Source of the DNA: Escherichia phage JLBYU50
Length of the DNA stretch: 64,000 nucleotides
Reading direction: 5' to 3' (one strand)
Sequence record: OK272470.1
Shown here: positions 1 to 64,000 of the stretch, in pieces
Layout of the letters: the number at the start of each line of letters is the position of its first letter
Numbering within the stretch: position 1 is the stretch's first letter
Translations under genes and position numbers: made by a program
Notes under the pieces: model-generated
Seen by the model: the letters and a program-made list of their open reading frames with translations, nothing else
The model's database searches: none
What the model was told of the DNA's origin: nothing

Positions 1-1
1 T

Positions 2-505
2 GTTAAAGACTTAGTTAAAGATTTAGGTACTACAGAAGGTAATATTCACGTAGACACAGAGAAAACTTTATCATCTGCAACAGCTATGTGTGGTAACACA
101 TCACATTACTTAGAAAGTATCTGTAAAGGTATTGATCATAATGTGTCAATACAAGATGGATCTGTTTACGTAACACCAAGATCACAAATGTCTAGTGCAA
201 GATGCGCATATATTAGTGCAGAAACAGGTTTAATTGGTAGTCCAGAACCTTTCCACAACGATATTAAACCGACACAAAAAGTAACTAAATCTTCCAAGAA
301 AGCTAAAAAGCCTACAGATGGTGTTAAGTTCAGATGTGAAATGAACGGTGCTATCTTACCAGAAAAAACTGTTTGGCTCAAGAGTCATAACTATGATGGT
401 GGTTTTAAGGTGGTGTCTGTTGTTCATACAGGAGATAGGGAAGGTAAAGACTGGACAACTGAAGTAGAGTCTGTATCTGTATCTGCAATTATTAAGAAGG
501 GATAG
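2..505 (+). CDS. 5'-truncated virion/baseplate-associated protein (ORF open to window start)
   Basis: Reading frame of ORF 86..505 has no stop back to position 2; first gene of co-oriented structural module. Confidence 0.45.
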   Translation, partial: VKDLVKDLGTTEGNIHVDTEKTLSSATAMCGNTSHYLESICKGIDHNVSIQDGSVYVTPRSQMSSARCAYISAETGLIGSPEPFHNDIKPTQKVTKSSKKAKKPTDGVKFRCEMNGAILPEKTVWLKSHNYDGGFKVVSVVHTGDREGKDWTTEVESVSVSAIIKKG

Positions 506-507
506 AA

Positions 508-1245
508 ATGGATGCTTTAAATTTTGTAACAGCAATCCGTGGATTAATCAACGAGCAAGTTGCGGAAGTACATACATCTTTACCTGTAAGGGTAATTGGT
601 GTAGATTATGGATCTAAGACAGTAACTTTAGAATCTATCGTAAAAAATACCAGATCTACTGAAGATGAAATAGATTACCCAACATTCCACGATGTTCCTT
701 TTATGGTAAATGGTGGTGGTACAGGTAGAATTTCATTTCCAATTAAAGCAGGAGATATTGGTGTTGTTGTCTTTTCAGAAAGAGATCCGTCGAATGCTTT
801 CCAGACAGATGGAGATACAGCCAGCAGCGGAACATTAATTCAACCTTGCGGTTTGTATCCAGCCTGTTTTATTCCTAAGATAGCAACAGCTACAGATTCT
901 TCAGAAGAAGTAGATTCTGAAAAAGTTGTTATCTCAAATAATAAGCAAACTTACGCTTCGTTTGATCCTAACGGTAATATATCTGTGTACAACACACAAG
1001 GTATGAAAATAGATATGACACCAAACAGTATCGTTCTTACTGATGCAGGAGGAGGAAAACTTACACTGCAAGGCGGGACTATGACATATAAAGGTGGCAC
1101 TGTAAATTTAAACGGTTTAACAATCACACCTGACGGTCGTATGAAAGATAGTGGTGGCATTGGTTTACACACACATACACACCCTGTACGCGGTGTTGAA
1201 ACTGGTGGTAGCACTGTTACTTCCGACAAACCAAATGGAGGTTAA
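508..1245 (+). CDS. baseplate central spike / puncturing-device candidate
   Basis: Gly-rich beta-rich C-terminal half ending in HTHTHP His cluster, as in iron-loaded spike tips; RBS aaggga upstream; structural neighbourhood. Confidence 0.5.
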   Translation: MDALNFVTAIRGLINEQVAEVHTSLPVRVIGVDYGSKTVTLESIVKNTRSTEDEIDYPTFHDVPFMVNGGGTGRISFPIKAGDIGVVVFSERDPSNAFQTDGDTASSGTLIQPCGLYPACFIPKIATATDSSEEVDSEKVVISNNKQTYASFDPNGNISVYNTQGMKIDMTPNSIVLTDAGGGKLTLQGGTMTYKGGTVNLNGLTITPDGRMKDSGGIGLHTHTHPVRGVETGGSTVTSDKPNGG

Positions 1246-1248
1246 CAG

Positions 1249-1884
1249 ATGGGAATACCATTTGATTTAAAACTTGATGGTTCTAACGATTTAGTAATGG
1301 TAGATGGTGATTTAACACTAACCACAACTAAAAGTGAAATTGCAGCACAGACGCTTGGAATAACACTTAGAACTTTCCGTGGAGAATGGTTCCTCAATTC
1401 TAATTTTGGGGTTCCATATCTGCAAGAGATTATTGGTGTTGCCAAGAAGAAAGAGATTGTTGATCGCATTTTCTTATCAACTATCGCAAGTAATGTTTAT
1501 ATAGATAATATTAATTCCTACACATCCTCTTATGATAGAGATGATAGGTATTACTCAATGAACGTTACTGTTACAGTTGGTGAACAAGTTGTTAGTGCTC
1601 TATTCAGTACACAGCCGTCTGAAGAATATATCTATCCAGAAGCTGGTGACGATAATGCAGCAATCACTTGTGAAGCATTTGAAATTGTTGAATCTGCAAA
1701 TAGACTCTATCGCTTTATTAACATTGTTGGTCTTCCTAAAGATACTTATTCTACTTGGTGGAATGAGTGGTCTAACGAGGCATTGCTTGAAAAATACCTT
1801 GTTAACGAAGCCAATAAAGGTCTTGCAACCAATTACAACTATGCTATAACAGCAACAATGGGAGCTACAAATAATAATGGCTGA
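1249..1884 (+). CDS. baseplate protein (gp25/W-like family candidate)
   Basis: N-terminal pattern DLKLDGSNDLVMVDGDLTL...RGEWFLNSNFGVPY typical of small baseplate wedge proteins; start abuts previous stop. Confidence 0.45.
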   Translation: MGIPFDLKLDGSNDLVMVDGDLTLTTTKSEIAAQTLGITLRTFRGEWFLNSNFGVPYLQEIIGVAKKKEIVDRIFLSTIASNVYIDNINSYTSSYDRDDRYYSMNVTVTVGEQVVSALFSTQPSEEYIYPEAGDDNAAITCEAFEIVESANRLYRFINIVGLPKDTYSTWWNEWSNEALLEKYLVNEANKGLATNYNYAITATMGATNNNG

Positions 1885-2350
1885 TTTAACTACAATCAAG
1901 GTGTCTGATCTACCTGTAACAACATCTGTTTCAGACACAGATTATTTTGTAACAGATCAATCAGGCATCACTAAGAAAACATCATTACGTGTTCTTCTTG
2001 CGGGTGCTGGTGTTACACGAAATCGTCTTTCTGCAAGGGGTACTGTTACAAATACCCTAGCTTTAGATATTAGCACGGCAGAGTATTTCTCTGCCACTTT
2101 ATCTAGTCCAACTTGCAGTATTTCATTTAGTAATGTTCCAGTTACAACTAACATTGTTCAAAACTTTACACTATCCCTACGTCAAGGCAGTGGAGCAAAT
2201 AAAGTAACGTGGCCTCAATCTGTTAAATGGAGTTTTGGTCGCGCTCCTGTTTTGAGTTATAAACAGGGAGCTACAGATATTTTTGAATTTGTTAGTTATG
2301 ATAATGGAGCTACCTGGATAGGTAGTTTAGTGATGGCAGGAGTGATTTAA
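1877..2350 (+). CDS. structural protein, unknown
   Basis: ATGA-type overlap with flanking genes, co-oriented in structural module. Confidence 0.5.
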   Translation: MADLTTIKVSDLPVTTSVSDTDYFVTDQSGITKKTSLRVLLAGAGVTRNRLSARGTVTNTLALDISTAEYFSATLSSPTCSISFSNVPVTTNIVQNFTLSLRQGSGANKVTWPQSVKWSFGRAPVLSYKQGATDIFEFVSYDNGATWIGSLVMAGVI

Positions 2351-5226
2351 TGTCAAGAATTAAGCACAGAATTGACAATGTTTTTCAACTGATCGATGGA
2401 CATATTCAGTTCTTAGATCGTAATACAGGTTTAACTGTAGATCCTACAGTGCAACACTATGTATTAAACCCACAAAACGTTCTAGCTAATAACAGACACT
2501 TTATAAACTGGACTGCTCAAGAAGGGCAACCAAACGGGGATGCTACAACAGAAGGTCAATCCGTGCTTATTCTTGGTTGCGCTTATGCATACCTGGCTTC
2601 CGGCGATACAAAGTATTTAGACTCTGCTAAAAAATATTGGCAAGCCTATATAGATTACTTCTTTGGTGGTCAACCTATCCCAGATCCGCCAGCAAAGTAT
2701 CGCCCTAACTGGATTATTAACGGTAAAGAACCACGTCTTGCACATTATCCTCTTACAGATGATGGCTACCCTACACACGGAGGTTTTAAGGGTAGCTTAA
2801 TGACGTGGACTAACGGTAGAACAGTTATTCCTCATGGTGCTCCACATTGGGGAGAATACCTTGACAAAGCATGGTTTGCTTTTAATGGTAATCTAGGATG
2901 GAACTCTGTAAACGCTACAGTATATGCTGTTAATGCAGATGGTACAACAGATTGGTCTAAGAAGGGAGATCAATGGGATGTTGATTGGATCATTGATCGT
3001 CTAGGACGTAAAGTTGATTGGGATGGAAATATCTTAGAAGAAGGTTTTCCAACATCTCAATACGGAACAGTTCAACTAAAAAATACTTCTGTAAATGGTA
3101 CATATAAATTTAACTACGCGACTTGTAACCCTGTTGAACACGGTGGTTATTTAATGGAGCGTAACACTATGTGGCATAACAGACCAGTTAACGTTCCGGT
3201 AGAAATGGGCTTTCAGGATAATGCGTCAGATGCCGAAACTTGGTGGTGTGATGCTAATTACCTGATGTACCAAATTACAGGGGAAAGAAAATATTGGCTA
3301 TGCTGGCAGTCTTCACTGTTAGTGTGTCAAGATTATTCAAACATTGATATGTTTGATAAATTCTTCCGTAAGTCTACATATGCAACTATTCCGTTTACAG
3401 ATGGCATCTCTTACGATTATTCGTATCCATCTACAGCAATACCTAAATATTCAAGAGATACTTTAGGTTATATTGTTATTAGACAAGATGTTGCTGCTCA
3501 AACAACATTAGAACAGCAAGCCATTTGGTTTAAAGTTGATCAGAACTCTAAGTTACGAGTCCAGTTTCAAGGTGTAGATGACGCAGGACAGGGTATTCTT
3601 TTCCGTCCAGAGTTGGAATTAAGTAAGACCAAAGATGAAAATAACACAGTAACTTACCGCTGTGGCTTACCACTAGGTACAGCTAATATGACAAGCATGG
3701 ATATTCCACTATCCAGCTTTATGAGAAGTACCCCTCCTAGTGGTGGAACATATATTATCGCAGATCCGCGAATTATTGTTGACTGGGGTGACAATACTGT
3801 GGTACAATATAAGTATGTAACAGGTATTGCTGGAACTAATAATGACCAGATTGTTACTGCATCAATGGATACGGATGGTGGTATCACTGTTGGTTTTTGG
3901 TTAACTCCTACATCAAAAGCTAATGTTAAGTCTATTACATATAGAACATATGAAGATGACTTTAACATGACTATCACGGATGCTCAAGGTTGGAGATGGT
4001 GGGTTATGCTTCCTAAAACACAAGGAGCATGGAGTACGAAGACTTTATCAGCTTCTGATTTTAAGTTAAGTGCTTACCAGCCTAATCATCCAGATACAGA
4101 TCCTAAACCTTCAGCAATAAATCTTACTGCGGTAGATCAGGTAAATTTAGTTCTTGATACGGCTCCTGTAAATGGTTTAACAGGAACAATAGATTTCTAT
4201 TGTATTAACGATGTACCTGAAAGATATTCGTCATCTTCTGGTGATGATTATACCATGTACTTCCGTATTACTGTACAGGCTTCAAGTCCTCATACTGCTA
4301 AATTAGGTGATTGTACTATTATTGACTATAAATTAAATAGTCTTAATTACACACCAGGAATAATTCCATTCTCTAATATCAGTGACCCAAACACTGCATT
4401 ATACGATGGATGGCGTGGTATTCCATACCCAGGATACCAGTATCCTTCCTTATACTGTTTCGCAGGTAGGGATATTGATTGGACACGTTTAAACAACAGT
4501 ATTGATTTCTTGTATGATGCTCAAATGTGGTTTTATAACACGTTTGATCCTGTGATGCCTGGGCCTATGGCACAAGCATATGTGTGGGATCGTTGGGATG
4601 CAAGAAAATACGGTGAACCTAATACGTTTACAATGAAACACTGGAATGAAAAAGCGTGGGATGGTTATGAAGCTCGTGCATTCTACTGTGCTTGTCATGC
4701 TGTATACGAACTTGTACAAAGAGGAGAAACACCTCCTGAAAAACTAGTAACTGTTTGTAAAAATTGGATCAACTACCTTAAATGGTTCCAAGACAATAAT
4801 GATGGAAGAACACCAACTATCTTTAACCCAGATGGTACAGTTCTTGCTCCTATAGATGACTTTACTAGTCATATGTCTGCACTGTTTATGGCGGGTTGTT
4901 CAATCATGGGCTTGGCAGGTTATGATTCACAAATTCCAAACATTGGTATTGTAGCAGACAGATGTTTTGATCTGATTCAGCAAAACTATATTGTGCTTTC
5001 CCCTAACCATCCGATGAATGGTTCCTGGAGTGTTGCACCACGCCCAGATTCAGATAACGGAATGTTCTTTGGTTTCCATGCTGGAGAACTATTACGTGGT
5101 TTTGGTTTATATGCCTTGTATCGTAAACTAAACCCTCAAAACGCTTTACCAATTTTGGATAATAGTAACATACCAACACTAACTGTTCTAACTATGAATG
5201 ATATTAGTGTTGATGTAACCAAATAA
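2350..5226 (+). CDS. large virion protein, putative tail fibre/baseplate-associated carbohydrate-active protein
   Basis: 958-aa ORF, Trp/Tyr/Asp-rich, translationally coupled to neighbours. Confidence 0.55.
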   Translation: MSRIKHRIDNVFQLIDGHIQFLDRNTGLTVDPTVQHYVLNPQNVLANNRHFINWTAQEGQPNGDATTEGQSVLILGCAYAYLASGDTKYLDSAKKYWQAYIDYFFGGQPIPDPPAKYRPNWIINGKEPRLAHYPLTDDGYPTHGGFKGSLMTWTNGRTVIPHGAPHWGEYLDKAWFAFNGNLGWNSVNATVYAVNADGTTDWSKKGDQWDVDWIIDRLGRKVDWDGNILEEGFPTSQYGTVQLKNTSVNGTYKFNYATCNPVEHGGYLMERNTMWHNRPVNVPVEMGFQDNASDAETWWCDANYLMYQITGERKYWLCWQSSLLVCQDYSNIDMFDKFFRKSTYATIPFTDGISYDYSYPSTAIPKYSRDTLGYIVIRQDVAAQTTLEQQAIWFKVDQNSKLRVQFQGVDDAGQGILFRPELELSKTKDENNTVTYRCGLPLGTANMTSMDIPLSSFMRSTPPSGGTYIIADPRIIVDWGDNTVVQYKYVTGIAGTNNDQIVTASMDTDGGITVGFWLTPTSKANVKSITYRTYEDDFNMTITDAQGWRWWVMLPKTQGAWSTKTLSASDFKLSAYQPNHPDTDPKPSAINLTAVDQVNLVLDTAPVNGLTGTIDFYCINDVPERYSSSSGDDYTMYFRITVQASSPHTAKLGDCTIIDYKLNSLNYTPGIIPFSNISDPNTALYDGWRGIPYPGYQYPSLYCFAGRDIDWTRLNNSIDFLYDAQMWFYNTFDPVMPGPMAQAYVWDRWDARKYGEPNTFTMKHWNEKAWDGYEARAFYCACHAVYELVQRGETPPEKLVTVCKNWINYLKWFQDNNDGRTPTIFNPDGTVLAPIDDFTSHMSALFMAGCSIMGLAGYDSQIPNIGIVADRCFDLIQQNYIVLSPNHPMNGSWSVAPRPDSDNGMFFGFHAGELLRGFGLYALYRKLNPQNALPILDNSNIPTLTVLTMNDISVDVTK

Positions 5227-5234
5227 GGAAAATA

Positions 5235-7394
5235 ATGAAACAGGCTATTTTTACTGTAACTCGAAATACGAGAGTAAATGCCAGTTCATTCAGCTATAAG
5301 ACCGTCGATGGAACGGCGGTCGCTGGTAGAGATTATGTAGCTAAACAGGGAACAGTAACGTTCCCTTCTGATGCAGATTCTGCTACTGTAGTGGTTGATG
5401 TATATGAACGTCCGGCAAACTCTTTAGATCTTTATTTTACTCTTGAGATTACTAGCATAAGTCAAAATAACATGATGATCAACGAAGAAATTCGTTGTGT
5501 TATTACGACTGATCAATCGAATACAACCCCACTAACTTGGCCTGTTGTGAAGTCTAGAATGTTTGATCCTAAGTTTTGGACAATAGATTCTCAAGCAACA
5601 GAGAGCTGTTCTATTATCTCTAATGGTGATTCTTTCACAGCAAGAATGGTTAATAGGACAGTGGCTGGTCTTGCTGGGATTATTTGGTCAACTTACGATA
5701 AATATGATCACAAAGGATTAGGCTACCAAGAACATTCTGACTTAAGTAAAGAGAAACTTTGGTTTAAAATGGAACTTAGTCAAGGTGTTCCTGGATTAAA
5801 AGAAGAAAAATTATTGCCATCCTTAACAGTGACACTGAAGGATGAAACAGTTCATTATGTATCTCTAAACTTTTATGCAGAAGAAGTTTCAGAGGACGGT
5901 AAAACAGCAACAATAAAATTAGATTTCTCAAATTTAAAATCTGGGCCAGAAAATGATATTGTTGTTGACACTACACAGATAGATAATATGTTCTTCTCCT
6001 TGATCTCCACAAGGTATCAAGAAATTGAAGATGTTATACCTGTAGACAATATGGATCTTTCCTTTAAGTTTACCATACTAGAGCCTGATACTGGTTACAG
6101 TATGATGAATATGGGTAATTTAAATGTTCCGGCGCACACCATAAGAATGTGTACATCTTATGATGATATGTATAACCTAACCCCAGAGCGAGTTATTTCT
6201 AACACCTATAGATTAGGTTATAGAGATATGATTAACCATTATAATGGTATGTCACACTATTATCAATTTAGTTGGGATGCTGGATCTAATAAATGGGCTT
6301 TGAACAGAACAGAATATTTAAACCCAGCAACAGAAGCCTGGTTTGACAATTTCCACGCTAATGCAAAAGCTATGGGCTACACAGTAATGAACTCCTTAAG
6401 TTTTGAACTTATGAGTACAGTGTGTCCTGTAGAATGGGTACAACATGCTTGGAATGATGATCTTGCTGCTACAGGTTATGAGCCACCAAGTTATGTTTTA
6501 TCTCCTTCAATTGATGAAGGGATGAATTATTTACAAGGTGTAATAAATAAGATAGCTTCTATATCCGCTGCCAATGATCTTCCTGTTATTATTCAGGTTG
6601 GTGAACCGTGGTGGTGGTATAACACAGCTACCAATCTACCGTGTATTTATGATTATACAACCAAAGTTGCATTTAATAATGAAACTGGATTATATGCACA
6701 AGATGTTGGTACAGTTAAGAATTATAAAACTGGTACACCATATGATGAATATTATGCATTCCTATCTAAAACATTAGGACTACGTGTTGCTAAGTTTGCA
6801 ACGGATACTAGATTAGCATATCCTGGAGCGAAAGTTACATTGTTACCATTTGTGCCATCCATTTTGGGTAATGGTATGATGGAGTTTGTTAACTTCCCTA
6901 AAGATTATTATATCCCAGAAAACTTTGACTTTTATTGTTCAGAATGTTATGACTGGTTGTTGGAAGGCAAGATGGAAAGATCTTTCGACGCTATCACAAT
7001 ACCTAATGAGCAACTAGGTTTTAGTTACGATAAGATACATTATCTTGCAGGGTTTGTTCCAGATGCAACTCTAGCACCATTATATGGCTTTGATCCTGAA
7101 TCAAACTATAGAACATATTTGTGGAAAATGATTATAGGCAATATTGTATTGAATGACCAGAAGTTTGTTGGTTTATATCAATACATATGGGCTTACCCAC
7201 AAATAATGCATGATTCAATAACTGTTCTTAATTCAAAATCCCAAGTGTTTTATATGGGTAATGTGCCTTTGAATTGCTACTTGCAAGATATCACTCTTAA
7301 ACAGGTAAATGTTGAGATTGCCACTATAAGTGGAATTACATTAGCCACTAAATCTGGAGAAGATTTAGTAACAACACAAAAATTTTATATATAG
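5235..7394 (+). CDS. virion protein with N-terminal Calx-beta-like domain
   Basis: Motif TVDGTAVAGRDYVAKQGTVTFPSDADSATV resembles Calx-beta; 719 aa. Confidence 0.5.
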   Translation: MKQAIFTVTRNTRVNASSFSYKTVDGTAVAGRDYVAKQGTVTFPSDADSATVVVDVYERPANSLDLYFTLEITSISQNNMMINEEIRCVITTDQSNTTPLTWPVVKSRMFDPKFWTIDSQATESCSIISNGDSFTARMVNRTVAGLAGIIWSTYDKYDHKGLGYQEHSDLSKEKLWFKMELSQGVPGLKEEKLLPSLTVTLKDETVHYVSLNFYAEEVSEDGKTATIKLDFSNLKSGPENDIVVDTTQIDNMFFSLISTRYQEIEDVIPVDNMDLSFKFTILEPDTGYSMMNMGNLNVPAHTIRMCTSYDDMYNLTPERVISNTYRLGYRDMINHYNGMSHYYQFSWDAGSNKWALNRTEYLNPATEAWFDNFHANAKAMGYTVMNSLSFELMSTVCPVEWVQHAWNDDLAATGYEPPSYVLSPSIDEGMNYLQGVINKIASISAANDLPVIIQVGEPWWWYNTATNLPCIYDYTTKVAFNNETGLYAQDVGTVKNYKTGTPYDEYYAFLSKTLGLRVAKFATDTRLAYPGAKVTLLPFVPSILGNGMMEFVNFPKDYYIPENFDFYCSECYDWLLEGKMERSFDAITIPNEQLGFSYDKIHYLAGFVPDATLAPLYGFDPESNYRTYLWKMIIGNIVLNDQKFVGLYQYIWAYPQIMHDSITVLNSKSQVFYMGNVPLNCYLQDITLKQVNVEIATISGITLATKSGEDLVTTQKFYI

Positions 7395-7402
7395 GAGTAA
7401 AA

Positions 7403-9976
7403 ATGTCAACTACAATTACTAATTTACCCGAAACATCAAAAGTTAATGGTTCTGATTACCTGGTTTTAGACCAACCTGATAAGACTGTTAAAAGCACAGT
7501 TTCCAACTTTCTTGCTGACACTGGGGTGGTTTTAGCCACCCAGTTGAAAGATACAGATGGAGCAGATTTAATACAATCCTCAAATGGTAATACTGTTCAG
7601 GAAGAGTTGAATAACAATCTTCTTAATGATCGTGAACAGTGGCATCGTAGTCTTGCTGAGGCAGGGTTAACCCTTGTCAACGGTAGCTTTGAAGAAGGGG
7701 CTACAGTAAACAATAAGACGGATGCTGTTTGGCATATTGCTGGTGGGCAGTGCTATACGTGGGGTGGTGAATTTCCTAAAACAGTAGCTGCTGGTTCAAC
7801 TCCAGAAACATCTGGTGGCATTGGTCTTGGTGCATGGGTTAGTGTTGTGGATATGTCATTAAGGGATAATCTTTCAAACTCCAGTAATGATAATTACGGT
7901 GATGCGCTGGTAGCAGTTAAGCAGCCGTATACTACCGCAATAAGTAGAACGCAGCATGATAAAAATGCTGATGTACTTGATATTTCGGATTTTGGTGTAG
8001 ACATAACTGGTGCTTCTGATGAGGGTAGTAAGTTACAACAGATATTTAATGAGTTGGCCGCAGCAGGCAAGACTATTCGTATGCGCGGTTCTGTAAAGAC
8101 TACTATTAACCTAGATATAAGGTGTAACGTGCTGTTTGAGCAGGGTTTCAAACTAACTGGCGTGAAACTAGAAACTGGACCTCAGACTTACATTAATATT
8201 TTTAATCGTAATGTAGATGTAAGCCATATTATCCTAGATGGTATTGTTATGTGTTTCTACCCCGTAAGTTCCACTACTACTGTTAGAAACAAAAGATGTA
8301 TTACGTTTACATCCAACACGTTAGAAGATTCATGTGTTCAGGTGGGCGGTAATAACCTATCTGTACGTAACGTGTTAATTTCTAACAATACTTTTAAGAA
8401 CTCTGGGTCACGTATTCCAACAGCAATTCGCCTAACTAATGTCTCAAATATTGAGGTGAGTTTTAACCTTATCCATGAGTATGGTAGACCTATTTACCAA
8501 ACAGCAACCCGCTCTTTCTCCAACTACAATGTCAATATACACCACAATAATATGGTTTGTGAGTATGGTATAACTCTTGCGGGTACTACTGCTTTTAGGG
8601 TTAGTAAGTTCACAATTGCTGACAATGACATTGTTTGCGAGGTAAGAAATACAGCAACAGGTGGTCGGGATGGTATTGATGTAGTTTATGGTACTAGTGG
8701 TTTGATTACTAACAATAACATAAGGACAAACGGAAGAAGCCTTAGACTGTCTAATACTAAGGTAGATGTACTGTTTAACGATATGATATCCAGCGCAACC
8801 AGTGCATTCTCAGTATTAATGGCGAGTTGTTATGAGTCATCATTTGTTGGTAACACTGTTTTCAATAACTCAACTGCTGAAATTATTGTTGTACATGTGC
8901 AGGATGAAGCTGGTGGGCTTTACCGGAGTAATAACATTCGTGTGGAATCTAATACAATCAAGGGATTTGGTAGGCTGATTCGGGTATTAGATACAAAGGA
9001 TTATGTTGTCATCAATAACAGATTAATCAGAACATCAAACAATGGTAATGCAGTTATTATTGCGGATGGGACTAGTGACAGAGGCCAGGTGCATAGCAAT
9101 GTGGTAGTTGGTCCTGCTGGAGTGGTAGTATCTGATATAGGCGGAACCAACAATGCAACAACCCCTGCTGATACACTGCTGAGTGTTGCAGCTAACAGCA
9201 AGACCATAACAGCCGTGGCGAATGGATTAGTTGATCCAGACTTGAATAATTCGAAGGCATTCATCTTCAATGTTCAGGTGTCTGATGTTCAACTATTACG
9301 TGCGGTATCTTCTACAGGCTCAGGAAATGCTAAAACCGTATCTCAGTTCATGTCGGGTATAACTGGGGCAACTCTGGCATGGAATGGTACTGCCTTCCTA
9401 TCAGAGATGTCTGGACCACCAGATATATTTGTGAATGGTGTACTTCAAGATTCCTATGGTGCAGAAGACTATGTGTTCTACAGATCAGGGATGCTTATTG
9501 ATTCCCAGAATAAACTCAGTGTTAGAGACTTCCAGTGTATTGGGGATGGGGATACCATAAACGATGGGACTGGTAATATGACCCTTCGTAATATGGCAGC
9601 AGCACAATCGGCTGAGGGCGCTATTCACAGTGCTTTCTTCCGTGCTCCTCTTGTTATGAATGGCTCAGTGTATGACCCTACAGTAACAGGTATTGCATCT
9701 TCAGATTTGTTTAGCACAGCTCTAGATCCAAGAATGGCTATAGGACAAAAAGCTGATGGAACCTACGTTATTATTTGTGTTAATGGCAGAAACGCAGATG
9801 GGGTAAGTCCAGGCTGCACTATGCAGCAGCTAGCTTCTAAGTTTGTAGCCCTTGGTTGTATCAACGCAATGAATTTGGATGGCGGCGGTTCAGCTACTCT
9901 TTGGTATAACGGTGCTATCATTAATGACCCGGCGGATGGAAGTGAACGCCCTGTTTACCATTGTATGTATGTGTAA
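7403..9976 (+). CDS. tailspike: N-terminal anchor, right-handed beta-helix, C-terminal phosphodiester glycosidase (NAGPA)-like domain
   Basis: N-terminus MSTTITNLPETSKVNGSDYLVLDQ typical of tail fibre anchors; Asn/Gly/Thr-rich beta-helix repeats; C-terminal NAMNLDGGGSATLWYNG motif. Confidence 0.6.
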   Translation: MSTTITNLPETSKVNGSDYLVLDQPDKTVKSTVSNFLADTGVVLATQLKDTDGADLIQSSNGNTVQEELNNNLLNDREQWHRSLAEAGLTLVNGSFEEGATVNNKTDAVWHIAGGQCYTWGGEFPKTVAAGSTPETSGGIGLGAWVSVVDMSLRDNLSNSSNDNYGDALVAVKQPYTTAISRTQHDKNADVLDISDFGVDITGASDEGSKLQQIFNELAAAGKTIRMRGSVKTTINLDIRCNVLFEQGFKLTGVKLETGPQTYINIFNRNVDVSHIILDGIVMCFYPVSSTTTVRNKRCITFTSNTLEDSCVQVGGNNLSVRNVLISNNTFKNSGSRIPTAIRLTNVSNIEVSFNLIHEYGRPIYQTATRSFSNYNVNIHHNNMVCEYGITLAGTTAFRVSKFTIADNDIVCEVRNTATGGRDGIDVVYGTSGLITNNNIRTNGRSLRLSNTKVDVLFNDMISSATSAFSVLMASCYESSFVGNTVFNNSTAEIIVVHVQDEAGGLYRSNNIRVESNTIKGFGRLIRVLDTKDYVVINNRLIRTSNNGNAVIIADGTSDRGQVHSNVVVGPAGVVVSDIGGTNNATTPADTLLSVAANSKTITAVANGLVDPDLNNSKAFIFNVQVSDVQLLRAVSSTGSGNAKTVSQFMSGITGATLAWNGTAFLSEMSGPPDIFVNGVLQDSYGAEDYVFYRSGMLIDSQNKLSVRDFQCIGDGDTINDGTGNMTLRNMAAAQSAEGAIHSAFFRAPLVMNGSVYDPTVTGIASSDLFSTALDPRMAIGQKADGTYVIICVNGRNADGVSPGCTMQQLASKFVALGCINAMNLDGGGSATLWYNGAIINDPADGSERPVYHCMYV

Positions 9977-10016
9977 TTATCTGGTGGGACTATGCTAATG
10001 GCGTAGATTTCATAGC

Positions 10017-10048
10017 AAAAAAAAACCCCGCTTCGGCGGGGTAATCAT
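10017..10048. terminator. stem-loop ccccgc-ttcg-gcgggg flanked by A9 run
   Basis: Perfect GC hairpin after tailspike gene; T-tract would be on the opposite strand, so orientation is ambiguous. Confidence 0.45.
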
Positions 10049-10166
10049 TGAGAATAACAATAGGAGTACATATGGAATCTCAACTCAGTCAACCTAAGCA
10101 GGTTATCAACGTCAAAGTGAACAAGCAGAGTATCGCTCATGATTTAAAAAGTAATGAGAACGCACT

Positions 10167-10412
10167 ATGAGAAAATTTTTAATAGGTATGTTCTGTACAT
10201 ATCCTGATAATAAAGTCAGTTCTACTAAAGTTTGGAATGCTATTGGTATGATTGTTATGTCCAGTATGTTTATTTATTTGGGAATTGATAAAGAAATTCC
10301 TGAATGGATGGGCTGGGCTTTTGTTTTTATGATCACACCATCCAGACTAATGAAGAATTTAATAGATTTACGTTGGGGCAGATCACCTGCTCCTGATAAG
10401 GAGGATAACTAA
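10167..10412 (+). CDS. small membrane protein
   Basis: 81 aa with hydrophobic segments; stop overlaps start of baseplate J-like gene. Confidence 0.45.
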   Translation: MRKFLIGMFCTYPDNKVSSTKVWNAIGMIVMSSMFIYLGIDKEIPEWMGWAFVFMITPSRLMKNLIDLRWGRSPAPDKEDN

Positions 10413-11899
10413 TGGCAGATTATGGTTTAACAGATGCTGGTTTTGTAATTCCAACGTTTGATGATATTTTAAATAATTATATGACAGCATTGAAAAACAC
10501 TTTCGGTGCAGATACAGCTACATCTGAAGATACTGTCTTTGGTCAACTGTTTCGTATTATTGCATATACAGATTACACCCTTTGGGAAGGTATGCAAGGT
10601 GTTTACAATACCCAAACCTTAGATGGTGCAGAAGGTATTTACCTTGATGAAATCTTCTCTAAAAGAGGTTTTTATCGTAAAGCTGCTTCTGCTGGTAGTG
10701 GTTATGCTTATGTTAAATCTAACAATAAGGCAGCTTGGACTTATGAACTAAGCACAGATGTTTATTTTAATGCTGATAACGATTTAACATATTATGTCAG
10801 TGCACCGACAATGTTGAATGCTAAGATTGGAGCATATACCATTTCTAAAGCAAACGCAACAGCTTCTGGTGAAACTTCCATTACTTTCTACATTCAAAGT
10901 GCCATTGATGGTGGGCTTAACAGTAAAACACTAAGTCCTAGCAATACAAACTTTATTGTAGACCTCACGAATTTCATTAAAGCTAACGTATCAACAACAG
11001 ATCGTGCTTTAGTATGGAATGATGCTAGTAATGTTTACATGGGTTATAATCCAGAAGATAATGTTAACCCAGTAGGTCTAGTAACACCAGTGAAATTTTA
11101 CGCATCTATTGCAATAGGTACAAAATGGAGTGAAATTCCAGTTACGTGTTCAGACGTTGGTTATAATCCAGTAGGTACAGAAAGTATTACAGGTATTTCT
11201 TCAACGTTTACAGGCTTTTTAGATACAGGTAACTTCTATCCGTTCTCTCCAGGTACAGATGTTGAAACAGATGCAGAATTCCGTTCTCGTTTCAATGATA
11301 ATATGGATGAAGCTAATGCTGCTACTCGTGCTGCTATTGTTAAAGCTCTATTACTGACAGATGGTGTGACAAAGGTTAAGATTTATGATAACCCTACACT
11401 ACACGATCAGGAACATGCTCCAGCTATGACATTCCAGACTATTGTGTATGGTGGTACAGCAGAAGAAGTTGCACAGGTTATTTATAATACTAAGCCTATT
11501 AACACCTTAACTTATGGTACGACAGCAATTACTATCATAACAGAAGATGGTGGTCAAGAAGTAATTCGTTTTTCTCCTGGGGATAATGCGGAATACTCGC
11601 TTAAACTGGTGTATCAAACTGGCAATGGTAGTGTGTTAAGTACAACAGAAAGGGAAAATATTGTTTCTGCTCTTGCAAACTTACAGGCTTATTTTGAATT
11701 AGGGTCAACAGTAACTAACGACCAGATAAAAGGTGTAATTTATTCTGCACTTGCGTTCGGACGCTTGACTTCTCTCCGTGTTTATGTTAAACTTAATACT
11801 GAGGATGACAGTAAATATAATGAGGGAGATATCACTCCAGCGTACAATGTTGTACCATCCTTTGACCTTGATAATATTTCCTACGAGTACGGAGTCTAA
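10412..11899 (+). CDS. baseplate J-like protein
   Basis: 495 aa; N-terminal MADYGLTDAGFVIPTFDDIL pattern characteristic of baseplate J family. Confidence 0.6.
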   Translation: MADYGLTDAGFVIPTFDDILNNYMTALKNTFGADTATSEDTVFGQLFRIIAYTDYTLWEGMQGVYNTQTLDGAEGIYLDEIFSKRGFYRKAASAGSGYAYVKSNNKAAWTYELSTDVYFNADNDLTYYVSAPTMLNAKIGAYTISKANATASGETSITFYIQSAIDGGLNSKTLSPSNTNFIVDLTNFIKANVSTTDRALVWNDASNVYMGYNPEDNVNPVGLVTPVKFYASIAIGTKWSEIPVTCSDVGYNPVGTESITGISSTFTGFLDTGNFYPFSPGTDVETDAEFRSRFNDNMDEANAATRAAIVKALLLTDGVTKVKIYDNPTLHDQEHAPAMTFQTIVYGGTAEEVAQVIYNTKPINTLTYGTTAITIITEDGGQEVIRFSPGDNAEYSLKLVYQTGNGSVLSTTERENIVSALANLQAYFELGSTVTNDQIKGVIYSALAFGRLTSLRVYVKLNTEDDSKYNEGDITPAYNVVPSFDLDNISYEYGV

Positions 11900-11901
11900 A
11901 A

Positions 11902-12531
11902 ATGGCAGTGAGTGTTGACCATGTGACAACGTGGGATAGTATCAATGAAGATGTTAAAGACCTACTGATTGAAGATTTTAAATCTTCTCCGAACATTGTC
12001 AAACTACTCTATATCATTTCTAGCGAAAAACAAAAGATAGATCAGGCAATGATCTATCTTGCCAAACACCGCTTAATCTCTACTGCAACTGGTAAGTATT
12101 TAGATCTTATTGGTGAAGAAATGGGGATGGAAAGAAATGGTGCTACAGATGAAGAGTATCGTACAATATTAAAAATCAGGGCTTATCGTGTTGCGTCTTC
12201 TGGTACGCGAGATGATATCATTGATATGTTCGCTCGTTTTACAGGAACAGAAAAAGAAACGATTAATACATACGTTGGATTAAATAAAACATTCGACGTA
12301 TTCTTTTATAATTTGTGTCTACAATCCGATCAGGCAGTAGCACAGTTACTTAACGTTTTCCCGATCCTAAGTAGTTATCGCTTAGGTGCGAAAGCGGGTT
12401 CAGCCTTTGGTTTCACTTCCTATTATGCCACAAAGCCACCTCATGGTATAGGTGGTTTAGGTTCTCTTTACACAGAGGCTGAAGGAGATGATACAGGGCG
12501 AATGACTATGCTGATAGCTCAAATAGAATAA
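11902..12531 (+). CDS. baseplate/tail protein (gpI-like position)
   Basis: Follows baseplate J gene with 2-nt gap; 209 aa. Confidence 0.45.
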   Translation: MAVSVDHVTTWDSINEDVKDLLIEDFKSSPNIVKLLYIISSEKQKIDQAMIYLAKHRLISTATGKYLDLIGEEMGMERNGATDEEYRTILKIRAYRVASSGTRDDIIDMFARFTGTEKETINTYVGLNKTFDVFFYNLCLQSDQAVAQLLNVFPILSSYRLGAKAGSAFGFTSYYATKPPHGIGGLGSLYTEAEGDDTGRMTMLIAQIE

Positions 12532-12544
12532 GGAGTTACCCTTA

Positions 12545-13528
12545 ATGGCAAAGCCACAATACTACCCTGACTGGGCGACACAAACAGTAACCCTCCCAGG
12601 AACGGGAAACACAAACAAGATTAGACCAAAAGAAACCATCCGTAATGTTGGTATGGACTTTGGTCAGATTATGACTTGTGAAGAAATGAACTGGATCTTA
12701 AACAATATTGGGTCTTGGATTCGCTATATGCAAGATGAATTCTTCCCAACATTGCCTACGACATATCTTCCTATAGTCGGTACTAAAATTACAATGGCAG
12801 GTGATGCTACAGGTGAAGTTACATGGAATGGTAATGCTGCTGTAACATTGTCTATTCAAGTAGTAGATAACAGCCATAATCACTTATCAGCTAACATTAC
12901 AGACGCAACATCAAACCAAGTTGTAGGGAATGTCCTTGTTAAGCGTGATAATGGTGGTGCTATCTATGCAGGTGATATTTACACTTGTGGTACAGGTGCT
13001 ACAGATCCTGCAACATTATTTTTTAGAAACTACAACGGACAAACAGTAGGTAATATGTCCTCTGAACCAGGTGCAGGTGGTCAACTCTATATTTATAGAA
13101 TAAATCCATCTACTGGAGGAACATCTTGTGGAGTCCGTTTGTATGATGCAGGTTATGTTTTAATAGACAATCCTCGTTCTAATTCTGGTCAAGATACTGG
13201 TAATGGTAATGCTCTTGTAAGATTAGATTATCTTAACTCAAGACTAAACTCATTGCAAAGCACACTGCAAAATAATATTAACAACGTTAATAGCAACTTG
13301 CAAGGCCAAATTAATAACATTAACAATAGAGTTTCTTCTGTTGTGTCTGGTATTCGTCTAGGAGCACGTATCCAAGCTGGTGTGTCTGAGTCTCGTTTCT
13401 ATGCTGGTCACGTGATCACAGGTTGGGGCTTTGGTGATAAGAAAGAACTTCGTGGTGCTTGGTATTGGTCAGCCCCGCTACAATATTATATTAATGGTAG
13501 CTGGATAACAGTAACCAACGTTTCATAA
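12545..13528 (+). CDS. tail fibre protein (short)
   Basis: Asn/Gln-rich heptad region NNINNVNSNLQGQINNINNR; RBS aaggag. Confidence 0.5.
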   Translation: MAKPQYYPDWATQTVTLPGTGNTNKIRPKETIRNVGMDFGQIMTCEEMNWILNNIGSWIRYMQDEFFPTLPTTYLPIVGTKITMAGDATGEVTWNGNAAVTLSIQVVDNSHNHLSANITDATSNQVVGNVLVKRDNGGAIYAGDIYTCGTGATDPATLFFRNYNGQTVGNMSSEPGAGGQLYIYRINPSTGGTSCGVRLYDAGYVLIDNPRSNSGQDTGNGNALVRLDYLNSRLNSLQSTLQNNINNVNSNLQGQINNINNRVSSVVSGIRLGARIQAGVSESRFYAGHVITGWGFGDKKELRGAWYWSAPLQYYINGSWITVTNVS

Positions 13529-13537
13529 GGAGAGTCT

Positions 13538-14089
13538 ATGAAAAAAGATGTTATTTTTACAGGTTTTGAATTGTACGAACCGGAATTAACAGAGGAAAAC
13601 ATTCTTTATCTTTCTGTTGGCGGTGGTTTTTTGCAAGACAAGGATGGTAATGATTGGTATCAACTTCAAAAAACCTTGATGGCTGAATATCCCGACGCTT
13701 ATTTTATTACCTTAGATGATAATAATATTGTACGTGGTGCTACTAAAGATGTTACTACCTATTTCCCTGCCGGACAATCTATTTTAGTTACATATAATGC
13801 ACCAGATAAAATAGAAGATGAAAGTAATATTGGCTCTTGGCAATATGTTAAAGGTAAATTTGTTCCTCACAATAGTCTTGCTATTGAAGATGCTACTCTT
13901 AAGTTAGAAAAGGAGTTAACTTGGGCTACGAATCAAGTGTCTGCGATTCAAGATTTAGAGGAATTACAAGGTTTATCTGAAGAACAAAAAGATTGGTTAG
14001 GAAAAGTTAAACTCTATCGTGCAACATTAATTCAAATTAACGTTGAAGATGCACCTAATATAACTTGGCCTACAAGACCTAAGAAATAG
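13538..14089 (+). CDS. hypothetical protein (possible tail fibre assembly factor)
   Basis: RBS aaggagag; position downstream of fibre gene. Confidence 0.4.
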   Translation: MKKDVIFTGFELYEPELTEENILYLSVGGGFLQDKDGNDWYQLQKTLMAEYPDAYFITLDDNNIVRGATKDVTTYFPAGQSILVTYNAPDKIEDESNIGSWQYVKGKFVPHNSLAIEDATLKLEKELTWATNQVSAIQDLEELQGLSEEQKDWLGKVKLYRATLIQINVEDAPNITWPTRPKK

Positions 14090-14098
14090 GGGCAATGT

Positions 14099-14440
14099 AT
14101 GGAGCTAACAGAAGTATGGGATATCGCTAAAGAGGCGATTATCCCTCTTATTGGCGTAATCTGGGTGGTCTTCAAACAGAAGATAGATGATATGGCAAGT
14201 GATTTGGATAAAATGGAAGACAAATACCGCGAACTAGAAAAGAAGTTGGTGTTTGTTGAATCCACTTATGCTACCAAAGCGGAACTTGCTCAAATGCTTA
14301 ACCAGATCAACTCTACATTAATGGCAAATAACACTGCCTTAGAACAGAAGATTGAAAAAATAATGGATTTAAAAAATGCTCCTGTTCAATTAATGTTAGA
14401 GGAGATTACGAAGCGCACACAAAGTAAGGACAAAAATTAA
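14099..14440 (+). CDS. membrane-anchored coiled-coil protein
   Basis: N-terminal hydrophobic helix IIPLIGVIWVVF followed by charged coiled-coil. Confidence 0.45.
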   Translation: MELTEVWDIAKEAIIPLIGVIWVVFKQKIDDMASDLDKMEDKYRELEKKLVFVESTYATKAELAQMLNQINSTLMANNTALEQKIEKIMDLKNAPVQLMLEEITKRTQSKDKN

Positions 14441-16854
14441 TGGCGAATTTTCCAACATATCCTGCTACGACACTAGAACAAGGTGTTGATCTGGTTATAT
14501 TCTCGTCTAACCAGATGCATGATGTTATTAATGGGGATGCTACAGCAACTGTAGAAACCGAAACAGGTTTAATACCTACACTGCGTAAAGCACTTGTTGA
14601 TAACTTCTTCTTTAAGAGTCCTGTTGCTTGGTCAGCAGGATCAACTGAAACTGTATTTAACCAGTTACGTTATTTTGAAAACGGTATCTTGAGTGGGTAC
14701 TATTATGCCCCATCTGCCACTACTGCGAACCCTGTACCTATGCAGGGAACACCTGTAGGAGACAGTAACTGGACTCTGTACGCTCTTAAAACTGAACAGT
14801 TAGCTTCAGATGTGTATCCTTGGTATTTTAAAGGTGCTACAGGATATGAAACAGAAATCAGTCCTCCTTATATCTTTGATAATGCTATTGTCACCATTAA
14901 CGGTGTAATTCAGATTCAAGGTGAAGCATTTACTATCAAAGATAGTAAAATTATTCTGGCAGAACCATTAGGTTTAGATCCGTCTACTGGTCTACCTAAC
15001 AAATTGTTTGCTTTTATTGGTAAAACAACAGCCTCTACTTCTTACGTAGAGAAAAACCTTTTGTCATCCACCACTGGTGCAGCAATGGTTGGTCTTCCAT
15101 CTGGAGGCAACCTGTTACAAGCTCAATACTTTGTAACGCCTGAGCAGTTTGGTGCAATTGGTGATGGAGTTACCGATGATACTCAAGCAATTTTAAAAAC
15201 CATTACTTTCGCTAACACGAATAACATTCAAGTACGTGCAGATAAGAATTATAGATTCACAAGCTCAATTGCTATGTCTGGTATTCGTTGGTATGGTGGT
15301 ACATTCACTGGTAACGGTGGAACAATGATTTCTACTGTGTCCTGTTGGATGGAAAACGTTCGCTTTGAAAAATGTTATGTTAAGATGTTAGGTGGTGATT
15401 GCCGATTCTATCGTAATATCTTCTCCAATGCAACATCTACAGCAGCATTCTTAATGCAAGCAATGACAAGTGAAGGTACGTTGGACTTCAGTTACAACGA
15501 AATGTATGGTTGTAAATATGCGATCCTGCAACAAGGTACTGGAGAAGTAATGACCTACGGGCGTTACTCTAACAACTATATTCACGATATTAAAGGTGAT
15601 GCTATTGAACTTAACGTAGTTCAAAAACACTACACTGAAGGTTTGATTATCGAGAATAACCACATTGCTAACGTAGATGCTTCTGGACAAGGGGCAAACT
15701 GGGGTATTGGTATTGGTGTAGCAGGTAGTGGCCCATATGGTGTTGATGTTCCTGATTCACAATATGTACGTAATTTCAGTATCGTTGGGAATAGGGTTTA
15801 CAATTGCCGTCAATGTTTACACGTTGAAATGGGTAAAAACTTCACAATACGTGATAATGAAGTTTATCCTAACACAGCAGTTTCAACAGGTACAGGTTTA
15901 ACTACTTGTGGTGTTGCATTATACGGATGCCAAGATTTTGAAGTTGATGGTTTAACTGGTTATCTGCTTAATGATCCATCTGTTTCAACACGCATGGTCT
16001 TTATTGACTGGGGTGTTAACAGTGGAAGATATGCGGGGCCACCAATTAACTTTACAATTAAGAATTTGGATATTCCAGAATCTTCAATTGAGATTGCAAC
16101 ATCTGGATCAGATGACTGGGAAAACTCTACAATTGTTAGTAATATCAATTGTAATGTTTTTAAATGGCGTGGGCTACCATCTAGCTCTACCTTTAATAAT
16201 ATTCGTTGCCGTAGTATTGACTTTATTGGTCAACACGGAAGCGGAGAAGGAAGTGGTGGCGGTTTCTATACTCGCAGCCAATTCACGTATATGAAGTGGG
16301 TAGGATGTACAGCACTTAGCGGAGATGAAACAACAGTTTCTTTTGCTAAAATCTACACTGATCGTTGCGATCAGGTTGGAAATAACTTTGGTGTTCCAAC
16401 TGCTGTTGATGGTACAGGTCATCGTGGGCCAGTTTTAACTACTATTTCTGAACAATATTTTACAGCTTATGATGAATTCCCAGGTGGGCGTGAATTCCCT
16501 ACTGGAACAGTTATTCATTGTGCAAGCGGTAAAAAACATGTTGTTACAGTAGGTGGTGCTTTCTTTAGTGCCAACGAGAAAATAAAAGCAACTGTTACAG
16601 GTCAAACCTATCTACAGTCTAATGCTTTAAACTGGGCTAGTAATGGCTACGCTAAAGCAGCAGGTACTAAGATTGTTATTCCAGGTGCAGGTGCAAATGG
16701 CGGCGATCTTGTGACAACTATAGCACGTGCTACATATGTGACAAATAGTTTGTACACAATAGATATTGCAGATCCAATTGTAACACCTACAGCAGAGAAT
16801 ACACAAATTAAAGCTCTGAACCCTGTTACTTTTGTTACTGTCAATAATGCTTAA
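14440..16854 (+). CDS. tailspike with pectate-lyase-like right-handed beta-helix
   Basis: 804 aa; repeated N/G/T-rich beta-helix rungs; terminator downstream. Confidence 0.6.
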   Translation: MANFPTYPATTLEQGVDLVIFSSNQMHDVINGDATATVETETGLIPTLRKALVDNFFFKSPVAWSAGSTETVFNQLRYFENGILSGYYYAPSATTANPVPMQGTPVGDSNWTLYALKTEQLASDVYPWYFKGATGYETEISPPYIFDNAIVTINGVIQIQGEAFTIKDSKIILAEPLGLDPSTGLPNKLFAFIGKTTASTSYVEKNLLSSTTGAAMVGLPSGGNLLQAQYFVTPEQFGAIGDGVTDDTQAILKTITFANTNNIQVRADKNYRFTSSIAMSGIRWYGGTFTGNGGTMISTVSCWMENVRFEKCYVKMLGGDCRFYRNIFSNATSTAAFLMQAMTSEGTLDFSYNEMYGCKYAILQQGTGEVMTYGRYSNNYIHDIKGDAIELNVVQKHYTEGLIIENNHIANVDASGQGANWGIGIGVAGSGPYGVDVPDSQYVRNFSIVGNRVYNCRQCLHVEMGKNFTIRDNEVYPNTAVSTGTGLTTCGVALYGCQDFEVDGLTGYLLNDPSVSTRMVFIDWGVNSGRYAGPPINFTIKNLDIPESSIEIATSGSDDWENSTIVSNINCNVFKWRGLPSSSTFNNIRCRSIDFIGQHGSGEGSGGGFYTRSQFTYMKWVGCTALSGDETTVSFAKIYTDRCDQVGNNFGVPTAVDGTGHRGPVLTTISEQYFTAYDEFPGGREFPTGTVIHCASGKKHVVTVGGAFFSANEKIKATVTGQTYLQSNALNWASNGYAKAAGTKIVIPGAGANGGDLVTTIARATYVTNSLYTIDIADPIVTPTAENTQIKALNPVTFVTVNNA

Positions 16855-16856
16855 TT

Positions 16857-16880
16857 AAAAAGGGGCGAAAGCCCCTTTAT
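16857..16880 (+). terminator. rho-independent terminator
   Basis: aggggc-gaaa-gcccct hairpin followed by TTTAT. Confidence 0.65.
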
Positions 16881-16895
16881 AAAAGGAGTAGTAAA

Positions 16896-18857
16896 GTGAT
16901 TTTAACACGTCCAAATAGTGCCATTGCAGACATGGTAGAGTCTCGCTATAGAAAGCGTAGAAGTTTTGCAAGTGGTTTTACCTTAAGAGATGCTCGTGAA
17001 GCATTGCTCTTTGAAGCTGACGGTAACTACTATCAGTGGAAAGGTTCTCTACCTAAAGTTGTACCTGCTAACTCTACTCCTACATCTACTGGAGGGATTT
17101 CAGATACAGCTTGGAAAAATGTGGGTAATGCAGATGACATTGCTCAAATAGAATCAGAATTAGATGCTATTGAAGCTGAAATTGAAGATCTTAGAGAATC
17201 CATTCCAGAAGCTGGTAAATCAGCTTACCAGATTGCCGTAGACAATGGTTTCCAAGGTACTGAGACAGACTGGTTGGCTTCTTTAAAAGGTGATCCAGGT
17301 GCTCCATTAAAGCTGCTAGGGACGCTATCTAATACCAACCAATTACCTACAACTGGAAACAATGCAGGAGATGCATGGATTGTAGGCGAGAATATGTATG
17401 CTTGGGATGGTACTGCTTGGAGAAAAGTAAACTCACAGGGGCCAGAAGGTAAATCAGCTTATCAAGTTTGGCTTGCAGCAGGAAACCAAGGTACAGAACT
17501 AGATTATCTTGCTTCAATTAAAGGTGATAAAGGGGAACCTGGCCCAGAGGGGCCACAAGGTGTGCCAGGTAACAATGCTAATGGTTTTGATTACCAAGGT
17601 GCAGCTAATTCCGTTTCAGATCTTCCTTCTGCATCTCCTGGAAACACATCTCAAGCATGGAGTATTGGTACATATCTATACGTGTCAAACGGTGTAGAAT
17701 GGATCAATATGGGCGCTATAGTGGGGCCAAAAGGAGATAAAGGCGACAAAGGAGATAAGGGTAACACTGGTGATTCTGCTTATCAAGTCTGGTTAAATGC
17801 TGGTAACGTTGGTACTATTGACGAATATATTGCCTCTCTGAAAGGAGAAAAAGGTGATAAGGGAGACAAGGGTGATCAAGGTGAGCAGGGTATACAAGGC
17901 TTGACGGGGCCAACTGGTGCAGGGTTGACAATTATTGATATTCTGACTGACACTTCTGAACTACCACAAACTGGAGAAGATGGTGATGGTTATCTGATCA
18001 ATAATGAACTTTGGGTTTGGTTGCAAGGAGCCACACAGTGGACAAATGTTGGTCGTTTAGCTGGTACTCCAATCACTGCAAAAGGACACGTTGCGTCTGC
18101 AAGTGCACTTCCTCCTACAGCCAATTACGGTGATGCTTATCTGACGGAAGATACAGGTCATCTTTACATTTACACCTATGATGAACAAACTCAAACTGCT
18201 GAATATGTAGATATGGGTAGTTTGAAAGGTGATAAGGGTGAAAAAGGTGACGCTGGTACTAACGGTACAGACGGTGCAACTTGGATTGTTAAAACAACAG
18301 ATCCAATCTCTAGTGATGGTAAACAAGGTGATTATGCCTTTAATATCTCCACTGGCGAGGTGTTCTTAAAAACATCTGCAACTGCCTGGACTTCTCAAGG
18401 TACACTGCCTAGCATCACAGATGCACCTAGTGACGGTAAAATTTATGCTCGTAAAGATGGAGCATGGGAAGAACTCACTAGTTCTGTAGATGGTCAAGAT
18501 ATAGTTCCAACAAAAGTAACAGCTAATTTTATAGAGGTTACAGCATACACCAACAACTCTGTTACAGGTGACTGGACACCTCCAGGAACACATAACATGA
18601 ATGTGTTGAATCTTACTGGTAACGCTACTATAAAAGCATGGCCTGGTGTCGAAGATAGCACAAAACCTAAACCATTCTCTGCAATAGTTTATCTTATCCA
18701 AGATGCCACTGGGGGTCATACTGTTACTTTAGATCCATCTTACAAAGTAATTGGTTCTAGTGATATTAATACAGATCCTAACGGAGTAACAATACTACAA
18801 CTAACATATTGTGGTATTGGCGATTACGTGGATGCTATTGTTGCTAAACGCACATAA
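16896..18857 (+). CDS. collagen-like repeat tail fibre (GTG start)
   Basis: Gly-X-Y tracts GDKGEPGPEGPQGVPG and GPKGDKGDKGDKGNTG; RBS aaggag 7 nt before GTG. Confidence 0.65.
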   Translation: MILTRPNSAIADMVESRYRKRRSFASGFTLRDAREALLFEADGNYYQWKGSLPKVVPANSTPTSTGGISDTAWKNVGNADDIAQIESELDAIEAEIEDLRESIPEAGKSAYQIAVDNGFQGTETDWLASLKGDPGAPLKLLGTLSNTNQLPTTGNNAGDAWIVGENMYAWDGTAWRKVNSQGPEGKSAYQVWLAAGNQGTELDYLASIKGDKGEPGPEGPQGVPGNNANGFDYQGAANSVSDLPSASPGNTSQAWSIGTYLYVSNGVEWINMGAIVGPKGDKGDKGDKGNTGDSAYQVWLNAGNVGTIDEYIASLKGEKGDKGDKGDQGEQGIQGLTGPTGAGLTIIDILTDTSELPQTGEDGDGYLINNELWVWLQGATQWTNVGRLAGTPITAKGHVASASALPPTANYGDAYLTEDTGHLYIYTYDEQTQTAEYVDMGSLKGDKGEKGDAGTNGTDGATWIVKTTDPISSDGKQGDYAFNISTGEVFLKTSATAWTSQGTLPSITDAPSDGKIYARKDGAWEELTSSVDGQDIVPTKVTANFIEVTAYTNNSVTGDWTPPGTHNMNVLNLTGNATIKAWPGVEDSTKPKPFSAIVYLIQDATGGHTVTLDPSYKVIGSSDINTDPNGVTILQLTYCGIGDYVDAIVAKRT

Positions 18858-18858
18858 T

Positions 18859-18885
18859 CAAAGCCCCTTCGGGGGCTTATTGTTT
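18859..18885 (+). terminator. rho-independent terminator
   Basis: aagcccc-ttcg-ggggctt hairpin then ATTGTTT. Confidence 0.65.
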
Positions 18886-18896
18886 AAGGAGATTAA

Positions 18897-21716
18897 ATGT
18901 ATCCTATTCCTTTATTTATGTCAACAACATCAGCTTCAGTAGTAACAGCTACATCTATAACCACTTCCTCTATTGGTATTGCAATAGTTGGTAGTAAAAA
19001 GCAACTGACATACACAGTTTCACCGGAAGATGGTGCGTTATTTGATATAGCTTTTTCATCTTCAGATAATACCAAAATGGTTATAGATAATAGTGGTATG
19101 ATGGAGTTTGTTGCCGAAGGTGGTTTTGATGCAATAATGACAGCTAAAAATAATTTAGGTGCTGTCTTAACTGATCAATCTGGTGGTTATGCTTCAGAAT
19201 TAAGCGTGTACACTGAAAGTCTATCAGCTATGGATGTAGGCACTACTCAACAGTTGGTTGCTACAATCAGTCCAGAAGGTGCTAAAGATCTTCCAGACAT
19301 GGTAATTACGTACACCACAACAGATCCAGAAGTAGCTACTGTAAGCCCTACAGGATTAATAACTGCTCTTAAAGATGGTAATTGCCGTATAGGTTGTACT
19401 GCAACTTATCAAGGAACAGTGGTGGCCTCTGATAGTTCTTATTTAGGTGTTAATGCTATTCCTGTTATTTCTAATGTAACAGCCGTGGCAAACAGCTATG
19501 GAGACGTTCGTGTTGCTTGGGATGTAGCTGATCCGCTAGATGGTGATACTTATACTGTAGAAGTATTAGATTTAAGTAATAATAGTGTTCAGTGGACTAC
19601 AACAACCACGAATACTTACGCTTACTTTGATATCTCTGACTCTATTCCTCTTTATGGGTTTGCTCCAACATACCTTAAAATTAGCGTTAAGAGCACCAAA
19701 GCAGCAGCCGTTATCTTTAATAACTCAATAGCTACAGATGATTCGTTCATTAAAGAAGTTATTGTTTTTGCTGGACAAGATAACGTAAATGCACACTTTA
19801 CAGAACTATCTGGTGCAAATAAAGCAGCAATGAGTAGCACAACAGCCCGTAATGCATATGCTACGCAACGTGGTTTAGCAAATGCTGAAGTTCTTCCGTT
19901 AAATACAGCTTCTGGATCATCAGCAGCAGATAAATATGCTGACGATAAAGCTGGAACAGGTACACCAGACAACTACTGGTATGATCTGGATAACACAGCA
20001 GATGGGCCATGCTTAACTAACTTTATCACTAAAGTCACACCTTATGCAAGTAAGGTTAAAGCCATTATTTGGGGACAAGGTGAAAATGATGCTGTATCAT
20101 CATCTTCAACTGTTGCAGGTAGATACAGTAACACTACACGTTACCATGATGCTACGATAGCTATCTTTGATAAGATGCGTACAATAGTTCCTGCTTCTCA
20201 AGCAAAAATTGTTTGGCAGATCCTGGGACGTTCTTATTTATATGGTGTAGAAGTTAATGGTGTGGATTGGCAGAAGTACAGAAATGTACAAAGAACCATC
20301 TCTACAGCACGTGATGATGTTATCATTGGTTCTTGGGTAGATGGTGCTGAACGTTACAGTGGTTATGTTTATGAAGAAGGTATTGATGGTCGTATCCATT
20401 ATATTTCTTCTGTATACCAAACAGCAGCTACAAAACTTGCTAAATCAGCAGCAGACGGTACAGACCTAACATCAACGTCACCTGTTTGGGTTGATATGGC
20501 TGTTCCAACTGGAGCAACAGCTACTTCCCAATCTAATCAAGATACAATTTTAGTATGGGATGCTCAAGGCTATAGTAAACACTACTTCCGTAATATTAAC
20601 GTCTTAACAGCATCTGTATTAACTGAACAAACGCTTAATACGAACAGCTATACGTTTACCTATGCAGATCAAGTAGAACAATATGGTTTTGCAGCAGGAA
20701 CTACTATATTTGATGTTGCATATTATGATGAAGCAAATGATGTGTTATCTCCTTTAGTACGTTTTAATGTTAACGTTACAGCAGGAACCGTAGAAGATAA
20801 ACCTGTAGTGATGGATTATGATTTAACACAAGAAACTCTTCCATCAGATGTTAAGGTTAATGGTGGGAACTCTTTTGCTCGTGCTTCTGGAGATACACTT
20901 GTAGCCACTAACACCTTGGTTGCTCCGTTGGAGTATGTTGGCACTACCCCTGTAGGTAGACGTGTAACAGCTAACACAGCTACACAAATTTTTGTCAACA
21001 ACGCCTTAACAAGCGCAAGCCCGTGGGTAAAGACCAACTTAACTGTTTCAACTTCATCTGATAAATCTCCGGCTGGAACTACTGCCAATGTATTCAAATT
21101 AACTCCGACTACAACATCTGGTAGTCATATCTTAACTGCAACATATACTAACGCGTACAACATATATGCCGGACGTAACTGGTCTGCCTCTGTTTTCTTG
21201 AAAGCGAACGGGATTACTAAGGCCAAACTAAGATTAAAAGCAGGAACTGAAGTTAATGAGGGTACTTTTGATTTAGCAGCAGGTACATTTACAGGAAGTG
21301 AAGCTAATATTATATCTATGGGTAACGGTTGGTATCGTGCTATTCTGCATAAAACAGGGATAGCCAAACAGTCCTCCATAAGTTTTGAAATAATTGCCTT
21401 GGATGCAACTGGTGCGGAGATTTTCGCTGGGGATGGTACTAGTAACCTTGCAGTTTGGTTGCCACAGCTTGAAGGTGCTCCTACAGGAGAAACATCAAAA
21501 GCTGGAGCGCCTTATGTCTGCACATATCCTGGAAGTTTAGGAGGAGTATCCTTCACTATACCAAGGAACGGACATACTGGTGTGGATGTTTACTATTCCA
21601 ACGGGGACGTTGTTCGTGACGTATTCTCTGGTACGGCATCTACTTGGACAATAAACTACTCCAGCTTGTACGATTGGGGATCAGTCTTTATTACAGGTTT
21701 GAAATATTACGACTAA
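18897..21716 (+). CDS. tailspike with Ig-like domain and SGNH/SASA-type carbohydrate esterase-like domain
   Basis: Ig-like segment (ATVSPTGLITALKDGNCRIGCTATYQG); FAGQDN and WGQGEND motifs resembling sialate-O-acetylesterase GQSN / WxQGESD. Confidence 0.55.
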   Translation: MYPIPLFMSTTSASVVTATSITTSSIGIAIVGSKKQLTYTVSPEDGALFDIAFSSSDNTKMVIDNSGMMEFVAEGGFDAIMTAKNNLGAVLTDQSGGYASELSVYTESLSAMDVGTTQQLVATISPEGAKDLPDMVITYTTTDPEVATVSPTGLITALKDGNCRIGCTATYQGTVVASDSSYLGVNAIPVISNVTAVANSYGDVRVAWDVADPLDGDTYTVEVLDLSNNSVQWTTTTTNTYAYFDISDSIPLYGFAPTYLKISVKSTKAAAVIFNNSIATDDSFIKEVIVFAGQDNVNAHFTELSGANKAAMSSTTARNAYATQRGLANAEVLPLNTASGSSAADKYADDKAGTGTPDNYWYDLDNTADGPCLTNFITKVTPYASKVKAIIWGQGENDAVSSSSTVAGRYSNTTRYHDATIAIFDKMRTIVPASQAKIVWQILGRSYLYGVEVNGVDWQKYRNVQRTISTARDDVIIGSWVDGAERYSGYVYEEGIDGRIHYISSVYQTAATKLAKSAADGTDLTSTSPVWVDMAVPTGATATSQSNQDTILVWDAQGYSKHYFRNINVLTASVLTEQTLNTNSYTFTYADQVEQYGFAAGTTIFDVAYYDEANDVLSPLVRFNVNVTAGTVEDKPVVMDYDLTQETLPSDVKVNGGNSFARASGDTLVATNTLVAPLEYVGTTPVGRRVTANTATQIFVNNALTSASPWVKTNLTVSTSSDKSPAGTTANVFKLTPTTTSGSHILTATYTNAYNIYAGRNWSASVFLKANGITKAKLRLKAGTEVNEGTFDLAAGTFTGSEANIISMGNGWYRAILHKTGIAKQSSISFEIIALDATGAEIFAGDGTSNLAVWLPQLEGAPTGETSKAGAPYVCTYPGSLGGVSFTIPRNGHTGVDVYYSNGDVVRDVFSGTASTWTINYSSLYDWGSVFITGLKYYD

Positions 21717-21748
21717 TAAAAAAGGAGCCTAATGGCTCCTTTTCTTTT
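21715..21748. terminator. bidirectional terminator between convergent structural (+) and replication (-) blocks
   Basis: ggagcc-taat-ggctcc hairpin flanked by A6 upstream and TTTTCTTTT downstream. Confidence 0.7.
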
Positions 21749-21751
21749 ATC

Positions 21752-22183
21752 TTAATCAGTGAAAATTACGCTTACATCTTCTTTAGAAAAGAGTTTATGA
21801 TCTTCACCTTTTGTCTCAAGAGTTTCATACAGGTTAAGAAGTTCTGAAACATCTTTCTCTACCAGTTTCTTCAATGTTGCAATTTTCTGTTTGCGATTCT
21901 TAATACGTTCAGCTACAACCTTACGTTGGTATCCAGCAGTACGATAACCTGAGAAAGTTACACCAGTGAGACTTGCAGTTACAGGATCGTAATGACGTTC
22001 AATCTGAAATTTATTAAAAGGTACAGCGTCATCACGAATAATCTTCCCGCCATTACTTACTTGACGAAGACCAGTAACTTGTTCTAGTCGTGCCATAGAA
22101 ATCTTTGGAGACAGACCAGAGTCTAGGTTCATACCATTGTTAATCAGTGCTTTCAGGGTGATTTTGCTGTTCAGTGTACTCAT
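21752..22183 (-). CDS. hypothetical protein
   Basis: RBS ggagga before ATG at 22183; 5' end overlaps 3' end of methyltransferase gene by 44 nt. Confidence 0.5.
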   Translation of the reverse strand: MSTLNSKITLKALINNGMNLDSGLSPKISMARLEQVTGLRQVSNGGKIIRDDAVPFNKFQIERHYDPVTASLTGVTFSGYRTAGYQRKVVAERIKNRKQKIATLKKLVEKDVSELLNLYETLETKGEDHKLFSKEDVSVIFTD

Positions 22184-22871
22184 TTAGTCGTTCCTCCGCT
22201 TGCTTAAAAATATTTACATCGGCTTCACAGCCTAAGTATTCTCTACCTGTTAAAAGTGCCGCAACTTGTGTTGTTGCACTTCCAGAGAAGAAGTCTAAGA
22301 CTACATCTCCTTCGTTGGTGTGTATATTAATAAGGTCACAAAACAAAGTCAAGTGTTTTTGTGTTGGATGAAAACGATCTGCTCCTTGATAGATAGGATA
22401 CTCAAACACACCCTTATGGTAGGAAGCATTGAAGGTTGGCTTAGAACCTTTAACACAAACAATAGCCATTTCTTTAGCGTTACTAAGGTAGTTAACACCA
22501 CTGTTGATGGGTACAGGGTTTGTTTTAATCCATTCAATAGTACGGAACATACGAAAACCAAGCGGTTCAAGGATTTCACGTAGCTCCTGGATCTTCCAGA
22601 TATCATACCAAACTATGCAAGTACCACCTTTTCTAAGCACCCTGTAGGCTTCTTTGAATACTTCTTTAAAGTAAGGAATATCTACAACATCCCAATCACC
22701 AAAGTTGTAAGATACACGGAATCTATCCGTATCTTTTCCAGTAGGCTCTCCAGATTGAAAATTTGTGTCACGAGAAATAGCATATGGTGGGTCAGTAAGA
22801 ATCAAATCTACACTATTGCTTTCGAGGGTTTGCAGGTAGTTTAATGCGGTGTTGTTTACAAATTCGCTCAT
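22140..22871 (-). CDS. DNA N6-adenine methyltransferase (beta-class, orphan)
   Basis: N-terminal DPPY catalytic motif and later VLDFFSGSATT SAM-binding motif; no adjacent restriction endonuclease. Confidence 0.75.
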   Translation of the reverse strand: MSEFVNNTALNYLQTLESNSVDLILTDPPYAISRDTNFQSGEPTGKDTDRFRVSYNFGDWDVVDIPYFKEVFKEAYRVLRKGGTCIVWYDIWKIQELREILEPLGFRMFRTIEWIKTNPVPINSGVNYLSNAKEMAIVCVKGSKPTFNASYHKGVFEYPIYQGADRFHPTQKHLTLFCDLINIHTNEGDVVLDFFSGSATTQVAALLTGREYLGCEADVNIFKQAEERLNEYTEQQNHPESTD

Positions 22872-22884
22872 TATATCTCCTTCA

Positions 22885-22910
22885 AAGAAAAGGAGCCGTT
22901 AGGCTCCTTA
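22885..22910 (-). terminator. rho-independent terminator downstream of SSB-like gene
   Basis: ggagcc-taac-ggctcc hairpin followed on - strand by TTTTCTTTG. Confidence 0.6.
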
Positions 22911-22931
22911 TATTCACACAATATTTAACTA

Positions 22932-23879
22932 TTAGAAACAGTGCAGGAAGTTTCGACCATACTGCAAACCAATAGGAGCAAATGGGATATCATCATCGAA
23001 ATCTTGAACAACAGGTTCTGGTTCTTTCGGTGCTGGCTCTTTCTTCTCTACTTTTTTAGTTTCTTTCTTAACTTCTTGTACTGGGGTAGACATTCCACGG
23101 ATAGCAGCAGCTACTTTATCAGACAAAGCAAGAACTTCACGAGCAGCTTCAATAATCTCTTCTGCCGTTACAGTTTTACCTGTATGATCACGACAAGCGT
23201 TAAGAATTGCGTGTCCAACTGAAGCACCAAGATCATAATCAGTCACATCAACGCCACGATCTTTAGCAATTTCTGCTTTCAGAGTAACAGTTGCAGATTG
23301 TACCACACCAGCCAAGTCGAAAGCATCACCTTTCACACCAGCACGTAGAAGCTCCAGAGCGCCGTTTACAGCGTGTCCTGTTTCAATCCCTACGGTATCA
23401 CGTTTTTTGTAGTTAGGCTTGCTACCTTCGTTATTAGATGGCTTATTTCCACCTTTTGAAGAAGATTGTGCTTGCTGAACACCTTCTGTTGAAAGAATAG
23501 TGATTTTACCTTTAGAGGAATTGTAGTATGTTTTGCCATTCCATTCAGAAGGTTTAACATCCATAGTTAGTTCTACACCTTTTTCGATAGTAACCCACTT
23601 GTCACCATCTTTAACTTGCAGGTTTTCATGTTCTGGATGCAGTTTAACTTCACCTAGGCTAACCCAAACACCTTTATCATCAGCACTAGCACCTTTCTCT
23701 TTAATAAGCAGAGATGCTTTGTGAGTTGATTCAATTTTCTTATCTGGCTGACCTGCAACCTTAATATAAGAGACTTTCATTTCATCAAACTTATCCAGTT
23801 TGACATATTCAACGATACCTTCAGCCCAGAATGCTTCTTTTTTAGTACGACGGTCGATTTCAGAATTAATTACTGGCAT
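22932..23879 (-). CDS. ssb: single-stranded DNA-binding protein-like
   Basis: Gly/Ser/Asn-rich linker then acidic DFDDDIPF motif (bacterial SSB C-terminal tip), here followed by 15 more residues. Confidence 0.6.
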   Translation of the reverse strand: MPVINSEIDRRTKKEAFWAEGIVEYVKLDKFDEMKVSYIKVAGQPDKKIESTHKASLLIKEKGASADDKGVWVSLGEVKLHPEHENLQVKDGDKWVTIEKGVELTMDVKPSEWNGKTYYNSSKGKITILSTEGVQQAQSSSKGGNKPSNNEGSKPNYKKRDTVGIETGHAVNGALELLRAGVKGDAFDLAGVVQSATVTLKAEIAKDRGVDVTDYDLGASVGHAILNACRDHTGKTVTAEEIIEAAREVLALSDKVAAAIRGMSTPVQEVKKETKKVEKKEPAPKEPEPVVQDFDDDIPFAPIGLQYGRNFLHCF

Positions 23880-23895
23880 AAATTCTCCTCTATAA

Positions 23896-24294
23896 TTACA
23901 TTACTTTAACACAAAACTCTCGTAAAAGAGTAGCGTCAGTTTCTTCCAACAGGTATTTACCAAGACCAATACCAAATCCTATTTCACCACTTTCAAAATG
24001 GAGGATTTGTATCTTTTCTCCACCAAGATTAATTACTTTTGCTTTTCCAGGATTATCCAAAACATCTCGTATTGTATCCTGTAGTAGCATAAGCTCACGT
24101 TTTGTGATAGTGGTTTCAGATATCTCTTTGTTTTCTACTCTCACTGTTAAACGATTGTATCCACCAAAGAGACATAGTATTTGAATAAAAAAGGTATTAT
24201 CTTGAGGTTCAACATCTTTTTTGGTTAGCTCAAGACGATTAGTTTCTCTACTGTAGAACGTCTCGACTAAGATTTTAGAACGATTATCTGTCAT
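23896..24294 (-). CDS. hypothetical protein
   Basis: 132-aa ORF, co-oriented, tightly packed. Confidence 0.45.
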   Translation of the reverse strand: MTDNRSKILVETFYSRETNRLELTKKDVEPQDNTFFIQILCLFGGYNRLTVRVENKEISETTITKRELMLLQDTIRDVLDNPGKAKVINLGGEKIQILHFESGEIGFGIGLGKYLLEETDATLLREFCVKVM

Positions 24295-24337
24295 TCAAGT
24301 CCTCATAATAACACATAATTATAATGTTTGTCAACAC

Positions 24338-24931
24338 TTAAATCTTAAATTCTTCGTTGTTAAATGAATCTAGTGTACGTACTTCTGGCTCTTTGGGAAT
24401 GAAAACGTCTTTTACAAAGCGGAACATAGGGAAACGTTCTGCCATTTTACGGACGTGTGCTTCTTTACCTGTGTATCGGTGATTAATAGTACAAATATTA
24501 GTTTTCAGTGCAAATTCAAAATCTGGATGATATACATAATTTTGACCATCCCAGTAACACAAGCAAATAGCTACATCAAAGTTCCATACGATTTCACTGC
24601 GTACACCTTCTTCCATGATCATAAAGTTAAACTTAAGATCTTTATAGTATGCTTCAAATACCCATTTCAAATGTGGTAGTTCGGCATAAGTGTGTTCTGT
24701 TTGCTTAGTAAGTTGTTTAACATTACGTGCACCAACACCCAACATCAAAAATTTCTCTACTAGTACGATTGTATTGTGGTTAGGCATACGCAAGTAAATA
24801 TCAATATCTTGCGCAGGTTTCTCTAATCGCCAATCACGTACAGCGCCGCCAGCTACAATTGCAAACGGATCTACCAGTTGGCACATACGTAACACTTCTA
24901 AAGCTCGTACTTTTTGATCTTCAATATTCAT
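24338..24931 (-). CDS. minimal nucleotidyltransferase (CCA-adding/poly(A) polymerase head-domain-like)
   Basis: AGGAVRD ... DIDIY motifs matching the GGxVRD / DxD catalytic core of class II tRNA nucleotidyltransferases; only 197 aa. Confidence 0.55.
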   Translation of the reverse strand: MNIEDQKVRALEVLRMCQLVDPFAIVAGGAVRDWRLEKPAQDIDIYLRMPNHNTIVLVEKFLMLGVGARNVKQLTKQTEHTYAELPHLKWVFEAYYKDLKFNFMIMEEGVRSEIVWNFDVAICLCYWDGQNYVYHPDFEFALKTNICTINHRYTGKEAHVRKMAERFPMFRFVKDVFIPKEPEVRTLDSFNNEEFKI

Positions 24932-24965
24932 ATTTTCTCCTATCTCTTATGGTCTTTGCGTTATT

Positions 24966-24985
24966 CTAGATGTTCAAACATCTAA
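24966..24985. promoter_or_regulatory. perfect palindrome tagatgtt-caa-aacatcta upstream of nucleotidyltransferase gene
   Basis: 8-bp inverted repeat with 3-nt spacer in the 5' region of the gene starting at 24931. Confidence 0.3.
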
Positions 24986-25003
24986 TTATGAAATGGTTTA
25001 AAA

Positions 25004-25048
25004 GTGTGGAACAACCTTGGCAATAATAGGTTGTCCCACATAAAAACT
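25004..25048 (-). terminator. rho-independent terminator downstream of DNA polymerase gene
   Basis: 11-bp stem (one mismatch) gtggaacaacc/ggttgtcccac followed on - strand by TTTTAAA. Confidence 0.55.
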
Positions 25049-25068
25049 CCTTTAAAATCAAAGAGATG

Positions 25069-27648
25069 TCAGTGACAACTAGCCCATGAGTTACCAACAT
25101 CGTAACCAGCAGTGAGAGGTACATTAAGATTGTAATACTCACCAGCTTTATTAACAGCAATAGATGCTAATTCTCCAGCACGACTGTAGGCTGTAAACCA
25201 ACCACCTTTCGGAGATTCATGTACGTTAGCCCAAATCTTGCCAGTACGTTTCTCTTCCTCTTCTTTCCAGGTATTAACTTTATCCAAACATTCTTTATCA
25301 ATTTTCTTTTGTTCTTCTGGATCATCAACTTGAGTCCAACCTAAAGATTCTTTAGAGAACCATTTAAAATGCACCAGATCACGAGTTACTTCAAGCTGTG
25401 CTTCATCGTGGTATGCAATCATTTGTTGAACGAATGACTTATTTTTCCAGTCATCAACAAAAAAGTCAACAGCTAATCCTTCTTCTTCGATAAGATCATC
25501 GTAGATAACCATTGCTCTTTTTGCACAAATAACACCACCACTCTGGAACAGAGAGTTAAGTATTGCGTGTGCAGATCGTGTAGGTACTTTCCTTCCATCA
25601 ATACCAAGAATGTATTTCTTACCTGTTTTAACCCAAAAATCATGCAGACGTTCTTTAAGAAGAGCAAGAGGTTTTGCAGCTTCCCAGAAAGCATCGTATA
25701 CAAGCTGTCCTGTATACATATCACTACCAATGGTTTTTGCTACTTTTGCAGCTTGAGCACCATAAGTAATACCATACTTAACAGATTTAGCAGGGCTTCG
25801 TTCAAACTTACGACCAATAGTATCAGAAATACGTCGAGCCATCATTGTATGAACATCATTAGGTTTTTCCAACAATAGAGCATTACAATATTCGTGTGGT
25901 TCCTGCTCGTACCGCCAACAGTAGTGTGATTCTATTTTTGCCTCAAGAGAATCAAAGTCATAACCAATTTGGAAGTATTTTGGAACTTCTACACCAAATA
26001 AGTTACGCATTTCATATCCGTACAGAGATGTTACACGTGGGATATTTGCTACTAACCTATGTTTCATACGAGATGTAGCTGCATCACACGTTGCAGCAGG
26101 AGTTGGTATACGACCATCAGCCCTTACTGCTGCCAGATAACCTTTATCGTAATCCTCTTCATCTTCTTCCCAATCAGCACCACCCCCTAAAATAGAGTTC
26201 CTACGGTGTTTATACGTAAGATACTGCACAATCTGCGTAGCATAAGGAAACTTTTCACCTAGTGCTTCCAAGTTAGGACAAATATCTTTCTCTTGCCCTT
26301 TTGTAAAGGAAGGGTTAGTAAGCACTTTAACACCACGACCTTTAGCTTTAGCAATACGATCTCTTAGTTTCCATTCCAAAGTTTCTGGTGTGCACTCCAG
26401 ATGATCACATCTGTCCTGGCAGAAGTTAGATGCTAATGTTTGATCAACGTAGTCACGAATAGCTTTCTCCATTTGTGCTTCATCTTTCTTAATCTTAGTG
26501 CCAGATTTAAGAGTGATATCTTTATCTTTATATTCAGATGGACTCCAACCTAAACCAACTAACCAGTTTTTAATATGTGTAGTGTCATCTAAAGTAGCAG
26601 GTACTGTAGGATCACAAATAGGTTCTTCTGCTGGAATAGGGAGTTTAAACTCTTTACCTAATGCAAATAACCACCAACCATCTTCTTTTTGTACAAGTTC
26701 ACCAGAATGTTTCTCTGCAAACTTTATCATGTTACTTGAAGGTTCACCATTCTTTTTAAACTGTAGTTTAGGTGGAATGAATGATTTCAAATAACCTTTA
26801 GTAGCAGGTTTGGGAGGTAGTACAGGTTCTGCCTCTAAACGACATGCTTCCATTCGAGCATCCAGATCACGAATATTATCTTCTGCTTGTTTCATATTGA
26901 AAGCAAAGCCACGGTGCTCTTGACGTGTAATAATATCAGCTACACGTTGTTCTAAGTTAAATGGTTCAGACCACTTATTATAATCACCCCACTCTTCCAT
27001 CAAATAACGGAACACTGCGGTGTTAGCTTTGTTATCGTAAATACAGTAATACAGCATATCTGCTGCAAATGTTTTAAATCTTTCAGTTTCAGGAATGTTT
27101 TTTCTAAAATCAATTTTAACATCCCCTCCAGCTTTCTTAGATAACTCTGCCAGACTATGACCACCGAAGCGATCAGGGTTTAGTGTCTTACTTAAGATCA
27201 TAGTATCACAAATTTCAATGTTACTATTACCCCAAGTATTGTACTTAATACTATAGTTGAGTTTAAAAAATAATTTAATTGCCAGTAAGTCGAAGTTAAT
27301 GATGTTGTGTCCAACTACTTTGGTAATTTTATAGTTTGAATTACCTTTAAATTTACCTGTTCCATTTACAAAATCAGGAAAATCTTTAAGAGGGAAATGG
27401 GTATATTCTAAATGCTCATATTCCTCCAGTCGGTATTCATACTTTCCGTCAGTCTCAATATACGGACGACCATCGAAAAGATATTTATCACCATCATGGA
27501 AAGCAATAATCTCTCCAGTATCATGACTTTCGCACACAATACAGTGCATTGCAAAACTATCTTTTAAACGATATGGACTTGCCAAGTAATCTACACTTTC
27601 GTCATTAAGCAAGTTGTTACTTTCAATGTCGAAAGTAAAAGCTCCCAT
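25069..27648 (-). CDS. DNA polymerase, family A, with 3'-5' exonuclease domain
   Basis: Exo I FDIESNN; motif A-like GYDFDSLEAKIE; motif B-like KSVKYGITYGAQ; motif C MIAYHDEAQLEV. Confidence 0.8.
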   Translation of the reverse strand: MGAFTFDIESNNLLNDESVDYLASPYRLKDSFAMHCIVCESHDTGEIIAFHDGDKYLFDGRPYIETDGKYEYRLEEYEHLEYTHFPLKDFPDFVNGTGKFKGNSNYKITKVVGHNIINFDLLAIKLFFKLNYSIKYNTWGNSNIEICDTMILSKTLNPDRFGGHSLAELSKKAGGDVKIDFRKNIPETERFKTFAADMLYYCIYDNKANTAVFRYLMEEWGDYNKWSEPFNLEQRVADIITRQEHRGFAFNMKQAEDNIRDLDARMEACRLEAEPVLPPKPATKGYLKSFIPPKLQFKKNGEPSSNMIKFAEKHSGELVQKEDGWWLFALGKEFKLPIPAEEPICDPTVPATLDDTTHIKNWLVGLGWSPSEYKDKDITLKSGTKIKKDEAQMEKAIRDYVDQTLASNFCQDRCDHLECTPETLEWKLRDRIAKAKGRGVKVLTNPSFTKGQEKDICPNLEALGEKFPYATQIVQYLTYKHRRNSILGGGADWEEDEEDYDKGYLAAVRADGRIPTPAATCDAATSRMKHRLVANIPRVTSLYGYEMRNLFGVEVPKYFQIGYDFDSLEAKIESHYCWRYEQEPHEYCNALLLEKPNDVHTMMARRISDTIGRKFERSPAKSVKYGITYGAQAAKVAKTIGSDMYTGQLVYDAFWEAAKPLALLKERLHDFWVKTGKKYILGIDGRKVPTRSAHAILNSLFQSGGVICAKRAMVIYDDLIEEEGLAVDFFVDDWKNKSFVQQMIAYHDEAQLEVTRDLVHFKWFSKESLGWTQVDDPEEQKKIDKECLDKVNTWKEEEEKRTGKIWANVHESPKGGWFTAYSRAGELASIAVNKAGEYYNLNVPLTAGYDVGNSWASCH

Positions 27649-27713
27649 TCTCCCTCCTTAAAATATTTCTAAAGTCTTAATTTGTTAATACTGTACCATA
27701 AATTAATTGTTTT

Positions 27714-27736
27714 GTAAAGGGGCTTTCGCCCCTTCT
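27714..27736 (-). terminator. stem-loop downstream of ORF 27739..28134
   Basis: aagggg-ctttc-gcccctt hairpin; weak U-tract. Confidence 0.45.
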
Positions 27737-27738
27737 TG

Positions 27739-28134
27739 TTATTTATTGTCAGCACTTAATTGTACTTTAATAAGGCAATTAGGGACACCATTGGTATTTC
27801 TCAAGCCTACACGTTCAATTTTAACTGTCCCTGTTAAGCCACTAAAAGTGGAAACAATGTTATTAATGTTTTCATCCTTACTAGCGATATCAAGAACAAC
27901 TTTATCACTAACATTTTTCAACATACGATCTACAAGCTCTCCCACAAAACCACTGGTAGTTTGAATGAGAAGGTATAGACAACCATCCTCAAACCACAAA
28001 TGTTCACCATAAGCATAACCGTATGGTTCTAACTCCGATCCATCTTGAAATTTAAACTTAGCAATAGTTTTCGTATAATCATACCCTAACGCAGAAGGGG
28101 ATACCCCATAGAGGATATTTTCGTTGTCTTTCAT
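27739..28134 (-). CDS. hypothetical protein between polymerase and primase-helicase
   Basis: Start reassigned to ATG at 28134 (RBS aaggagag); longer track ORF would overlap helicase gene. Confidence 0.5.
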   Translation of the reverse strand: MKDNENILYGVSPSALGYDYTKTIAKFKFQDGSELEPYGYAYGEHLWFEDGCLYLLIQTTSGFVGELVDRMLKNVSDKVVLDIASKDENINNIVSTFSGLTGTVKIERVGLRNTNGVPNCLIKVQLSADNK

Positions 28135-28144
28135 ATTTCTCTCC

Positions 28145-29917
28145 TTAATAAGAACCATCAGGAATATTCTCTGGGTTACTTGTGTATTGATCGTAATCGT
28201 GAAGTGTAGCTGTTTTAATCTCATAGAAGAAACTACCTGCTGCACCAGTCTCTGAGAACTCACGGTTCTTTAGAATGTAGCAATATGTGCGGTTACGTTC
28301 CATAGGATCTTCAGCTTGTTTATCACGCTCCAGCGCAATTGTGATACCAGCACCTTTAGCAAGGAAGCTACTACCCATTGCATCATCTTCTACAATATGT
28401 TCATTACTATTGTTAGAAGACTTTTTAACGTGTGAAATTACAACAATGGTAATTGCGTACTCTTTCATAATGCGTTTGAGCCACGTCGCAAGTTCCTCTT
28501 GTTGTGACACGTCCATACCAGAAAGCAAGTCAGAATAAGGGTCGATAACAAGAATGGTTACTCCGAAATAAATAATCATTTCCAGAACCTTCTCTTTAAT
28601 CACATCTACGTTAGCTCCACGATCATCACAAACATAGAAACGTGGTGTTCCATCTTCTCGTTCGTAAAAATCACGAATCTTTTCTTCATTATCTTTTAAA
28701 ATCTTTTCCTTCTCTTCTTTCGTTTTACGGTGAAGAGGGATATGCAAGAATGAAGACAGTAAGTTACGAGAATACTTCTTATACGTTGCCTCCAAAGATA
28801 AAATACCAAGAGTATGTTCTGGGTGTGCAAGAATAATGTGCTTCGTAATCTCGTTAACCAACAGTGTTTTACCGATACTTGTTTTTGCAAGTATAACAGT
28901 AATTTCTTCTTCTACCAAGCCTCCACCTAACATATTAGAAGCAACACGCATGAATGGAGGAAGGGTGATCATTTTAGCTTCCAGGCATTCCAAGGCTGCT
29001 TCATACAGTACGTTAGAAGCGTAAACACCAGCAGGTGTGTACAGTTTAGCTTTGAAAAAGCGATCAATAAAATGATCAATTTTTCCTTCTACTAGTGCCT
29101 GGTTAGGATCTTTAACATCAGTTAGTTCCATCACGTAAACTTTATTACGTGGTAAGATTTTAACACATTTCTCAACTGCTGCACGTCCAGCGTCATCATT
29201 GTCCATACATAGAACAATCTTTTTAAATTGGTCTAAGAATTTATAACGATGTTGAAGCTGCTTATGCAGAGATGTTTCGCCACAAGTACCAGATACTACA
29301 GCAGGAACAGGATATTTACCACCCTTGTTATAATCTTTTAGCATCTGTGTTGCAGCCAGCATATCGTGTTCACCACCAACGATTAGAATAGTACCGCTGT
29401 GGTTACGATATTTAAACTCCCCAAAAAGATCACAATCCTTTCCTGTTTCACCGATAGGATGTGAGAAATCTTTTGGATCGATACGTTGTTTATACCCCGC
29501 AATATTGTAATCTTTAGTTGTAGGGTATAGTGTTGAAATTACTTCGCCAGTAGCTTCATCGTACATATAACGTACACCGAAAGGCTTAGAGATATCTTCA
29601 CGAATACCGCGATAACCTTTTGGATTAGTTCCAGTGCTGGCTTTTAGTTTATCATGTACTTCTGGATTAAACTCACTACCCAAGATATCCTCCTCTTCAA
29701 TTTCTTCGCCGTGTGCATTTAACCATTTTTGATCAGGGATAGTAAAGCCACAAGAAAAACAATGTGCGCCTCGATGGTCTTCATCGGCATCTAAGCCATA
29801 TACCATCAAATTGTTTTGTGATCGATCACGCCCTCCTTTCATACAACGAGGACACCCAGTATGTCCTTCTTGACTTAGATCAATGTTATACCCATATTTA
29901 TTTACAACATAAGACAC
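28145..29917 (-). CDS. bifunctional DNA primase-helicase (T7 gp4-like)
   Basis: N-terminal zinc ribbon CPRCx17CFSCG; TOPRIM-like IVGGEHDML and LCMDNDDAG; P-loop ILAKTSIGKT in C-terminal helicase half. Confidence 0.8.
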   Translation of the reverse strand: MSYVVNKYGYNIDLSQEGHTGCPRCMKGGRDRSQNNLMVYGLDADEDHRGAHCFSCGFTIPDQKWLNAHGEEIEEEDILGSEFNPEVHDKLKASTGTNPKGYRGIREDISKPFGVRYMYDEATGEVISTLYPTTKDYNIAGYKQRIDPKDFSHPIGETGKDCDLFGEFKYRNHSGTILIVGGEHDMLAATQMLKDYNKGGKYPVPAVVSGTCGETSLHKQLQHRYKFLDQFKKIVLCMDNDDAGRAAVEKCVKILPRNKVYVMELTDVKDPNQALVEGKIDHFIDRFFKAKLYTPAGVYASNVLYEAALECLEAKMITLPPFMRVASNMLGGGLVEEEITVILAKTSIGKTLLVNEITKHIILAHPEHTLGILSLEATYKKYSRNLLSSFLHIPLHRKTKEEKEKILKDNEEKIRDFYEREDGTPRFYVCDDRGANVDVIKEKVLEMIIYFGVTILVIDPYSDLLSGMDVSQQEELATWLKRIMKEYAITIVVISHVKKSSNNSNEHIVEDDAMGSSFLAKGAGITIALERDKQAEDPMERNRTYCYILKNREFSETGAAGSFFYEIKTATLHDYDQYTSNPENIPDGSY

Positions 29918-29929
29918 ATGATTCTCCTA

Positions 29930-30199
29930 CTAAAATGATTCGTTTGTCTCCATAATATATTGCATTTCCAAATCTTCCATATGTTTCTTAAATTGGTAAA
30001 CAATTTCCGATGGGGAAATATCTATATCAAAAAGTTCTTTTGTACCAGAATAAAATCTAATACCATCAACAATAAGACCACCATAATAATCCCAATCACT
30101 TTCTCGTGAGAAAGGGTTAGGTTCTTCATAATAGTAATCTACTTCAACAATAATAGGTTCTTTATTATCTTGTTTATACTCAAAATCAAAAGTGTTCAT
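29930..30199 (-). CDS. hypothetical protein
   Basis: 89-aa ORF; start overlaps stop of upstream gene. Confidence 0.45.
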   Translation of the reverse strand: MNTFDFEYKQDNKEPIIVEVDYYYEEPNPFSRESDWDYYGGLIVDGIRFYSGTKELFDIDISPSEIVYQFKKHMEDLEMQYIMETNESF

Positions 30200-31143
30200 T
30201 ATAAATCCTCGATAAGCAGTCTGCGGGTTTCATTTAAATCATCAATATTGTAGTTATCTCTTACATACTTAGCAAGAGCCAATCCTTTCTCAATACAAAC
30301 ATCAGGGGATTCGATTAAGTATTCTACAATATCTTTCCACTCTTTAACTGAATCAGCAAAGAAGATTAGATCTTTAAATTCTTCAGTATAGTAGTTCTCT
30401 CGTGGTGAACAAACGAGTGGCAAACCTTTAGCACCAGCTTCAAGAATTTTTAAATTACTTTTGGCATTATTAAAATGATTATTTACTAACGGAGCTATGG
30501 AGATTTGATGACCATCGTATGCTTCCATATAGCACTCATAAGGACGAATACCTTCATAAACACAATTTGGTTGAATATCTTCTTTAATTTGCAACCATTG
30601 AGCACTACTTAACTCTTCGTGATCTCTACGAAATCCACATAAAGTTAAATCTTTACCAAAACTAGGAAGAATAGCTAAATCATGTTTATGTGTTTCACTT
30701 CCCGCCCAAACCAGTGGACTTTTAGAATAACGATCTTTAGTAAGAACAAACTGTCCTTCATCAAAAGGTAGTCCGTTAGGCACAATATGTACATTATCAT
30801 TGTATTGGCTTAATTCAACCTTTAATGCTGGAGTTGTTGTAGTTACAAGATCGCTTCTTTCAAGGAACCATTTTAGGTCATCTCGGATTTGATTTTCAAA
30901 TAATCCTTCCAGCATATGCCCTTCAGGAATAATTAAAGAATCATCCAGATCCATTACCAATTTAAACCCAAGTTGTTTAAGAGCCAGGAAACCTGGCTTT
31001 CCACGGGTTGGTACTCCATTGAACACAAAAATATTATGCTTAGGATTAATGGTCAGTTTGCGTTTATATGGCAAAATGATTCTGTGAAAATCACATACAC
31101 TATACTTTTCATTTCCGCGTGTGTCAAGAATAATATTAGGCAT
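30199..31143 (-). CDS. glycosyltransferase (GT-B fold candidate), paralog 1
   Basis: C-terminal SNLKILEAGAKGLPLV (GT-B type EAxAxGxP motif); paralogous to next gene (VWAGSETHKHDL vs VWAGGASHEPDL). Confidence 0.55.
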   Translation of the reverse strand: MPNIILDTRGNEKYSVCDFHRIILPYKRKLTINPKHNIFVFNGVPTRGKPGFLALKQLGFKLVMDLDDSLIIPEGHMLEGLFENQIRDDLKWFLERSDLVTTTTPALKVELSQYNDNVHIVPNGLPFDEGQFVLTKDRYSKSPLVWAGSETHKHDLAILPSFGKDLTLCGFRRDHEELSSAQWLQIKEDIQPNCVYEGIRPYECYMEAYDGHQISIAPLVNNHFNNAKSNLKILEAGAKGLPLVCSPRENYYTEEFKDLIFFADSVKEWKDIVEYLIESPDVCIEKGLALAKYVRDNYNIDDLNETRRLLIEDL

Positions 31144-31154
31144 ATCGCTCCTTA

Positions 31155-32168
31155 TTAAAGACTTTCAATAACTTGACGACGCAGTTCATTGGCATCTGCA
31201 AGATTATAATTAAGACGAACGTGTTCTGCAAGCATCATACCACGATCTTCTGTGTATCTAGGGTTCCTCATTAGCTTGACAACTTCATAATGCCAAGATG
31301 CTTTAGAGTCTGCATAGATAACAGCCTTTGCATCTACCGGATTGAAGTACGGCAGCACAGGAGAACAGATAATAGGAAGACCCTTTGCACCTGCTTCCAA
31401 AATCTTCAAATTGCTTTTACAGTTGTTGAAGTCATTATCTACCAGAGGAGCAATTGCAATACTGTGACCGTCATACACAGACATATACTCACCTAAATTT
31501 TTAATAGCTGGTTTATACTGTGCATTTGGAATTTTACGTTTTACTTTAACCCACTCCGCAGTAGTTAGATACTGACTATTATTTCCAACAGGTGCAGAAG
31601 GATACACTTCATACCCTGCAATTGTCAATAGTGTATCATCAAATGTATTAGCTACAAGAGATAAATCAGGCTCATGGCTTGCTCCTCCAGCCCAAACAAT
31701 AGGCGTGTCAGAATAACGGTCTTTTGTTAAAGTAAATTGACCTTCGTCGTAAGGCAGTGCGTTTCTAATAACGACAACATTACGATTTAAATGACGAATT
31801 TTGTAAGCTAGGTATTCTGTTGTTACTGTAACAACATCTGCTAACTTAACCATCTCTACAATAGTCTTTGAGTGATTAGTAAATACGCCAGCCATATAAT
31901 GTTCAGGATTAAGCGAATAAAAATCATCTAAATCAACAATAATCTTAACACCTTGTGCCTTCAGGCGTTTAACTTCGTCTGATCCACGAGAATACACTCT
32001 ATTAAAAACTAAAACGTCTTTCTTAGGCTTAAACGTATTTCCCGCAAATGGCATTACAATACGATGGTAATCACAACCACTGCCTAACTTATTATCACAC
32101 TTAAGTACAGGAGTATTAGGATTTACCATATTTTTGAGCCTCCTCATAAGAGATAAAAGTTTTACCAT
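31155..32168 (-). CDS. glycosyltransferase (GT-B fold candidate), paralog 2
   Basis: SNLKILEAGAKGLPIICSP; alternative start ATG at 32129 with RBS gaggagg would reduce overlap with upstream gene. Confidence 0.55.
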   Translation of the reverse strand: MVKLLSLMRRLKNMVNPNTPVLKCDNKLGSGCDYHRIVMPFAGNTFKPKKDVLVFNRVYSRGSDEVKRLKAQGVKIIVDLDDFYSLNPEHYMAGVFTNHSKTIVEMVKLADVVTVTTEYLAYKIRHLNRNVVVIRNALPYDEGQFTLTKDRYSDTPIVWAGGASHEPDLSLVANTFDDTLLTIAGYEVYPSAPVGNNSQYLTTAEWVKVKRKIPNAQYKPAIKNLGEYMSVYDGHSIAIAPLVDNDFNNCKSNLKILEAGAKGLPIICSPVLPYFNPVDAKAVIYADSKASWHYEVVKLMRNPRYTEDRGMMLAEHVRLNYNLADANELRRQVIESL

Positions 32169-32802
32169 TGCGAAGATCCTCCAGTGATTGTTTATATTGT
32201 TCCCAGTTTACACCAATCCCCTGTTCTTTCTCTTCTTTTGACAGATTCGCAAAAGGTAAAGGATTATCTCCAAACACATCGTCAGGATGGATAAACGCCA
32301 TAATTCGAATAGGACATGGTACGCCGTGAATACCTCGATTCAAACCTGCCAGTGGAACACGCTGAATCCACTCTGCATCCTCATATCCATAACCGTGAGT
32401 GTATGAGCGGAAATAGCCAGCTTTCTCAATAACTGCACGGGAATACATACCAAACTGGCACATGCCTAGCTCCCAAATAACCACTTCTCCTTCAATACCT
32501 TTTACTTTATCTTTAAAATATTCAGGCATACCAAAGAAATCCCAACCGTTTTCCTTCGCCTGTTTTACAAAGTATGTTTCCCAACCTGGTACAACCGGAT
32601 AGCAATCATCATCAAAAATAAACCAGTAGTCATACCCTTCATCATAAAACTTTTTCATCAGTTCATTACGGGCATATGCAACACCTTTTCGTTCACGATC
32701 ATACTGTACAACAAAAGTAGCATTAGGATCAGTTACAAGATAATCTTTAAGAGGACGCTTACCTACAGTAATAACACCAACACCAATTTTTGTATTTTCC
32801 AA
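32116..32802 (-). CDS. glycosyltransferase (GT-A fold candidate)
   Basis: DxD-like FIFDDDCYP and GYGYEDAEW motifs. Confidence 0.45.
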   Translation of the reverse strand: MENTKIGVGVITVGKRPLKDYLVTDPNATFVVQYDRERKGVAYARNELMKKFYDEGYDYWFIFDDDCYPVVPGWETYFVKQAKENGWDFFGMPEYFKDKVKGIEGEVVIWELGMCQFGMYSRAVIEKAGYFRSYTHGYGYEDAEWIQRVPLAGLNRGIHGVPCPIRIMAFIHPDDVFGDNPLPFANLSKEEKEQGIGVNWEQYKQSLEDLRNGKTFISYEEAQKYGKS

Positions 32803-32811
32803 AATAACTCC

Positions 32812-33375
32812 TTAAATAATTTTATTCATGTCTTGACAATGTAAAAGGTGTGAAACAGCTTTTCTAGGATCATCATTACCTAAACGGTATGTGTGAAATA
32901 AATATAACCCACGTAGTAAACCTAGCCTTTTATTGTTAGCGTGCAATGCTTTAGAGAAAATTATATCAAACTGTATTGATCTTTCCTCAAAAGGAATTTC
33001 ATTCCACAGACTCTTACGAAAGAGAAGAAAGAATCCTGCTAAGATAGCATCTGTAGGTACTTCCTCTATTGAGTTTCCCCATTCTAGATGTGCTCTTTTT
33101 GCAATCTCAATGTGGTGTAATATATTCGGATCTTCACTTCTTTCATTATTAAATAATTGATATGTTGATCCCAATCTGTTACAAGATGCACCAAGAACAT
33201 CAAAATCAGGATTTGAACGGACTATTGATTCCAGCCAAGCAGGTTGTTCTGGAAGAAGAAACATTGTATCAATGTCTCTTAGGCAAATCCAACTATCTTC
33301 TGGTAAGACACTTATTGTGTCATTGATACCTTTTCCAATATCTCCAGAAAGATAGGGAGTTATGTGAAATATCAT
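32812..33375 (-). CDS. hypothetical protein (possible glycosyltransferase-like)
   Basis: 187 aa, co-transcribed with the three glycosyltransferase candidates; DID acidic motif. Confidence 0.4.
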   Translation of the reverse strand: MIFHITPYLSGDIGKGINDTISVLPEDSWICLRDIDTMFLLPEQPAWLESIVRSNPDFDVLGASCNRLGSTYQLFNNERSEDPNILHHIEIAKRAHLEWGNSIEEVPTDAILAGFFLLFRKSLWNEIPFEERSIQFDIIFSKALHANNKRLGLLRGLYLFHTYRLGNDDPRKAVSHLLHCQDMNKII

Positions 33376-33432
33376 ACTCCCTCCGTATTATTACTTTAGC
33401 ATTTTTAGACTAAAAAGTCCAAATGGTTTTAC

Positions 33433-33627
33433 CTATTGATTACGTTTTGCGAGTTCCATTTGGATAGCTAAACTGTGATCTCGTGCTTCCATATACTCTT
33501 TATATGTTTCATTAAGATGATCACGACAAACATCACGCAGTTTAATCAGTTTATCTGTAGGGATACCACTAAGATCATCCCAAGATTTTACAACTTCACC
33601 AGTATCATTGATCCCAATGGTTTTCAT
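33433..33627 (-). CDS. hypothetical small protein
   Basis: 64-aa ORF. Confidence 0.4.
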   Translation of the reverse strand: MKTIGINDTGEVVKSWDDLSGIPTDKLIKLRDVCRDHLNETYKEYMEARDHSLAIQMELAKRNQ

Positions 33628-33883
33628 CTACAACCTCCTTAATTGCTACAGCACAGTTTTTGCAGATACACTGCCCTTTACCTTTAGAAATCTGGATGTA
33701 AGGTTCATTTTCATTTTCGCCCTTACGTGAGTCATATATTACAGAATTGAAGCACACAACGCAAATATTTTTTAATATTGTATACTTATCAACTTTCTTT
33801 TTTGTTTTAAAGTTAACTTCAATAACATCAGCCATCAGTGTAACACTCCCAGTATGTTGCTTTGTGACATAACCATAGAACAT
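33605..33883 (-). CDS. hypothetical Cys-rich small protein
   Basis: CVVCFN ... CICKNC pairs suggest a zinc ribbon. Confidence 0.4.
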   Translation of the reverse strand: MFYGYVTKQHTGSVTLMADVIEVNFKTKKKVDKYTILKNICVVCFNSVIYDSRKGENENEPYIQISKGKGQCICKNCAVAIKEVVDENHWDQ

Positions 33884-34113
33884 TCAACATTATCGTGACT
33901 ACGTGAAAAACGTTCCCAAACATCTTCATCGACTCGTAAAGCTATACAAGGATAGACGTTATCATTGATCATTTCAATTGAATAAACATCTACATTGTCT
34001 TCGTCTTCGATGAACATCATTGCAAACTGTTCTAAATGTTTCCTAATGTAATGTACATCCTCTTCTGTAAGACCAATAACAAGATAACTTGCAACGATAA
34101 CGCCCTCTTTCAT
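33835..34113 (-). CDS. hypothetical protein
   Basis: 92-aa ORF. Confidence 0.4.
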   Translation of the reverse strand: MKEGVIVASYLVIGLTEEDVHYIRKHLEQFAMMFIEDEDNVDVYSIEMINDNVYPCIALRVDEDVWERFSRSHDNVECSMVMSQSNILGVLH

Positions 34114-34123
34114 CTATATCTCC

Positions 34124-34633
34124 TTAGCGATAGAATTGATGTTCTTTGTAGCGGTACACTAGAACCATATCTTTTTCCCAGTGTGCTCTTATTGTAGATT
34201 TTTTAAAGTATAATGCTCCTTTTGTAATATCTAATGCAATTCGTAATTCTGGAAAATGCGTATCGAGATAAAGTAGACGTTCTGCTATAGCCTTAGCTTC
34301 CTTCCACTTATCACGTTCCATAACGTTGAATGTCTTTGTGTAAGAGAATTGTCCTTTTTGAAACAAAACTTCTTTTATAGTATCAGGGAAATATGAATCT
34401 CTAGCCCTATTCAATACTACATTACCAACAGCAGACATACCGCGCTTTCCTTGATTACGACTTTCTGCATAGATTGCACAAGCTAATAGATTTTCTTTAC
34501 TATCACGCTTTGTACACTTGTGAACTACTTTAGCAGTTTTTACGTTTGCAGCTTCGGCTTGCGCCACAACAGGTGTAAATGTAAAAGCAGTTAAGGATAG
34601 TAACGCAATTGCGACAAAGGTTTTTATTGACAA
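34124..34633 (-). CDS. secreted SleB-like cell wall hydrolase (candidate endolysin)
   Basis: Signal peptide MSIKTFVAIALLSLTAFTFTPVVAQA; core AIYAESRNQGKRGMSAVGNVVLNRARDSYFPDTIKEVLFQKGQFSY matches SleB-type hydrolase signature. Confidence 0.7.
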   Translation of the reverse strand: MSIKTFVAIALLSLTAFTFTPVVAQAEAANVKTAKVVHKCTKRDSKENLLACAIYAESRNQGKRGMSAVGNVVLNRARDSYFPDTIKEVLFQKGQFSYTKTFNVMERDKWKEAKAIAERLLYLDTHFPELRIALDITKGALYFKKSTIRAHWEKDMVLVYRYKEHQFYR

Positions 34634-34695
34634 ACTTGCCTCCTATTTTGTTAAACGAACTTTTATTGTAACACAGAAGAGGCTGTTTTGCAAGT

Positions 34696-34718
34696 GGAGG
34701 GGGATTATCCCCCTCTTA
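34696..34718 (-). terminator. stem-loop (gaggggga-tta-tccccctc) downstream of ORF 34726..35328
   Basis: 8-bp GC-rich perfect stem; U-tract weak. Confidence 0.4.
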
Positions 34719-34725
34719 GACTCTG

Positions 34726-35328
34726 TTAGATATTGTAAACCTTTGTATGAGTTACTACACCATCTTCTACAAAATCAACACGTTCTTGATCCGTAACTAG
34801 TGCAGACAATACTTTAAATTTAATTTTTACACGTTCAAAAGCTGGTTGACCATCTTTAAGATAATTATGTTCAGTTGTCACTGTCTTGTTTACAAAATCA
34901 ACTTTTGCTTTACCGTTTTCGCGTAAATGGAATGTTTTTCCTGCTTTATACACAATTTCAACATTGCCTTCGAGAGTAATTCCTTCAAAAAGTTCACCCT
35001 CTTCTTCATTTTCTTCACTTTTGAACAGACGACGAAACTCTTCCATATCAAGATAAACAACATCTTCAGAATAACTATCAGTAAGGTATGTCTTACCATC
35101 CATTAACCCGAAATATTGCCAGATCGCAGAATAAACATCACTGGTTGATCCAAGGGTTTCTCTGAGTTTAGTTCCACGGATTACTTCATAAACTTCAAAA
35201 TTGAAACCAGACTGCAAAGCATTAAACAGTACATCACTAACTTCTAAAGCATAATCTTCATTGTTGTCAATATCCACAAGAAAATTACCGCTACGAATAA
35301 GTTTTTGACCTTCTAAAGTAATACCCAT
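34726..35328 (-). CDS. hypothetical protein
   Basis: 200-aa ORF between TerD-like gene and lysin. Confidence 0.5.
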   Translation of the reverse strand: MGITLEGQKLIRSGNFLVDIDNNEDYALEVSDVLFNALQSGFNFEVYEVIRGTKLRETLGSTSDVYSAIWQYFGLMDGKTYLTDSYSEDVVYLDMEEFRRLFKSEENEEEGELFEGITLEGNVEIVYKAGKTFHLRENGKAKVDFVNKTVTTEHNYLKDGQPAFERVKIKFKVLSALVTDQERVDFVEDGVVTHTKVYNI

Positions 35329-35349
35329 TGTTTTCTCCTCTTTTATTTA

Positions 35350-35375
35350 AAATATGCGCCCCGAAGGGCGCTATG
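35350..35375 (-). terminator. rho-independent terminator downstream of TerD-like gene
   Basis: gcgccc-cgaa-gggcgc hairpin followed on - strand by ATATTTTAAAT. Confidence 0.6.
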
Positions 35376-35380
35376 ATTTA

Positions 35381-35977
35381 TTACTCGAACCAATCGTCGC
35401 CAGCGCCAAACGCTTTAACTACATCGTAAATGTCAAGCCCAGCTTTACCTACACCATATGCTTTCAGTTTCCATTCGTTATCTTCTCGCACCAGGGAGGC
35501 AACGTGGCAAATGGTATTACCTGCAAGTTCTGGAGCCAAGAAGTCAAAATCCAGCAGTTCAACGTTACGTTCATCATCGAAGATTTTAAGGAAACCTTCG
35601 GTAGCGTGACCAAGGCGTTTCTTACCCGTTTCGTCATCAATAGTAATTACGAATGCAATTTCCTGTGCTTCAGCAGAGATATTATCCAGTGTAACATCAA
35701 TCTGCTCCATTTGTCCTACACCATCACGAACATCTTCACCTGCAAAAGTAGAACGTTCAGGATCAAATTTCTGCGCGTAGCACACCAGGTGACGAGGAGA
35801 CAACAGTTCCGGCAGACCAGATGCATTGTGTCGGCAAATCAGAGCACTAACATCCAGATCCAGTTTTTCGTTAGATTTCCAAGAGAATTCCAGACGAATG
35901 CGTTTCAGTGCTGGTGCAATCTTTTTCAGAGAAACTTTTTCGCTAGAACCTTTTTTCAGGGAAATTTTCTGAGTCAT
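35381..35977 (-). CDS. TerD-domain stress protein
   Basis: N-terminal repeated ISLKK...VSLKK; central FAGEDVRDGVGQMEQIDVTL resembling TerD Ca-binding GDN..G.GDDE..I motif. Confidence 0.65.
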   Translation of the reverse strand: MTQKISLKKGSSEKVSLKKIAPALKRIRLEFSWKSNEKLDLDVSALICRHNASGLPELLSPRHLVCYAQKFDPERSTFAGEDVRDGVGQMEQIDVTLDNISAEAQEIAFVITIDDETGKKRLGHATEGFLKIFDDERNVELLDFDFLAPELAGNTICHVASLVREDNEWKLKAYGVGKAGLDIYDVVKAFGAGDDWFE

Positions 35978-36049
35978 AATTTATTATCTCCTTTGTTGTT
36001 AATTTACGTTGTCTATTTTACTAATCTTTTCTACAAAGTCAAGCGTTTT

Positions 36050-36844
36050 TTACGCTTTTGCTCCAAATTTTTTAACCCACTCACCAAACTCTTCGGATAA
36101 CAGTTTATCGTAAAGTTCTTCATCAGACAAGGACAAATCTGCAATACCGATAAAATCAACATTATCGTATTCTTTTGCCAAGTCTTTCAGGAATTTAAAG
36201 TTTGCATTACCTACACCAACCATAAACCAGTAAACAGGTGTATTGCGGTGTTTGTTCAGTAAGCTACGTACTGCTGAAGTATCCATGTTCTCCCCGTCAG
36301 TTTGGAAGAAAATCATTGCAGGAGTACGATCAACTTGTGCATCAGTATCTACAACCTGTTCTACAACAGTACGTGTTACTTCTACAAGTTCTTTTTTACC
36401 AGTTAGTTTAGCAAGGAAACCTTTAGCTGGAACTTCTTCATACTCAACGACTTCGCGTGTAATATTTTTCATAGGTACACTACCGAAGTATGTATCATAA
36501 ATGTCTTGCATTACTGGAGCATAAGCTGTACCACCATTGATGCAAACATTAGACATACAAGAGCCGACATAATCATCATATACATCAGCCGTTGCAGGAG
36601 GCAGTTCAAAAGAAGAACTATTGAAAGCCCACATGTCAATCTGCGCATTATCATCAAACTTCATACCAAACGGCAGCAGCTTACCTACAAAATCACTAAC
36701 AGTGCCATCACGATATAGCTCACACATACTACCCGAAATATCTAAGGCGCTACCGACACGAAGAACAACATCGTTAATCTTTTTCTTACGCAGAGATACA
36801 GTAAGAGTTTCTTGACGTTTTTTAAGACTGATTTTATTGGACAT
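36050..36844 (-). CDS. von Willebrand factor A domain protein (TerY-like)
   Basis: MIDAS motif DISGSM near N-terminus; N-terminal ISLKK...SLRKKK resembling TerD leader. Confidence 0.6.
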   Translation of the reverse strand: MSNKISLKKRQETLTVSLRKKKINDVVLRVGSALDISGSMCELYRDGTVSDFVGKLLPFGMKFDDNAQIDMWAFNSSSFELPPATADVYDDYVGSCMSNVCINGGTAYAPVMQDIYDTYFGSVPMKNITREVVEYEEVPAKGFLAKLTGKKELVEVTRTVVEQVVDTDAQVDRTPAMIFFQTDGENMDTSAVRSLLNKHRNTPVYWFMVGVGNANFKFLKDLAKEYDNVDFIGIADLSLSDEELYDKLLSEEFGEWVKKFGAKA

Positions 36845-36845
36845 A

Positions 36846-37115
36846 TTATTTCTCCTTTCTGACTGTAATGTTAGTAACTTCTAAATCCACTTCTACCACT
36901 TCTGTATCATATAAAATACAGTTAAGTTGACCTCTTTGTGAACCGTTCAGACACATTGCTTGGTTTGTATTAACCTTAATAAACACTAAGTTTATGAACG
37001 TATCTAAACCAGAATCTTGATAGGCAACATAATATACAAATGTATCACCTGTGTCAAGTTCTCCAAAACATTTAGGTTCATCTGATTTGTCGTCTTTGAT
37101 ATTAAATTTAAGCAC
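36846..37115 (-). CDS. hypothetical protein
   Basis: 89-aa ORF, overlapping stop/start with neighbours. Confidence 0.4.
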   Translation of the reverse strand: MLKFNIKDDKSDEPKCFGELDTGDTFVYYVAYQDSGLDTFINLVFIKVNTNQAMCLNGSQRGQLNCILYDTEVVEVDLEVTNITVRKEK

Positions 37116-37671
37116 TGTCTTCTCCTTTACCTGCTCTCAAGCCTAAATAGAAAGCCTCTCTGGTGATTTTTTGCAACTCGTTTAAAGAGATAGTTACAAC
37201 TAAATCATCTTCAATTTCTAGCTTTGAGTCTTCTTCTGTCTCAATGCAAGTATTATGCACTTTGTGGTAAGGATTGTCAACACGTTTAAATTTATTATTT
37301 TCAGTGCTGAAGAAGCAATCTGGATCTTCTTCTCCATCACCCCAACCCTGGTTAGGGTCTTCTTCAGATCTTTCTGTTGGGATCTCACCTGTAAAGTGCT
37401 CTTCTAATACCAGAGCAATCCCATCTCCAAGATCGGAAGAGAACATCAAATTACAAACTTCTTCCCAAGGCATAGACCACTTAAATCTTTTACGATTGCC
37501 ATGTTTATCTTCTTCGTTAGAGAAAACACTACCATAGCTATCATAATTGCCATACATCTCTTCAACAACTTTACCACCTTTCAAAAGAAATAGGTAGCAA
37601 GGAGAGCCATCGAAAGAGGTAGAAAGAGCAGCATTACCAGACTCTTTGCACAAGAAACTAAAACACCCCAT
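37108..37671 (-). CDS. hypothetical acidic protein
   Basis: 187-aa ORF. Confidence 0.45.
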   Translation of the reverse strand: MGCFSFLCKESGNAALSTSFDGSPCYLFLLKGGKVVEEMYGNYDSYGSVFSNEEDKHGNRKRFKWSMPWEEVCNLMFSSDLGDGIALVLEEHFTGEIPTERSEEDPNQGWGDGEEDPDCFFSTENNKFKRVDNPYHKVHNTCIETEEDSKLEIEDDLVVTISLNELQKITREAFYLGLRAGKGEDSA

Positions 37672-37871
37672 TATACACCAACCTTAAGATCAATTATAGC
37701 CAAAGTGGTTTCAGAGTGTGTTTGCTCGTCTACAGGTGCAGTCATGTGATAATACAAAAAATCTTCGGCATCATACCAATCTGACTCTTGACCTTGTTTC
37801 CAACCATCAATGAAAGCATCTTCCATAATTGTTTGTAACTCTTCACGAGTTAAGTGAATATCTTTACTCAT
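37671..37871 (-). CDS. hypothetical small protein
   Basis: 66 aa, start/stop overlaps. Confidence 0.4.
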   Translation of the reverse strand: MSKDIHLTREELQTIMEDAFIDGWKQGQESDWYDAEDFLYYHMTAPVDEQTHSETTLAIIDLKVGV

Positions 37872-38104
37872 TACACATTCTCCTCTTTTACCAATTCCAT
37901 CGTTGAACTATCAAAACCATCTTTAGAAGAATAGGTATAGACAGAACGTAGTTCTCGCAGGACAGTGAATACATTGGGATCATCTAACCAAGCATCCTGG
38001 AGGAGAACATAACGATCTTCATTGTCGTACTGGACAGCAATCATAGAACCAGACAGTTTGTAAATTTTAATATTCATAATATATTTCTCCTTAAAGTAGA
38101 CCAC
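37871..38104 (-). CDS. hypothetical small protein
   Basis: 77 aa. Confidence 0.4.
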   Translation of the reverse strand: MVYFKEKYIMNIKIYKLSGSMIAVQYDNEDRYVLLQDAWLDDPNVFTVLRELRSVYTYSSKDGFDSSTMELVKEENV

Positions 38105-39194
38105 GTTTAACAGTTTGAATCATACCATCTTCAAGAGATTGCACTTCTTGAATGTAATCAATACGCGCAGCACGGGCTTCAGTGTTGATTCGGTTAGTTT
38201 CTTCCAACATTTTAACTAAGTTTTCTTGATCGCGACGTAATGTCTCAATATCCAATACTTGACGATTAGCAAGTTGTGTAGCTTCAATTTGGTTTTGTGC
38301 CGCCAGATCACTACCCATTGCAATAGCAGCATTAAATTCATTCAGCACATTGTTCTGTGTATCGGCTGCTTTCTTCTGGCGTAGACTTTCAATATACATA
38401 GAAAAGTTTGCAGAGTAAGCAGGGATAACATTATTCACAATATTACGGGCTGATCGCATCAAACTTGCAGATACTTTCTGCATACTTTGTACACGTGGCC
38501 CCATCTGAACACACAGTAAGCGTAGGGCTTTCAGGTCTGCAATACGAATTTCAAGCAGATCCATAGTATCACGAGTACGTTGACGCTCTTCTACCTCATT
38601 TTCAGGCAGTGTATTAAGGCGAACTTCTTCTTTTTCATACGTAGCTGTTAGAAGCTCTATATCTCTGTTTAAGCTAAGAGCATATTTGGCAATAGCCTCT
38701 TCTAAACGTTGCAGATATCGTAAAGAATCTTCTTCTTTTTTCAAGTCTGTTTGGAGTGTCTTTACCAAACCTTCAATACGATTATTGATGGTGTCAAATT
38801 CTCCAAACAAATCTTCTTTCATACCTAATACTTTCTTAACTAGTTTACCTAAGCCTTTAGATTGCTTAATAGAGTTAGGATCAAGTTGCTTTGCTTGCTT
38901 AATAAGTGCAGTTAAACGTTCACTCATTTCATCCCCCTGAGATGAACGCTGGTGTTTAAGCACTTCAGCATTAAGGTTACGAAGAGTAAGTCCTGCATCA
39001 GCACCAACTTGTTCAATCTCTTCACGAGACATTGGAGGCAGCATTTGTACAGGTCGTGCAACAGCAGGGGCATATACAGGGCTTGCATCCATAGCACTTG
39101 GAGCAAATAAAGACTTACTTTTTTCTGTTGTTGCCGTGAATACACTCATTTCAGACGGTTTGCTTTTTACGGCACTGATAAAAGGACTGGACAT
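38091..39194 (-). CDS. TelA-like (toxic anion resistance family) coiled-coil protein
   Basis: 367-aa all-helical protein; assignment rests on overall pattern and genomic linkage with TerD/TerC/vWA genes. Confidence 0.45.
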   Translation of the reverse strand: MSSPFISAVKSKPSEMSVFTATTEKSKSLFAPSAMDASPVYAPAVARPVQMLPPMSREEIEQVGADAGLTLRNLNAEVLKHQRSSQGDEMSERLTALIKQAKQLDPNSIKQSKGLGKLVKKVLGMKEDLFGEFDTINNRIEGLVKTLQTDLKKEEDSLRYLQRLEEAIAKYALSLNRDIELLTATYEKEEVRLNTLPENEVEERQRTRDTMDLLEIRIADLKALRLLCVQMGPRVQSMQKVSASLMRSARNIVNNVIPAYSANFSMYIESLRQKKAADTQNNVLNEFNAAIAMGSDLAAQNQIEATQLANRQVLDIETLRRDQENLVKMLEETNRINTEARAARIDYIQEVQSLEDGMIQTVKRGLL

Positions 39195-39262
39195 TCAATT
39201 TCCTCCATATTCTTTAGTAGATGGTGATACCTCTGTACCACCATCATAACACAAATTAAGTA

Positions 39263-40114
39263 TTAAACAAACATATCTAAATAATTTGTAGTAATAAACG
39301 CCCCATCTGCTTCCAGATTAACATAACCAGTAGCATTAGTGGTTAAGAAATCCAGATCGAAGGACTCTTTAACACCCCGTACCTCAACACGAGAGATATC
39401 GAATACAGGTAGTGTAACAGCCTCTTCGTGCAATACCGTACCTTTGTAGGTTGCCTTAATGATAAACTTGATATTACCCGTTCCAGCATCATACAAAACA
39501 CTTTCAAACCCTTTGAGAGTATATTTATCACCAGAAGTGAAGTGCAAAGTTGCTTTGTTTACAGTACGTTTTTTACGAGGAGTTCCTTTCACACGTTTAT
39601 GATCACTACGTTTTTTGTACTTAGGAATGAATACAAACGATACATTCTGAAGAAAGGTATCAACATCAAGGATTTTAATATCCTCTGTTGCAGCAAATTT
39701 TGAAGTCGTTGCATCAAAATGCTTTTCCCTGCGATCATACATAAAGATATCAAACCGATCTTCTAAATCAAACAAATTATGTATTTTAATTTCAGAATGC
39801 TTGCGCATTGCAGCAACCTTGAACTCTTCAAAACGTGGGTGTTCTACAAGTTCTTCAAGTTTTACACCAAAGACAGTATATTGCTTCGGAGTTTTTTCTG
39901 GTGTTGGCATTACAGAAGCATAATCCCCGATTGCGCTCTTAAAGCAAAATTGTTCTTGACCTGTATTTTTACCAACGAATTTACAGTATTCATCATTGTG
40001 CATACTTTCCTTAGTAGTACCAACAAACTCAAAACCATCTTTATTCTTCTCAAGAATTTCTTGATTAAAGATCCAACCTTCCAGGCGATACACTTTACCA
40101 ACTTCTAGTTTCAT
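39263..40114 (-). CDS. hypothetical protein
   Basis: 283-aa ORF. Confidence 0.5.
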   Translation of the reverse strand: MKLEVGKVYRLEGWIFNQEILEKNKDGFEFVGTTKESMHNDEYCKFVGKNTGQEQFCFKSAIGDYASVMPTPEKTPKQYTVFGVKLEELVEHPRFEEFKVAAMRKHSEIKIHNLFDLEDRFDIFMYDRREKHFDATTSKFAATEDIKILDVDTFLQNVSFVFIPKYKKRSDHKRVKGTPRKKRTVNKATLHFTSGDKYTLKGFESVLYDAGTGNIKFIIKATYKGTVLHEEAVTLPVFDISRVEVRGVKESFDLDFLTTNATGYVNLEADGAFITTNYLDMFV

Positions 40115-40149
40115 CTGTTTCTCCTTCTTATTTAATCTGTATTAAATTA

Positions 40150-40740
40150 TTAACGACGACGTGAGCTACTAAAACTACGTTTCGACGAAGAATAACTTTT
40201 CGAAGACTTACTATAAGAGCTAATAGGACTTGAGTAAGACTTACGAGCAGAGTAATCACTATTCACTTTTGTTGTTGATGGGCGTGAATACGTTTGTACA
40301 CTTTGCTGCTTAATTGTGTTTTGTTTAGTGGTTGTATATGTATTTCCTTGTTTATCATAAAAACTATGCTTTTGTGTTGTATATGCTTTGCTATTAGTTG
40401 TAGGAGCAGCGTTGTTATTGATAATTGTTGTATTGCTACCGCCATCTCTATAACCACCACCGCCACTATTACCACTCAACATATGACCAAGAAGCATACC
40501 TGTAGCAAACTCACCTACACCAGAAGAACCACTGCCGCCTCCTTGCACAACAACTGTTGAAGGTTGTGCAGGTGCTGCTTGAACAACTTGAGGTGCAGGT
40601 TGATTTACATATTGTTCATCTACCATCTGATTTGGTGTTTGTTGGTAACGTTGATTTTGTACATTTTCAGAATCATCACAACCTACCAGCAATACACTAC
40701 CTAAAACAACTGCAACAATAAAAGATTTAATGTTTTTCAT
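40150..40740 (-). CDS. outer-membrane lipoprotein with Gly-zipper-like and Ser/Tyr-rich regions
   Basis: Start reassigned to ATG at 40740; signal peptide with lipobox LLVGC; GGGSGSSGVGEFATGMLLGHMLSGNSGGGG. Confidence 0.5.
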   Translation of the reverse strand: MKNIKSFIVAVVLGSVLLVGCDDSENVQNQRYQQTPNQMVDEQYVNQPAPQVVQAAPAQPSTVVVQGGGSGSSGVGEFATGMLLGHMLSGNSGGGGYRDGGSNTTIINNNAAPTTNSKAYTTQKHSFYDKQGNTYTTTKQNTIKQQSVQTYSRPSTTKVNSDYSARKSYSSPISSYSKSSKSYSSSKRSFSSSRRR

Positions 40741-40933
40741 TTGTAACCCTCTCATTTAAAGTCTCAACACAATTTTTAAAATCCCTAGAGAAACAATACA
40801 TCTGTTCTCCGTTCCTGTTGATAGTAATTGTATGGTTATCAATATATGTTGTCAAGATAAAAATCAAACAAAACAACCCTAGAGCAAAACAAATATTTTC
40901 AAACAGAATCCAAAGAACACGTAAAACCACCAT
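40727..40933 (-). CDS. small membrane protein
   Basis: 68 aa with hydrophobic LGLFCLIFILTTYI segment. Confidence 0.35.
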   Translation of the reverse strand: MVVLRVLWILFENICFALGLFCLIFILTTYIDNHTITINRNGEQMYCFSRDFKNCVETLNERVTNEKH

Positions 40934-40946
40934 CAGATCACCTCAA

Positions 40947-40968
40947 TAAAGCCCCCGAAGGGGCTTAA
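40947..40968 (-). terminator. stem-loop downstream of TerC-family gene
   Basis: aagcccc-cgaa-ggggctt hairpin. Confidence 0.55.
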
Positions 40969-40972
40969 TGAA

Positions 40973-41950
40973 TTAAGCAACAGCCTGGTCTTCTTTTTCA
41001 GGGAAGATTAAACTTGCAATAACACCCAACCCAAGAGTACCTAACACAATATACATACTGATCGTCGGATCAATGTGTGCTGGTAGGAAACTCACTTTTG
41101 CGTGCAGAGTTTCTGCAAACGGGTGATACATCAGTTTTACACCCACAAATACCAGGACTACGATAACTGCTTTCTCCAGATGAACCAAATACTTCAGTGC
41201 AACACTAAGAACAAAGAACAGAGCGCGTAAACCTAAGATTGCACAGAGCATCGAAGAGAACACCAGCAGAGGTTCTTGTGTCACTGCAATTACTGCTGGA
41301 ACAGAGTCTACTGCAAAGATTACGTCAACCATTTCCATTACAAACACACAAACCAGAGCCGGAGTTGCTACACGAACACCATTTTTGATTGTGAAGAACT
41401 TCTCACCATCCATCTGATCAGATACAGGGAACAGCTTACGAACAATGCGAGTAGCCCAGTGTTTAGAGTAATCAACTTCTGCATCATTATCTCCAGCGAA
41501 TACCATTTTAGCCGCACAGAAAAGGATGACAGCACCGAAGAAGATATTAACATACCAGCCCAAACTCAACAAGTAAGTACCTACTGCTACAAACACACCT
41601 CGGAAGACAATCGCACCTGCAATACCCCAAAGTAGAATCTTGTGTTGCAAGTGTGTGCTTTTAATACCAAAACTTGCGAATACTGCCACAAATACTACTA
41701 AGTTATCTACAGAAAGAGATTTCTCCAACACATACCCACTCAAGAACAAACTCGCAAAATCAGCACCGTGTTGGAAGTATACAAAACCATAGTAGGCTAA
41801 TGATACCCCAATCCAGAAAATTGACCAACCAACTGCCGATTTAAATGAAATCTCTTTGTTTTCTCTGTGTCCAAAGAAATCAATACAAATCGACAACACT
41901 AAAATACCCACTAAAACAACCACATCAATAATTGGGAAACCCAGTTGCAT
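40973..41950 (-). CDS. TerC-family integral membrane protein
   Basis: Multi-TM 325-aa protein with duplicated signature LEKSLSVDNLVVFVAVF and FAVDSVPAVIAVT. Confidence 0.75.
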   Translation of the reverse strand: MQLGFPIIDVVVLVGILVLSICIDFFGHRENKEISFKSAVGWSIFWIGVSLAYYGFVYFQHGADFASLFLSGYVLEKSLSVDNLVVFVAVFASFGIKSTHLQHKILLWGIAGAIVFRGVFVAVGTYLLSLGWYVNIFFGAVILFCAAKMVFAGDNDAEVDYSKHWATRIVRKLFPVSDQMDGEKFFTIKNGVRVATPALVCVFVMEMVDVIFAVDSVPAVIAVTQEPLLVFSSMLCAILGLRALFFVLSVALKYLVHLEKAVIVVLVFVGVKLMYHPFAETLHAKVSFLPAHIDPTISMYIVLGTLGLGVIASLIFPEKEDQAVA

Positions 41951-41968
41951 TCTTTTCTCCTCTTTAAT

Positions 41969-41987
41969 GCGGAGGACAATCCTCCGC
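41969..41987 (-). promoter_or_regulatory. hairpin in 5' leader of TerC-family gene
   Basis: gcggagg-acaat-cctccgc stem-loop immediately upstream of the RBS gaggag. Confidence 0.35.
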
Positions 41988-42027
41988 TCTATGTCTTATA
42001 CTATAAACTGTTTTTAAAGAAAGTCAA

Positions 42028-42327
42028 CTAGTTCAGTTCTGTAATTTTAAGTTTATCTTCTTTGTTAATGATAGGGAAAGCTACAGCATCACCTACGTCA
42101 TCAATAAAGCAAATAGCAAGGCCACCTTCCACTTTGCTAATCTGACCATTAAAGGCGTGATACGGGGCAGGAACTTGATCTCCATCTTCAAGGAGAATAG
42201 CCTCGTAAACCTTGCCGATAGTACAATCACGAGTGTTTCTAAATTTTTCAAGCACTTCAACATTTACTTTACGCATATAAAATCCTCTCTTATTTGTTAG
42301 ATTGAAAGATACCACGGAGTACCGCAA
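42028..42327 (-). CDS. hypothetical protein
   Basis: 99-aa ORF. Confidence 0.45.
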   Translation of the reverse strand: MRYSVVSFNLTNKRGFYMRKVNVEVLEKFRNTRDCTIGKVYEAILLEDGDQVPAPYHAFNGQISKVEGGLAICFIDDVGDAVAFPIINKEDKLKITELN

Positions 42328-42496
42328 GAATGAACGTCACACAGACTACACTCCAAAACGTTACAGGAACATGATGCCAGTCTAAGCCGATAATGTCAAT
42401 CATATAATTGTATGCTAAAAGCAGTAGCCAACTAGGGATTAACACAATCAAGAACACAACAATAAAACAACCTAATACTGCTAAAACACCTGCCAT
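42290..42496 (-). CDS. small two-helix membrane protein
   Basis: 68 aa, two hydrophobic helices. Confidence 0.4.
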   Translation of the reverse strand: MAGVLAVLGCFIVVFLIVLIPSWLLLLAYNYMIDIIGLDWHHVPVTFWSVVCVTFILAVLRGIFQSNK

Positions 42497-42505
42497 ACTT
42501 TCTCC

Positions 42506-42883
42506 TTATTTCAGTTTGTAAACAATTACATTTAAACCTTTGTTTACTAGAGTTTCTTCGATCATAAGTTTTACAATATTCCAAGAACCTCCAGCCAAAC
42601 CACAACCAAGCATTGGTAAACCTACAATTTTACCGCCTGAAGATACAACATCGTCTCCCATACTATCTAGCGCATTGTAGATAGCTTCATAATTCAGGTC
42701 ACGCTTACCTTCCTCACGACGACTATAACCATATTGTCCATATAAATTATAAATTGTCAAATTGTTTTCTGTATATTTGGTAAACGTACCTAATTTTTTA
42801 TAATCACCACGTTTAGTGGCACAATCTGCTTTAAACGCACCAGGCCACTTGCTTTTAATTTTTGGTGCAATACCACTACCCAT
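42506..42883 (-). CDS. macro-domain-like protein (N-terminally truncated relative to canonical macro)
   Basis: MGSGIAPKIKSKWPG resembles macro Gly-rich phosphate loop; C-terminal KIVGLPMLGCGLAGGSWNIV resembles second macro signature; start overlaps stop of AAA+ gene. Confidence 0.4.
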   Translation of the reverse strand: MGSGIAPKIKSKWPGAFKADCATKRGDYKKLGTFTKYTENNLTIYNLYGQYGYSRREEGKRDLNYEAIYNALDSMGDDVVSSGGKIVGLPMLGCGLAGGSWNIVKLMIEETLVNKGLNVIVYKLK

Positions 42884-43829
42884 AGTGCAAAAACAGTTGA
42901 AGATGCTCTTCTCCTGACTTATGGTCTACAGCTACAACATAACGATTACCGCTAAACAAACCTTGTGCTGTCATACCGTCAATATCGGTATCTGCCGAAA
43001 CATCTCCTGTACGATCTACACCGTTAACTTTCAGGAGTTTAACTTCTTTTGCAGCATAGCGGTGTTCAGTAATACTGATACCCATTAATGCAAGTGCATC
43101 AGAGAATTTGTCATTAGGGTAACGGTTAAGTTCTTCTACTAGTGACTGAACAATATCAAAGTTCAAGTCCACGGAAAGATTATAAAGCGTTTCAAAATCT
43201 GGTAAAAAGGCTTTGTTCTCCAGATTTTTAGCCAGATAGTCATCCATAGTAGCTTTAGGTAGTTTCTTATAGCTAAAGCTGTAGAAAATACGGCTAGGAC
43301 GATTACGCAAAAATTCTGATACATAACCATCATTTTTAGTCAATACAAACAGCTTGTCATAGCCACCAACACCATCCAGCAGGGTAAGCAAACCATCCTG
43401 TGCATCTTTTTCAGCATACAGTTTATCAAATTCATCGATCATAATCATCACAGGTTGTGTGATTTTAGACATAAAATTGATAAAGCCTTCACCATTAAAA
43501 GCACTACCGATAGAAATAGTAGGAATACCCATTTCACGAAGAGCAGAAGATAGCATTTTAGCTTGCAAAGTTTTACCGCTACCCTTCGTACCCTCAAGGA
43601 GAACACCTGTGTTTTTACCTTTGCGGCTAAGGAACGTCTTGATAATACGTTCTGATTTATCATCAGTATCACCGTATGTTACTGAAGGGACTTCCATATC
43701 GTTTTTAGGATACAGGAAGAACTCACCACTTTGAGTAACACCTACACCAAAAGTTCCTGCTGGAATTTCTTCAATATCTGTACCAGACTTCTGACGCAGG
43801 AAGATTTGATTGCCGAATACTGTAAACAT
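42876..43829 (-). CDS. AAA+ ATPase (paralog A)
   Basis: Walker A GTKGSGKT; Walker B IMIDEFDK; sensor-1 FVLTKN; Arg-finger NRPSRIFY. Confidence 0.65.
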   Translation of the reverse strand: MFTVFGNQIFLRQKSGTDIEEIPAGTFGVGVTQSGEFFLYPKNDMEVPSVTYGDTDDKSERIIKTFLSRKGKNTGVLLEGTKGSGKTLQAKMLSSALREMGIPTISIGSAFNGEGFINFMSKITQPVMIMIDEFDKLYAEKDAQDGLLTLLDGVGGYDKLFVLTKNDGYVSEFLRNRPSRIFYSFSYKKLPKATMDDYLAKNLENKAFLPDFETLYNLSVDLNFDIVQSLVEELNRYPNDKFSDALALMGISITEHRYAAKEVKLLKVNGVDRTGDVSADTDIDGMTAQGLFSGNRYVVAVDHKSGEEHLQLFLHYG

Positions 43830-43849
43830 AGTTTTCTCCTCTATTTAAT

Positions 43850-44320
43850 TTAGTCAGATTCCCAAATGTTGTCTTTCTTAACCCACATTCGTTGATTATC
43901 TGAACCTCTATAACGTTTCGTTGTTGGTTGATTCATATCATACTTACCATCTATCACTATGTCAACCAGTTTTTTAATTTTTTCTGGAATTTCTTCAAAA
44001 AGATATCCTGTATATAAGACAATATCTTTTTTGTTTCCAAAACAATCTCTTACCTTTTCAAGAACATACTCTACAGTATCAATGTTCTCTTTGTCAAGAG
44101 GTTCACCACCTAAAACTGTTAATCCTTTAATGAAAGGTCGAGATAAATCTTTCAAGATAAGATCTAATGTTTCAGTAGTGAACTCTTGTCCGTAGTTATA
44201 CGACCAGGCTTTCTGGTTAAAGCAGCCACGGCAACCGTGGCTACAACCGCTCACCCACAAAGAGCATCTTACACCGTCACCGTTGAGCATGTCAACAGGT
44301 TCATATCCGGCGTAATTCAA
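43850..44320 (-). CDS. nrdG: anaerobic ribonucleotide reductase activating protein (radical SAM)
   Basis: CSHGCRGCFN radical-SAM cysteine cluster; 156 aa; start overlaps nrdD stop. Confidence 0.8.
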   Translation of the reverse strand: MNYAGYEPVDMLNGDGVRCSLWVSGCSHGCRGCFNQKAWSYNYGQEFTTETLDLILKDLSRPFIKGLTVLGGEPLDKENIDTVEYVLEKVRDCFGNKKDIVLYTGYLFEEIPEKIKKLVDIVIDGKYDMNQPTTKRYRGSDNQRMWVKKDNIWESD

Positions 44321-46116
44321 AAATGTTTCTCCCTTTCTAATACTTCTTGCATTTTACCTTTATTATAAGGGCGAGAGTTAGGGGCAGAAAGGTATCCTGA
44401 CACTCTTCTGATCACAGATATGGATTCTTCTTCATGATTACCGCAACTTGGACACTCGAAGCCTTTAGCCGTTGCTTTAAATTCACCATGAAAACCACAT
44501 TTGAAACACTGATCTACAGGTTGGTTCACGCCAAAATAAGGAATTTTATTGTAGGCATAATCTACAAGAGTTTCCAGTGCTTGCAAGTTATTTTTAAGGT
44601 TTGGTGTTTCTACATAACCTATGTTCCCACCATTACTAATTTGTGCAAAACCTTCCTCATAATCCCACTTTTGGAACGGGGTAGTGTGCATCCACACAGG
44701 TTGATGGAAAGAGTTTGTCAAGTAGTCACGATCAATAGAACCAGGATAGCGATCATTTAATGCTTTGGCAAATTTATAGCACAAGGATTCTGCTGGTGTT
44801 CCATACAAACTAAAAGCTAAACCAGAACGTTCTTTAAATGTGCCACAGATATCCTTCATATATTGAAGGATGTTTTTACCCATTGCTTTTGGATTGGTGT
44901 TACCTGGGTATAAAATCTCCATAGCTTCTGCTAAACCTACGTAACCGATACTAATAGAGGCATAACCACCTTCGAATAGTTTACCAATCTCTTCATTAGC
45001 TTCTAGTCGAGCTAAAGCCCCTTCCATAAACAATGTAGGGTTTTGAGATGCTTTGGTATGTCTAATACGGTTAACACGTAGCATATGTGCCTTATACGCC
45101 ATCTCCATATGTTGTTCCAACAGTTCAGTAAATAAGATGCCCTTTTCACGGGACTCTGCTGCAATGATAGGTAAGTTTAAAGAAACTACGCCTAAGTTGA
45201 AACGACCATCATATTTTTCACCTTGCTCTGTTGCATAGTATGACAAGAAGCTACGGCAACCCATGCTTGTGACGCGACCATCTGAAGATCCTGTAACCTC
45301 TTTGTTTAAAGGTACAGAGATAAAATCAGGATAAATGCGTTCAGCACAACACTCCATTGCCAGTTGCTTCAAATCATAGTTTGGATCGCCAGCTTTCATG
45401 TTAACACCATCTTCCAAGAAGAAGATAACTTTAGGAAACACAGGAGTTACTCTATCTTTTCCCAACCCTTGTTTGTGCACCATTAGGTAGTTTTTAGTGA
45501 TCATTCTACCAAAAGCAGAGGTATCCAAGCCTAAACTAATTGTTATAAAAGGTGACTGACCATTTACACTCATTAGAGTGTTCACCTGGTAGATTAAAGT
45601 TTGCATTGCATCATAGACCTGTTTATCTACCATACGCATAGCAATATCATAATCACCAACATCAGCATATATTTTATTAAAACTTGCTTTAACGTATTGA
45701 CTAAGCCCAGTATCAACATGTGCACAAGTTTGTCCACCATATTGGCTAGAAGCTACTGCTTGAATAATTTGAGTTAGGACAGTAGTCGCTACACCGATAG
45801 ATTTTGGTTTTTCAATATGTGCATTACCAATACGGAAACCGTTCTCAAGCATATCTTGGTAATTTACCAGGCAACAATTAGTTAAAGGTGAGAGTAAATA
45901 ATCTAAATCGTGGATGTGACCATACCCACTTTTATGCCATTCTGCTAAATCTTCAGGTAAAATATGGGTCATTGCCATGTGCTTGCTTAGGATACCTGCT
46001 AGTAAATCTCGGTGAGTATTAACAATCATTGCAGGTTTGTTTGCATTTTCACGAGTAAATTCTTCGGATGTTTGTTCGAGGAATCCGATTACATCCTCAT
46101 ATAGTTTTTGGGTCAT
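44317..46116 (-). CDS. nrdD: anaerobic ribonucleoside-triphosphate reductase
   Basis: 599 aa; C-terminal Zn ribbon CFKCG...CPSCGNHEE and glycyl-radical motif RRVSGYL. Confidence 0.85.
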   Translation of the reverse strand: MTQKLYEDVIGFLEQTSEEFTRENANKPAMIVNTHRDLLAGILSKHMAMTHILPEDLAEWHKSGYGHIHDLDYLLSPLTNCCLVNYQDMLENGFRIGNAHIEKPKSIGVATTVLTQIIQAVASSQYGGQTCAHVDTGLSQYVKASFNKIYADVGDYDIAMRMVDKQVYDAMQTLIYQVNTLMSVNGQSPFITISLGLDTSAFGRMITKNYLMVHKQGLGKDRVTPVFPKVIFFLEDGVNMKAGDPNYDLKQLAMECCAERIYPDFISVPLNKEVTGSSDGRVTSMGCRSFLSYYATEQGEKYDGRFNLGVVSLNLPIIAAESREKGILFTELLEQHMEMAYKAHMLRVNRIRHTKASQNPTLFMEGALARLEANEEIGKLFEGGYASISIGYVGLAEAMEILYPGNTNPKAMGKNILQYMKDICGTFKERSGLAFSLYGTPAESLCYKFAKALNDRYPGSIDRDYLTNSFHQPVWMHTTPFQKWDYEEGFAQISNGGNIGYVETPNLKNNLQALETLVDYAYNKIPYFGVNQPVDQCFKCGFHGEFKATAKGFECPSCGNHEEESISVIRRVSGYLSAPNSRPYNKGKMQEVLEREKHF

Positions 46117-46135
46117 TAATCCTCCGTGGAAAATA

Positions 46136-46160
46136 AAAGCCAGCTTAATGCTGGCTTTAG
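46136..46160 (-). terminator. rho-independent terminator
   Basis: aagccagc-ttaat-gctggctt hairpin followed on - strand by TTATTTTCC. Confidence 0.65.
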
Positions 46161-46205
46161 GGTGGATCTTTATTTTAAATCTTTTTCGTAAGATTGTCCT
46201 TGATC

Positions 46206-47156
46206 TTAGTCAAGGTTTTTGGTAATACGTGTACAACCGTCAGAAGTCAAACCGTCAACTTGAGTTTCCCAAGTACCATGAATATTTCGGAACAATGTTG
46301 TTACACCTTTTGGTTCATTAATAATGATTGCCATAACAAGTTTAGGATCGATAACAGACATAATCTTTTCCTCAATACCCTCTGTAATAACATTATTGCG
46401 CACAATATTAATTGCATCTTCTTGTACAGTAAGAGCACTTACGTTCTTAAGAGTATATACCTGCTGCGTAGTGTAAATGATACGAACATAGCTTACAGAA
46501 CGAGTAGGCACAGGTTTACGCGGTCGGCGAAAACGTGGTTTTGGTGAAGATTCAGTCTTACTTTCATTTTTTGAATAATACTCCTCAAACAGTTTAGTAA
46601 ATGTTTTTACATCAACTACAAATCGATCTTTCCTATATGGAGAATTCTTATGTGCACCATTAATACCACTGTTTTCATCGAAGAAAGTAATGTTTTCTTC
46701 AGTTGAATACATTAGATAATGATCTGCATTTTTCCAATGTGGTTGTGGACAATGAGGATTACAAACGGAAAGCAAGTAATTAATATTTTCTTCCGTGGCC
46801 TCAGTATCCAGGAAACACGTATTATGCACAGTCAGTTGTACTTTTTCAGCCATATCTTTTTCTTTATCCTCTTTAGCAAGATATTCAGTACGAATAATCT
46901 CCAGAAAACCTTCAGGTGTTACTTCCATAAATTTATATTCAGGATGAAGCTCCATATATTCAAATCCACAACCATCTAATTGCTGTAGAAAGTTAGGGTA
47001 GAAGAACAAGTCATTAACACTATGAATCAGATCATTGATTTCTGCTTCAGATGTGTAACCAAAACTTTTGTGAATTGCTTCGTTAAGAATATGCAGGATA
47101 CCCATCTCTTCTGCTGCTTTTTTAACTTCCAGTTTATTAGCGTAAAATGCAATCAT
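46206..47156 (-). CDS. hypothetical protein
   Basis: 316-aa ORF. Confidence 0.5.
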   Translation of the reverse strand: MIAFYANKLEVKKAAEEMGILHILNEAIHKSFGYTSEAEINDLIHSVNDLFFYPNFLQQLDGCGFEYMELHPEYKFMEVTPEGFLEIIRTEYLAKEDKEKDMAEKVQLTVHNTCFLDTEATEENINYLLSVCNPHCPQPHWKNADHYLMYSTEENITFFDENSGINGAHKNSPYRKDRFVVDVKTFTKLFEEYYSKNESKTESSPKPRFRRPRKPVPTRSVSYVRIIYTTQQVYTLKNVSALTVQEDAINIVRNNVITEGIEEKIMSVIDPKLVMAIIINEPKGVTTLFRNIHGTWETQVDGLTSDGCTRITKNLD

Positions 47157-47173
47157 TATGTTCTCCTTCTAAA

Positions 47174-47608
47174 TTAGTTTAAAATTTCTTTTGCAATGGT
47201 AGAAGCAAGTTTTCCATCATATTGATTCGGATACTCTGCTTTAAGGTGTTTCATCATATCTGGCATTTTCTTGCCTGTCAAGGCAAATTCTTCAGCAATA
47301 GCTCGAAGATCATCTTCAGATAGCATTTCTGGCAAATATTTTTCCAGAGTGGTGATATCACGCATAGCTCGCTCACATTTGCTAATGGAGGCATTAACTT
47401 TCTTAAGCGAGTCTAGTTCCTCTTTAGCGTGTGCAATACCAATCTTAACAATGTTAATCATAATATCGTCTTCTGATTTATTCAGATTTACCTTTTGAGT
47501 ACGAGCAAGGTCAAACTCACCAATAATATTAGTTAACAAAGCAAAAGCACCCTTATCGGTTGTACGTGCTAAGATACGATCTGCTTTCATTTGTGTCACA
47601 ATAGACAT
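47174..47608 (-). CDS. YqeY/GatB C-terminal-like domain protein
   Basis: KYLPEMLSEDDLRAIAEEFALTGKKMPDMMKHLKAEYPNQYDGKLASTIAKEIL matches YqeY signature (YLPxQLSEEE..., GRADGKLVS). Confidence 0.6.
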   Translation of the reverse strand: MSIVTQMKADRILARTTDKGAFALLTNIIGEFDLARTQKVNLNKSEDDIMINIVKIGIAHAKEELDSLKKVNASISKCERAMRDITTLEKYLPEMLSEDDLRAIAEEFALTGKKMPDMMKHLKAEYPNQYDGKLASTIAKEILN

Positions 47609-47620
47609 TCTATTCTCCTC

Positions 47621-48193
47621 TTATTCGCTAATGCTTTGAATCTTATTTACAACACGGTTTATTGCCAGTGAAGCCCTAGGCTCCGCAATACCTGTTGCAT
47701 AGATATAAGGATGACCTTTTGGAGACTCCCTCATACCGAATGAACCTAATTCTAAACCATATTCATCCTCTACGTCAACCCCCATATTAGTGGGTACTAA
47801 ATATGTTTTAACTCCATAATAAGTAGAGAAGAAACAGCGCATAGCGTTAGCATACTCTTCAATTGTAGCATCAGGGTAGAACTCAATCAACTCCAATTTC
47901 AAGAAAATATTAAAATGAGTATCATCTAAATTTTCTTCTGTGCGGTAACATGGTGTTAGTGCCATATACGGATTACCTACTGCAAATTCAAAACCATCCT
48001 TCTCCATTTGCAGGAAAGATTGTTCTGCACTAGCTACATAGTATTTACCGTTAGGATGCCCTAATGGGCGATCCTCTTTATTTTCTGGTAGTGTATACGC
48101 CAGTATATCAGCATCCACGAGATATGGAACTTCTAACATTTGTGCAAATCGACCATAGTAATCAATAGCTTGAGCTATTACTGCAACATTCAT
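47621..48193 (-). CDS. hypothetical protein (possible class II aminoacyl-tRNA synthetase-like core)
   Basis: CYRTEENLDDTHFNIFLKLELIEF resembles class II motif 2 (fRxE...H..EF..E); weak motif-3-like GIAEPRASLAI. Confidence 0.3.
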   Translation of the reverse strand: MNVAVIAQAIDYYGRFAQMLEVPYLVDADILAYTLPENKEDRPLGHPNGKYYVASAEQSFLQMEKDGFEFAVGNPYMALTPCYRTEENLDDTHFNIFLKLELIEFYPDATIEEYANAMRCFFSTYYGVKTYLVPTNMGVDVEDEYGLELGSFGMRESPKGHPYIYATGIAEPRASLAINRVVNKIQSISE

Positions 48194-48441
48194 GATCGAC
48201 CTCCATTGCGGAATGCACGTTTAGTAATGTTTGACATAGTGATCAAATCTTGAAGCGTCATACCAGGAAAATGCTGTTCAAGAACACCTTCAACAGCGCC
48301 TACAATATCTGACAACTCAATAAGTTGCATCAGCTTGCAATCTTGATCAATAGCATCTTGAAGTTCATAAAGCTCTTCTTGAATCTTAGCAACAGAACCA
48401 TACTCCTCTTTGCTAATCTCCTTCAAATGATACCCTGCCAC
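48190..48441 (-). CDS. hypothetical protein (possible MazG-like all-alpha NTP pyrophosphatase)
   Basis: EELYELQDAI ... ELSDIVGAVEGVLEQ acidic helix pattern; weak. Confidence 0.3.
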   Translation of the reverse strand: MAGYHLKEISKEEYGSVAKIQEELYELQDAIDQDCKLMQLIELSDIVGAVEGVLEQHFPGMTLQDLITMSNITKRAFRNGGRS

Positions 48442-48451
48442 TTTAACCCCC

Positions 48452-50188
48452 TTAGTTTACCAGTTTATTTATGTCTGGTAAAAGATTTATTTCACCTAAG
48501 AAATCACCTTCACCTTCCTCTAGCCAACTCTCATATGCTTGTGCATGATTATAGTTACCATCAAAAGAATCTGCAACAAATTTTTCTACAGTTTTTCGAG
48601 ATGTGCCAGCGCCAAATACACCAAGTTTAATACCATTGATCGGTAAAGTGGTGCTTGTTGGTACTTTCTCTGTTGCAACACGGTTGATATCTATAATCTC
48701 CTGTACGGTTGTGTTCCATTGTAAGCATTTAACACAACGGGTATGCGCTACATACAGTAGGTTTCGCTCTGCCTCTTCCAGTCCTACCCATTCACCAGTC
48801 TTTTTATCATAGTTGGAAGGAAAATCATTAGCAACAATAACCTGATCCCACTCCAAACCTTTAGACTTGTGTGCTGTAGTCAGTGTGACTTTTGCTGTAG
48901 GAGAATTTCTATGCGTTCTAAGTGTATGTGCTATGGTGTTCGCCTTACCAGAAACTACGATGTTTAACAAGCGTTTAGCATCTGGATCAGCCTCTGCACA
49001 CTCAACAAATTCATCCCAGTCTGCGTAAGGTAATACAGTTTCATGTTTTACTTTCTCAATATCTCCTCTACGAAGAGCATTAACACTATCTACCATAGAG
49101 ATAAAATCCCTGGTATCTACGTTAATAATAATTTCTTCCCCATCTGCAATACGATCCATTGCCTCCATAAGCAAGGTTAAATTCTTGCGAAAGATGATAG
49201 TGTAAGGTTTTGTATAGTCTACAACATCTGATTTGTAGCTACCTACTACAGTATCAAAGCCTTTACCAACCAAAGGATGACGCAAAGGTTCTTTATCGCT
49301 TAAAATCATATTGGCAATGTTTGCCACTTTGGGGCCAAAACGGAAGCAAGCAGTTAATGGAAGCTCTGCCCCATATGTAGATGTTTCCTTCATCATATTT
49401 TGGCTTCCACGGAACTGGTAGATGCTCTGATATTCGTCACCCACCACTACTACTTGTTTTGCAGATTTAGCATTTCGCAGAATAGACAAGAATGCAGGGT
49501 TAACATCCTGGAATTCATCACCAAAAATAATATCATAACCAAGATCAGCACCAGACAATTCAAACAATTTTACATAGGTGTCATGCGTCATCAAAGTATC
49601 TGTGTTAGGATCGATGCGCTCTCGCCACAATTGTTTTGCATACTTAACTACTTCTGTAATTAGTTTGTGTTCGTTAATACCTTTTCTTTTAATATCTGCA
49701 AGATGTACACCAGGAAAATGTTTACGGCTAATAAAAGGATCATCCGAAAATTCAAACTTACCTACGGTTTGCTTGATCATTAAACCAATCATAGCACGAG
49801 TTAAAAGTGTTTTCCCTCGTTTATCAATAAGATTATTAATCTTAAATTTCTTTGCTATCTCGCTACCTGTACCTGCAACGTTAACATACTGTCCTTCTGG
49901 TCGTGACAGTTTTGCACGTAAACGATGATCCAGGAATTGATAGCAAATAGAATGCAATGTACGGCATTCTACATTTAGTGGCATCTTACGTCGTGCTTCT
50001 TCTGCCATGCTTTTATTGAAAGCTAAGTAAAGAATGCGATCTTCTGTACTGTTAGCCAGCAAATAAAGTGTTGACGTTTTGCCTGATCCAGATTTAGCTT
50101 GGATAGTTAAAAAACGATGGTCTGGAAAAGCCTCCTTAATAGCTGTTTGCTCTTCTGTTGGAGTAAAACTCAACTCTTTCTTAGCCAT
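48452..50188 (-). CDS. superfamily 1 DNA helicase (UvrD/Dda-like)
   Basis: Walker A AKSGSGKTST; motif II FGDEFQD; start reassigned to ATG at 50188 (RBS agagagg). Confidence 0.7.
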   Translation of the reverse strand: MAKKELSFTPTEEQTAIKEAFPDHRFLTIQAKSGSGKTSTLYLLANSTEDRILYLAFNKSMAEEARRKMPLNVECRTLHSICYQFLDHRLRAKLSRPEGQYVNVAGTGSEIAKKFKINNLIDKRGKTLLTRAMIGLMIKQTVGKFEFSDDPFISRKHFPGVHLADIKRKGINEHKLITEVVKYAKQLWRERIDPNTDTLMTHDTYVKLFELSGADLGYDIIFGDEFQDVNPAFLSILRNAKSAKQVVVVGDEYQSIYQFRGSQNMMKETSTYGAELPLTACFRFGPKVANIANMILSDKEPLRHPLVGKGFDTVVGSYKSDVVDYTKPYTIIFRKNLTLLMEAMDRIADGEEIIINVDTRDFISMVDSVNALRRGDIEKVKHETVLPYADWDEFVECAEADPDAKRLLNIVVSGKANTIAHTLRTHRNSPTAKVTLTTAHKSKGLEWDQVIVANDFPSNYDKKTGEWVGLEEAERNLLYVAHTRCVKCLQWNTTVQEIIDINRVATEKVPTSTTLPINGIKLGVFGAGTSRKTVEKFVADSFDGNYNHAQAYESWLEEGEGDFLGEINLLPDINKLVN

Positions 50189-50189
50189 T

Positions 50190-50666
50190 TCAACCTCTCT
50201 TAATTTGTTTAACAAGCATAGGAACAAAATCTCGTTTTAAAATTTGTTCAATAATATGATCAGGTAGCTGTTGGAAATTATAATTAAAAGCTACTGTCTC
50301 ACCTTTAGGTGTTTCTACCCGCACATATAACATGTTACGAAGTTTATCCACTTGTGCTGTGTATTCTAAACCATGTAATTGATGTAATGCAAACATCAAA
50401 TCATCAGTTTCAGTTTGGAATCTATCCCTTCCCTGCATCAAGGACAAGGAAAAAGGTAGATTTTCCCTAAGAGCCACCTTCTTAGGCACTAGTGAAGGGA
50501 AATACTCCCCAATAACTTCCTGTGTAAGCTGAATACACTCTTTTTCAAGCTGGTTTTGTTCCTTGAGTTCACAAACACTCTTTTGTAAAGTATTAACCTC
50601 TTTTTGCAAAGCTGCTAGTTGAGCACTTAACTTTCTTTTTTGATTACGACCAAAACGTTTAGACAT
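50190..50666 (-). CDS. hypothetical coiled-coil protein
   Basis: 158 aa, N-terminal heptad region. Confidence 0.45.
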   Translation of the reverse strand: MSKRFGRNQKRKLSAQLAALQKEVNTLQKSVCELKEQNQLEKECIQLTQEVIGEYFPSLVPKKVALRENLPFSLSLMQGRDRFQTETDDLMFALHQLHGLEYTAQVDKLRNMLYVRVETPKGETVAFNYNFQQLPDHIIEQILKRDFVPMLVKQIKRG

Positions 50667-50780
50667 ATTTCCCCCTAGTAAAACCCCTTAACAATTTGTA
50701 TTAACTCGGCACAACGGTTGACCAACTTTTCCTCACACAGTACACGTTGTGGCATATGTTGTATAATATACTCCATTTGC

Positions 50781-51191
50781 TCATGCCATGTCCACTTTTC
50801 TTTTTTTGTCCGGGATAACATCACTAGCACGAGAATTATCTTTTAATGTTTGTATAATCCAATTGCTTGGAAAGTGCTCTCCACCTTTCTTAAATGGTTT
50901 ATAGTGGCCTAGAGTGAATTGAGAATCCCCTGTTAGAGCACCCAATTTATTTAGATGGATAATCAAACTACGAAACACATAGTATTCATAGATGTTATCC
51001 ACCGTATAGCAAGCATAATATTTCAAGATGCCCTTATCTCGCGGATACTTACCAACATCCAGATTGCACCAGTTGACATTTTCTGGATCATAGTGGTGTT
51101 CCTTAAGCCATATTTCTCTTTCATCAAAGTCTGGATATATTACCGCTCTGCTTACAGAGTCAACAAGTGGAGATTGAGCATCAAAAAACAT
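50781..51191 (-). CDS. hypothetical protein
   Basis: 136-aa ORF. Confidence 0.45.
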   Translation of the reverse strand: MFFDAQSPLVDSVSRAVIYPDFDEREIWLKEHHYDPENVNWCNLDVGKYPRDKGILKYYACYTVDNIYEYYVFRSLIIHLNKLGALTGDSQFTLGHYKPFKKGGEHFPSNWIIQTLKDNSRASDVIPDKKRKVDMA

Positions 51192-51212
51192 TATATTTTC
51201 CTTATTGGTTTG

Positions 51213-51578
51213 TTAAACGTTTTCTAAATCTTTTAAGGCATTACCCAACGTTAGAACAATAACATCGTTTGCTGCCTCTTCCCCATTGATATTGGTGAAA
51301 TTTGGTGTTACAAAAGTAACCATATAAAACTCGTCCACCTGGAAGATAGCAATAACACCATCCATCTTAACATCTTGACGAAAGGAAAAACCAATCATCT
51401 TCTCTTGCAAAGGCATATCCCCTTCCTTCATTACCGCTAGGGAGTTTTCAGGAATGTTATATTTATCTGCTCCAATGTAGATGTACGTAATGTTATCTTT
51501 ATCGTGATGATACAGGGTTGCTTTTTCCATATCTAAACCTGACAGATCAAATACGTTAATTTCTTGTGTAGTCTTCAT
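51213..51578 (-). CDS. hypothetical protein
   Basis: Start reassigned to ATG at 51578 with RBS gggagga. Confidence 0.45.
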   Translation of the reverse strand: MKTTQEINVFDLSGLDMEKATLYHHDKDNITYIYIGADKYNIPENSLAVMKEGDMPLQEKMIGFSFRQDVKMDGVIAIFQVDEFYMVTFVTPNFTNINGEEAANDVIVLTLGNALKDLENV

Positions 51579-51966
51579 AAATATCCTCCCAAATCCAATA
51601 ATCATCTGTGTAAGTAGGATGCCTTTTATCCCACTCTGTTCTAGCCCAAGCAACCGCTGCTACCAACACATCACCATGACAAGGTTGAGGTGAGCAGAAG
51701 CAAACTAAGTCTTTCCCTTCTAATTCTAACAAATCCTCAAGAGTGATTTTACCACAACGAATTTGTTCCCACAACCACTCTTTATATCTTTGTATAGTTG
51801 ACCCTCGTGGTTCATCATCCTTTAACTTAAAAGGATTTGCAAACTTTGAGGCTTTTAACCCCATATGAGGCATAGCTCTGCCAATGTAAACTGCACCTTC
51901 AGGTATTACTTTACCTAAGTGGTAGAAATTCAATACTCTCATATTAACCCAAACACATTTGTGCAA
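51556..51966 (-). CDS. DUF4326-like protein
   Basis: VYIGRAMPHMGLKASKFANPF ... YKEWLWEQI ... GKDLVCFCSPQPCHGDVL matches DUF4326 pattern. Confidence 0.55.
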   Translation of the reverse strand: MHKCVWVNMRVLNFYHLGKVIPEGAVYIGRAMPHMGLKASKFANPFKLKDDEPRGSTIQRYKEWLWEQIRCGKITLEDLLELEGKDLVCFCSPQPCHGDVLVAAVAWARTEWDKRHPTYTDDYWIWEDIYEDYTRN

Positions 51967-52294
51967 TCAAGCCCTGTATAAATTTATTAGCTTCTTTACT
52001 GTCGTAGTCAGTTTCTTCTGGATATCCATCTTCATCGTACACAACTGTACCTTCAATATACCCTGCCTCAATTAAGGCGCGGATCATATCAAATTGCCAG
52101 CATGAGTTACCAAATGGACGTTTACCATTAAAACACTCTTCTTCTTTCCATAACGTAGAGAGTAGTTGTCGGAAATATTCCCGTACAGTGACAGTACCAA
52201 GATCTGAATCCTCAAACATAACATCCAGGGCATCAGGATTGCTTTTCTCTACATAAGGGATATATTTAACACCATTAATAGTTACATCAAGCAC
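51944..52294 (-). CDS. hypothetical protein
   Basis: 116-aa ORF. Confidence 0.45.
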   Translation of the reverse strand: MLDVTINGVKYIPYVEKSNPDALDVMFEDSDLGTVTVREYFRQLLSTLWKEEECFNGKRPFGNSCWQFDMIRALIEAGYIEGTVVYDEDGYPEETDYDSKEANKFIQGLIAQMCLG

Positions 52295-52657
52295 TTATTT
52301 CTCCTTATCATCATATTCTAGGAACATATCTGCACGATATGCTTTACGCTCTTCAAACTTAGCAGGATCTACAACAATAAGCAATACAAGGTTAACATCT
52401 AAATACTTCTTAACAAATAGAAATAAATCTTTTCCACAGTTAAAACCTATACCAGTATAGGCATCCCCATATTGATCTACTGATTTGATCTTCTTACTAA
52501 CCGTACACTCTATGCTATTCTTTTCTTCTTGGTATAAGGCTTTCCCACCCCAATATGTAAAGAATTTAGTACCGTCAGCACCAAGTTTAAAACCCTCTGT
52601 TGCATGTCCCGCAAATGAAAGTAAGCATAACCAAGTGATCATCAGGTACTTTAGCAT
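52295..52657 (-). CDS. secreted periplasmic protein
   Basis: Start reassigned to ATG at 52657; signal peptide MLKYLMITWLCLLSFAGHA. Confidence 0.45.
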   Translation of the reverse strand: MLKYLMITWLCLLSFAGHATEGFKLGADGTKFFTYWGGKALYQEEKNSIECTVSKKIKSVDQYGDAYTGIGFNCGKDLFLFVKKYLDVNLVLLIVVDPAKFEERKAYRADMFLEYDDKEK

Positions 52658-52658
52658 T

Positions 52659-53141
52659 TTAACCACCCAATTGCAAATGTTTAGAAAGAACAATATCCCA
52701 CTGATCACCACAACCGTTATCTATGCGGAACATAATGTACGTATCATCTTCTTCTACGACATATAATACTTCATAGGAATTACAACAGCCTTCCCAATTT
52801 TTAACAGCCTCTGGTGTATCATGTGTAAAAATTTCATTACCATCATATGACCAAAACAAAGGGGTAAGGTTTTCGAAGGTCAGTGAAGTAGGGTTTACTT
52901 CATCTTTAACTGCTTCCTCATATTCTTTATGCGTTTGTACTGCTTTAGTTAGTGTACTCATGTCTATCTCCTTTTCTCCTTCTTGACTATGGAGGATAGC
53001 AAACTCTCTAAACTCCACTTCACGCCACGTTTTTAGGTAGTGCTTTATAATTTTATCAACATCTGCCTGTTCAACATTACTTTTCAAGCAATAGTAATCA
53101 TGGTCTTCGCCCATTCTACCCCATATGCTATACATTGTCAT
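52659..53141 (-). CDS. hypothetical protein
   Basis: 160-aa ORF. Confidence 0.45.
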   Translation of the reverse strand: MTMYSIWGRMGEDHDYYCLKSNVEQADVDKIIKHYLKTWREVEFREFAILHSQEGEKEIDMSTLTKAVQTHKEYEEAVKDEVNPTSLTFENLTPLFWSYDGNEIFTHDTPEAVKNWEGCCNSYEVLYVVEEDDTYIMFRIDNGCGDQWDIVLSKHLQLGG

Positions 53142-53409
53142 CTGATTGATCCTTTACATTGTTCTTGGCATACACAGGAATAACATCATTATGATCTTTA
53201 TTACTTTCATCTGTTAAAGCCCAAAACAACTTACCTGCTGGATGTTTAAAGATGTAAGCAATAGGTTCCTCTTCCTGGGCTTCTTTGCTACGGATACCAT
53301 CCCGCCAGGCAAGCCAAGTGTAGATCATCACTTCTTGACGTTCTTCTTCGTTAGGCCACATATGTGATGGAAAGTTTTTATCAAACCATTGCTTAAATTC
53401 TTCAGTCAT
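53128..53409 (-). CDS. hypothetical protein
   Basis: RBS aaggag 6 nt before ATG at 53409. Confidence 0.5.
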   Translation of the reverse strand: MTEEFKQWFDKNFPSHMWPNEEERQEVMIYTWLAWRDGIRSKEAQEEEPIAYIFKHPAGKLFWALTDESNKDHNDVIPVYAKNNVKDQSDDNV

Positions 53410-53419
53410 AGTCTACTCC

Positions 53420-53584
53420 TTAGCGTACAAAGTTAACTTCTGCTTCTTTCAGCTTTGACACTTCTACATAACCACCATGATCATCTTTAATCCATTCTTT
53501 TCCTTTACGGATGATAACAGGATATGTAGAGTGAGTAAGTTTAGGTACAGATCTTTTTGTTTTAGTGATAGAAATGTTTTGCAT
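53420..53584 (-). CDS. hypothetical small protein (54 aa, not in ORF track)
   Basis: ATG at 53584 preceded by RBS aaggag; stop TAA directly precedes RBS of next gene. Confidence 0.4.
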   Translation of the reverse strand: MQNISITKTKRSVPKLTHSTYPVIIRKGKEWIKDDHGGYVEVSKLKEAEVNFVR

Positions 53585-53644
53585 AGTAGTCTCCTTAGTA
53601 AATTTTACATAGAGTCTAGATTATTTAGTAGATAGAGTCAATAA

Positions 53645-53911
53645 CTAATTACTGTTAGATCTGTATTCTGTCTTCCATTCACAATGGTAAACTTCAACAG
53701 GTTCTAACTTCCAATGTTCAGGAACTAATTCAGGGCAATATCTACAAAAGAGAAATAGATAGATAACTAAGACAGGTATTAAATAGTAAAATGGTATACG
53801 ATCATAACCATACTTACGAGATAACATGTAGACATATAGATAGGGTATAACAATTAATCCTATAACTATAAGTAAGAAGAGAAGTATAAACCTTAGTGTA
53901 GTAACATCCAT
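53645..53911 (-). CDS. small membrane protein
   Basis: Two hydrophobic helices (LRFILLFLLIVIGLIVIPYLYV; LIPVLVIYLFLF). Confidence 0.45.
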   Translation of the reverse strand: MDVTTLRFILLFLLIVIGLIVIPYLYVYMLSRKYGYDRIPFYYLIPVLVIYLFLFCRYCPELVPEHWKLEPVEVYHCEWKTEYRSNSN

Positions 53912-54074
53912 AGTATTCTCCTATACAGTAATATACTCTGTTCCTGCCCCTCCATGAGTGACAGGAACAATATCTATAGAGAATACTAACTCGCTTCGCT
54001 CGTCACCTTTCAGGTTTAGGGTAGCATGTTTTTCTGAAAAAGTCAATACTCTCCACAAAACTTTACAAAATACT

Positions 54075-54347
54075 TTACATAGGTACAACAGAGTCTGTTT
54101 TGAAGTCGTACATATGATTTACACCTGTGATTTTTGACATAGAGATTGCACGTTTAGCACCTGCAATTACCTGGTCTGTCTTCTTAATCTCTTCACGGAA
54201 CTTACGTACAGTTAAAGAGAAGAAACGATGATCCATCCATTGACGATTCACACGATCACGCTTGAAGTGACGGAAATCTTCAATCTGTTTATTGCGCAAT
54301 CGGCGCAGTACATGCAATAGTTGATAGTAAGGGTGTTTATTTTTCAT
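54075..54347 (-). CDS. hypothetical basic protein
   Basis: 90-aa Arg/Lys-rich ORF. Confidence 0.45.
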   Translation of the reverse strand: MKNKHPYYQLLHVLRRLRNKQIEDFRHFKRDRVNRQWMDHRFFSLTVRKFREEIKKTDQVIAGAKRAISMSKITGVNHMYDFKTDSVVPM

Positions 54348-54350
54348 AAA

Positions 54351-54779
54351 TTATTCTCCAAATCGAAAATCGTCAATATCATCAAACCATACACAATGGC
54401 GAGTCCTTTCTTTTTCTGTTGCAGACATTGTTTCAACAGCTTTAGGACTAAGCACAACAGGAATGTAACGAACAGGTCGTTCATAATAGTAGCCATACTT
54501 TTCTGTATTAGCTGCCTCAAAGACTTTACGGCGTTCTTCAAGATCTTCTATGGTGAATCCTACCATATAACCATCATGTTTGCTACCCCATCCTTCCTCA
54601 CTTTCAACAATCGGGATATAAAAGCCGTTACGCGTCCCTGACACTGGTTTTTCTTGAGCCTGAAGGCAAGCCTCCCATCCTGCTTTAAAGACGTTATAGA
54701 GCGATTTACGCACGTTATGAGTGCCGCTTTCGCTTGCTGGATAGAGTTCATTAAATTTGTCTTGAATTTGTTGTGTCAT
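54351..54779 (-). CDS. hypothetical protein
   Basis: 142-aa ORF. Confidence 0.45.
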   Translation of the reverse strand: MTQQIQDKFNELYPASESGTHNVRKSLYNVFKAGWEACLQAQEKPVSGTRNGFYIPIVESEEGWGSKHDGYMVGFTIEDLEERRKVFEAANTEKYGYYYERPVRYIPVVLSPKAVETMSATEKERTRHCVWFDDIDDFRFGE

Positions 54780-54993
54780 ACTCGCCCCTTAGTGATTATT
54801 TGACCAGCTAAACAAATAGCTTGTAGTACAATAAAGAAGTAGCCTAATTTTACACTACCCGATACCCAGAATGCAATGTTTGCAAACAAACAAAAAGCAA
54901 TATTAAGTCTAAAGAATAACATTTAATCCCCTTCATATTTAGGTAAAGGCATATATGCCACAATAGGAGGGTAATCAAAGTGAAAATGATGGT

Positions 54994-55122
54994 TCACCAC
55001 GATAATCTTACCCGACATACTTTTATGCACTTCACAATACCCTTTTCACCATCTTCCATTACCACCACATACTCACCTAGTGGAATATCGTATGGATCTT
55101 CTACTTTTACCCATTCTGTCAT
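54994..55122 (-). CDS. hypothetical small protein (42 aa), possibly 5' part of a frameshifted gene
   Basis: ATGA overlap with upstream small ORF; a second frame continues for 31 more codons from 55018 to 54923. Confidence 0.3.
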   Translation of the reverse strand: MTEWVKVEDPYDIPLGEYVVVMEDGEKGIVKCIKVCRVRLSW

Positions 55123-55274
55123 TTTGTAAACTCCTCATAGTAAGGTAAAGCCTTGATCAGTTGTTCTGAAGTGCCATTTTGTACCCACGTAACACCATTG
55201 TCAACAGAAACATACCCTTTTTTGTCAATAAATTTACGCAGACAGCCCGTGAACTTATTTTTGTAGATAACCAT
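55119..55274 (-). CDS. hypothetical small protein (51 aa, not in ORF track)
   Basis: RBS aaggag 5 nt before ATG at 55274; stop overlaps next start. Confidence 0.4.
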   Translation of the reverse strand: MVIYKNKFTGCLRKFIDKKGYVSVDNGVTWVQNGTSEQLIKALPYYEEFTK

Positions 55275-55286
55275 GTTTACTCCTTG

Positions 55287-55643
55287 TTACATCCACAGGT
55301 TATGAAAATACTTAGCAAACAAAATGCGACCTTCTAAACGATCTTGCCGCTGTTTTTCATTAACTTCTTCTGGTGGAGTTGAGTCCTTAAAAGAAGACTC
55401 CATTTTTTCAAGAATTTCTAACCAGTGTTCTGCTGCTCGTTCTTCCATATAAGGTAGATAGTCACCTTTAGCGTGTGGGTACATCCGACGAAGTAACCCG
55501 CTAGGAATTTTAACATTGTTTGTGGCTATCACTTTTGCACGATATGCAGAAAGTGCATTGTAGATCAGTTTACTTAGTGTCACATCTAGATCAAGAAGAT
55601 CACTCTCTTCAAATTGAATTTCATCGTGTACAATTTTCATCAT
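55287..55643 (-). CDS. hypothetical protein
   Basis: 118-aa ORF. Confidence 0.45.
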   Translation of the reverse strand: MMKIVHDEIQFEESDLLDLDVTLSKLIYNALSAYRAKVIATNNVKIPSGLLRRMYPHAKGDYLPYMEERAAEHWLEILEKMESSFKDSTPPEEVNEKQRQDRLEGRILFAKYFHNLWM

Positions 55644-55924
55644 GCTTTCTCCCGATCTGCCTCTAATTTCAATAAGAAAGCTGTATACTCTTCCGAGCCT
55701 TGGTGTAAAAACATGCGATAAGAGCTTACTAGTTTCTTCGTTGTCGTATAACGTTCCATTTCCCCAACAACACCTCCACCCAAGGTGTAGAGCACAACAC
55801 CCTCAAACCCAACATGAGTTACTACTTCAATCAAATCTGTGTTATCCCAATGGTAGTTAGGTGACACAATAAGATCGCCAACTGCCAATTTAATGTTTGC
55901 TGCTTCGTTTTGTGAATAATACAT
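55640..55924 (-). CDS. hypothetical protein
   Basis: 94-aa ORF, ATGA overlap. Confidence 0.45.
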   Translation of the reverse strand: MYYSQNEAANIKLAVGDLIVSPNYHWDNTDLIEVVTHVGFEGVVLYTLGGGVVGEMERYTTTKKLVSSYRMFLHQGSEEYTAFLLKLEADREKA

Positions 55925-55936
55925 TTGGTTCTCCTC

Positions 55937-56227
55937 TCACATTAAAACACGTTTTGCATTGCTTGGTGCATTGTCGAACATGTTTATCACTTTGTCAAGT
56001 TTGTGTATTAACTCGTTCGTAATGTTCCACTCTTTGTATGATCTCCATTGTTTCTTATTCTCACCTACCTGGTGTAAAACTTTGATGGGTGCATTCAAAC
56101 GTACATTGCGTTCTTTGTCCTCTTCAAAAGAGGCTAACCATTTTTCGTTATGTCCATGAACAGCAATAATAATGCCAAAACCATCAAAAGTTTCTGTAAT
56201 ATTCTTAGTTGCTAGTGTGATGTTCAT
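55937..56227 (-). CDS. hypothetical protein (first gene of - strand block)
   Basis: 96-aa ORF adjacent to divergent promoter region. Confidence 0.45.
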   Translation of the reverse strand: MNITLATKNITETFDGFGIIIAVHGHNEKWLASFEEDKERNVRLNAPIKVLHQVGENKKQWRSYKEWNITNELIHKLDKVINMFDNAPSNAKRVLM

Positions 56228-56286
56228 ATCTAACCTCTTTTGTTACGATACACACAGAGTACCAGAAATTAATTTCAGATCAAGTA

Positions 56287-56315
56287 TTGACATACTGTTT
56301 TATTGTGCTAATCTT
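56287..56315 (+). promoter_or_regulatory. sigma70-like promoter in divergent intergenic region
   Basis: TTGACA at 56287-56292, about 16-17 nt spacer, TAATCT -10-like element. Confidence 0.45.
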
Positions 56316-56346
56316 AATGCATACACAAATGAGAGGAGATAAACGA

Positions 56347-56898
56347 ATGCAAAACATCGATCTTACTTGGATAGAAGCCAAAGAAGCAATGTTAAAAGGC
56401 AAACGCGTTAAACATAAATACTTTTGCGAAGGAGAATGGTTTGAAATGCGTAACCGATCCATTGTAGATGAAAAAGGGAATGACATGCAACAATGGTTCA
56501 AAAATGAAATTTGGCAGGGAACAGGTTGGTCTGTAGTTGAAGAGCAGCCTAGCTCAATCGCACTGTTTAGCCCTATTATGTATCGCGTTATCGGTGCTTT
56601 AGTTGTTGATCACGGGATTGCAGTGGAAAAAGAATACTGGGAAGAGGTATCTTTTTTCAACCTGGCTTCTTATGCAAAAAGCCATATGCACTTGTTTGAA
56701 GAAGGGGATGAATTTGTTCTTCGTATGCGATATGGCAAAGAATTCAGATTACCACTTGATAACGATGTAGACACTGTTGTAAAATGGTTAGCAGAGCATT
56801 ATGCTTACGATGCAATTTGTGGTCGCAGCTTCGGCAACGAACGCTGGGACATGATTTGTGAAAAATATGATTTTGAGCCGGAATACGGAGTTTTATAA
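56347..56898 (+). CDS. protein with DUF2829-like N-terminal domain (Tad2-like candidate)
   Basis: Start reassigned to ATG at 56347 (RBS gagaggag); N-terminus LTWIEAKEAMLKGKRVKHKYF resembles DUF2829 opening FGEALEALKxGKKVxRxGW. Confidence 0.4.
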   Translation: MQNIDLTWIEAKEAMLKGKRVKHKYFCEGEWFEMRNRSIVDEKGNDMQQWFKNEIWQGTGWSVVEEQPSSIALFSPIMYRVIGALVVDHGIAVEKEYWEEVSFFNLASYAKSHMHLFEEGDEFVLRMRYGKEFRLPLDNDVDTVVKWLAEHYAYDAICGRSFGNERWDMICEKYDFEPEYGVL

Positions 56899-57149
56899 TG
56901 TTAAGTATCAAACCTAAAATGATAACAGCAGATGAAGCAGACTTTATTTTCAAATGTGGACATGTATGGAGAGAATTCACAAAAGGGAATGAAGTGGTGG
57001 TTGTTGTCGAACACAAGATATCTATCCAGGATCTGTTTGGACAATATGTTGATGTTATTAAATTAGGTATTGACAAGGGTTTAGTTGAGGTGTTAACATT
57101 AGATCAAGTTGAAGCAGAGCACCTCGATAAAGTAGTGGTTGAATTTTAA
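56898..57149 (+). CDS. hypothetical protein
   Basis: 83-aa ORF, TAATG overlap with upstream gene. Confidence 0.45.
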   Translation: MLSIKPKMITADEADFIFKCGHVWREFTKGNEVVVVVEHKISIQDLFGQYVDVIKLGIDKGLVEVLTLDQVEAEHLDKVVVEF

Positions 57150-57169
57150 AATACAGACGGGAGAAAGGT

Positions 57170-57343
57170 ATGAGTTTCTTTGTTACAGTATTTATGGCTA
57201 TCTGGATTGTAGTCTCACTCGTTCTTTTCCTGGTGGGTTGTCTGGAAGAGATTAAGAAAGCGGTTATTTGCGGTTTCTTTGGCTTTATTATCTCTCCTGC
57301 CTGGATGTGGTTCTTCATTATGATTGGTTTCCTTAAAAGGTAA
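57170..57343 (+). CDS. small hydrophobic membrane protein (57 aa, not in ORF track)
   Basis: RBS gggagaaagg before ATG at 57170; two predicted TM helices. Confidence 0.4.
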   Translation: MSFFVTVFMAIWIVVSLVLFLVGCLEEIKKAVICGFFGFIISPAWMWFFIMIGFLKR

Positions 57344-57357
57344 GTGAGGAATAAAGA

Positions 57358-57795
57358 ATGAGTAAAACAAACGCAATCGCAGATAAAGCAACTGATGTAC
57401 TTCTGAACATGGTTAACGTCACTATTCAAACAATGAGTGATGTTGTGGAGTTTGGAAAACAACAAATTCCAGAAGTAATCCATCAATTATTAGTGTGGAA
57501 AGCAGTATCCGCAGGTTTATGGCAACTTTTTGGTATTTGCTTTATGTTTATTACTTTTATTGCTGTGCGGAACCTCGTAAAAGCAATTAAAGATAAAGAA
57601 TGCCTGTGGTCACGAGATCGCTATGGTGAAGTATCTGCTTTACCTATTGTTGGTCTTGTTGTCTGTGCTTTCTTTTTCTTTTTAGGATTTGTTATTTTCT
57701 TTTCGAATTTTGATTGGCTAAAAATCATTATTGCACCAAAAGTGTATCTGATTGAATTTGCTGCTGATTTAATTCGTTCATCTCAACAAAAATAA
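57358..57795 (+). CDS. membrane protein
   Basis: 145 aa with two long hydrophobic helices. Confidence 0.5.
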   Translation: MSKTNAIADKATDVLLNMVNVTIQTMSDVVEFGKQQIPEVIHQLLVWKAVSAGLWQLFGICFMFITFIAVRNLVKAIKDKECLWSRDRYGEVSALPIVGLVVCAFFFFLGFVIFFSNFDWLKIIIAPKVYLIEFAADLIRSSQQK

Positions 57796-57806
57796 AAGGG
57801 GTTAAA

Positions 57807-58934
57807 ATGAAATACACGATTTATGGTGATATTGTAAGTGTAAATAAAGATATGGGCGTGGAATCTAACTATCTTCCACCTGGATTCTATACTGTTAGTC
57901 GTGATCCCCTTGGCAATTATTTTTTAAGCCGTGGTAATCTGACAGGTGTACCGGATGTTTTGTATGGTGAAACAGAAAAACGAGCAAATCACGTTATCCG
58001 TACATTCCATCGCCGGAGTGCACAAGGTAAAAACACAGGCTTGCTTCTGACAGGAACTAAGGGCAGTGGTAAAACTATGTTAGCCAAACTCATTAGTCGT
58101 GACCTTGTAGAAGAAGGTATTCCAACTATTATGGTTACTCAAGCCTACAGTGATGCTAATTTCATTGAACTTATTAGCAAGATCACCGACAAAGCAGTGA
58201 TTATTTTTGACGAGTTTGATAAAGTGTATGAGAAGAAACAAGATCAAGAAGCACTTCTCACTTTGTTAGATGGTACTGGCAGTGGTAATAAACTGTTTAT
58301 TCTGACTAAAAACAGTGGTTTTATTTCTGAATTCTTTTTAAATCGTCCTAGTCGTGTGTTTTATAATTTTAATTATGATAAAATCTCACTAGAAACTATG
58401 ATTGACTATTTAGATAAAAACCTAGATAACAAAGCACACTTTGATAATTTCCAAAGACTTTGGGATGTAAGTTTAGAGTTGTCCTTTGATGTGATCCAAG
58501 GTATAGTAGAAGAACTTAATTTCTACCCTGATTTATCCTTTAAAGAATGCATCTCTATGATGGGCGTTTCTTTAGGTGGTGGTAATAAATGGGATATCAG
58601 CAGTGTTGTTATTAATGGGAAACTTCAGAAAGTTAGCTGGGTATCTAGTTGGCATAACTTTACACCTGCAATCTTTTTAGGTGGCTCGTGCACACTAGAC
58701 GTGTACTTGTCATCTCCAAGTGATGCAGACTCTAAAGAAGCCCTTGCTAATAGCTCTTACGTGGTTTTTGATGATGAAGGAGATGCTCGAATTCCATTGA
58801 ATGCGACAAAAATGAAAGCAGATCTTATTACAGGCGGTAAAATCGTTGTGTTTAGTGATGATCCAGAAGATTCTTTCCGTATTGTTCTGGAGCCAACTAT
58901 CACCAATGGTGCAACTTTGGCAAGTGTGTTTTAA
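57807..58934 (+). CDS. AAA+ ATPase (paralog B)
   Basis: Walker A GTKGSGKT; Walker B IIFDEFDK; sensor-1 FILTKN; Arg-finger NRPSRVFY; collinear with paralog A across about 300 aa. Confidence 0.65.
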   Translation: MKYTIYGDIVSVNKDMGVESNYLPPGFYTVSRDPLGNYFLSRGNLTGVPDVLYGETEKRANHVIRTFHRRSAQGKNTGLLLTGTKGSGKTMLAKLISRDLVEEGIPTIMVTQAYSDANFIELISKITDKAVIIFDEFDKVYEKKQDQEALLTLLDGTGSGNKLFILTKNSGFISEFFLNRPSRVFYNFNYDKISLETMIDYLDKNLDNKAHFDNFQRLWDVSLELSFDVIQGIVEELNFYPDLSFKECISMMGVSLGGGNKWDISSVVINGKLQKVSWVSSWHNFTPAIFLGGSCTLDVYLSSPSDADSKEALANSSYVVFDDEGDARIPLNATKMKADLITGGKIVVFSDDPEDSFRIVLEPTITNGATLASVF

Positions 58935-58949
58935 GTAAGCCAGCAAATA

Positions 58950-58975
58950 AAAACCCGCTTCGGCGGGTTTTCTTG
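58950..58975 (+). terminator. rho-independent terminator
   Basis: acccgc-ttcg-gcgggt hairpin followed by TTTTCTTG. Confidence 0.75.
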
Positions 58976-59008
58976 TATTAATACCAGATTTAATAAAAGG
59001 AGTAGTAG

Positions 59009-60001
59009 ATGGGAACACCAAAATCATGGGAACAATATAAAGAAGAATTAACACCTCTTGCTAAAAATCGCAATATTCAAATCCTGGGTTATGTTGGTGA
59101 ATGGAAAGGGAATAAAACAAAACTTGATTTGTTGTGTCATTGTGGGTATAGATGGCAAAGTACAGCTATTACGGACTTTAAACGTGGTGGTGGTTGCCCC
59201 AGTTGTAATTTAGATAGCTTACGCAAACGTATAATCATCCCTGACGATCAACACATACAAGATTTCATGAATACTGGCGCTTTCCAACCAGGAACCATCT
59301 TCATCAATACAGGGGAACGTACTGGAAATAGTGACAGTATTTGGTGTATAAAATGTCCTATTTGCTCATACGACGAATATGTACAAGCTGGAGTATGTGA
59401 TGGTAAGTTTTATTCTACAAAGAGTAGTCTTAAAAACGGGAGTCTCGCTTGTCGTTGTTCTACACGTTATGTGTTTAGCGATCAGCAGTTAACATACCGC
59501 ATGAGAAAGGAGTTGCAGAAAAAAGATTTGATTTTTATTGAATGGGTAGGCAAACCTTCTGTAAGATTAGGTAAGTTTAAATATCTTTGTCTTGTACATG
59601 GGGAGCAGATAGGGAGTGCTAGTAACTTATTAAGCCACGGTCGAGGTTGTCCTATGTGTGCTGGTCATAGTCAGCAGCAGTTATATATTAATATTGTTAA
59701 GGATGATAATATTATAGTTGCTCTTAAGTTTGGTATAGCTAAAGATAGTGATAGGCGATTAAACATTCAAAATAGCCGTAATCTGTTTTTTATGGAACGT
59801 ATTTGTTTATATGATTTTAGCACAGTGAAACAGTGTAAGGCTGCTGAAAGAGCTATAAAGAAAAAATTAAAAACTGGTATTTTAACAGCAAGAGAGTTGA
59901 AAGACGGTCATACAGAAACAGTAAGTGTTTCTGATTTGGAAAATCTTCAAAAAATTATTACACAATATGGTGGCAAATTAGTATATAGTAAGGAGGTGTA
60001 A
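59009..60001 (+). CDS. zinc-ribbon repeat protein with C-terminal T5orf172 (GIY-YIG-like) domain
   Basis: Three Cys modules (CHCGYRWQ...GCPSCN; CPICSYDEY...CRCSTRY; CLVHGEQ...GCPMCAG); C-terminal VALKFGIAKDSDRRLNIQNSRNLFF resembles T5orf172. Confidence 0.5.
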   Translation: MGTPKSWEQYKEELTPLAKNRNIQILGYVGEWKGNKTKLDLLCHCGYRWQSTAITDFKRGGGCPSCNLDSLRKRIIIPDDQHIQDFMNTGAFQPGTIFINTGERTGNSDSIWCIKCPICSYDEYVQAGVCDGKFYSTKSSLKNGSLACRCSTRYVFSDQQLTYRMRKELQKKDLIFIEWVGKPSVRLGKFKYLCLVHGEQIGSASNLLSHGRGCPMCAGHSQQQLYINIVKDDNIIVALKFGIAKDSDRRLNIQNSRNLFFMERICLYDFSTVKQCKAAERAIKKKLKTGILTARELKDGHTETVSVSDLENLQKIITQYGGKLVYSKEV

Positions 60002-60553
60002 ATGCGGATTACTGATAAGTATGTGTTCTTCTTTTCAGCAAAAGATGAATTTAGCAACTGGTATCTATCATCTTTTATTGAACCTTTAGCTCCCAAGTAT
60101 AATAATTCTATTACAAGTTCTGTTGAATTTACTTGTGTGGAACAATATATGATGTGGAGAAAAGCATGTTTATTTTATGATTACAACATTGCATCTTCTA
60201 TTTTAACCGGAGATCTAAGATATACAGGAGAAAAAGAACAAGCATATTATAAGCGACTAGGCAGATTAGTTAAAGATTATGATGAAGATACCTGGACTTC
60301 TTTACGGGAGAAGATTGTCAAACGTGGTTTGTATCTTAAATACACACAAAATGAAGATCTCAAAAATAAACTTATAGCCTACGCAGATAAGGAGTTCGTA
60401 GAGGCAAGCCCTTATGATTCTATTTATGGTATCAAAATGGGGATGTGGGATCGGGACGTGGAAAATAAGGATTGTTGGAAAGGACAAAATCTTTTAGGAA
60501 AATGGCATACAGACCTTGCTGTTTATCTAAAAGCACAATCTGATATTTCCTGA
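60002..60553 (+). CDS. NADAR (YbiA-like) domain protein
   Basis: Collinear with E. coli YbiA: FSNWY, VEQYMMWRKA, RGLYLKYTQNEDLKNKLIAY, FVEASPYDSIYG, GQNLLGKWH; ATG overlaps upstream stop. Confidence 0.75.
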   Translation: MRITDKYVFFFSAKDEFSNWYLSSFIEPLAPKYNNSITSSVEFTCVEQYMMWRKACLFYDYNIASSILTGDLRYTGEKEQAYYKRLGRLVKDYDEDTWTSLREKIVKRGLYLKYTQNEDLKNKLIAYADKEFVEASPYDSIYGIKMGMWDRDVENKDCWKGQNLLGKWHTDLAVYLKAQSDIS

Positions 60554-60772
60554 TATTTTGAAAATTTTTATTTTTATAAAAAGGGGTGTGGGTTTCATGT
60601 ACGGAAATTCACCCTCTGCACAGTATATCCAGAGTAAGTAGTATTCTATACCCTGTTAATAAAGTATTTAATTTGTTTGTTGGACTATGGTATCTGATCT
60701 TTAAAAGGCATACTATCTCTTAACTACTACTTATAACAGAACAGTAAAATCATTTTTATAAAAAGTACAAAA

Positions 60773-60969
60773 TTATTTAAAGTTTTTACAGATTTTTGGG
60801 TACAAATTTTGAAAATGAAAAGTTCAAGTTTGGTCAAAATTATTTAAAGTTTTTGTACGTATTTCTATTCAGATTTTGAAAATGAAAACTTCAATTTTTT
60901 AAAAATTCCCCAGTTTATTTAAAGTTTTTTTGCCTTTTTCCGTAGAAAAATCAAAAATGAAAAGTTCAA
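60773..60969. repeat. three tandem copies of a composite element (ttatttaaagttttt - 21 nt - TTGAAaatgaaaagTTCAA)
   Basis: Unit A at 60773, 60840, 60915; palindromic unit B at 60809, 60876, 60951; A-to-B spacing 36 nt in each copy. Confidence 0.7.
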
Positions 60970-60992
60970 TTTCGTGTTTTTATAGGTGTGTT

Positions 60993-61050
60993 AATGAGAA
61001 TCATTTTCGTTTGTAAATGAGAATCATTAGCAAATGAGAATTTTCTCATT
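60993..61050. repeat. three copies of palindromic site AATGA-gaa-TCATT
   Basis: aatgagaatcatt at 60993-61005 and 61016-61028; extended palindrome aatgagaattttctcatt at 61033-61050. Confidence 0.65.
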
Positions 61051-61286
61051 TAGAGAATAACGCGCAGGGGTGGTGTTTGTCTCGCGCTCCCGTGTCCCCT
61101 CGCCATACAATAAGAATAGCATAACCAACAACAAAAGCAAGCGATTATTTTTATCTTTACATTTCTTTACAAATTTATTTTGGACGAGCTACCGGCGATC
61201 AACCTTCCAACCAGTGCCCCCTGGTATGTTAGCCCCGCCTTTACGCCGTGGGGGTGGCGTTTCCTCTTCTGTATGTAAAACAGTAT

Positions 61287-61320
61287 AAGCCCGATCCCTG
61301 GGCTTGTCAATATTATTTTT
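61287..61320. terminator. stem-loop aagccc-gatccct-gggctt with T-run on + strand
   Basis: Hairpin followed by gtcaatattattttttgtttt on + strand; overlaps 3' end of - strand ORF 61313..61579. Confidence 0.35.
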
Positions 61321-61579
61321 TGTTTTCTTGCCAGGATAGGACACCTAACCAAAAATACATGTCGCCCCGCGCCCCTGGCGGGATCTTGCTTTCCCCGCCG
61401 CCACTGCAAGCCCATAGATAACCATTTACGAACGTATCAAAGTGATCTATCTCTTCCACCTTATGATCGCCCAGGTTGAGAACGGTTTCAACCTTTAAGC
61501 CCGTTGCGCTTGCTACCTGGTGCACCGTGCCGCCTTGCCAGCCCAATGAGTGCATGAGATGTAAAGGAGTATTTGTCAT
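61313..61579 (-). CDS. hypothetical protein encoded in GC-rich islet
   Basis: 88-aa ORF, RBS aaaggg; own sigma70-like promoter; GC content visibly higher than phage average. Confidence 0.45.
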   Translation of the reverse strand: MTNTPLHLMHSLGWQGGTVHQVASATGLKVETVLNLGDHKVEEIDHFDTFVNGYLWACSGGGESKIPPGARGDMYFWLGVLSWQENKK

Positions 61580-61626
61580 GGTATCGCCCTTTCTTTGATG
61601 TGCGCCCTGGTTGGCGCGGTAGAAAG

Positions 61627-61655
61627 ATAATAGCCGTTTCCTTTATAGATAGCAA
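61627..61655 (-). promoter_or_regulatory. sigma70-like promoter for ORF 61313..61579
   Basis: On - strand TTGCTA, 17-nt spacer, TATTAT. Confidence 0.45.
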
Positions 61656-61691
61656 GCAAAAAAGAAATGAAAAAAAGATTAAAAAAAATGG

Positions 61692-61720
61692 TTGACGTTC
61701 CTCACCTGGTAGCGTAGTAT
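61692..61720 (+). promoter_or_regulatory. sigma70-like early promoter
   Basis: TTGACG, 17-nt spacer, TAGTAT, upstream A-tract. Confidence 0.55.
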
Positions 61721-61773
61721 TCATCTTGTCGAGGGGGCAATAGTGCCGCTCATAACAGAAGAGAGAAATAATC

Positions 61774-62046
61774 ATGGCATCATATAGCGCATCAATGATC
61801 GTAACGGGTATCACTGGTAAACCTATGCGCGGTGGCGGATCTTTCGCTAACATCAACATTGACGGGCGTTTATCCCTGGACGCAGCGATCACAGTGGCAC
61901 GGGAAACATTTAAAAAAGAATGTAATTTCAATAAACAAGATTATCTCGGTTTCGCTATTGAAAAAACCGCGCGCTTTGTGGATTATAAAAGCCCGAAAAT
62001 GATCGACACTACACTAAAAGCGCAAGATGTAGCGTTTTTGCTTTAA
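61774..62046 (+). CDS. early protein, unknown
   Basis: 90-aa ORF with RBS gagaga; downstream of promoter. Confidence 0.45.
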   Translation: MASYSASMIVTGITGKPMRGGGSFANINIDGRLSLDAAITVARETFKKECNFNKQDYLGFAIEKTARFVDYKSPKMIDTTLKAQDVAFLL

Positions 62047-62049
62047 GGT

Positions 62050-62077
62050 TTGACACTGAAAAATAATTGGGTAATAT
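62050..62077 (+). promoter_or_regulatory. sigma70-like early promoter
   Basis: TTGACA, 16-nt spacer, TAATAT. Confidence 0.55.
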
Positions 62078-62132
62078 ATACGACATAAGGCGGGGAAATG
62101 GTTTCCCGCCAAATCAAAGAAAGGGTAATGCA

Positions 62133-62495
62133 ATGAGCAAGCAAATCAATACTATCATGTTTAATCTGGTATCTTTCCGCGATGACGTGAAAAACCTTTC
62201 GCGTGATGCAGTGGATGCACGGATCGAAAGCTATCGCACACAGATCGCAACGTTACCGCTGAAACGTGATCAACATGCCGCTAATATGATGCTGGATGCT
62301 ATGATTAAAAAGATGATTCAGTGTGATATTACCCTGGCTTATGAATATGCTGGCGATCTCTTTGTAACATATAGCAAGCCCGTTCCAGGTATGAGCACCA
62401 CGGAAGAATTGCATGCCTTAAATCTGCGACAAGATGCATGGGATAACATGCGCCGTGTTATGGTATGGGTAGAAAGCGGTAAAATTTACGAATAA
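62133..62495 (+). CDS. early protein, unknown
   Basis: Start reassigned to ATG at 62133 (RBS aaaggg); upstream track extension lies inside promoter. Confidence 0.45.
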   Translation: MSKQINTIMFNLVSFRDDVKNLSRDAVDARIESYRTQIATLPLKRDQHAANMMLDAMIKKMIQCDITLAYEYAGDLFVTYSKPVPGMSTTEELHALNLRQDAWDNMRRVMVWVESGKIYE

Positions 62496-62501
62496 AAACG
62501 G

Positions 62502-62530
62502 TTGACATTGCACTAAAACCTGATAAGCTA
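62502..62530 (+). promoter_or_regulatory. sigma70-like early promoter
   Basis: TTGACA at 62502-62507, TGaTAAGCT extended -10-like element. Confidence 0.5.
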
Positions 62531-62573
62531 TCTTAAAGCGGGAACTATTCCCGCTTACATAGGATAAAACTTT

Positions 62574-62720
62574 ATGAAACAATATGTAATGAGTATTCAT
62601 ACCAAAAACGGCGCTACTGTTACGACTCCGGCACGGTTTGCACTTGTAAACCGTTGCAAGAGACTAAAACGAGAGCTAAAAAATAACCGTGCAACGGGCT
62701 TTAAACGCTGGGGAGGATAA
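62574..62720 (+). CDS. small basic protein (48 aa, not in ORF track)
   Basis: ATG at 62574 after aggat RBS; Arg/Lys-rich. Confidence 0.35.
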   Translation: MKQYVMSIHTKNGATVTTPARFALVNRCKRLKRELKNNRATGFKRWGG

Positions 62721-62722
62721 TC

Positions 62723-62983
62723 TTGTTTTTTCTAAAAGTTTTTGATAATGTGATCGCTTTTGAACATGCTACAACGTTCGACCTGGCGAGATACGCTATC
62801 AGGTTTAAAGATAATGTTTATCCCCGTGCTGGCGGCGGTTACACTATTTTTAATCATCGCAACGCGCAACTGACTGATGTAACTAATCCAGATCCTGGAG
62901 TGTATCGCATAGGCTGGCTACCGTCAAAAGACGCTGCAAGCATGTTTAAGGTGTGTAAACTACTAACAGAAGAGGCGAACTAG
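62723..62983 (+). CDS. early protein, unknown (TTG start)
   Basis: RBS ggagga before TTG at 62723. Confidence 0.4.
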   Translation: MFFLKVFDNVIAFEHATTFDLARYAIRFKDNVYPRAGGGYTIFNHRNAQLTDVTNPDPGVYRIGWLPSKDAASMFKVCKLLTEEAN

Positions 62984-62984
62984 C

Positions 62985-63539
62985 ATGGGGCGTGAATATG
63001 TGATCCAGTCCTGGGTAAAGCATGATGCTAATGATCCGCGCATAATACCAGATGACATGATCGATCACATGGTAGGGTATAGCGGGGAGCAGATAGGAAA
63101 TCGAGCGGCAAAGAGCAACGGCAACACCAGGACGCGATCCGTTCGTCCTGGATGGCTGGCGAATGGTAACGCTGACATTGCAAGCGCCGCAGATCCAAGC
63201 GATGACGCTAAAAATAATCCCTTGTACAGCATTGATCCGGCTTTTAAGGTGTTGGAAGAGTATCCCGCTAAATTAGCCGCACTAGATAAGGCATACGAAG
63301 AAAAGCGCATGGCCTGGACTGTATACAACACCGCTAAAATGGTGCTAGATGCAAAACTAATTAAAGCCCAGGAGAAGATCAATAAACTTGTTACCATAGC
63401 GCAAGAGGAAGACCAGGGCGACCAGGAGGAAGAGGAAGAAATCATGCCTACCCTGGAAGAGGAAGAGATCCAGCCATACATGCCGACGGAAGAGGAAAAA
63501 AGACAAGCCTTAAAAAATTATGAAAATTGCATTGTGTAA
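62985..63539 (+). CDS. early protein with acidic C-terminal tail
   Basis: 184 aa; C-terminus QEEDQGDQEEEEEIMPTLEEEEIQ. Confidence 0.5.
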   Translation: MGREYVIQSWVKHDANDPRIIPDDMIDHMVGYSGEQIGNRAAKSNGNTRTRSVRPGWLANGNADIASAADPSDDAKNNPLYSIDPAFKVLEEYPAKLAALDKAYEEKRMAWTVYNTAKMVLDAKLIKAQEKINKLVTIAQEEDQGDQEEEEEIMPTLEEEEIQPYMPTEEEKRQALKNYENCIV

Positions 63540-63542
63540 GGG

Positions 63543-63571
63543 TTGACATATGCAAACAAGCCCCGTAATAT
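63543..63571 (+). promoter_or_regulatory. sigma70-like early promoter
   Basis: TTGACA, 17-nt spacer, TAATAT. Confidence 0.55.
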
Positions 63572-63619
63572 GTACCACATAGAGCGGGGCAACTTCTCAA
63601 AGGTGAAATAAAAAATCAG

Positions 63620-63647
63620 TTGACACCTGAAATCAGTAAGCTATAAT
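63620..63647 (+). promoter_or_regulatory. sigma70 consensus-like early promoter
   Basis: TTGACA, 16-nt spacer, TATAAT. Confidence 0.6.
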
Positions 63648-63684
63648 GCTTATATAGATTGAAACATTACTAAGGAATAAAAGC

Positions 63685-63864
63685 ATGGCTATTATTGCGA
63701 AGACTGAGATCGTAGGTTTAAATTCTATCCTCCTGGCATATGAGGAAGCTATAGAAATGTATGTGGTTTCCTATGGTGATTATATCCGTGAATATAATTC
63801 TATTGATCTAGCTTTTGAATGCTATATTCGCCAGGTAAATAAAGCATACGATGATTATCGTTAA
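63685..63864 (+). CDS. small early protein (59 aa, not in ORF track)
   Basis: RBS aaggaa before ATG at 63685; downstream of tandem promoters. Confidence 0.4.
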   Translation: MAIIAKTEIVGLNSILLAYEEAIEMYVVSYGDYIREYNSIDLAFECYIRQVNKAYDDYR

Positions 63865-63884
63865 AAGTTTTAGTCTTGTGCTAT

Positions 63885-63912
63885 TGACAACGAACGATAG
63901 TACAAGCATAAT
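63885..63912 (+). promoter_or_regulatory. sigma70-like early promoter
   Basis: TTGACA, 16-nt spacer, CATAAT. Confidence 0.5.
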
Positions 63913-63959
63913 AACTTTTATCGGGAACACTCCTAACTAATCAAAAGAGATTAAAGATT

Positions 63960-64000
63960 ATGGCTAAAAATATTAATGTTTCTGCTTATGCTACCCTGGC
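63960..64000 (+). CDS. 3'-truncated early ORF (runs off window)
   Basis: ATG at 63960 downstream of promoter. Confidence 0.3.
   Translation, partial: MAKNINVSAYATL

Follow-up and report, generated by a model that had tools for sequence, protein, structure and literature searches.

The window analysed, 64,000 nucleotides of Escherichia phage JLBYU50 (OK272470.1), belongs to a Justusliebigvirus-like E. coli myovirus. It carries two AAA ATPase genes on opposite strands, here called copy A and copy B. Both open reading frames were found at the positions given in a preliminary description of this DNA. The features discussed are listed below.

25069..27648, minus strand: family A DNA polymerase, part of the T7-like replisome (25069..29917), for context only
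28145..29917, minus strand: Toprim+DnaB_C primase-helicase, T7-like replisome, for context only
35381..41950, minus strand: Ter-type module, downstream of copy A and on the same strand
35381..35977, minus strand: TerD, Ter-type module
36050..36844, minus strand: vWA-TerF-like gene, Ter-type module
38091..39194, minus strand: TelA, Ter-type module
40973..41950, minus strand: TerC, Ter-type module
42506..42883, minus strand: macrodomain remnant, the C-terminal 125 aa of a 244-aa protein whose N-terminal half is deleted (Pfam Macro PF01661, 2.8e-5)
42876..43829, minus strand: copy A, truncated AAA ATPase of 317 aa (open reading frame, comparison with relatives, phrog_2376)
42898..42899, no strand: blunt deletion junction, at which 2,460 bp present in VivaForever, PaulScherrer and all other related records are missing
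43850..44320, minus strand: NrdG, upstream of copy A and on the same strand
44317..46116, minus strand: NrdD, upstream of copy A and NrdG, same strand
57807..58934, plus strand: copy B, intact AAA ATPase of 375 aa (open reading frame, translation, phrog_2376, Pfam AAA, AlphaFold model)
58053..58076, plus strand: Walker A of copy B, GTKGSGKT, residues 83-90; K89 is the same in all 58 aligned family sequences
58143..58154, plus strand: pore-loop-1-like segment of copy B, AYSD, residues 113-116, between β2 and α2 (family alignment and p97 D2 alignment)
58206..58223, plus strand: Walker B of copy B, FDEFDK, residues 134-139; D135 and E136 do not vary among the same 58 sequences
58302..58355, plus strand: second region of homology of copy B, from sensor-1 LTKN (N169) to NRPSR (R180 and R183 invariant in the 58 sequences)
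58950..58971, plus strand: intrinsic-terminator-like hairpin directly 3' of copy B, AAAACCCGC-TTCG-GCGGGTTTT (from the sequence)
59009..60001, plus strand: CapR-repeat/T5orf172 endonuclease-like gene downstream of copy B (domain matches)
60002..60553, plus strand: NADAR-domain gene, ADP-ribose-processing (Pfam NADAR, 2.5e-36)

The NrdG and NrdD pair (43850..46116) lies directly upstream of A. The structural module occupies 1-21.7 kb of the window on the plus strand, and neither A nor B lies within it. The replisome, with its family A polymerase and Toprim+DnaB_C primase-helicase, is T7-like, as had been described. A NADAR gene downstream of a B-type copy was also found in Schickermooser and at the loci L008, L009 and L011; in JLBYU50, the terminator and the endonuclease gene stand between B and the NADAR gene. 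Schickermooser has an annotated terminator at the equivalent place 3' of its B ortholog. Matches to sigma-70-like promoters were not in excess of the shuffled expectation.

Of the 386 residues that the protein has in relatives, copy A keeps the first 310, to which seven out-of-frame read-through residues (QLFLHYG) are added. It retains the whole AAA core but has lost roughly two thirds of its C-terminal domain. Copy A is short (317 aa, compared with 386 aa in relatives) because of the 2,460-bp deletion, which sets this genome apart from each of the 54 related phage records. The identical junction (100%) was present in the Logan assembly of SRR25464451. We looked for microhomology at the junction 42898|42899 and found none. 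The deletion also removes a HAD hydrolase gene, a PRTase_3 gene and half of a macrodomain gene. The open reading frame next to A that had been called macro-like does encode a Macro domain (PF01661), but it is merely the C-terminal half of a 244-aa protein. Having lost the PRTase_3 and HAD genes of Ter-type biosynthesis, one half of the macrodomain gene and the C-terminal end of A, JLBYU50 is a natural deletion variant and offers a ready-made mutant for probing the function of this cassette.

BLASTP of A against B gave 119 identities over 254 aligned residues (47%, E 5e-83). The alignment ran from residue 2 to about 255, and similarity was not confined to the P-loop. The paralogy proposed in the preliminary description therefore holds, and the four motifs on which it was built (GTKGSGKT, DEFDK, LTKN and NRPSR[IV]) are all present in both copies. 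The collinearity is real, but its length within the window is 254 aa rather than the approximately 300 aa reported. The 386-aa A of the relatives aligned with B from end to end (39% identity over 375 aa). Identity between A and B was 53% in the AAA core and lid, 27% in the N-terminal domain and 23% in the C-terminal domain. An 'extra C-terminal region' had been ascribed to B. A of this window does lack it, but through its own truncation, and the full-length A of the relatives spans B completely. As this region had partly underlain the reading of the pair as subfunctionalised, that reading drew on a deletion artefact of the JLBYU50 genome.

In a neighbour-joining tree, A and B formed sister clades (bootstrap 0.82), in agreement with the ancient duplication that had been suggested. 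By sequence comparison, A and B are two old copies of one phage AAA ATPase family. Phapecoctavirus has one copy only, which is B-type and syntenic, and copy A is present in Justusliebigvirus and some relatives. Within the subfamily, B is the ancestral copy, kept in synteny. Nothing informative was encoded around the ATPase in P0025 and L090, the sister group of A. Alternatively, A could have been acquired horizontally together with a Macro-PRTase-HAD cassette rather than by duplication of B within the lineage. The absence of A from Phapecoctavirus is compatible with this, as are the constant company of HAD, PRTase_3 and Macro genes and the identity of A to B-types, jumbo-phage types and the P0024/P0028 group alike (40-47%). 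However, A and B form a single clade (bootstrap 0.82) with the jumbo-phage sequences outside it, and no closer donor lineage was found among the ~3,300 clusters of the family. We regard horizontal acquisition as unlikely.

Both copies matched the phrog_2376 ('ATPase') HMM, copy A with E 9.8e-104 over profile positions 2-288 of 363 and copy B with E 6.6e-108 over positions 1-357 of 363. At E <= 1e-10, the family comprised 3,295 clusters at 50% identity, with matches spanning residues about 2-260. The ATPase was found in 360 phage records of many taxa and, among 185,579 species genomes, at 38 loci, mostly on MAG contigs. The family is discrete, essentially phage-specific and built on a single AAA module. 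Its members begin with a small β domain, continue with an AAA α/β core and a helical lid, and end in a β-rich domain of low conservation. In copy B, these parts correspond to residues 1-45 (N-terminal domain), 55-255 (core and lid) and 260-365 (C-terminal domain). The Pfam AAA match of copy B was 1.5e-9, and its AlphaFold model had a pLDDT of 87.7. No characterised homolog was found in the literature on Stephanstirmvirinae, NARPs, AAA+/NAMPT, anti-defence or Bcs1-like phage proteins. Papers on retron Eco2 and on Klebsiella anti-defence proved irrelevant to the ATPase.

In the alignment of 58 family sequences, K89, D135, E136, N169, R180 and R183 were invariant, with NRPGR as the consensus around the arginines. 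The sequences have the Walker A (GxxGxGK[ST]) and Walker B (hhhhDE) patterns of the classical AAA clade, and also its second region of homology, a polar sensor-1 residue followed by two arginines (RPxR). All of the top 60 PDB matches of the family profile were classical-clade proteins (best E 3e-13), and the alignment covered both RPGR and the pore loop. The NRPSR of B aligned with the RPGR of p97 D2, and the pore-loop-like segment of the family with its 'WFG'. Position 114 of this segment was aromatic in 47 of the 58 sequences and position 116 was glycine in 41, which gives the consensus aromatic-x-Gly. Copy A has FNG here; copy B has YSD, with Asp in place of Gly. No sensor-2 arginine was found in the 58 sequences: R180 and R183 were the only invariant arginines, and the invariant residues of the lid were F227, D228 and N238. 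The β2-α2 stretch of the model comprised a six-residue loop (111-116) between strand 107-110 and helix 117-125, shorter than in p97, and the short β2-α2 helix typical of classical-clade AAA proteins was not evident in the AlphaFold model.

Sequence and model together place the ATPase module with the classical-clade AAA proteins (p97/Cdc48, Bcs1, NSF, Rpt and the AAA module of FtsH). The closest fold matches were p97/Cdc48 D2, AFG2, NVL/Rix7, NSF D2, proteasomal Rpt and the FtsH AAA module, which have in common with the phage family the Walker motifs, the sensor-1 Asn, RPxR, the lack of a sensor-2 arginine and perhaps, as a consensus from which copy B departs, the aromatic-x-Gly loop after β2. 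Unlike them, the phage proteins are phage-specific single AAA modules of 340-410 aa with their own 45-aa N-terminal β domain, a C-terminal β domain without a match and a shorter β2-α2 segment. The resemblance to bacterial Trip13/Pch2 of CBASS (PDB 6p8v) is limited to the AAA fold, and the phage ATPase lacks a HORMA partner and a CD-NTase context.

Genes for NAD+ reconstitution or ADP-ribose processing stood within 10 kb of the ATPase at 37 of 78 viral loci, compared with 3 of 38 control loci (8%) anchored on the primase-helicase; these are counts of raw loci, without phylogenetic correction. Among MAG-derived loci, only 2 of 38 had such genes, and the NAD link is therefore restricted to some clades. 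The recurrent neighbours at the MAG-derived loci had no Pfam annotation, except for HNH and PrkA in single lineages. When neighbours were collected de novo from 80 viral loci, the most recurrent were NMNAT-Nudix (28), NAMPT (20) and a macro-like protein (19). At 11 loci, NAMPT lay directly upstream of the ATPase on the same strand, with a gap of 74-95 bp. L058 and L083 are examples of loci with the arrangement NatV-Macro-NAMPT-ATPase. PnuC+NadR adjoins the ATPase in a jumbo phage of Ochrobactrum; in phages of about 350 kb, the distance is 5-7 kb. In Aeromonas phage BUCT695, a NARP1-type pair, TerC and TerD are upstream of the ATPase. Genes of NARP1, NARP2 and NARP3 (bioRxiv 10.1101/2024.02.11.579819; PMC13464706) thus all adjoin family members, in different lineages; the NARP1 genes of JLBYU50 itself are at another genome locus than the ATPase. 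About 1.1% of phage genomes encode NARP2 (bioRxiv 10.1101/2024.02.11.579819). The ATPase is a described component of no NARP, and the word 'ATPase' is absent from the NARP1/2 and NARP3 papers (bioRxiv 10.1101/2024.02.11.579819; PMC13464706). The linkage to NAD genes could also arise simply because the auxiliary genes of large phages tend to cluster.

Our overall reading, to which we give a probability of roughly three in four, is that A and B are two paralogs of a phage-specific, classical-clade AAA family, with B ancestral and A hit by a deletion in this genome, and that they are putative protein-remodelling rings whose substrate perhaps belongs to counter-defence. Each protein would most likely assemble into a hexameric or heptameric ring, in which both invariant arginines of RPxR would complete the ATP site of the adjacent subunit. 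ATP hydrolysis would then drive the remodelling, unfolding or translocation of a protein substrate gripped by the aromatic-x-Gly loop. Choice of the substrate or partner would fall to the N-terminal domain and to the C-terminal domain, which is variable. The gene neighbourhood suggests that the substrate might belong to the means by which the phage counters defences or takes over the host, in the area of NAD+, ADP-ribose and Ter-type metabolism. The same neighbourhood suggests that it does not lie in DNA replication.

A more specific version would make the family a dedicated accessory of phage NAD+/ADP-ribose counter-defence. Working alongside the products of NARP1/2/3, Macro, NADAR and Ter-type PRTase/HAD genes, the ATPase would act as a protein unfoldase and take apart NADase assemblies of the host (Sir2, TIR or SEFIR-type) or other immune complexes linked to ADP-ribose; or else it would activate or recycle phage NAMPT and NMNAT. 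The C-terminal domain, duplicated and diverged between A and B, would set target specificity. We hold this version to be doubtful. A family of ~3,300 clusters that repeatedly stands beside NAD+-reconstitution genes is a testable candidate for an unrecognised counter-defence component.

A role as a virion-assembly chaperone or translocase of folded proteins, similar to mitochondrial Bcs1, has been proposed for jumbo-phage 'BCS1 orthologs' (Iyer et al. 2021, PMC7824862). That paper gives no accession, so its family is at most tentatively comparable with phrog_2376. The phage ATPase did not match PF08740 and has no transmembrane helix that could serve as an anchor; its N-terminal domain is a 45-aa β unit, and its accessory β-rich domain is C-terminal. 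Moreover, A and B are both outside the structural module, and the recurrent neighbours of the family are metabolic or counter-defence genes rather than structural ones. A role of this kind is improbable for A and B.

Some database names ('DNA replication protein DnaC', 'replicative helicase') point instead to a helicase loader or initiator-type AAA+ protein similar to DnaC, IstB, Hda or Cdc6. All such matches were below the family thresholds, and those to the NCBIfam models Hda, DnaC-like, IstB and RuvB gave no family assignment. A single Arg finger and a helical insert of their own characterise initiator-clade proteins; the phage family, by contrast, has RPxR, and its matches are dominated by the classical clade. 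The ATPase was absent from the control loci anchored on the primase-helicase. The phage primase-helicase is gp4-like, and an enzyme of this type requires no loader in T7. We consider this function very improbable. Matches to the PADLOC models mad8 and IetA were likewise sub-threshold and gave no assignment.

The preliminary description had compared the sensor-1 and Arg-finger arrangement with clamp loaders, in which case the paralogs might assist the T7-like replisome, for instance by loading a ring. What they have in common with RFC, gamma/tau and T4 gp44 is the general AAA+ fold, with weak HMM matches: clamp-loader profiles reached 1e-8, compared with about 1e-104 for the own family. Several observations speak against the comparison. 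The SRC motif is absent from A and B, which have the double arginine RPxR instead. The lid has no invariant arginine and hence no sensor 2. The C-terminal domain is β-rich and without a fold match, not a helical collar. Clamp loaders were absent from the top 60 profile matches to the PDB and from the top 50 Foldseek matches, where the classical clade was found, and replication genes were not among the recurrent neighbours. As had been noted, there is no sign of a sliding clamp: none is annotated in the 97%-identical, 150-kb PaulScherrer genome, and Pfam found none among the window genes scanned, a search that covered the PaulScherrer annotations and the window genes filling the unlisted gap, with small unannotated ORFs partly modelled. 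A function in clamp loading is hardly credible. Clamp-loader-like paralogs in a phage that lacks a clamp would be a curiosity of replication, but the family consists of ordinary-looking classical AAA modules.

The identity as an ATP-dependent protease implied by the GenBank names 'FtsH-like protease' and 'ATPase or Zn metalloprotease' is already refuted: the AAA module does resemble that of FtsH, but the M41 peptidase domain, the HEXXH motif and a transmembrane segment are absent, and the C-terminal domain is a β-rich unit of 110 aa. The public annotations 'FtsH-like protease', 'replicative helicase', 'DNA polymerase III subunit beta' and 'DnaC' are unsupported, and the proper label is 'classical-clade AAA ATPase, function unknown'. 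The influenza NS1 effector domain gave a borderline phmmer match (E 8e-4) to residues 201-291, which we regard as spurious; it straddles the boundary between the lid and the C-terminal domain and is absent from the profile search. As a partner of the ATPase, the 'putative proteasome component' of PaulScherrer (bas60_0204) was considered; its gene lies >30 kb away, beyond the window.

Copies A and B were compared directly as a pair of AAA ATPases:

42876–43829, minus strand: ORF of copy A, 317 aa
57807–58934, plus strand: ORF of copy B, 375 aa

In BLASTP, the two copies aligned from residue 2 to about 255 with 119 of 254 identities (47%), 70% positives and an E-value of 5e-83, a similarity far exceeding the P-loop alone. 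GTKGSGKT, DEFDK, LTKN and NRPSR[IV] were common to both, so the collinearity and motifs reported in the preliminary description were borne out. The full-length 386-aa A of related phages aligned with B from end to end (145 of 375 identities, 39%), with 27% identity in the N domain, 53% in AAA plus lid and 23% in the C domain. The extra C-terminal region earlier ascribed to B did not hold: both paralogs have a C-terminal domain, and B only seems longer because A is truncated by a deletion in the window genome. GenBank annotations already show the paralog pair ('ATPase (x2)'); the deletion in A and the linkage to NAD modules are the sole new elements.

The reading of both copies as clamp-loader-like AAA+ proteins was rejected. 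A and B matched the PHROG family phrog_2376 ('ATPase') with E-values of 1e-104 and 1e-108, and their clamp-loader or DnaC-like PHROG matches were ~100 orders of magnitude weaker. Pfam gave only a modest AAA match (PF00004), and NCBIfam and PADLOC gave none above threshold. In a 58-sequence family alignment, K89 (Walker A), D135/E136 (Walker B), N169 (sensor 1), R180 and R183 were invariant (copy B numbering), and the consensus at the last motif was NRPGRIFY. The double arginine 'RPGR' is a feature of the second region of homology of classical AAA proteins, and the SRC arginine finger is a clamp-loader feature. Judged by its motif, the NRPGR of the family is the classical double arginine, not the SRC finger. 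SRC and HEXXH motifs were absent from both A and B. The lid showed no conserved arginine in the family alignment, meaning that there is no sensor 2.

When the family profile was searched against all PDB sequences, the top 60 matches were all of the classical clade (p97/Cdc48/VAT D2, AFG2, NVL/Rix7 and Bcs1; best E-value 3e-13). The family's 'aFsG' aligned to the p97 D2 pore loop 'WFG', and 'nRPgRi' to 'lRPGRL'. The β2-α2 segment resembles pore loop 1, with an aromatic residue in 47 of 58 sequences and a glycine two positions on in 41 of 58; it reads FNG in copy A and YSD in copy B.

Walker A and B, sensor 1 and the double arginine were intact, the N domain was conserved and the C domain variable. 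The sequence and fold affinity lies with the classical clade, and we assign a probability of about 0.85 to a classical AAA remodeller as the structural and mechanistic class. Such remodellers are the closest known proteins to A and B. The best single structures were Bcs1 and bacterial Trip13, but the Bcs1-specific domain is absent from both copies and the HORMA context of the Trip13 system is absent here. By analogy with classical AAA proteins, the ATPase would assemble into a ring with R180 and R183 acting in trans, and would use ATP to remodel a protein substrate or thread it through the aromatic loop. The N and C domains would pick the substrate or adaptor. A and B retain all catalytic residues and are therefore probably active where intact. 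Confidence in any specific target is low. A 'putative proteasome component' gene is annotated in PaulScherrer (MZ501100, 116309–116962), outside the window and distant from the ATPases; a peptidase partner of this kind for an AAA unfoldase is conceivable.

'ATPase' is the near-universal name of the family in phage records, and misnomers are occasional. Orthologs were called 'FtsH-like protease' or 'ATPase or Zn metalloprotease'; that of Klebsiella phage KP2025 goes under 'replicative helicase' and that of Proteus phage 3H10_20 under 'DNA polymerase III subunit beta'. The domain content supports none of the protease, helicase or polymerase-subunit names. Iyer et al. 2021 described 'BCS1 orthologs' in jumbo phages and proposed an assembly role (PMC7824862); these may be the phrog_2376 family, the paper giving no accession.

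The T7-like replisome without an annotated clamp was confirmed from two window genes and the PaulScherrer annotation:

25069–27648, minus strand: family A DNA polymerase
28145–29917, minus strand: Toprim+DnaB_C primase-helicase

No sliding clamp was annotated in the 150-kb PaulScherrer genome, and no clamp domain was found in the window genes covering the stretch unlisted in that annotation. Because the ATPases are not clamp-loader-like, this absence needs no explanation. The polymerase and the UvrD-like helicase (48452–50227, minus strand) were intein-free; in PaulScherrer, both orthologs are annotated as precursors with inteins.

Among 1.84 billion representatives, 3,295 clusters at 50% identity belonged to the phrog_2376-type family at E ≤1e-10, and 1,083 at E 1e-30. 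Matches started at residues 2–24 and ended at ~240–290, so the conserved unit comprises the N domain, AAA and lid. The ATPase occurred in 360 of 50,697 phage records. Carriers were Stephanstirmvirinae, ~350-kb jumbo phages (CBB, fHe-Yen9-04), Atu_ph07, Aeromonas and Salmonella 7-11-like phages, Lactococcus 949 and Herelleviridae-like phages of Gram-positive bacteria. In a set of 185,579 species genomes it turned up at just 38 loci, nearly all of them on MAG contigs. In essence, the family is confined to phages.

Justusliebigvirus carries two copies and Phapecoctavirus a single, syntenic B-type copy, behind which lie a terminator, an endonuclease and a DUF1768/NADAR gene. The 255 conserved columns were used for an NJ tree, in which the A-type clade (with the family sequences P0024 and P0028) was sister to the B-type clade (bootstrap 0.82), and the jumbo-phage clade fell outside both (0.96). 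The sister clades support the ancient duplication proposed earlier; taken most simply, an old duplication took place in the phage lineage, with B ancestral. Copy A may also have been transferred between related phages.

The region was 97–98% identical to E. coli myoviruses of ~147 kb from the genus Justusliebigvirus (Stephanstirmvirinae), e.g. VivaForever and PaulScherrer/Bas60. In both, the minus-strand ATPase has 386 aa, versus 317 aa in the window; behind it, on that strand, come two small ORFs, a HAD-like hydrolase, a phosphoribosyltransferase and a 244-aa macrodomain protein. Direct alignment showed that 2,460 bp of both genomes (3901–6360 of viral locus L001) are missing from the window, with the junction at 42898|42899. 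The deletion is blunt, with no microhomology at the junction. It takes the final 76 codons from ATPase A, along with the two small ORFs, the HAD hydrolase gene, the PRTase_3 (PF15610) gene and the N-terminal half of the macrodomain gene. Window A comprises residues 1–310 of the 386-aa protein, to which seven out-of-frame residues (QLFLHYG) are appended. The macro-like ORF noted after A (42506–42883) was confirmed as Macro by Pfam, but it is only the C-terminal half of the protein.

The junction was found in none of 54 related phage records, and intact 386-aa A was found on two IMG/VR contigs. Truncated A and a 6.1-kb junction-spanning stretch were 100% identical in Logan assembly SRR25464451 (one public read set). 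Hence, the deletion is not peculiar to the window's assembly; the sample may be the same phage.

Copy A sits in a long minus-strand string starting with NrdD, NrdG and A. Two small ORFs, HAD and PRTase_3 (deleted in the window) come next, then Macro, two small ORFs, TerC, two Pfam-less ORFs, TelA, one Pfam-less ORF, vWA-TerF-like and TerD:

35381–41950, minus strand: fairly complete Ter system (TerD, vWA-TerF-like, TelA, TerC), with PRTase_3 and HAD added in relatives

With this string the phage carries a Ter-type system of the jumbo-phage kind, for which PRTase and HAD enzymes have been suggested to synthesise a nucleoside-like signal (PMC7824862). Exactly this pair is removed by the deletion, making the window phage a naturally occurring knock-out of Ter-type 'signal biosynthesis'. 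Ter systems have been described mainly in jumbo phages; the carrier here is a 147-kb myovirus.

Copy B closes a short plus-strand unit that begins at a divergent junction at ~56.25 kb. A hairpin, an endonuclease-like gene and a NADAR gene follow:

58950–58971: strong terminator-like hairpin directly after B
59009–60001, plus strand: CapR-repeat/T5orf172 endonuclease-like gene, 330 aa

The CapR/T5orf172 product has 330 aa in the window, 390 in VivaForever, 467 in PaulScherrer and 486 in Schickermooser, a phage with a B ortholog; the CapR repeat number seems variable among phages. This gene explains the second length difference (~180 bp) between the window and VivaForever.

ORFs were called in 80 viral loci with ATPase relatives and clustered all against all, leaving aside ATPase shadow ORFs. 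The most recurrent neighbour was an NMN adenylyltransferase-Nudix fusion (28 of 80), followed by nicotinamide phosphoribosyltransferase (20; always on the ATPase's strand, median gap −94 bp) and a macro-like protein (19). PnuC occurred in 10 loci. Pfam confirmed the NMNAT-Nudix, NAMPT and PnuC clusters; the macro-like representative had no Pfam match and was named by resemblance to the window macrodomain sequence. In seed searches, 11 loci had NAMPT upstream with its end 74–95 bp from the ATPase, and PnuC and NadR lay 5–7 kb away in the ~350-kb phage clade. All A-type copies were followed by HAD, PRTase_3 and Macro, and B-type copies by NADAR.

The neighbouring gene sets correspond to the NAD+ reconstitution pathways NARP2, NARP3 and NARP1, which were defined experimentally (bioRxiv 10.1101/2024.02.11.579819; PMC13464706); neither paper mentions an ATPase. 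In environmental viral contigs, NMNAT-Nudix, macro-like (in most), NAMPT and ATPase formed a recurrent same-strand module (loci L031, L033, L049, L055, L056, L058, L065, L072, L078 and L083, at positions of ~6–11 kb in each), which looks like an extended NARP2 operon; the gap between NAMPT and the ATPase start is 74–95 bp. The jumbo Ochrobactrum phage vB_OspM_OC (L006, 6242–9182) had PnuC, NadR-like, a 28-bp gap and the ATPase; the full order was NMNAT-Nudix, NAMPT, PnuC, NadR-like, ATPase. Its NARP2-type genes lie 4–6 kb upstream, and with the NARP3-type pair (PnuC, NadR-like) both pathways occur in one locus. The upstream genes in Aeromonas phage BUCT695 include a Prs-like+NAPRTase pair, TerC and two TerD genes.

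At least one NAD/ADP-ribose gene lay within 10 kb of the ATPase in 37 of 78 IMG/VR loci (39 of 80 with L006 and L007). At 70% identity, 18 of 35 ATPase lineages had at least one of NMNAT-Nudix, NAMPT, macro-like or PnuC nearby, as judged from the de novo clusters. With the primase-helicase as control anchor, 3 of 38 loci had such genes, all from one lineage (odds ratio ~10, p ~2e-5, uncorrected for relatedness). NARP2 occurs in ~1.1% of phage genomes (bioRxiv 10.1101/2024.02.11.579819). In the 38 MAG-derived loci, such neighbours occurred in only two, and there were no other informative recurrent neighbours; the NARP1 genes of the window phage are at a distant locus. The linkage is thus not family-wide. 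It is real in several clades, in at least five different arrangements, and may partly be a clustering of auxiliary genes.

Gene context suggests, tentatively and with considerable doubt, a role in NAD+, ADP-ribose or Ter-type counter-defence. The testable lead is a possible place for this large phage-specific AAA family in the toolkit of NAD+/ADP-ribose counter-defence. In three ~106-kb IMG/VR contigs of the control set (L147–L149), Prs-like+NAMPT (NARP1-type) and Macro lay <10 kb from the primase-helicase with no ATPase nearby, meaning that NAD modules can also adjoin replication genes.

Follow-up and report, generated by a model that had tools for sequence, protein, structure and literature searches.

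Genomic context of the locus

The window analysed here is a 64,000-nucleotide stretch of Escherichia phage JLBYU50 (OK272470.1), which belongs to the phi92-like Justusliebigvirus group, myoviruses that infect E. coli, and has a genome of ~146 kb. Over the 4.3 kb surrounding the locus, identity is 99% with phage vB_Eco_J-01 and 98.4% with genes 194–198 of phi92. On the minus strand lie, in order of reading, genes for proteins of 83, 190 and 144 amino acids (Table 1). The original prediction had paired the latter two, as a possible class II aminoacyl-tRNA synthetase (aaRS)-like core and a YqeY/GatB-like protein. Both ORFs are present as it described them, with the peptides that it quoted, and its interval of 47,174–48,193 stops short of the whole unit, with the 83-aa gene falling just outside. 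Because of their stop/start overlap, the 83-aa gene and the core gene are probably translationally coupled, and the GGAGG ribosome-binding site of the core gene sits within the 3′ end of the upstream coding sequence. The YqeY gene begins 12 nt after the core stop codon. Judged by its position, the hairpin in Table 1 likely marks the end of a transcription unit made up of helicase, MazG-like, core, YqeY and p316 genes, and consensus scans of the region for promoters and terminators returned as many sites as expected by chance. NrdD/NrdG genes lie two genes away from the module in this phage.

Table 1. Features of the locus, with positions counted from the first letter of the window.
Feature	Coordinates	Strand	Remarks
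Putative HisE/MazG-like all-alpha NTP pyrophosphohydrolase-type subunit, 83 aa	48190..48441	minus	GTG start; phrog_6408, E=2.5e-43
Stop/start overlap (ATGA) of the MazG-like and core genes	48190..48193	minus	Direct sequence reading
Predicted minimal class II aaRS catalytic core, SerRS type, 190 aa	47621..48193	minus	Without N-terminal tRNA-binding arm and without anticodon-binding domain
Stand-alone YqeY/GatB-tail-type protein, 144 aa	47174..47608	minus	PF09424, phrog_1460; own GAGGAG ribosome-binding site
Terminator-like hairpin AAAGCCAGC-ATTAA-GCTGGCTTT, then T-run	46136..46158	minus	After the 316-aa ORF; consensus scan

A divergent YqeY gene outside the conserved module

The YqeY assignment was borne out by profile searches: the 144-aa ORF scored 29.8 bits with Pfam YqeY (PF09424; cut-off 27, E=7.5e-7, profile positions 40–143 of 143) and also matched phrog_1460 (E=1.4e-36), and its close homologs (at least 63% identity) all sit on contigs of ~140–156 kb, most with a precomputed PF09424 match. 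By these matches it is a genuine but divergent, marginal stand-alone member of the family. Across 50,697 phage genomes, YqeY is found in 151 and the core in 272, in largely different sets, and ~95 genomes, such as those of T5-like Vibrio phages, have YqeY without the core; PHROG families and GenBank names exist for these genes too, so that their earlier description as unusual phage cargo was overstated.

The pairing first proposed, in which YqeY and the core would work together on aminoacyl-tRNA as a dedicated unit, would fit their tight spacing within one operon and the tRNA association of YqeY domains in GatB and Deinococcus GlnRS, yet the comparative data make such a pair highly improbable. 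Adjacency of the two genes is confined to one genus, in ~55 near-identical (95–99%) phi92-like genomes. Scans of 79 core loci (phmmer and HMM) found YqeY nearby in two, both phi92-like, and a Pfam census of the genes downstream of the module named YqeY in one of 72 non-redundant loci and otherwise returned a heterogeneous mix. Each gene also comes and goes independently of the other. In the sister-genus phage phAPEC8 the order is helicase, 83-aa gene, core, p316-like gene and NrdD, with no YqeY; Klebsiella phage KP2025 carries YqeY in the same slot, with no active core or MazG-like gene in its whole genome (tblastn); and in the T5-like Vibrio phage Thalassa a YqeY homolog stands alone within a tRNA array. 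YqeY is thus independent phage cargo, a genus-specific insertion in the operon that lies outside the conserved module, and the locus scans, the neighbour censuses and the phAPEC8 and KP2025 genomes together rule it out as the conserved partner of the core.

The 83-aa gene as conserved partner of the core

Neighbourhoods were compared across 64 viral loci and 15 species-representative loci (79 in all). A MazG-like gene of the 83-aa type lies near the core in 62 of the 64 viral loci by phmmer and in 75 of the 79 loci by HMM search, while in the remaining four loci the core is catalytically intact and its surroundings of 4–6 kb contain no MazG-like gene. In 46 of the 62 viral loci the MazG-like gene abuts or overlaps the 5′ end of the core on the same strand; elsewhere it lies 0.1–1.4 kb upstream (8 loci), directly downstream (4), fused to the core (3; L050, L056 and L060) or in an ambiguous position (1). 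Further fusions occur on three archaeal-binned contigs (L078, L079 and L081). Fusions make up 8 of 195 family proteins; they are 260–281 aa long, with the core N-terminal, the MazG-like part C-terminal and a conserved GYH..IPK junction. No other sense-strand family was present in more than seven loci when the ORFs of the 64 viral loci were clustered all against all, and the Pfam census of genes upstream of the module was as heterogeneous as that of genes downstream (72 non-redundant loci). Genome-wide, the MazG-like subfamily was found in 263 phage genomes (tblastn) against 272 for the core, with matching counts in the Caulobacter (13/13), Pectobacterium (10/10), Cronobacter (8/8), Brevundimonas (7/7) and Erwinia (6/6) phage lineages and adjacent coordinates wherever a genome was listed for both. 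The conserved partner of the core is the 83-aa MazG/HisE-like gene, not YqeY, and the near-1:1 co-occurrence, near-constant adjacency and natural fusions in many lineages argue that the two proteins act as one enzyme.

Several further observations concern the surroundings of the module. Thymidylate synthase or radical-SAM genes lie beside it in a few loci, and nucleotide-metabolism neighbours are sporadic. Translational coupling of the fusion gene to that of a ~225-aa radical-SAM protein was seen on two archaeal-binned contigs; the best, sub-threshold matches of this protein are of MoaA, viperin and NrdG type, too slight a basis for further conclusions. The module gave no PADLOC matches and was rejected as a known anti-phage defence component.

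Identity of the 190-aa core

Searched as a single sequence, the 190-aa protein passed no Pfam class II model (best match tRNA-synt_2d, E=0.13, 12.1 bits against a cut-off of 19.8), showed no Pfam Seryl_tRNA_N match, had no NCBIfam match at E≤1, the serS equivalog included, and matched no PDB sequence. An alignment of 42 family sequences displays clear class II signatures, and its profile matched Aquifex SerRS (E=4.6e-5), then AspRS and PylRS. The AF2 model is confident (pLDDT 94.9) and shows the antiparallel beta-sheet class II fold; its Foldseek matches are PylRS and SerRS catalytic domains (probability 1.0, TM 0.71–0.75), with PylRS on top. Together with motifs 1–3, these results uphold the initial call of a class II aaRS-like core. 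The original prediction had hung on that fold and on conservation of the core and YqeY as neighbours, and the fold was found where the conserved neighbourhood was not.

Within class II, the motifs point to SerRS. In HMM alignments of the family with Aquifex and E. coli SerRS, the motif 1 stretch VPYLV, the pairs SAE/TAE and TPCYRxE/TPCFRSE, and F-x-K-x-E fall in register. The C-terminal part, for which the alignment obtained was short and local, was matched to E. coli SerRS by eye and by the order of the predicted strands; ELGSFG would then correspond to EISSCS and ATGIAEPR to GSGLAVGR, which would align E148/S151 and T167/R173 with SerRS residues. The protein begins at motif 1, and in alignment the bare SerRS catalytic core covers 185 of its 190 residues. 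We read it as a probable SerRS-like catalytic core without the N-terminal coiled-coil arm and without all insertions, a reading that is weaker for its C-terminal half. Compared with bacterial-type SerRS, it is less than half the size, with the arm missing and the catalytic-domain insertions trimmed; unlike SerRS it is obligately paired with, or fused to, a MazG/HisE-like protein, and neither the serS model of NCBIfam nor the class II models of Pfam recognise it. A further difference concerns the motif 2 loop, which in class II enzymes usually contacts the tRNA acceptor stem: in the core family it has 11–12 residues and a negative net charge in 154 of 161 members (mode −4), whereas in E. coli SerRS it is basic (+1) and, at 18 residues, six longer. 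The HisRS/HisZ identity given by PHROG and GenBank labels was rejected, as the motifs are of SerRS and not of HisRS type; neither HisRS-type motifs nor an anticodon-binding domain was found in the 190-aa ORF.

The family is large. An exhaustive search of 1.84 billion representatives returned 1,303 core clusters (counted at 50% identity) at E≤1e-3 and 765 at E≤1e-10, mostly of 170–210 aa. The genomic loci among species representatives numbered 15, and since all of them are on MAG contigs, the family appears essentially viral. Conservation is concentrated in the predicted active site: S55, E57, R84 and F97 are present in 195 of 195 members, C82, K99, E101, S151, T167, P172 and R173 in 194, E148 in 192 and P23 of motif 1 in 191. 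The one degenerate relative occurs in Klebsiella phage KP2025, where it is the sole relative of the core and lies 56 kb from the YqeY slot; this 190-aa protein scores 36.7 bits against the family HMM, has lost E57, F97/K99/E101, E148/S151 and R173, and has no MazG-like neighbour.

Such conservation is the pattern expected of an active adenylate-forming enzyme and suggests that the core is not a pseudo-enzyme of the HisZ kind. A HisZ-like regulatory role, in which the core would sense an amino acid or ATP and allosterically control a MazG-like enzyme managing the (d)NTP pool alongside NrdD/NrdG, we accordingly consider improbable: the catalytic Arg, Glu and Ser, which HisZ has lost along with catalysis, are invariant in the core family, the motifs are not those of HisRS, and the scattered occurrence of nucleotide-metabolism neighbours does not favour such a role. 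In ancestry, too, the core differs from HisZ, AsnA and EpmA/PoxA, which derive from HisRS, AspRS/AsnRS and LysRS, respectively, and are each ~300 aa or more.

Identity of the 83-aa partner

Almost always labelled 'hypothetical protein' in databases, the 83-aa partner has already been called 'MazG-like' by some submitters of Acinetobacter-phage genomes. Profile searches of its family point in the same direction at sub-threshold level: Pfam PRA-PH matched 28 of 40 members (best 2.2e-4), Pfam MazG 5 of 40, and NCBIfam HisE (TIGR03188) 20 of 40 (best 7.9e-5). The protein encoded in the window scores below the curated PRA-PH cut-off (15.2 against 21.3 bits), and hhalign comparisons of the family with single E. 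coli MazG and HisI sequences were not significant. Matches among PDB sequences were to a PRA-PH (2a7w, 0.039) and a MazG-like protein (1vmg, 0.086), with the EExxE motif aligned in both. Across 40–59 family members, Y4, H5, K19, E22, E23, E26, E42, D45, F77 and R82 are invariant, and D29 is 88–90% conserved; the EExxE...ExxD metal-binding motif is complete (invariant E22, E23, E26, E42 and D45). When a natural fusion was modelled with AF2 (pLDDT 90.3, pTM 0.67), three helices came after the core. The sub-threshold matches and the metal motif are weak but consistent, and they suggest a HisE/MazG-like protein. Like HisE, MazG and MazZ, it would be a small helical protein with an EExxE...ExxD cluster, and weak HMM matches in three libraries connect it with them; it differs from HisE and MazG in matches that stay below curated thresholds and in a signature of its own, an N-terminal GYH and a C-terminal TKRAFxxGxR. 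Its tie to a class II core is not known from HisE or MazG. A precedent for a MazG-like phage enzyme that provides a partner ligase with an NMP is MazZ, from phages with Z genomes.

Two other identities were considered and set aside. By analogy with the amino acid:[carrier protein] ligases, the partner might be an acyl or peptidyl carrier protein, and the serine of its ELSD motif the candidate site of phosphopantetheine attachment. This serine does not reach the 80% conservation cut-off and gives way to A or C in several members (ELAD, ELCD), the acidic E42 and D45 on either side being invariant, and a carrier protein was rejected. A split-off N-terminal arm of SerRS is disfavoured, as the fusions place the 83-aa part C-terminal of the core and the part retains a hydrolase-type metal cluster.

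Proposed function

Functionally, we regard it as an even call that core and partner make up a two-subunit (or fused) enzyme joining aminoacyl-adenylate chemistry to NTP pyrophosphohydrolysis, with a non-canonical acceptor and probably not a conventional SerRS. For ATP-Mg binding and acyl-adenylate formation, the core appears to retain every residue that class II enzymes require: an Arg in motif 2, a stacking Phe, Glu and Ser as metal ligands, and the Arg of motif 3. It also has putative SerRS-type substrate residues (SAE in place of TAE, the Glu in F-x-K-x-E and a Thr six positions ahead of that last Arg). The core would most likely activate serine or a similar small amino acid to the aminoacyl-AMP, with seryl-AMP the most likely product because of these SerRS-type residues. 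Since the MazG-like partner retains all the metal-binding carboxylates typical of all-alpha NTP pyrophosphohydrolases, it would most likely cleave the alpha-beta bond of a nucleoside-triphosphate-type substrate.

What receives the aminoacyl group is a weaker part of the proposal. The acceptor is probably non-canonical, rather than tRNASer in the standard way, because the core has no tRNA-binding arm or anticodon-binding domain and a short, acidic motif 2 loop, and because class II paralogs offer precedents: the stand-alone AsnA, EpmA/PoxA and amino acid:carrier-protein ligases all use non-tRNA acceptors. Candidates are a nucleotide or small molecule on which the MazG-like subunit acts. Among these precedents, the amino acid:[carrier protein] ligases (Bll0957, PDB 3mey) come closest in also being SerRS-derived class II cores without tRNA-binding domains; the phage system differs from them in that its 83-aa partner is not a carrier protein and in that its core is ~100 aa smaller, of bacterial-SerRS type by motifs, and from a viral family. 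Against the two-subunit enzyme stand the sub-threshold level of the MazG/HisE assignment and the four intact cores found without a MazG-like gene.

A tRNA role is nevertheless plausible, given the position of the module in or beside tRNA arrays and the YqeY gene adjoining it here, both of which speak against a non-tRNA acceptor. With ARAGORN, 12 of 60 viral loci, from several lineages, proved to have tRNA genes no more than 4 kb from the core, with the module inside a tRNA array in L023, L025, L037, L041/L042 and L064. Set against a rough chance expectation of 5–10%, estimated from the KP2025 array (7.3 kb of 149.5 kb), this amounts to a moderate enrichment. The core could then be a minimal split SerRS, or another tRNA-directed enzyme, that aminoacylates tRNA of the host or the phage, or modifies one of its ends, with the MazG-like protein as an accessory and, in phi92-like phages, YqeY as a tRNA-binding helper in trans. 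The split PylRS (PylSc plus PylSn) would be its model, likewise a small class II core beside a separate small helper gene, and Foldseek placed first the catalytic domains of PylRS, which need no large appended domains to charge tRNA; the putative SerRS-type active site is, moreover, conserved across 195 members. We rate this alternative as possible, though distinctly less probable than the two-subunit enzyme with a non-canonical acceptor. The missing coiled-coil arm and anticodon-binding domain and the shortened, acidic motif 2 loop weigh against it, the NTP-hydrolase metal site of the partner has no obvious role in charging, and YqeY is not conserved with the module. The parallel with split PylRS also has its limits, as PylSn is a tRNA-binding domain where the 83-aa partner looks like an NTP pyrophosphohydrolase, and the core is without the tRNA-binding elements of PylSc. 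As for location, in 80% of the loci no tRNA gene falls within 4 kb of the core, and accessory genes of all kinds tend to gather in the tRNA regions of phages.

More speculatively, and in our view rather unlikely, the 190-aa protein would be the smallest natural class II core that is catalytically competent, and with the 83-aa subunit it would form a virus-specific enzyme, either a split SerRS, a natural form of 'urzyme plus helper' that charges tRNA while lacking nearly all of the customary recognition elements and draws on trans factors such as YqeY, or the maker of an aminoacyl-nucleotide conjugate not known from cellular metabolism.

Relation to earlier work and significance

The aaRS-like and YqeY-like calls are already in databases, under inconsistent names: the 190-aa gene appears as 'histidyl tRNA synthetase', 'putative seryl-tRNA synthetase' or 'putative tRNA synthetase', and the 144-aa gene as 'tRNA amidotransferase', 'Asp/Glu-tRNA synthetase / YqeY-like' or 'Asn/Gln-tRNA amidotransferase subunit B'. 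Labels that specify a histidyl-, seryl- or Asp/Glu-tRNA synthetase or a tRNA amidotransferase overstate present knowledge. Full-text literature searches for the core plus MazG-like module brought up annotations in passing, but no study of its function and no comparative account of it: 'MazG g118/g119' and 'SerRS g121' are named, and left undiscussed, in a paper on a phage genome (PMC8953757), a review of aaRS paralogs gives SLIMP and the amino acid:carrier-protein ligases as the SerRS-derived ones (PMC9437257), and a comparative study of jumbo phages mentions MazG-like enzymes and aaRS genes separately only (PMC7824862).

The module is widespread in large phages, and by its motifs and predicted fold its core would be of the same kind as other class II synthetase paralogs, with a function that is predicted. 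Each of the stand-alone paralogs AsnA, HisZ, EpmA and the amino acid:carrier-protein ligases revealed new biochemistry. The core family is large and almost exclusively viral, and it appears to keep its active-site residues within ~190 residues, near the theoretical minimal core of work on the origin of synthetases. The obligate coupling or fusion of a class II core to an NTP-pyrophosphohydrolase-like domain is, as far as these searches show, an undescribed architecture, and it offers a two-protein system in which the predicted chemistry can be tested.

Gene neighborhood of the MazG-core module in phage JLBYU50

In the window, the module, comprising a MazG/HisE-like gene and a SerRS-like class II core, is located two genes upstream of a class III anaerobic ribonucleotide reductase (RNR) pair whose nrdD and nrdG genes overlap by 4 nt. 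A 316-aa ORF adjoining this pair matched a PHROG labelled "ribonucleotide reductase", but Pfam and NCBIfam searches of the ORF gave no support for that label, which looks unfounded. Its conservation in phAPEC8 gp043 (463 aa; from a sister-genus phage) and in a 321-aa protein of Klebsiella phage KP2025 was limited to its C-terminal part. Upstream of the module, the UvrD-type helicase lacks an intein, and some close relatives carry one in the same gene: the helicase of locus L001 (920-3739) is a 940-aa ORF matching Intein_splicing and Hint, and an intein is annotated in the helicase of phage PaulScherrer. In Erwinia-phage-like loci (L005-L007), the module is closely followed by homologs of the 136-aa DUF4326-type protein, and DUF4326 matches occur in 3 of its 72 downstream neighbors. 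Separately, GC skew across the window (1-64000) was positive over ~1-22 kb, negative over ~22-56 kb, and positive again beyond ~56 kb; the long ORFs at 44-52 kb, the stretch where ORFs were listed and orientation was compared with skew, all lie on the minus strand, in agreement with the negative block that encloses them.

Features of the window and of loci fetched from other phages or contigs (L-numbers; positions are within each locus).
Feature	Location	Strand	Remark
NrdD/NrdG, class III anaerobic RNR pair	window 43850-46116	-	
NrdD, 599 aa	window 44317-46116	-	
NrdG, NrdD activase, 156 aa		-	TIGR02491, E=1.4e-48
316-aa ORF	window 46206-47156	-	phrog_15930 "ribonucleotide reductase", E=6e-183
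UvrD-type helicase, 591 aa, without intein	window 48452-50227	-	upstream of module
DUF4326-type protein, 136 aa	window 51556-51966	-	
Degenerate core paralog	L069:7053-7625 (Klebsiella phage KP2025)	-	36.7 bits vs family HMM
Radical-SAM/4Fe-4S protein, stop/start-coupled to fused core-MazG gene	L078:6795-7457, L081:6771-7454		
Module at/in tRNA arrays	L023, L025, L034, L037, L041, L042, L043, L058, L064		~3700-4600 in each
Stand-alone YqeY homolog	L089:2396-2839 (Vibrio phage Thalassa, T5-like)		between tRNA-Val and tRNA-Trp of tRNA array
Records labelled Campylobacter jejuni phages	MG065639, MG065656, MG065650		A150, C3, B15

Paralogs, fusions and host labels

Related phages encode a second version of the mini class II core, a paralog likewise 190 aa long and with no MazG-like neighbor. 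The KP2025 copy is catalytically degenerate, having lost the active-site residues; the 190-aa protein of phAPEC8 (BFVD K7QJG2), with the same fold at 17% identity, may be its ortholog. This paralog is absent from the 64-kb window. In two contigs binned as Nanoarchaeota/archaeon, a fused core-MazG gene is stop/start-coupled to a radical-SAM/4Fe-4S protein (~225 aa) whose matches were all generic (MoaA, viperin, NrdG-like). Other genes nearby (TrxB-like, M50 protease, metallophosphoesterase) appear to be cellular. Among public records, "Campylobacter phages" A150 and C3 encode module proteins near-identical to their counterparts in phi92-like phages of E. coli (MazG-like 98.8%, core 97.4%, YqeY 99.3% identity), and those of B15 are close to phAPEC8-like ones (core 81%); the Campylobacter host labels of all three records look doubtful.

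Association with tRNA arrays

The window contains no tRNA genes. Several large phages that are unrelated to one another carry the module within or right next to an array of tRNA genes, with tRNAs no more than 4 kb away in 12 of the 60 loci. The Thalassa homolog of YqeY, the GatB-tail-type ORF downstream of the core in JLBYU50, is embedded in a tRNA array, which suggests that YqeY by itself is a tRNA-linked cargo gene of phages.

Follow-up and report, generated by a model that had tools for sequence, protein, structure and literature searches.

A stand-alone DUF4326 protein of Escherichia phage JLBYU50 and its possible role in ADP-ribose processing

Genes 98 to 99% identical to a short gene of Escherichia phage JLBYU50 are labeled in GenBank as "hypothetical protein," "DUF4326 domain-containing protein," or "NrdA-like ribonucleotide reductase." Which of these labels describes the product, and what the protein may do for the phage, is the question addressed here for a 64,000-nucleotide stretch of the JLBYU50 genome (the window). 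A first-pass annotation had read the gene as encoding a DUF4326-like protein, from a family without established biochemical function, and had placed it among several nucleotide- or ADP-ribose-related accessory enzymes. The literature that was searched agrees with the description of the family: all mentions of DUF4326 came from annotation or in silico studies, and no experimental work on any member was found.

The gene, its family, and the ribonucleotide reductase label

The open reading frame (ORF) finder reported the gene at positions 51556 to 51966 on the minus strand, starting with TTG. The motifs quoted in the first-pass annotation (YIGR, FANPF, YKEWLW, and GKDLVCFCSPQPCHGDVL) are all present in its translation, including the CxC...CHGD cluster of the conserved DUF4326 pattern. 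The stop codon of the upstream gene (TAA, 51946 to 51944) is followed by a single base and then by an ATG at 51942 to 51940, and the orthologs of phages PaulScherrer (bas60_0086) and BME3 (WWY66276) are annotated with the equivalent ATG start. Because the TTG extension overlaps the upstream gene and the relatives begin at the ATG, the start at 51966 was rejected, and the true coding sequence (CDS) is almost certainly the one of 128 amino acids given in Table 1.

The next gene (51213 to 51578, annotated in relatives) has its ribosome binding site and start codon inside the 3' end of the DUF4326 CDS, and the two coding sequences overlap by 23 nt, a tight operon packing. Since the next gene starts within its 3' end, the DUF4326 gene was placed in a densely packed leftward array, in which it is one link between approximately 56.2 kb and approximately 36 kb. 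The array also holds nrdD/nrdG (43850 to 46116), approximately 5.4 kb downstream of the DUF4326 gene. A promoter and terminator scan of 48 to 57 kb performed no better than on shuffled sequence. The 50- to 54-kb part of the window is 98 to 99% identical to approximately 50 Escherichia phages of approximately 146 kb, including VivaForever, phiWec187, PaulScherrer, and BME3 (Justusliebigvirus, Stephanstirmvirinae; phi92-like), and a protein search found the DUF4326 gene at 98% in phi92 itself (gp202). With such identity to annotated GenBank genes, the JLBYU50 gene adds nothing new in kind.

Table 1. Positions of the DUF4326 gene, its conserved elements, and other features discussed in the text
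Feature	Position	Strand	Evidence
DUF4326 protein CDS (128 amino acids; ATG 51942-51940, TAA 51558-51556)	51556..51942	-	ORF and translation, Pfam, ortholog annotation, AF2 model
Y19-I-G21-R22 codons (strand beta2 and invariant Arg)	51877..51888	-	Alignments
F34-A-N36-P37-F38 codons (invariant Asn-Pro loop)	51829..51843	-	N36 invariant in alignments
C81-F-C83-S-P85-Q-P-C88-H89-G-D91 codons (Cys/His cluster, putative active or metal site)	51670..51702	-	Sequence, alignments A1/A5/A6, AF2 secondary structure
C-terminal tail, residues 108-128, RHPTYTDDYWIWEDIYEDYTRN, aromatic-acidic	51556..51621	-	Low-confidence model, alignment A1
Ribosome binding site GGGAGGA (51590-51584) and start codon ATG (51578-51576) of the downstream gene, both within the 3' end of the DUF4326 CDS	51576..51590	-	Sequence
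NADAR protein (183 amino acids), putative functional partner, not adjacent	60002..60553	+	Pfam NADAR E 2.5e-36; PDB 8bau E 9.5e-13
5'-truncated remnant of a DarG/TARG1-type macrodomain gene	42506..42883	-	Pfam Macro 24.5 bits; PADLOC DarG E 1e-10; PDB TARG1-type macrodomains

The protein matches the Pfam family DUF4326 (PF14216) with an E value of 1.4e-21 and 77.3 bits against a gathering cutoff of 25, over profile positions 5 to 81 of 82, which confirms the family named in the first-pass annotation. It also matches PHROG 464 (unknown function; E 2e-42) and PHROG 24867 ("ribonucleotide reductase NrdA-like"; E 1.9e-28). It has the same motifs as the Pfam family ([Y]IGR, NPF, R, and GKxLVCxCxPxxCHGD) and the same stand-alone size of approximately 100 to 130 amino acids; stand-alone proteins make up about three-quarters of the top-scoring members. 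The JLBYU50 protein is an ordinary, already catalogued, stand-alone DUF4326 member and belongs to the same family as T4 NrdA.1. Two features of the phi92/rV5-like clade are missing in most DUF4326 members, namely, an extra loop, MPHMGLKAS (residues 24 to 32), and an aromatic-acidic C-terminal tail, YWIWEDIYEDY.

The family is very large and rich in viral members, extending from phage T4 to haloarchaeal and giant viruses. An index-free HMMER search of 1.84 billion representatives at 50% identity returned 24,005 proteins at an E value of <=1e-3 and 9,922 at <=1e-10, and a word-indexed profile search gave at least 8,000 candidates. Homologs were detected by tblastn in 1,834 of 50,697 phage records, T4-type phages included. 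Foldseek against BFVD located DUF4326 proteins in tailed phages, in haloarchaeal viruses (HHTV-1, phiH, and SH1), and in giant viruses (Pithovirus, Marseillevirus, Pandoravirus, and Mimivirus). The bacterial copies come mostly from Alphaproteobacteria and other environmental lineages and often adjoin integrases, conjugation genes, or transposases.

In phage RB9, tblastn matched a 108-amino-acid ORF that carries the note nrdA.1 and overlaps the beginning of nrdA; the match in Vibrio phage nt-1 is a gene named nrdA.1. Both NrdA.1 proteins are DUF4326 by Pfam (E values of 1.3e-21 and 3.1e-27, respectively). DUF4326 is the sole Pfam domain in the 128-amino-acid JLBYU50 protein, and Pfam detected no ribonucleotide reductase (RNR) domain, whether catalytic barrel, ATP-cone, or other, in this protein or in the RB9 and nt-1 NrdA.1 proteins. 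The annotation as an NrdA-like ribonucleotide reductase was therefore rejected. Since there is no RNR Pfam domain and nrdA.1 is an ORF separate from nrdA, the label of PHROG 24867 is a naming artifact, traced to the T4 gene name nrdA.1. The error is widespread, as many records call this DUF4326 gene an NrdA-like ribonucleotide reductase, and the confirmation made here that T4-type NrdA.1 is DUF4326 identifies the source of the propagated misannotation.

Domain fusions and gene neighborhoods

The strongest evidence bearing on function comes from domain fusions. Among the best 150 of the 24,005 index-free hits at an E value of <=1e-3, 40 were long members. Pfam assigned a NADAR domain to 7 of these, a YAcAr-type SLOG to 5, a DprA-like SLOG to 4, and Macro, DUF488, and ASCH domains to 1 each, and local HMMs detected DUF4326 in tandem in 7. 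The domains most often fused to DUF4326 are NADAR and SLOG. Independent samples also contained SLOG fusions in both orders (P0097, P0142, L059, L041, L105, L072, and L148) and NADAR fusions (P0131 and L151). The domains of several fusion proteins resemble the phage proteins directly. In P0305, a NADAR domain that shares 32% identity with the window NADAR (E 2e-23) precedes a DUF4326 domain that shares 49% identity with the JLBYU50 protein (E 5e-37), and P0131 consists of a divergent NADAR-like domain followed by a DUF4326 domain that is 69% identical to the JLBYU50 protein. The metagenomic protein P0300 combines Macro, NADAR, and DUF4326 in one chain. Its macrodomain is 39% identical to the PaulScherrer macrodomain protein (E 4e-28), its NADAR domain is 30% identical to the window NADAR (E 2e-18), and its DUF4326 domain is 43% identical to the JLBYU50 protein (alignment A6, see below). 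The best PADLOC match of the P0300 macrodomain, as of the macro remnant in the window, is DarG.

These recurrent fusions with NADAR, SLOG, and Macro tie the DUF4326 family to ADP-ribose biology. By a Rosetta-stone argument from the fusions, the three separate genes of the phi92-like phages would act in one process. The same fusions have been reported (PMC7824862), and a published in silico prediction has DUF4326 processing a phosphate on the ribose of ADP-ribose or of its breakdown products. The ADP-ribose connection at the family level is real and was published before in that predictive form; the explicit correspondence between three genes of the phi92-like Escherichia coli phages (DarG-type Macro, NADAR, and DUF4326) and one fused protein elsewhere is added here.

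The phi92-like phage group as a whole carries the full trio. In the window, the NADAR gene named in the first-pass annotation is present (Table 1), 8 kb from the DUF4326 gene and in a divergent rightward transcription unit. The macro-like ORF of that annotation does match Macro, but it is the 3' remnant of a 244-amino-acid gene and lies 8.7 kb from the DUF4326 gene. Comparison with PaulScherrer and BME3 showed a clean deletion of 2,459 bp in the window, with its junction at 42898/42899. Genes for a phosphoribosyltransferase and a HAD-family protein were lost with it, together with two small ORFs; an AAA ATPase gene lost its last 76 codons, and the macrodomain gene lost its first 118, among them those for the IAHCCN strand of the macro fold. 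The junction was spanned in none of the 54 related records of the phage collection. That the macro gene of the window is a deletion remnant is a further result of this analysis. Because it is truncated while the DUF4326 gene is intact, DUF4326 cannot strictly depend on the macro gene; the intact macrodomain gene of the relatives would be its partner. A DUF2829-like ORF (56347 to 56898) had also been listed among the accessory enzymes, and this assignment was not supported, as the ORF has no Pfam match even at an E value of <=10 and no PADLOC match. The proposed set of ADP-ribose enzymes is thus reduced in the window to NADAR and DUF4326, and the genes are not clustered. The putative partners are 8 to 9 kb away in the window, an observation that speaks against the function proposed below.

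To describe the gene neighborhoods, 160 DUF4326 loci were fetched and the neighbors were taken from six-frame ORFs. BLAST-level clustering of the neighbors in 32 locus groups revealed no conserved neighbor family, and a Pfam scan of 298 same-strand neighbors within 2.5 kb returned mostly replication, recombination, integrase, and conjugation genes, with no dominant ADP-ribose partner. The neighbors at viral loci were RNA and DNA polymerases, helicases, metallophosphoesterases, and resolvases, together with two SLOG proteins, one NMN transporter, and one NAD-dependent ligase. The neighbors at bacterial loci were integrases, sliding clamps, TraG/TrwB, SSB, DpdA, methylases, and transposases. Local HMMs placed SLOG either fused to DUF4326 or within 6 kb of it at 17 of approximately 160 loci. 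The strand could be judged at 16 of the 17, and SLOG shared it with DUF4326 in every one; five of the 17 are fusions, and three have SLOG less than 100 bases from the DUF4326 ORF. NADAR was found once among the approximately 160 loci, as a fusion, and Macro once convincingly, i.e., approximately 1% each. Three Macro neighbor matches from jackhmmer seeded with the truncated macro ORF were short and were rejected as spurious. The linkage of homologs to ADP-ribose or defense genes, which the first-pass annotation had proposed to look for, is therefore modest, being seen for SLOG but hardly for NADAR and Macro, and gene neighborhood linkage to ADP-ribose genes is weak.

Most neighborhoods contain no ADP-ribose gene and most top-scoring members stand alone, both of which also weigh against the proposed function. 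Two single loci were suggestive but anecdotal. The gene for P0292, a NADAR-DUF4326 fusion, is directly upstream of a type I restriction-modification operon, and that for P0083 is 3 to 7 kb from NMNAT-like, NAPRTase, and nicotinamidase-like genes.

Conserved residues and predicted structure

Conservation was assessed in alignments of 51 close and medium relatives (A1), 40 multidomain members from the index-free HMMER search (A5), and 12 deliberately distant members, T4-type NrdA.1 included (A6). The 160 neighborhood loci were fetched with the pattern DLVC[FYW]C, and their conservation is partly by ascertainment for this reason; A5 and A6 are free of that bias. Residues R22, N36 (with P37), R46, L74, L79, C81, C83, P85, C88, and H89 are constant across the three alignments, and G90-D91 usually come next after H89. 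The JLBYU50 protein has R22, N36, P37, R46, C81, C83, P85, C88, H89, G90, and D91, all in columns that are invariant or at least 90% conserved (A1, A5, and A6). R22 is invariant in A6 and is found in 98% of 87 dereplicated members. Two Arg residues, one Asn residue, and the C-x-C-x-P-x2-C-H cluster are invariant from T4-type NrdA.1 to the fused members (A6).

The AF2 model of the protein is confident (pLDDT 89.5, pTM 0.79), with three short strands assigned. Its elements are beta1 (residues 3 to 5), beta2 (approximately 18 to 19), alpha1 (46 to 62), alpha2 (68 to 72), beta3 (79 to 81), and alpha3 (89 to 107). C81 is in beta3, C83 is just after it, and H89 is at the N terminus of alpha3, so that in the model the Cys/His cluster appears to run from where a core strand ends, through a short loop, into the opening turn of a helix. 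The C-terminal tail is clade specific, and relatives end in GYWNWEE (A1); the pLDDT declines from 65 to 48 across the final two 10-residue blocks, and the last 20 residues are poorly defined. The three invariant Cys residues and the His could equally be a zinc site, a point against an enzyme of ADP-ribose processing.

No known fold appears to match this confident model well, which is a further observation added here. Sequence searches of the PDB with the protein and with the family profile gave nothing credible; the best matches, a GST (E 0.058) and Der p 1 (E 0.27), were both dismissed as chance matches to the CHGD stretch. Foldseek against the PDB gave no significant match to the AF2 model. 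The scores obtained in fold comparison were 5.1 for NADAR with ADP-ribose (8bau_A), 4.8 for YbiA (2b3w), 4.0 for NADAR 8bat, 3.9 and 3.8 for the RapZ C-domain, 3.6 for PTEN, 3.4 for DUSP26, and 3.0 for the viral tyrosine phosphatase OH1, with nothing significant by Foldseek for any of them. In hhalign, the comparison of DUF4326 with a 44-sequence NADAR alignment (two profiles) gave a probability of 0.1 to 0.3%, and that of an 87-sequence DUF4326 profile with one E. coli RapZ sequence gave 0.35%. Because hhalign was negative for both, homology to NADAR or RapZ is not claimed.

[quoted passage not shown] The Cys-phosphatases, the rhodaneses, and the RapZ C-domain have an anion-binding loop at the position that matches the Cys loop of DUF4326. 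However, DUF4326 differs from these proteins and from DUF488 in having no C-X5-R, a His in place of the Arg, and two extra invariant Cys residues. The C-X5-R(S/T) loop of the PTP/DUSP Cys-phosphatases is replaced by C83-SPQPC-H89-G-D, a loop that lacks Arg, includes an invariant Pro, and differs in length in some relatives (A1). The RapZ C-domain itself is a binder of RNA and sugar-phosphate and not a known enzyme. Its LPNPHW motif resembles FANPF, an equivalence suggested by motif order and not by alignment. The clade is mentioned by that name in a passage of a citing paper (PMC9503650).

Proposed function and alternatives

We propose, with a probability of roughly 45%, that DUF4326 has an ADP-ribose- or NAD-linked processing role, most likely as an enzyme acting on a phospho-ribose linkage; ligand binding to the same molecules is less likely than catalysis. 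The protein would be a small alpha/beta module (beta1, beta2, Asn-Pro loop, two helices, beta3, Cys-rich loop, and helix), in which R22, N36, R46, C81, C83, C88, H89, and D91 may line a single pocket where beta3 ends and the last helix begins. The target of the enzyme would be the phospho-ribose moiety of ADP-ribosylated nucleic acid or of a molecule derived from ADP-ribose. A DNA or RNA end that carries a phosphate-linked ADP-ribose and a phosphorylated breakdown product of ADP-ribose are candidate substrates. NADAR reportedly reverses guanine ADP-ribosylation by DarT1 (Schuller et al. 2023), and the DarG macrodomain reportedly reverses thymine ADP-ribosylation (Jankevicius et al. 2016). DarG-type macrodomains (thymine, single-stranded DNA) and NADAR (guanine) oppose DarT toxins that defend against phages. 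Because of these activities, DUF4326 was placed in a pathway for the reversal or cleanup of nucleic acid ADP-ribosylation, which it would share with NADAR, removing ADP-ribose from guanine, and with a DarG-type macrodomain, removing it from thymine.

The closest relatives in other viruses are fused to ADP-ribose-removing domains, which makes DUF4326 a candidate phage counterdefense enzyme. In the phage it may serve as an early or middle accessory function that undoes or detoxifies host immunity based on NAD+ or ADP-ribose, such as DarT-type DNA ADP-ribosylation. With the known antidefense NAD+/ADP-ribose erasers (phage NADAR and macrodomains acting against DarT), DUF4326 shares the company of Macro, NADAR, and SLOG domains and a distribution over phages, archaeal viruses, and giant viruses. 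A DUF4326 domain is also present at the C terminus of amoeba-virus homologs of ORF83, a SLOG-like anti-Avs protein (bioRxiv 10.1101/2025.06.06.658234). DUF4326 matches no PADLOC model, and no antidefense phenotype for a DUF4326 protein was found in the literature searched. Several phi92-like phages, PaulScherrer and JohannJBalmer among them, belong to the BASEL collection and grow on K-12, which provides a genetically tractable system for the role of DUF4326 and makes its part in the phage response to DNA ADP-ribosylation, or to other NAD+-based defenses, a tractable question.

The Cys/His cluster could instead belong to a noncatalytic zinc-binding module, in which C81, C83, C88, and H89 chelate a structural Zn2+ and which binds nucleic acid ends or nucleotides. 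We regard this, the main rival, as rather unlikely. The same holds for its variants, by analogy an adaptor or sensor, as for the RapZ C-domain binding small RNA and GlcN6P without catalysis, or a sponge for an ADP-ribose signal. Although the three invariant Cys residues with the His, the variable loop length, and the tandem repeats fit a metal-stabilized binding module, N36, R22, R46, and D91 are invariant too, which exceeds what a structural zinc knuckle requires. In addition, the NADAR, Macro, and SLOG/LOG-like partners are mostly enzymes, and modules fused in this way usually add a catalytic step.

To return to an enzyme of ADP-ribose processing, DUF4326 might represent an unrecognized enzyme class, which would add to Macro and NADAR a third "eraser" or processing activity and so complete a toolkit for reversing nucleic acid ADP-ribosylation; we consider this unlikely in so specific a form. 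Such an enzyme might strip DNA or RNA ends of phosphate-linked ADP-ribose, or it might dephosphorylate an ADP-ribose-derived product, through a Cys/His site that is possibly metal assisted and unlike that of the canonical C-X5-R phosphatases. If this were true, DUF4326 would be a weapon against NAD+-dependent immunity for the viruses of bacteria, archaea, and eukaryotes alike.

A helper of nucleotide metabolism tied to RNR, either a redox-active CxC thiol protein or a regulator of RNR or of dNTP synthesis, is improbable. The RNR link comes down to synteny in the T4-like phages, where nrdA.1 is in the frd-td-nrdA(-nrdB) block, upstream of and overlapping the start of nrdA, with no ADP-ribose genes adjoining, a point against the ADP-ribose reading. 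RNR adjacency is confined to this clade; among 48 dereplicated viral neighborhoods, one contained an RNR large subunit. The T4 gene abuts nrdA; the JLBYU50 gene shares its leftward array with nrdD/nrdG, and a UvrD helicase, tRNA-synthetase-like genes, and several small ORFs intervene. The CxC and CH motifs could be redox active, but none of the 40 multidomain members is fused to an RNR, thioredoxin, or glutaredoxin domain. The historical gene name nrdA.1 is suggestive, but the "NrdA-like" label derived from it is the artifact described above. Finally, a minimal NADAR-like N-glycosidase, i.e., a trimmed and very divergent NADAR relative cleaving the ribose-base bond, is highly improbable: the JLBYU50 protein has no Pfam NADAR match and no equivalents of the invariant NADAR columns, and DUF4326 conserves different residues from NADAR (PF08719; YbiA and the DarT1-associated guanine de-ADP-ribosylases) at approximately half the size.

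The NrdA.1 name and the C-terminal tail

The T4-type NrdA.1 is a DUF4326 protein, as seen for nrdA.1 of phage RB9 (L171:3393-3719) and NrdA.1 of Vibrio phage nt-1 (L170:3468-3752). This gene name is the source of the label 'ribonucleotide reductase NrdA-like' of PHROG 24867. The label is spreading to many phage genomes, where it is applied to proteins of ~100 to 130 aa, and an RNR domain is absent from the proteins so labeled.

The DUF4326 protein of the window ends in an aromatic-acidic tail, DDYWIWEDIYEDY versus GYWNWEE in relatives, which is kept in the enterobacterial myovirus clade but is missing from most DUF4326 members. This segment, which was modeled with low confidence, looks like a putative partner-docking tail.

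Features of the window
Feature	Position	Strand	Remark
AAA ATPase 2	42876-43829	-	paralogue of AAA ATPase 1
Tail of DUF4326 protein	51556-51621	-	residues 108-128
AAA ATPase 1	57807-58934	+	paralogue of AAA ATPase 2
CapR/T5orf172 protein	59009-60001	+	330 aa; three CapR-homology repeats and a T5orf172 domain
UvrD/Rep-type helicase	48452-50227	-	591 aa counted from the listed TTG
ORF with N-terminus LTWIEAKEAMLKGKRVK	56347-56898	+	

DUF4326 architectures and neighbors in other genomes

Some members carry two or three tandem DUF4326 domains (P0121, P0291, P0298, P0316, P0327, P0386, and P0311), and in P0311 (1,411 aa) SLOG and DUF4326 alternate twice. At three loci (L085, L051, and L088), the DUF4326 domain lies inside a helicase-like protein with GTGKS ... 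FDEQ motifs. At the locus L175:5715-14450, P0292 (514 aa) is a NADAR+DUF4326 fusion with an additional N-terminal ~190 aa outside the assigned domains; a type I restriction-modification operon, complete with HsdM, HsdS, and HsdR, is found directly downstream. A stand-alone DUF4326 gene in the bacterial chromosome GCA_902731075.1 (L003:8001-15673) has NAD salvage genes 3 to 7 kb away, namely, NMNAT-like, NAPRTase, and isochorismatase (nicotinamidase-like) genes, with an IS605-type TnpB in between.

AAA ATPase paralogues, a deletion, and other ORFs

The two AAA ATPases are 47% identical across 254 residues (E 5e-83), and both sit immediately upstream of an ADP-ribose-related block. One is followed by the CapR/T5orf172 protein and then NADAR, and the other, in intact relatives, by HAD/PRTase/macro genes. 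Because the end of the CapR/T5orf172 gene directly abuts the start of NADAR (60002), translational coupling of the two genes is suggested. The PaulScherrer counterpart of the CapR/T5orf172 gene is longer (1,404 nt).

Compared to phages PaulScherrer and BME3, the window contains a clean 2,459-bp deletion with its junction at 42898/42899 (context 42506-43829). The lost segment held genes for a phosphoribosyltransferase and a HAD-family protein along with two small ORFs, and the AAA ATPase (317 versus 386 aa) and the macrodomain protein (125 versus 244 aa) were shortened. None of 54 related phage records spanned the junction, and the deletion therefore appears to be unique to the JLBYU50 phage or its assembly.

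The first-pass annotation had described the ORF at 56347 as DUF2829-like, but it had no Pfam match even at an E value of ≤10 and no PADLOC match; its N-terminus bears only a loose resemblance to DUF2829. The UvrD/Rep-type helicase is without an intein, unlike its PaulScherrer orthologue (L001:17415-20189), in which a 1,041-nt intein is present.

Follow-up and report, generated by a model that had tools for sequence, protein, structure and literature searches.

A two-module protein of phi92-like phages that joins a miniaturized Tad2-like domain to a second uncharacterized phage domain

At the head of the rightward operon behind a divergent promoter region, Escherichia phage JLBYU50 encodes a 183-aa protein composed of two phage domains, and what is new here is a miniaturized Tad2-like variant joined to a second uncharacterized phage domain by a lineage-specific inversion. 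Residues 1 to 65 (the N-module) are, as judged from profile comparisons, a stripped-down remote homolog of Tad2/DUF2829 belonging to the same superfamily, whereas residues 73 to 183 (the C-module) belong to a different phage family, which in more distant relatives is encoded by a separate gene. Taken together, the anatomy of the protein, the homology of its N-terminal part, and the origin of the fusion are claims that we hold with high confidence. The positions of the features are collected in Table 1, where "the window" is the whole 64,000-nucleotide stretch of JLBYU50 DNA that was analyzed.

Table 1. Features of the fusion gene and its surroundings; positions are those of the window unless another genome or locus is named.
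Feature	Position	Strand	Details
CDS, two-module fusion protein	56347..56898	+	183 aa, 21.8 kDa, pI 4.9; start ATG 56347, stop 56896-56898; Phi92_gp217 ortholog
Ribosome-binding site	56334..56338	+	AGGAG, 8 nt 5' of the ATG; annotated RBS in phi92
N-module, aa 1-65	56347..56541	+	miniaturized Tad2/DUF2829-like domain
Linker, aa 66-72	56542..56562	+	EEQPSSI-A; low confidence, most variable stretch
C-module, aa 73-183	56563..56895	+	phrog_11295 family; alpha-beta5-alpha-alpha, secretion-chaperone/YbjN-like fold
Rightward promoter, predicted early	56287..56314	+	-35 TTGACA 56287-56292, 16-nt spacer, extended -10 TGc-TAATCT 56306-56314
Putative leftward promoter, divergent from the above	56256..56283	-	-35 TTGATC 56283->56278, 16 nt, -10 TACTCT 56261->56256
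Rest of the rightward operon	56898..58971	+	gp218-like 56898-57149; membrane proteins 57170-57343 and 57358-57795; AAA ATPase 57807-58934
Bidirectional terminator	58950-58971		ends the rightward operon
Leftward operon genes, tudor and DUF7325	55640-55924 and 55937-56227	-	
Inverted block	55287..56541		118-aa gene, tudor gene, DUF7325 gene, promoter region, N-module; blastn versus nepoznato and PHB05
N-module of PHB05 (L095)	4501-4680	+	gp207
C-module of PHB05 (L095)	3290-3628	-	gp210
N-modules with basic tail	L003 1052-1495, L087 573-1061, L088 2288-2704	-	proteins P0003, P0009, P0011, P0038

Two phage families in one polypeptide

The open reading frame was confirmed as a real gene. Its source is a phi92-like myophage (Justusliebigvirus, Stephanstirmvirinae), positions 55000 to 59000 of the window being 98% identical to phages Eryne, alia, Paula, and phi92. 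The orthologs Phi92_gp217 and Paula_0101 carry "conserved hypothetical protein" as their sole annotation, and the neighboring genes of the operon are all annotated without an assigned function. A tblastn search of 50,697 phage records recovered the full-length protein in 31 of them, all phi92-like. With the full protein as the query, a word-indexed homolog search recovered the phi92 ortholog alone; with the N-module, the same search gave no matches, and a chimeric-alignment query returned only C-module homologs because the shared C-terminal part dominated the candidate list. Elsewhere in the window, we found no second N-module, second C-module, or canonical Tad2.

A preliminary description of this gene had raised the possibility of a fusion, and the guess proved sound: the split of the PHROG matches, the tblastn results, and the existence of separate genes in relatives all point to an N-terminal part joined to an unrelated C-terminal module. 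The PHROG matches break at residues 69/73. Residues 1 to 69 match phrog_22208 (E = 8e-28) and phrog_3474 (a 64-aa family; E = 5.5e-26), and residues 73 to 182 match phrog_11295 (a 110-aa family; E = 7.6e-50), none of the three entries being assigned a functional category. The JLBYU50 protein is a clear member of all three families; however, these are normally separate proteins and form one polypeptide only in phi92-like Justusliebigvirus genomes. AF2 seeded with a 34-sequence alignment gave a model with a mean pLDDT of 87.6 that fell below 50 at linker residues 67 to 70 (from the single sequence, the pLDDT was 49 and the model unusable). The secondary structure of the N-module comprises alpha1 (8-16), beta strands at 21-23, 32-35, and 38-41, a short helix (55-58), and a final strand (61-63). 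When the two-module protein was aligned by MAFFT with many single-module sequences, divergent C-modules were misplaced, and a cleaner subset alignment was chosen.

In the tblastn results, the two parts also occur apart from each other, with different distributions. The C-terminal part alone was recovered at 60 to 67% identity in Phapecoctavirus and related phages. The N-terminal part alone was recovered at ~35 to 60% identity in several hundred phages, the hosts of which include Klebsiella, Escherichia, Salmonella, Citrobacter, and Erwinia; judged by size and taxonomy, T4-like, T5-like, and Felix O1-like genomes are among them. Virulent phages of Enterobacteriaceae commonly carry the ~60-aa N-module family, which is present in 429 phage records from E. 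coli, Klebsiella, Salmonella, Citrobacter, and Erwinia. A phmmer search with residues 1 to 72 against 1.8 billion representatives yielded 46 matches, mostly stand-alone proteins of 59 to 70 aa. Its top matches (P0002, 5,991 aa with 15 matching stretches, and P0008) were discarded as repeat or low-complexity artifacts, P0002 being missed by the family HMM. Across the family, the module occurs alone, with a basic tail, with the C-module, or with other extensions.

Several variants deserve separate mention. In most Stephanstirmvirinae relatives, the N-module and a variable linker are followed by a strongly conserved basic tail with a net charge of +10 over the last 27 aa, and in the phi92-like phages the chaperone-like module stands in its place. 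A metagenomic protein of 175 aa (P0020) carries tandem N-modules at residues 1 to 73 and 79 to 152, which hints that the module may be used as a dimer or higher oligomer. In Klebsiella phage TU02 (L094), the N-module homolog at 2413 to 2680 is split, or given a wrong start, in the deposited annotation; the frame open from 2501 encodes a full-length N-module (HMM E = 2e-31).

An inversion around a divergent promoter

The preliminary description placed the gene directly behind a divergent promoter, and we found that the gene does come first behind a promoter that is conserved in relatives. The divergent intergenic region spans 119 nt. A consensus promoter scan did not report the rightward promoter, because its -10 element matches at 3/6 positions. 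A TTGAC[AT]-16-TAAGAT promoter lies 5' of the N-module gene in Phapecoctavirus nepoznato and in L088, at the head of the N-module operon in L087, and at the equivalent spot in Citrobacter phage Tr1, where the N-module was not found in the stretch examined. On the other side, the equivalent place is occupied by TTGATC-16-TATCAT in nepoznato and TTGACT-16-TACAAT in L088; the leftward promoter of JLBYU50 would, by its position, drive the DUF7325, tudor, and 118-aa genes. In a T5-like phage, the N-module protein ende_2 (HMM E = 1.3e-22) is encoded in the terminal genome region, which we take as pre-early; in a T4-like Jiaodavirus, the module is found among small genes between nrdG and gene 55. From the conservation of the promoter and these positions in T5-like and T4-like phages, we infer with good support that the fusion gene is the first early gene.

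Comparison with relatives suggests how the two modules came to be joined. The C-module has a gene of its own in nepoznato, Tr1, and two metagenomic relatives, several genes into the DUF7325-led operon, and in nepoznato and two metagenomic relatives the N-module gene is first or second in the opposite operon of the shared intergenic region. The stand-alone N-module proteins at that divergent locus are 138 to 162 aa long and end in the basic tail KG[KR]GHNKLxK[GR]KKK. As the order with separate genes is that of the more distant relatives, we take two genes in operons diverging from one promoter block as the ancestral arrangement. Positions 55600 to 56541 of the window match nepoznato in the inverted orientation (blastn, 77.7% over 958 nt), with both flanks collinear. 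Phage PHB05, itself classified in Justusliebigvirus, retains the un-inverted order with the stand-alone C-module gp210; its flanks are 93 to 98% identical to the window, and the block at ~55292 to 56448 is inverted relative to both of them (blastn). The breakpoints fall at about 55268 to 55292 and within 56449 to 56650, which delimits a block of ~1.2 kb. That the central block runs opposite to two collinear flanks indicates that an inversion placed the N-module before the C-module. When the ~1.2-kb promoter block was turned around in the phi92 lineage, the N-module gene came to lie head-to-tail before the C-module gene; the N-module lost its own C-terminal tail, and the ATG with which the C-module once began became CTG (L73), giving rise to a single open reading frame. 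The locus is also a clean, datable case of one inversion around a divergent promoter creating a new multidomain phage protein. The only inverted repeat at the breakpoints is a weak and unconvincing 21-nt pair (55211-55231/56462-56482, 76% complementary), which is probably due to chance. In PHB05, gp207 (59 aa) is decayed, with the beta-hairpin and W50 deleted internally, G18 replaced by D, and W8 replaced by S.

The N-module and the Tad2/DUF2829 superfamily

The likeness of the N terminus to DUF2829 proteins had been proposed from a short peptide, which is present at residues 6 to 26, and profile comparison together with a search of BFVD extended it to a domain of ~65 aa with the Tad2/DUF2829 fold and remote homology to that family. 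Single-sequence searches of Pfam, the PDB (phmmer), and NCBIfam gave nothing useful, and the DUF2829 HMM search that had been proposed as a check came out negative, PF11195 ("Tad2-like"; gathering threshold, 25 bits) giving no match to the JLBYU50 protein even at E <= 10. Matches to PF11195 were recovered for 12 of 43 N-module family members, all of them below the threshold (the best being P0004, with 18.6 bits and E = 0.0028), which leaves the family outside PF11195 as delimited by its gathering threshold. The proposed structural comparison was borne out in one database and not in another: BFVD returned DUF2829/Tad2-like proteins, and Foldseek against the PDB returned nothing significant. When the N-module family profile was searched against PDB sequences, SptTad2 (8WJD) was the best match (E = 0.049).

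For profile-profile comparison, a canonical Tad2 profile was built from gp34.65 of phage Goe10, a Tad2 of the SPO1 type, with the C-terminal part of gp49 from N4 and 80 IMG/VR relatives. HHalign aligned it end to end with the N-module (JLBYU50 residues 2 to 66 with Tad2 residues 1 to 90) at a probability of 92.3% (E = 5.6e-7; score, 36.2), and the controls, namely, 20 column-shuffled profiles, one reversed profile, and the C-module profile, scored at most 13.8 with probabilities of at most 0.8%. A second HHalign comparison with separately built alignments gave 92.1% (E = 6.4e-7). The family phrog_2709 links both sides, matching canonical Tad2 at E = 1.7e-10 and the JLBYU50 protein at E = 4.8e-4. 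Profile homology to the Tad2/DUF2829 superfamily is therefore statistically supported. The core fold is common to the N-module and the Tad2 proteins (SPO1 Tad2; HgmTad2, which is AcrIIA7, PDB 8KBI; ModTad2, PDB 9EIB; SptTad2, 8WJD): both begin with a helix and go on to a small antiparallel sheet whose last strand carries W-x-I/V, and both are acidic, small phage proteins encoded among early genes. However, the N-module has only ~65 aa, compared to 86 to 104 aa in Tad2, and, unlike Tad2, that of JLBYU50 is fused to a second domain.

We then compared the residues that Tad2 uses for ligand binding. In SPO1 Tad2, these are W25, N26, W73, and D79, with I63, T65, D67, H71, S76, and T78 (bioRxiv 10.1101/2023.05.01.538930). 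HgmTad2 no longer binds when mutated as W21A/N22A or as S90A/T92A/D93A, and the gcADPR site is reported to be conserved in ~99% of Tad2 homologs (bioRxiv 10.1101/2023.11.15.567273), a set outside of which the N-module family therefore falls. Mapping through the HHalign alignment onto the 43 family members showed that the A and G of the helix are kept (A11 and G18), that the W25 position is aromatic (F26; 42/43), that the W73 position is W50 (W or F in 41/43), and that the W85 position is W61 (41/43). In contrast, R22 is replaced by H, G24 by Y/H, N26 by T/C/S (C27 in JLBYU50), S76 by G/N, T78 by E, and D84 by G; G27 is deleted, and the D79 position is variable (I55 in JLBYU50). Thus, of the residues that define the gcADPR site (W25, N26, W73, S76, T78, and D79; SPO1 numbering), only the aromatic positions persist, and the GWNG and SQTD motifs of Tad2 have as their counterparts [HN]x[YH]F[TCS] and [GN]-E-x. 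The Tad2 sample in the residue table was retrieved by a GWNGK pattern, so the invariance of GWNGK in it is circular, and the statement that the motif is conserved rests on the literature. Peculiar to the N-module family are the near-invariant residues H23, E30, E42, G44, and G60.

A further difference is in the insertion between beta2 and beta3, which in Tad2 includes alpha2 and forms the V-shaped dimer interface and, in the long forms, the cyclic-dinucleotide pocket. This is missing from the N-module: in the HHalign alignment, ~21 Tad2 residues between beta2 and beta3/4 are unmatched, and their place is taken by a tight hairpin at residues 32 to 41. Hence, a Tad2-like tetramer with pockets between protomers may not form. 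By these comparisons, the N-module belongs to the Tad2 superfamily yet lacks the defining functional features of Tad2. The earlier suggestion that the protein might sequester Thoeris signaling nucleotides as Tad2 does is not backed by the alignment, in which N26, G27, S76, T78, and D79 are not conserved and the dimer insertion is absent; as the residues with which Tad2 traps the Thoeris signal are not kept, the target is probably a different one.

Possible roles and the neighboring genes

The C-module adopts an alpha-beta-alpha sandwich that can be superposed on class I type III secretion chaperones (AvrPphF ORF1/ShcF, ExsC, Spa15, SycT, SigE, and CesT-like proteins), and its fold also resembles that of the YbjN family (DR_1245 and AmyR). 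There is, however, no sequence similarity to either (5 to 21% identity) and no Pfam match. Searches of Pfam, NCBIfam, and PDB sequences with 14 members of the family gave no matches, and the C-module is thus not a member of the chaperone or YbjN families by sequence; in view of this lack of a family-level match, we claim a resemblance of fold only. The conserved motifs are AKSHxH, RY, GRSFGxxxW, and C171, of which the first three, which are polar, are sharply conserved and missing from the secretion chaperones. The genomic context also differs from that of type III chaperones in having neither a secretion system nor an effector. A candidate zinc site (H113/H115/C158/C171) is doubtful, as the cysteines are not invariant and there is only a weak zf-C2HC_2 match (E = 0.045).

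We propose that the protein would be synthesized as infection begins, driven by a promoter of the host sigma70 type, and act in host takeover or anti-defense. The Tad2-like module would oligomerize as Tad2 does and bind a small, probably nucleotide-derived ligand in a pocket formed by F26, W50, and W61 with the family-specific H23, E30, and E42; as other residues take the place of the polar gcADPR contacts of Tad2, canonical binding of gcADPR is improbable. A precedent for a retargeted Tad2 clade is ModTad2, which binds His-ADPR and not gcADPR (bioRxiv 10.1101/2024.01.03.573942). The chaperone-like module would most likely dimerize and/or bind a protein partner, keeping its stand-alone function. 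On the available sequence evidence, we lean slightly toward an early anti-defense or host-takeover protein; that it is a small-molecule sponge in particular is the likeliest of the specific mechanisms, though less likely than not. An unlikely but more specific form of it would be a miniaturized Tad2-type sponge with the pocket H23/F26/E30/E42/W50/W61 retuned to an immune or host signal other than gcADPR, His-ADPR, and the known cyclic dinucleotides, in which the chaperone-like domain of the phi92-like phages, presumed dimeric, would restore the oligomerization lost with the alpha2 insertion. If that were true, the protein could serve as bait for a new signal, as ModTad2 did for His-ADPR.

Other readings have to be weighed against this proposal. 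That the DUF2829 likeness is a chance similarity of a short amphipathic helix in an otherwise ordinary orphan would fit the negative single-sequence searches of Pfam and the PDB and the negative Foldseek search, but it was already tested in our profile analysis, found no support there, and is highly improbable. The opposite view, of a bona fide Tad2 whose N-domain tetramer sequesters 1''-3'/1''-2' gcADPR or His-ADPR and thereby blocks type I/II Thoeris, could draw on the fold, the remote homology to Tad2 proteins whose structures contain these ligands, the aromatic positions W25, W73, and W85 kept as F26, W50, and W61, and the early position of the gene. It is nevertheless quite improbable given the lack of a PF11195 match for the JLBYU50 protein and the subthreshold matches of its relatives, the change or loss of N26, G27, S76, T78, and D79, the loss of binding in the HgmTad2 mutants (bioRxiv 10.1101/2023.11.15.567273), and the absent dimer-forming insertion. 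Somewhat unlikely, though the main rival of the sponge, is a third account, that the N-module is a macromolecule-binding adaptor, for a host protein or a structured RNA, with interchangeable C-terminal parts. Its occurrence with different C-terminal parts (none, the basic tail, the C-module, or other extensions) and a C-module fold typical of protein-binding dimers are in keeping with this, as is the report that the DUF2829 protein AcrIIA7 uses a basic groove on its tetramer to bind tracrRNA (PMC13133391). Yet another group did not reproduce the anti-CRISPR activity of AcrIIA7/HgmTad2 (bioRxiv 10.1101/2023.11.15.567273). The N-module family, with a median pI of 5.3 and a median net charge of -3, is acidic and ill-suited to binding RNA by the domain itself, and its invariant buried aromatic and acidic residues would fit a pocket for a ligand better than a surface for protein contacts.

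A different question is whether the fusion has a function of its own, or whether the inversion merely joined two unrelated early genes of which the Tad2-like half may be decaying. This we regard as possible rather than probable, and it concerns the added value of the fusion alone, being compatible with the main explanation of an early anti-defense or host-takeover protein. It is favored by the modules being separate, nonadjacent genes in relatives outside the phi92 lineage, by the decayed N-module of PHB05, and by the short, low-confidence, and variable linker, where the substitutions among Justusliebigvirus sequences cluster. On the other hand, the 183-codon frame is intact in 6/6 Justusliebigvirus sequences compared and full length in the 31 records, both modules have kept the residues that are invariant in their families, and dN/dS lies at 0.05 to 0.34 per module in 4/5 pairs (the near-identical phi92 pair being uninformative), although the ratios are weak evidence for maintenance because few substitutions were counted.

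Tad2-family sponges are a major phage counter-defense and a practical tool. If the analysis holds, the Tad2 superfamily gains a large family of tiny early proteins that lacks annotation and has different pocket residues, as a candidate sponge of new specificity or a new use of the fold, and the phages of E. coli, Klebsiella, and Salmonella that carry it are relevant to therapy. Should the protein be no more than a structural relative that does something unrelated, the result is an ordinary improvement of annotation.

Some observations concern the neighboring genes. The AAA ATPase of the rightward operon (375 aa; PF00004) has a C-terminal part of ~200 aa without a family match and is annotated in relatives as "ATPase or Zn metalloprotease/FtsH-like"; it is syntenic with the C-module in nepoznato, PHB05, Tr1, and L087 and not in L088. 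The leftward operon begins with the DUF7325 protein (PF24011; E = 4.9e-20), which is followed by a "Phage_tudor" protein (PF24144; E = 1.4e-25), and PHB05 has no gene at the tudor position. ARAGORN detected no tRNA genes in the whole 64-kb window. Directly past the terminator, at 59009 to 60001 on the plus strand, lies a gene for a 330-aa protein (phrog_681, "endonuclease") that combines three CapR-homology repeats with a T5orf172 domain and looks like a homing-endonuclease-type insertion; phi92 and Paula carry a longer version of this protein (~390 aa).
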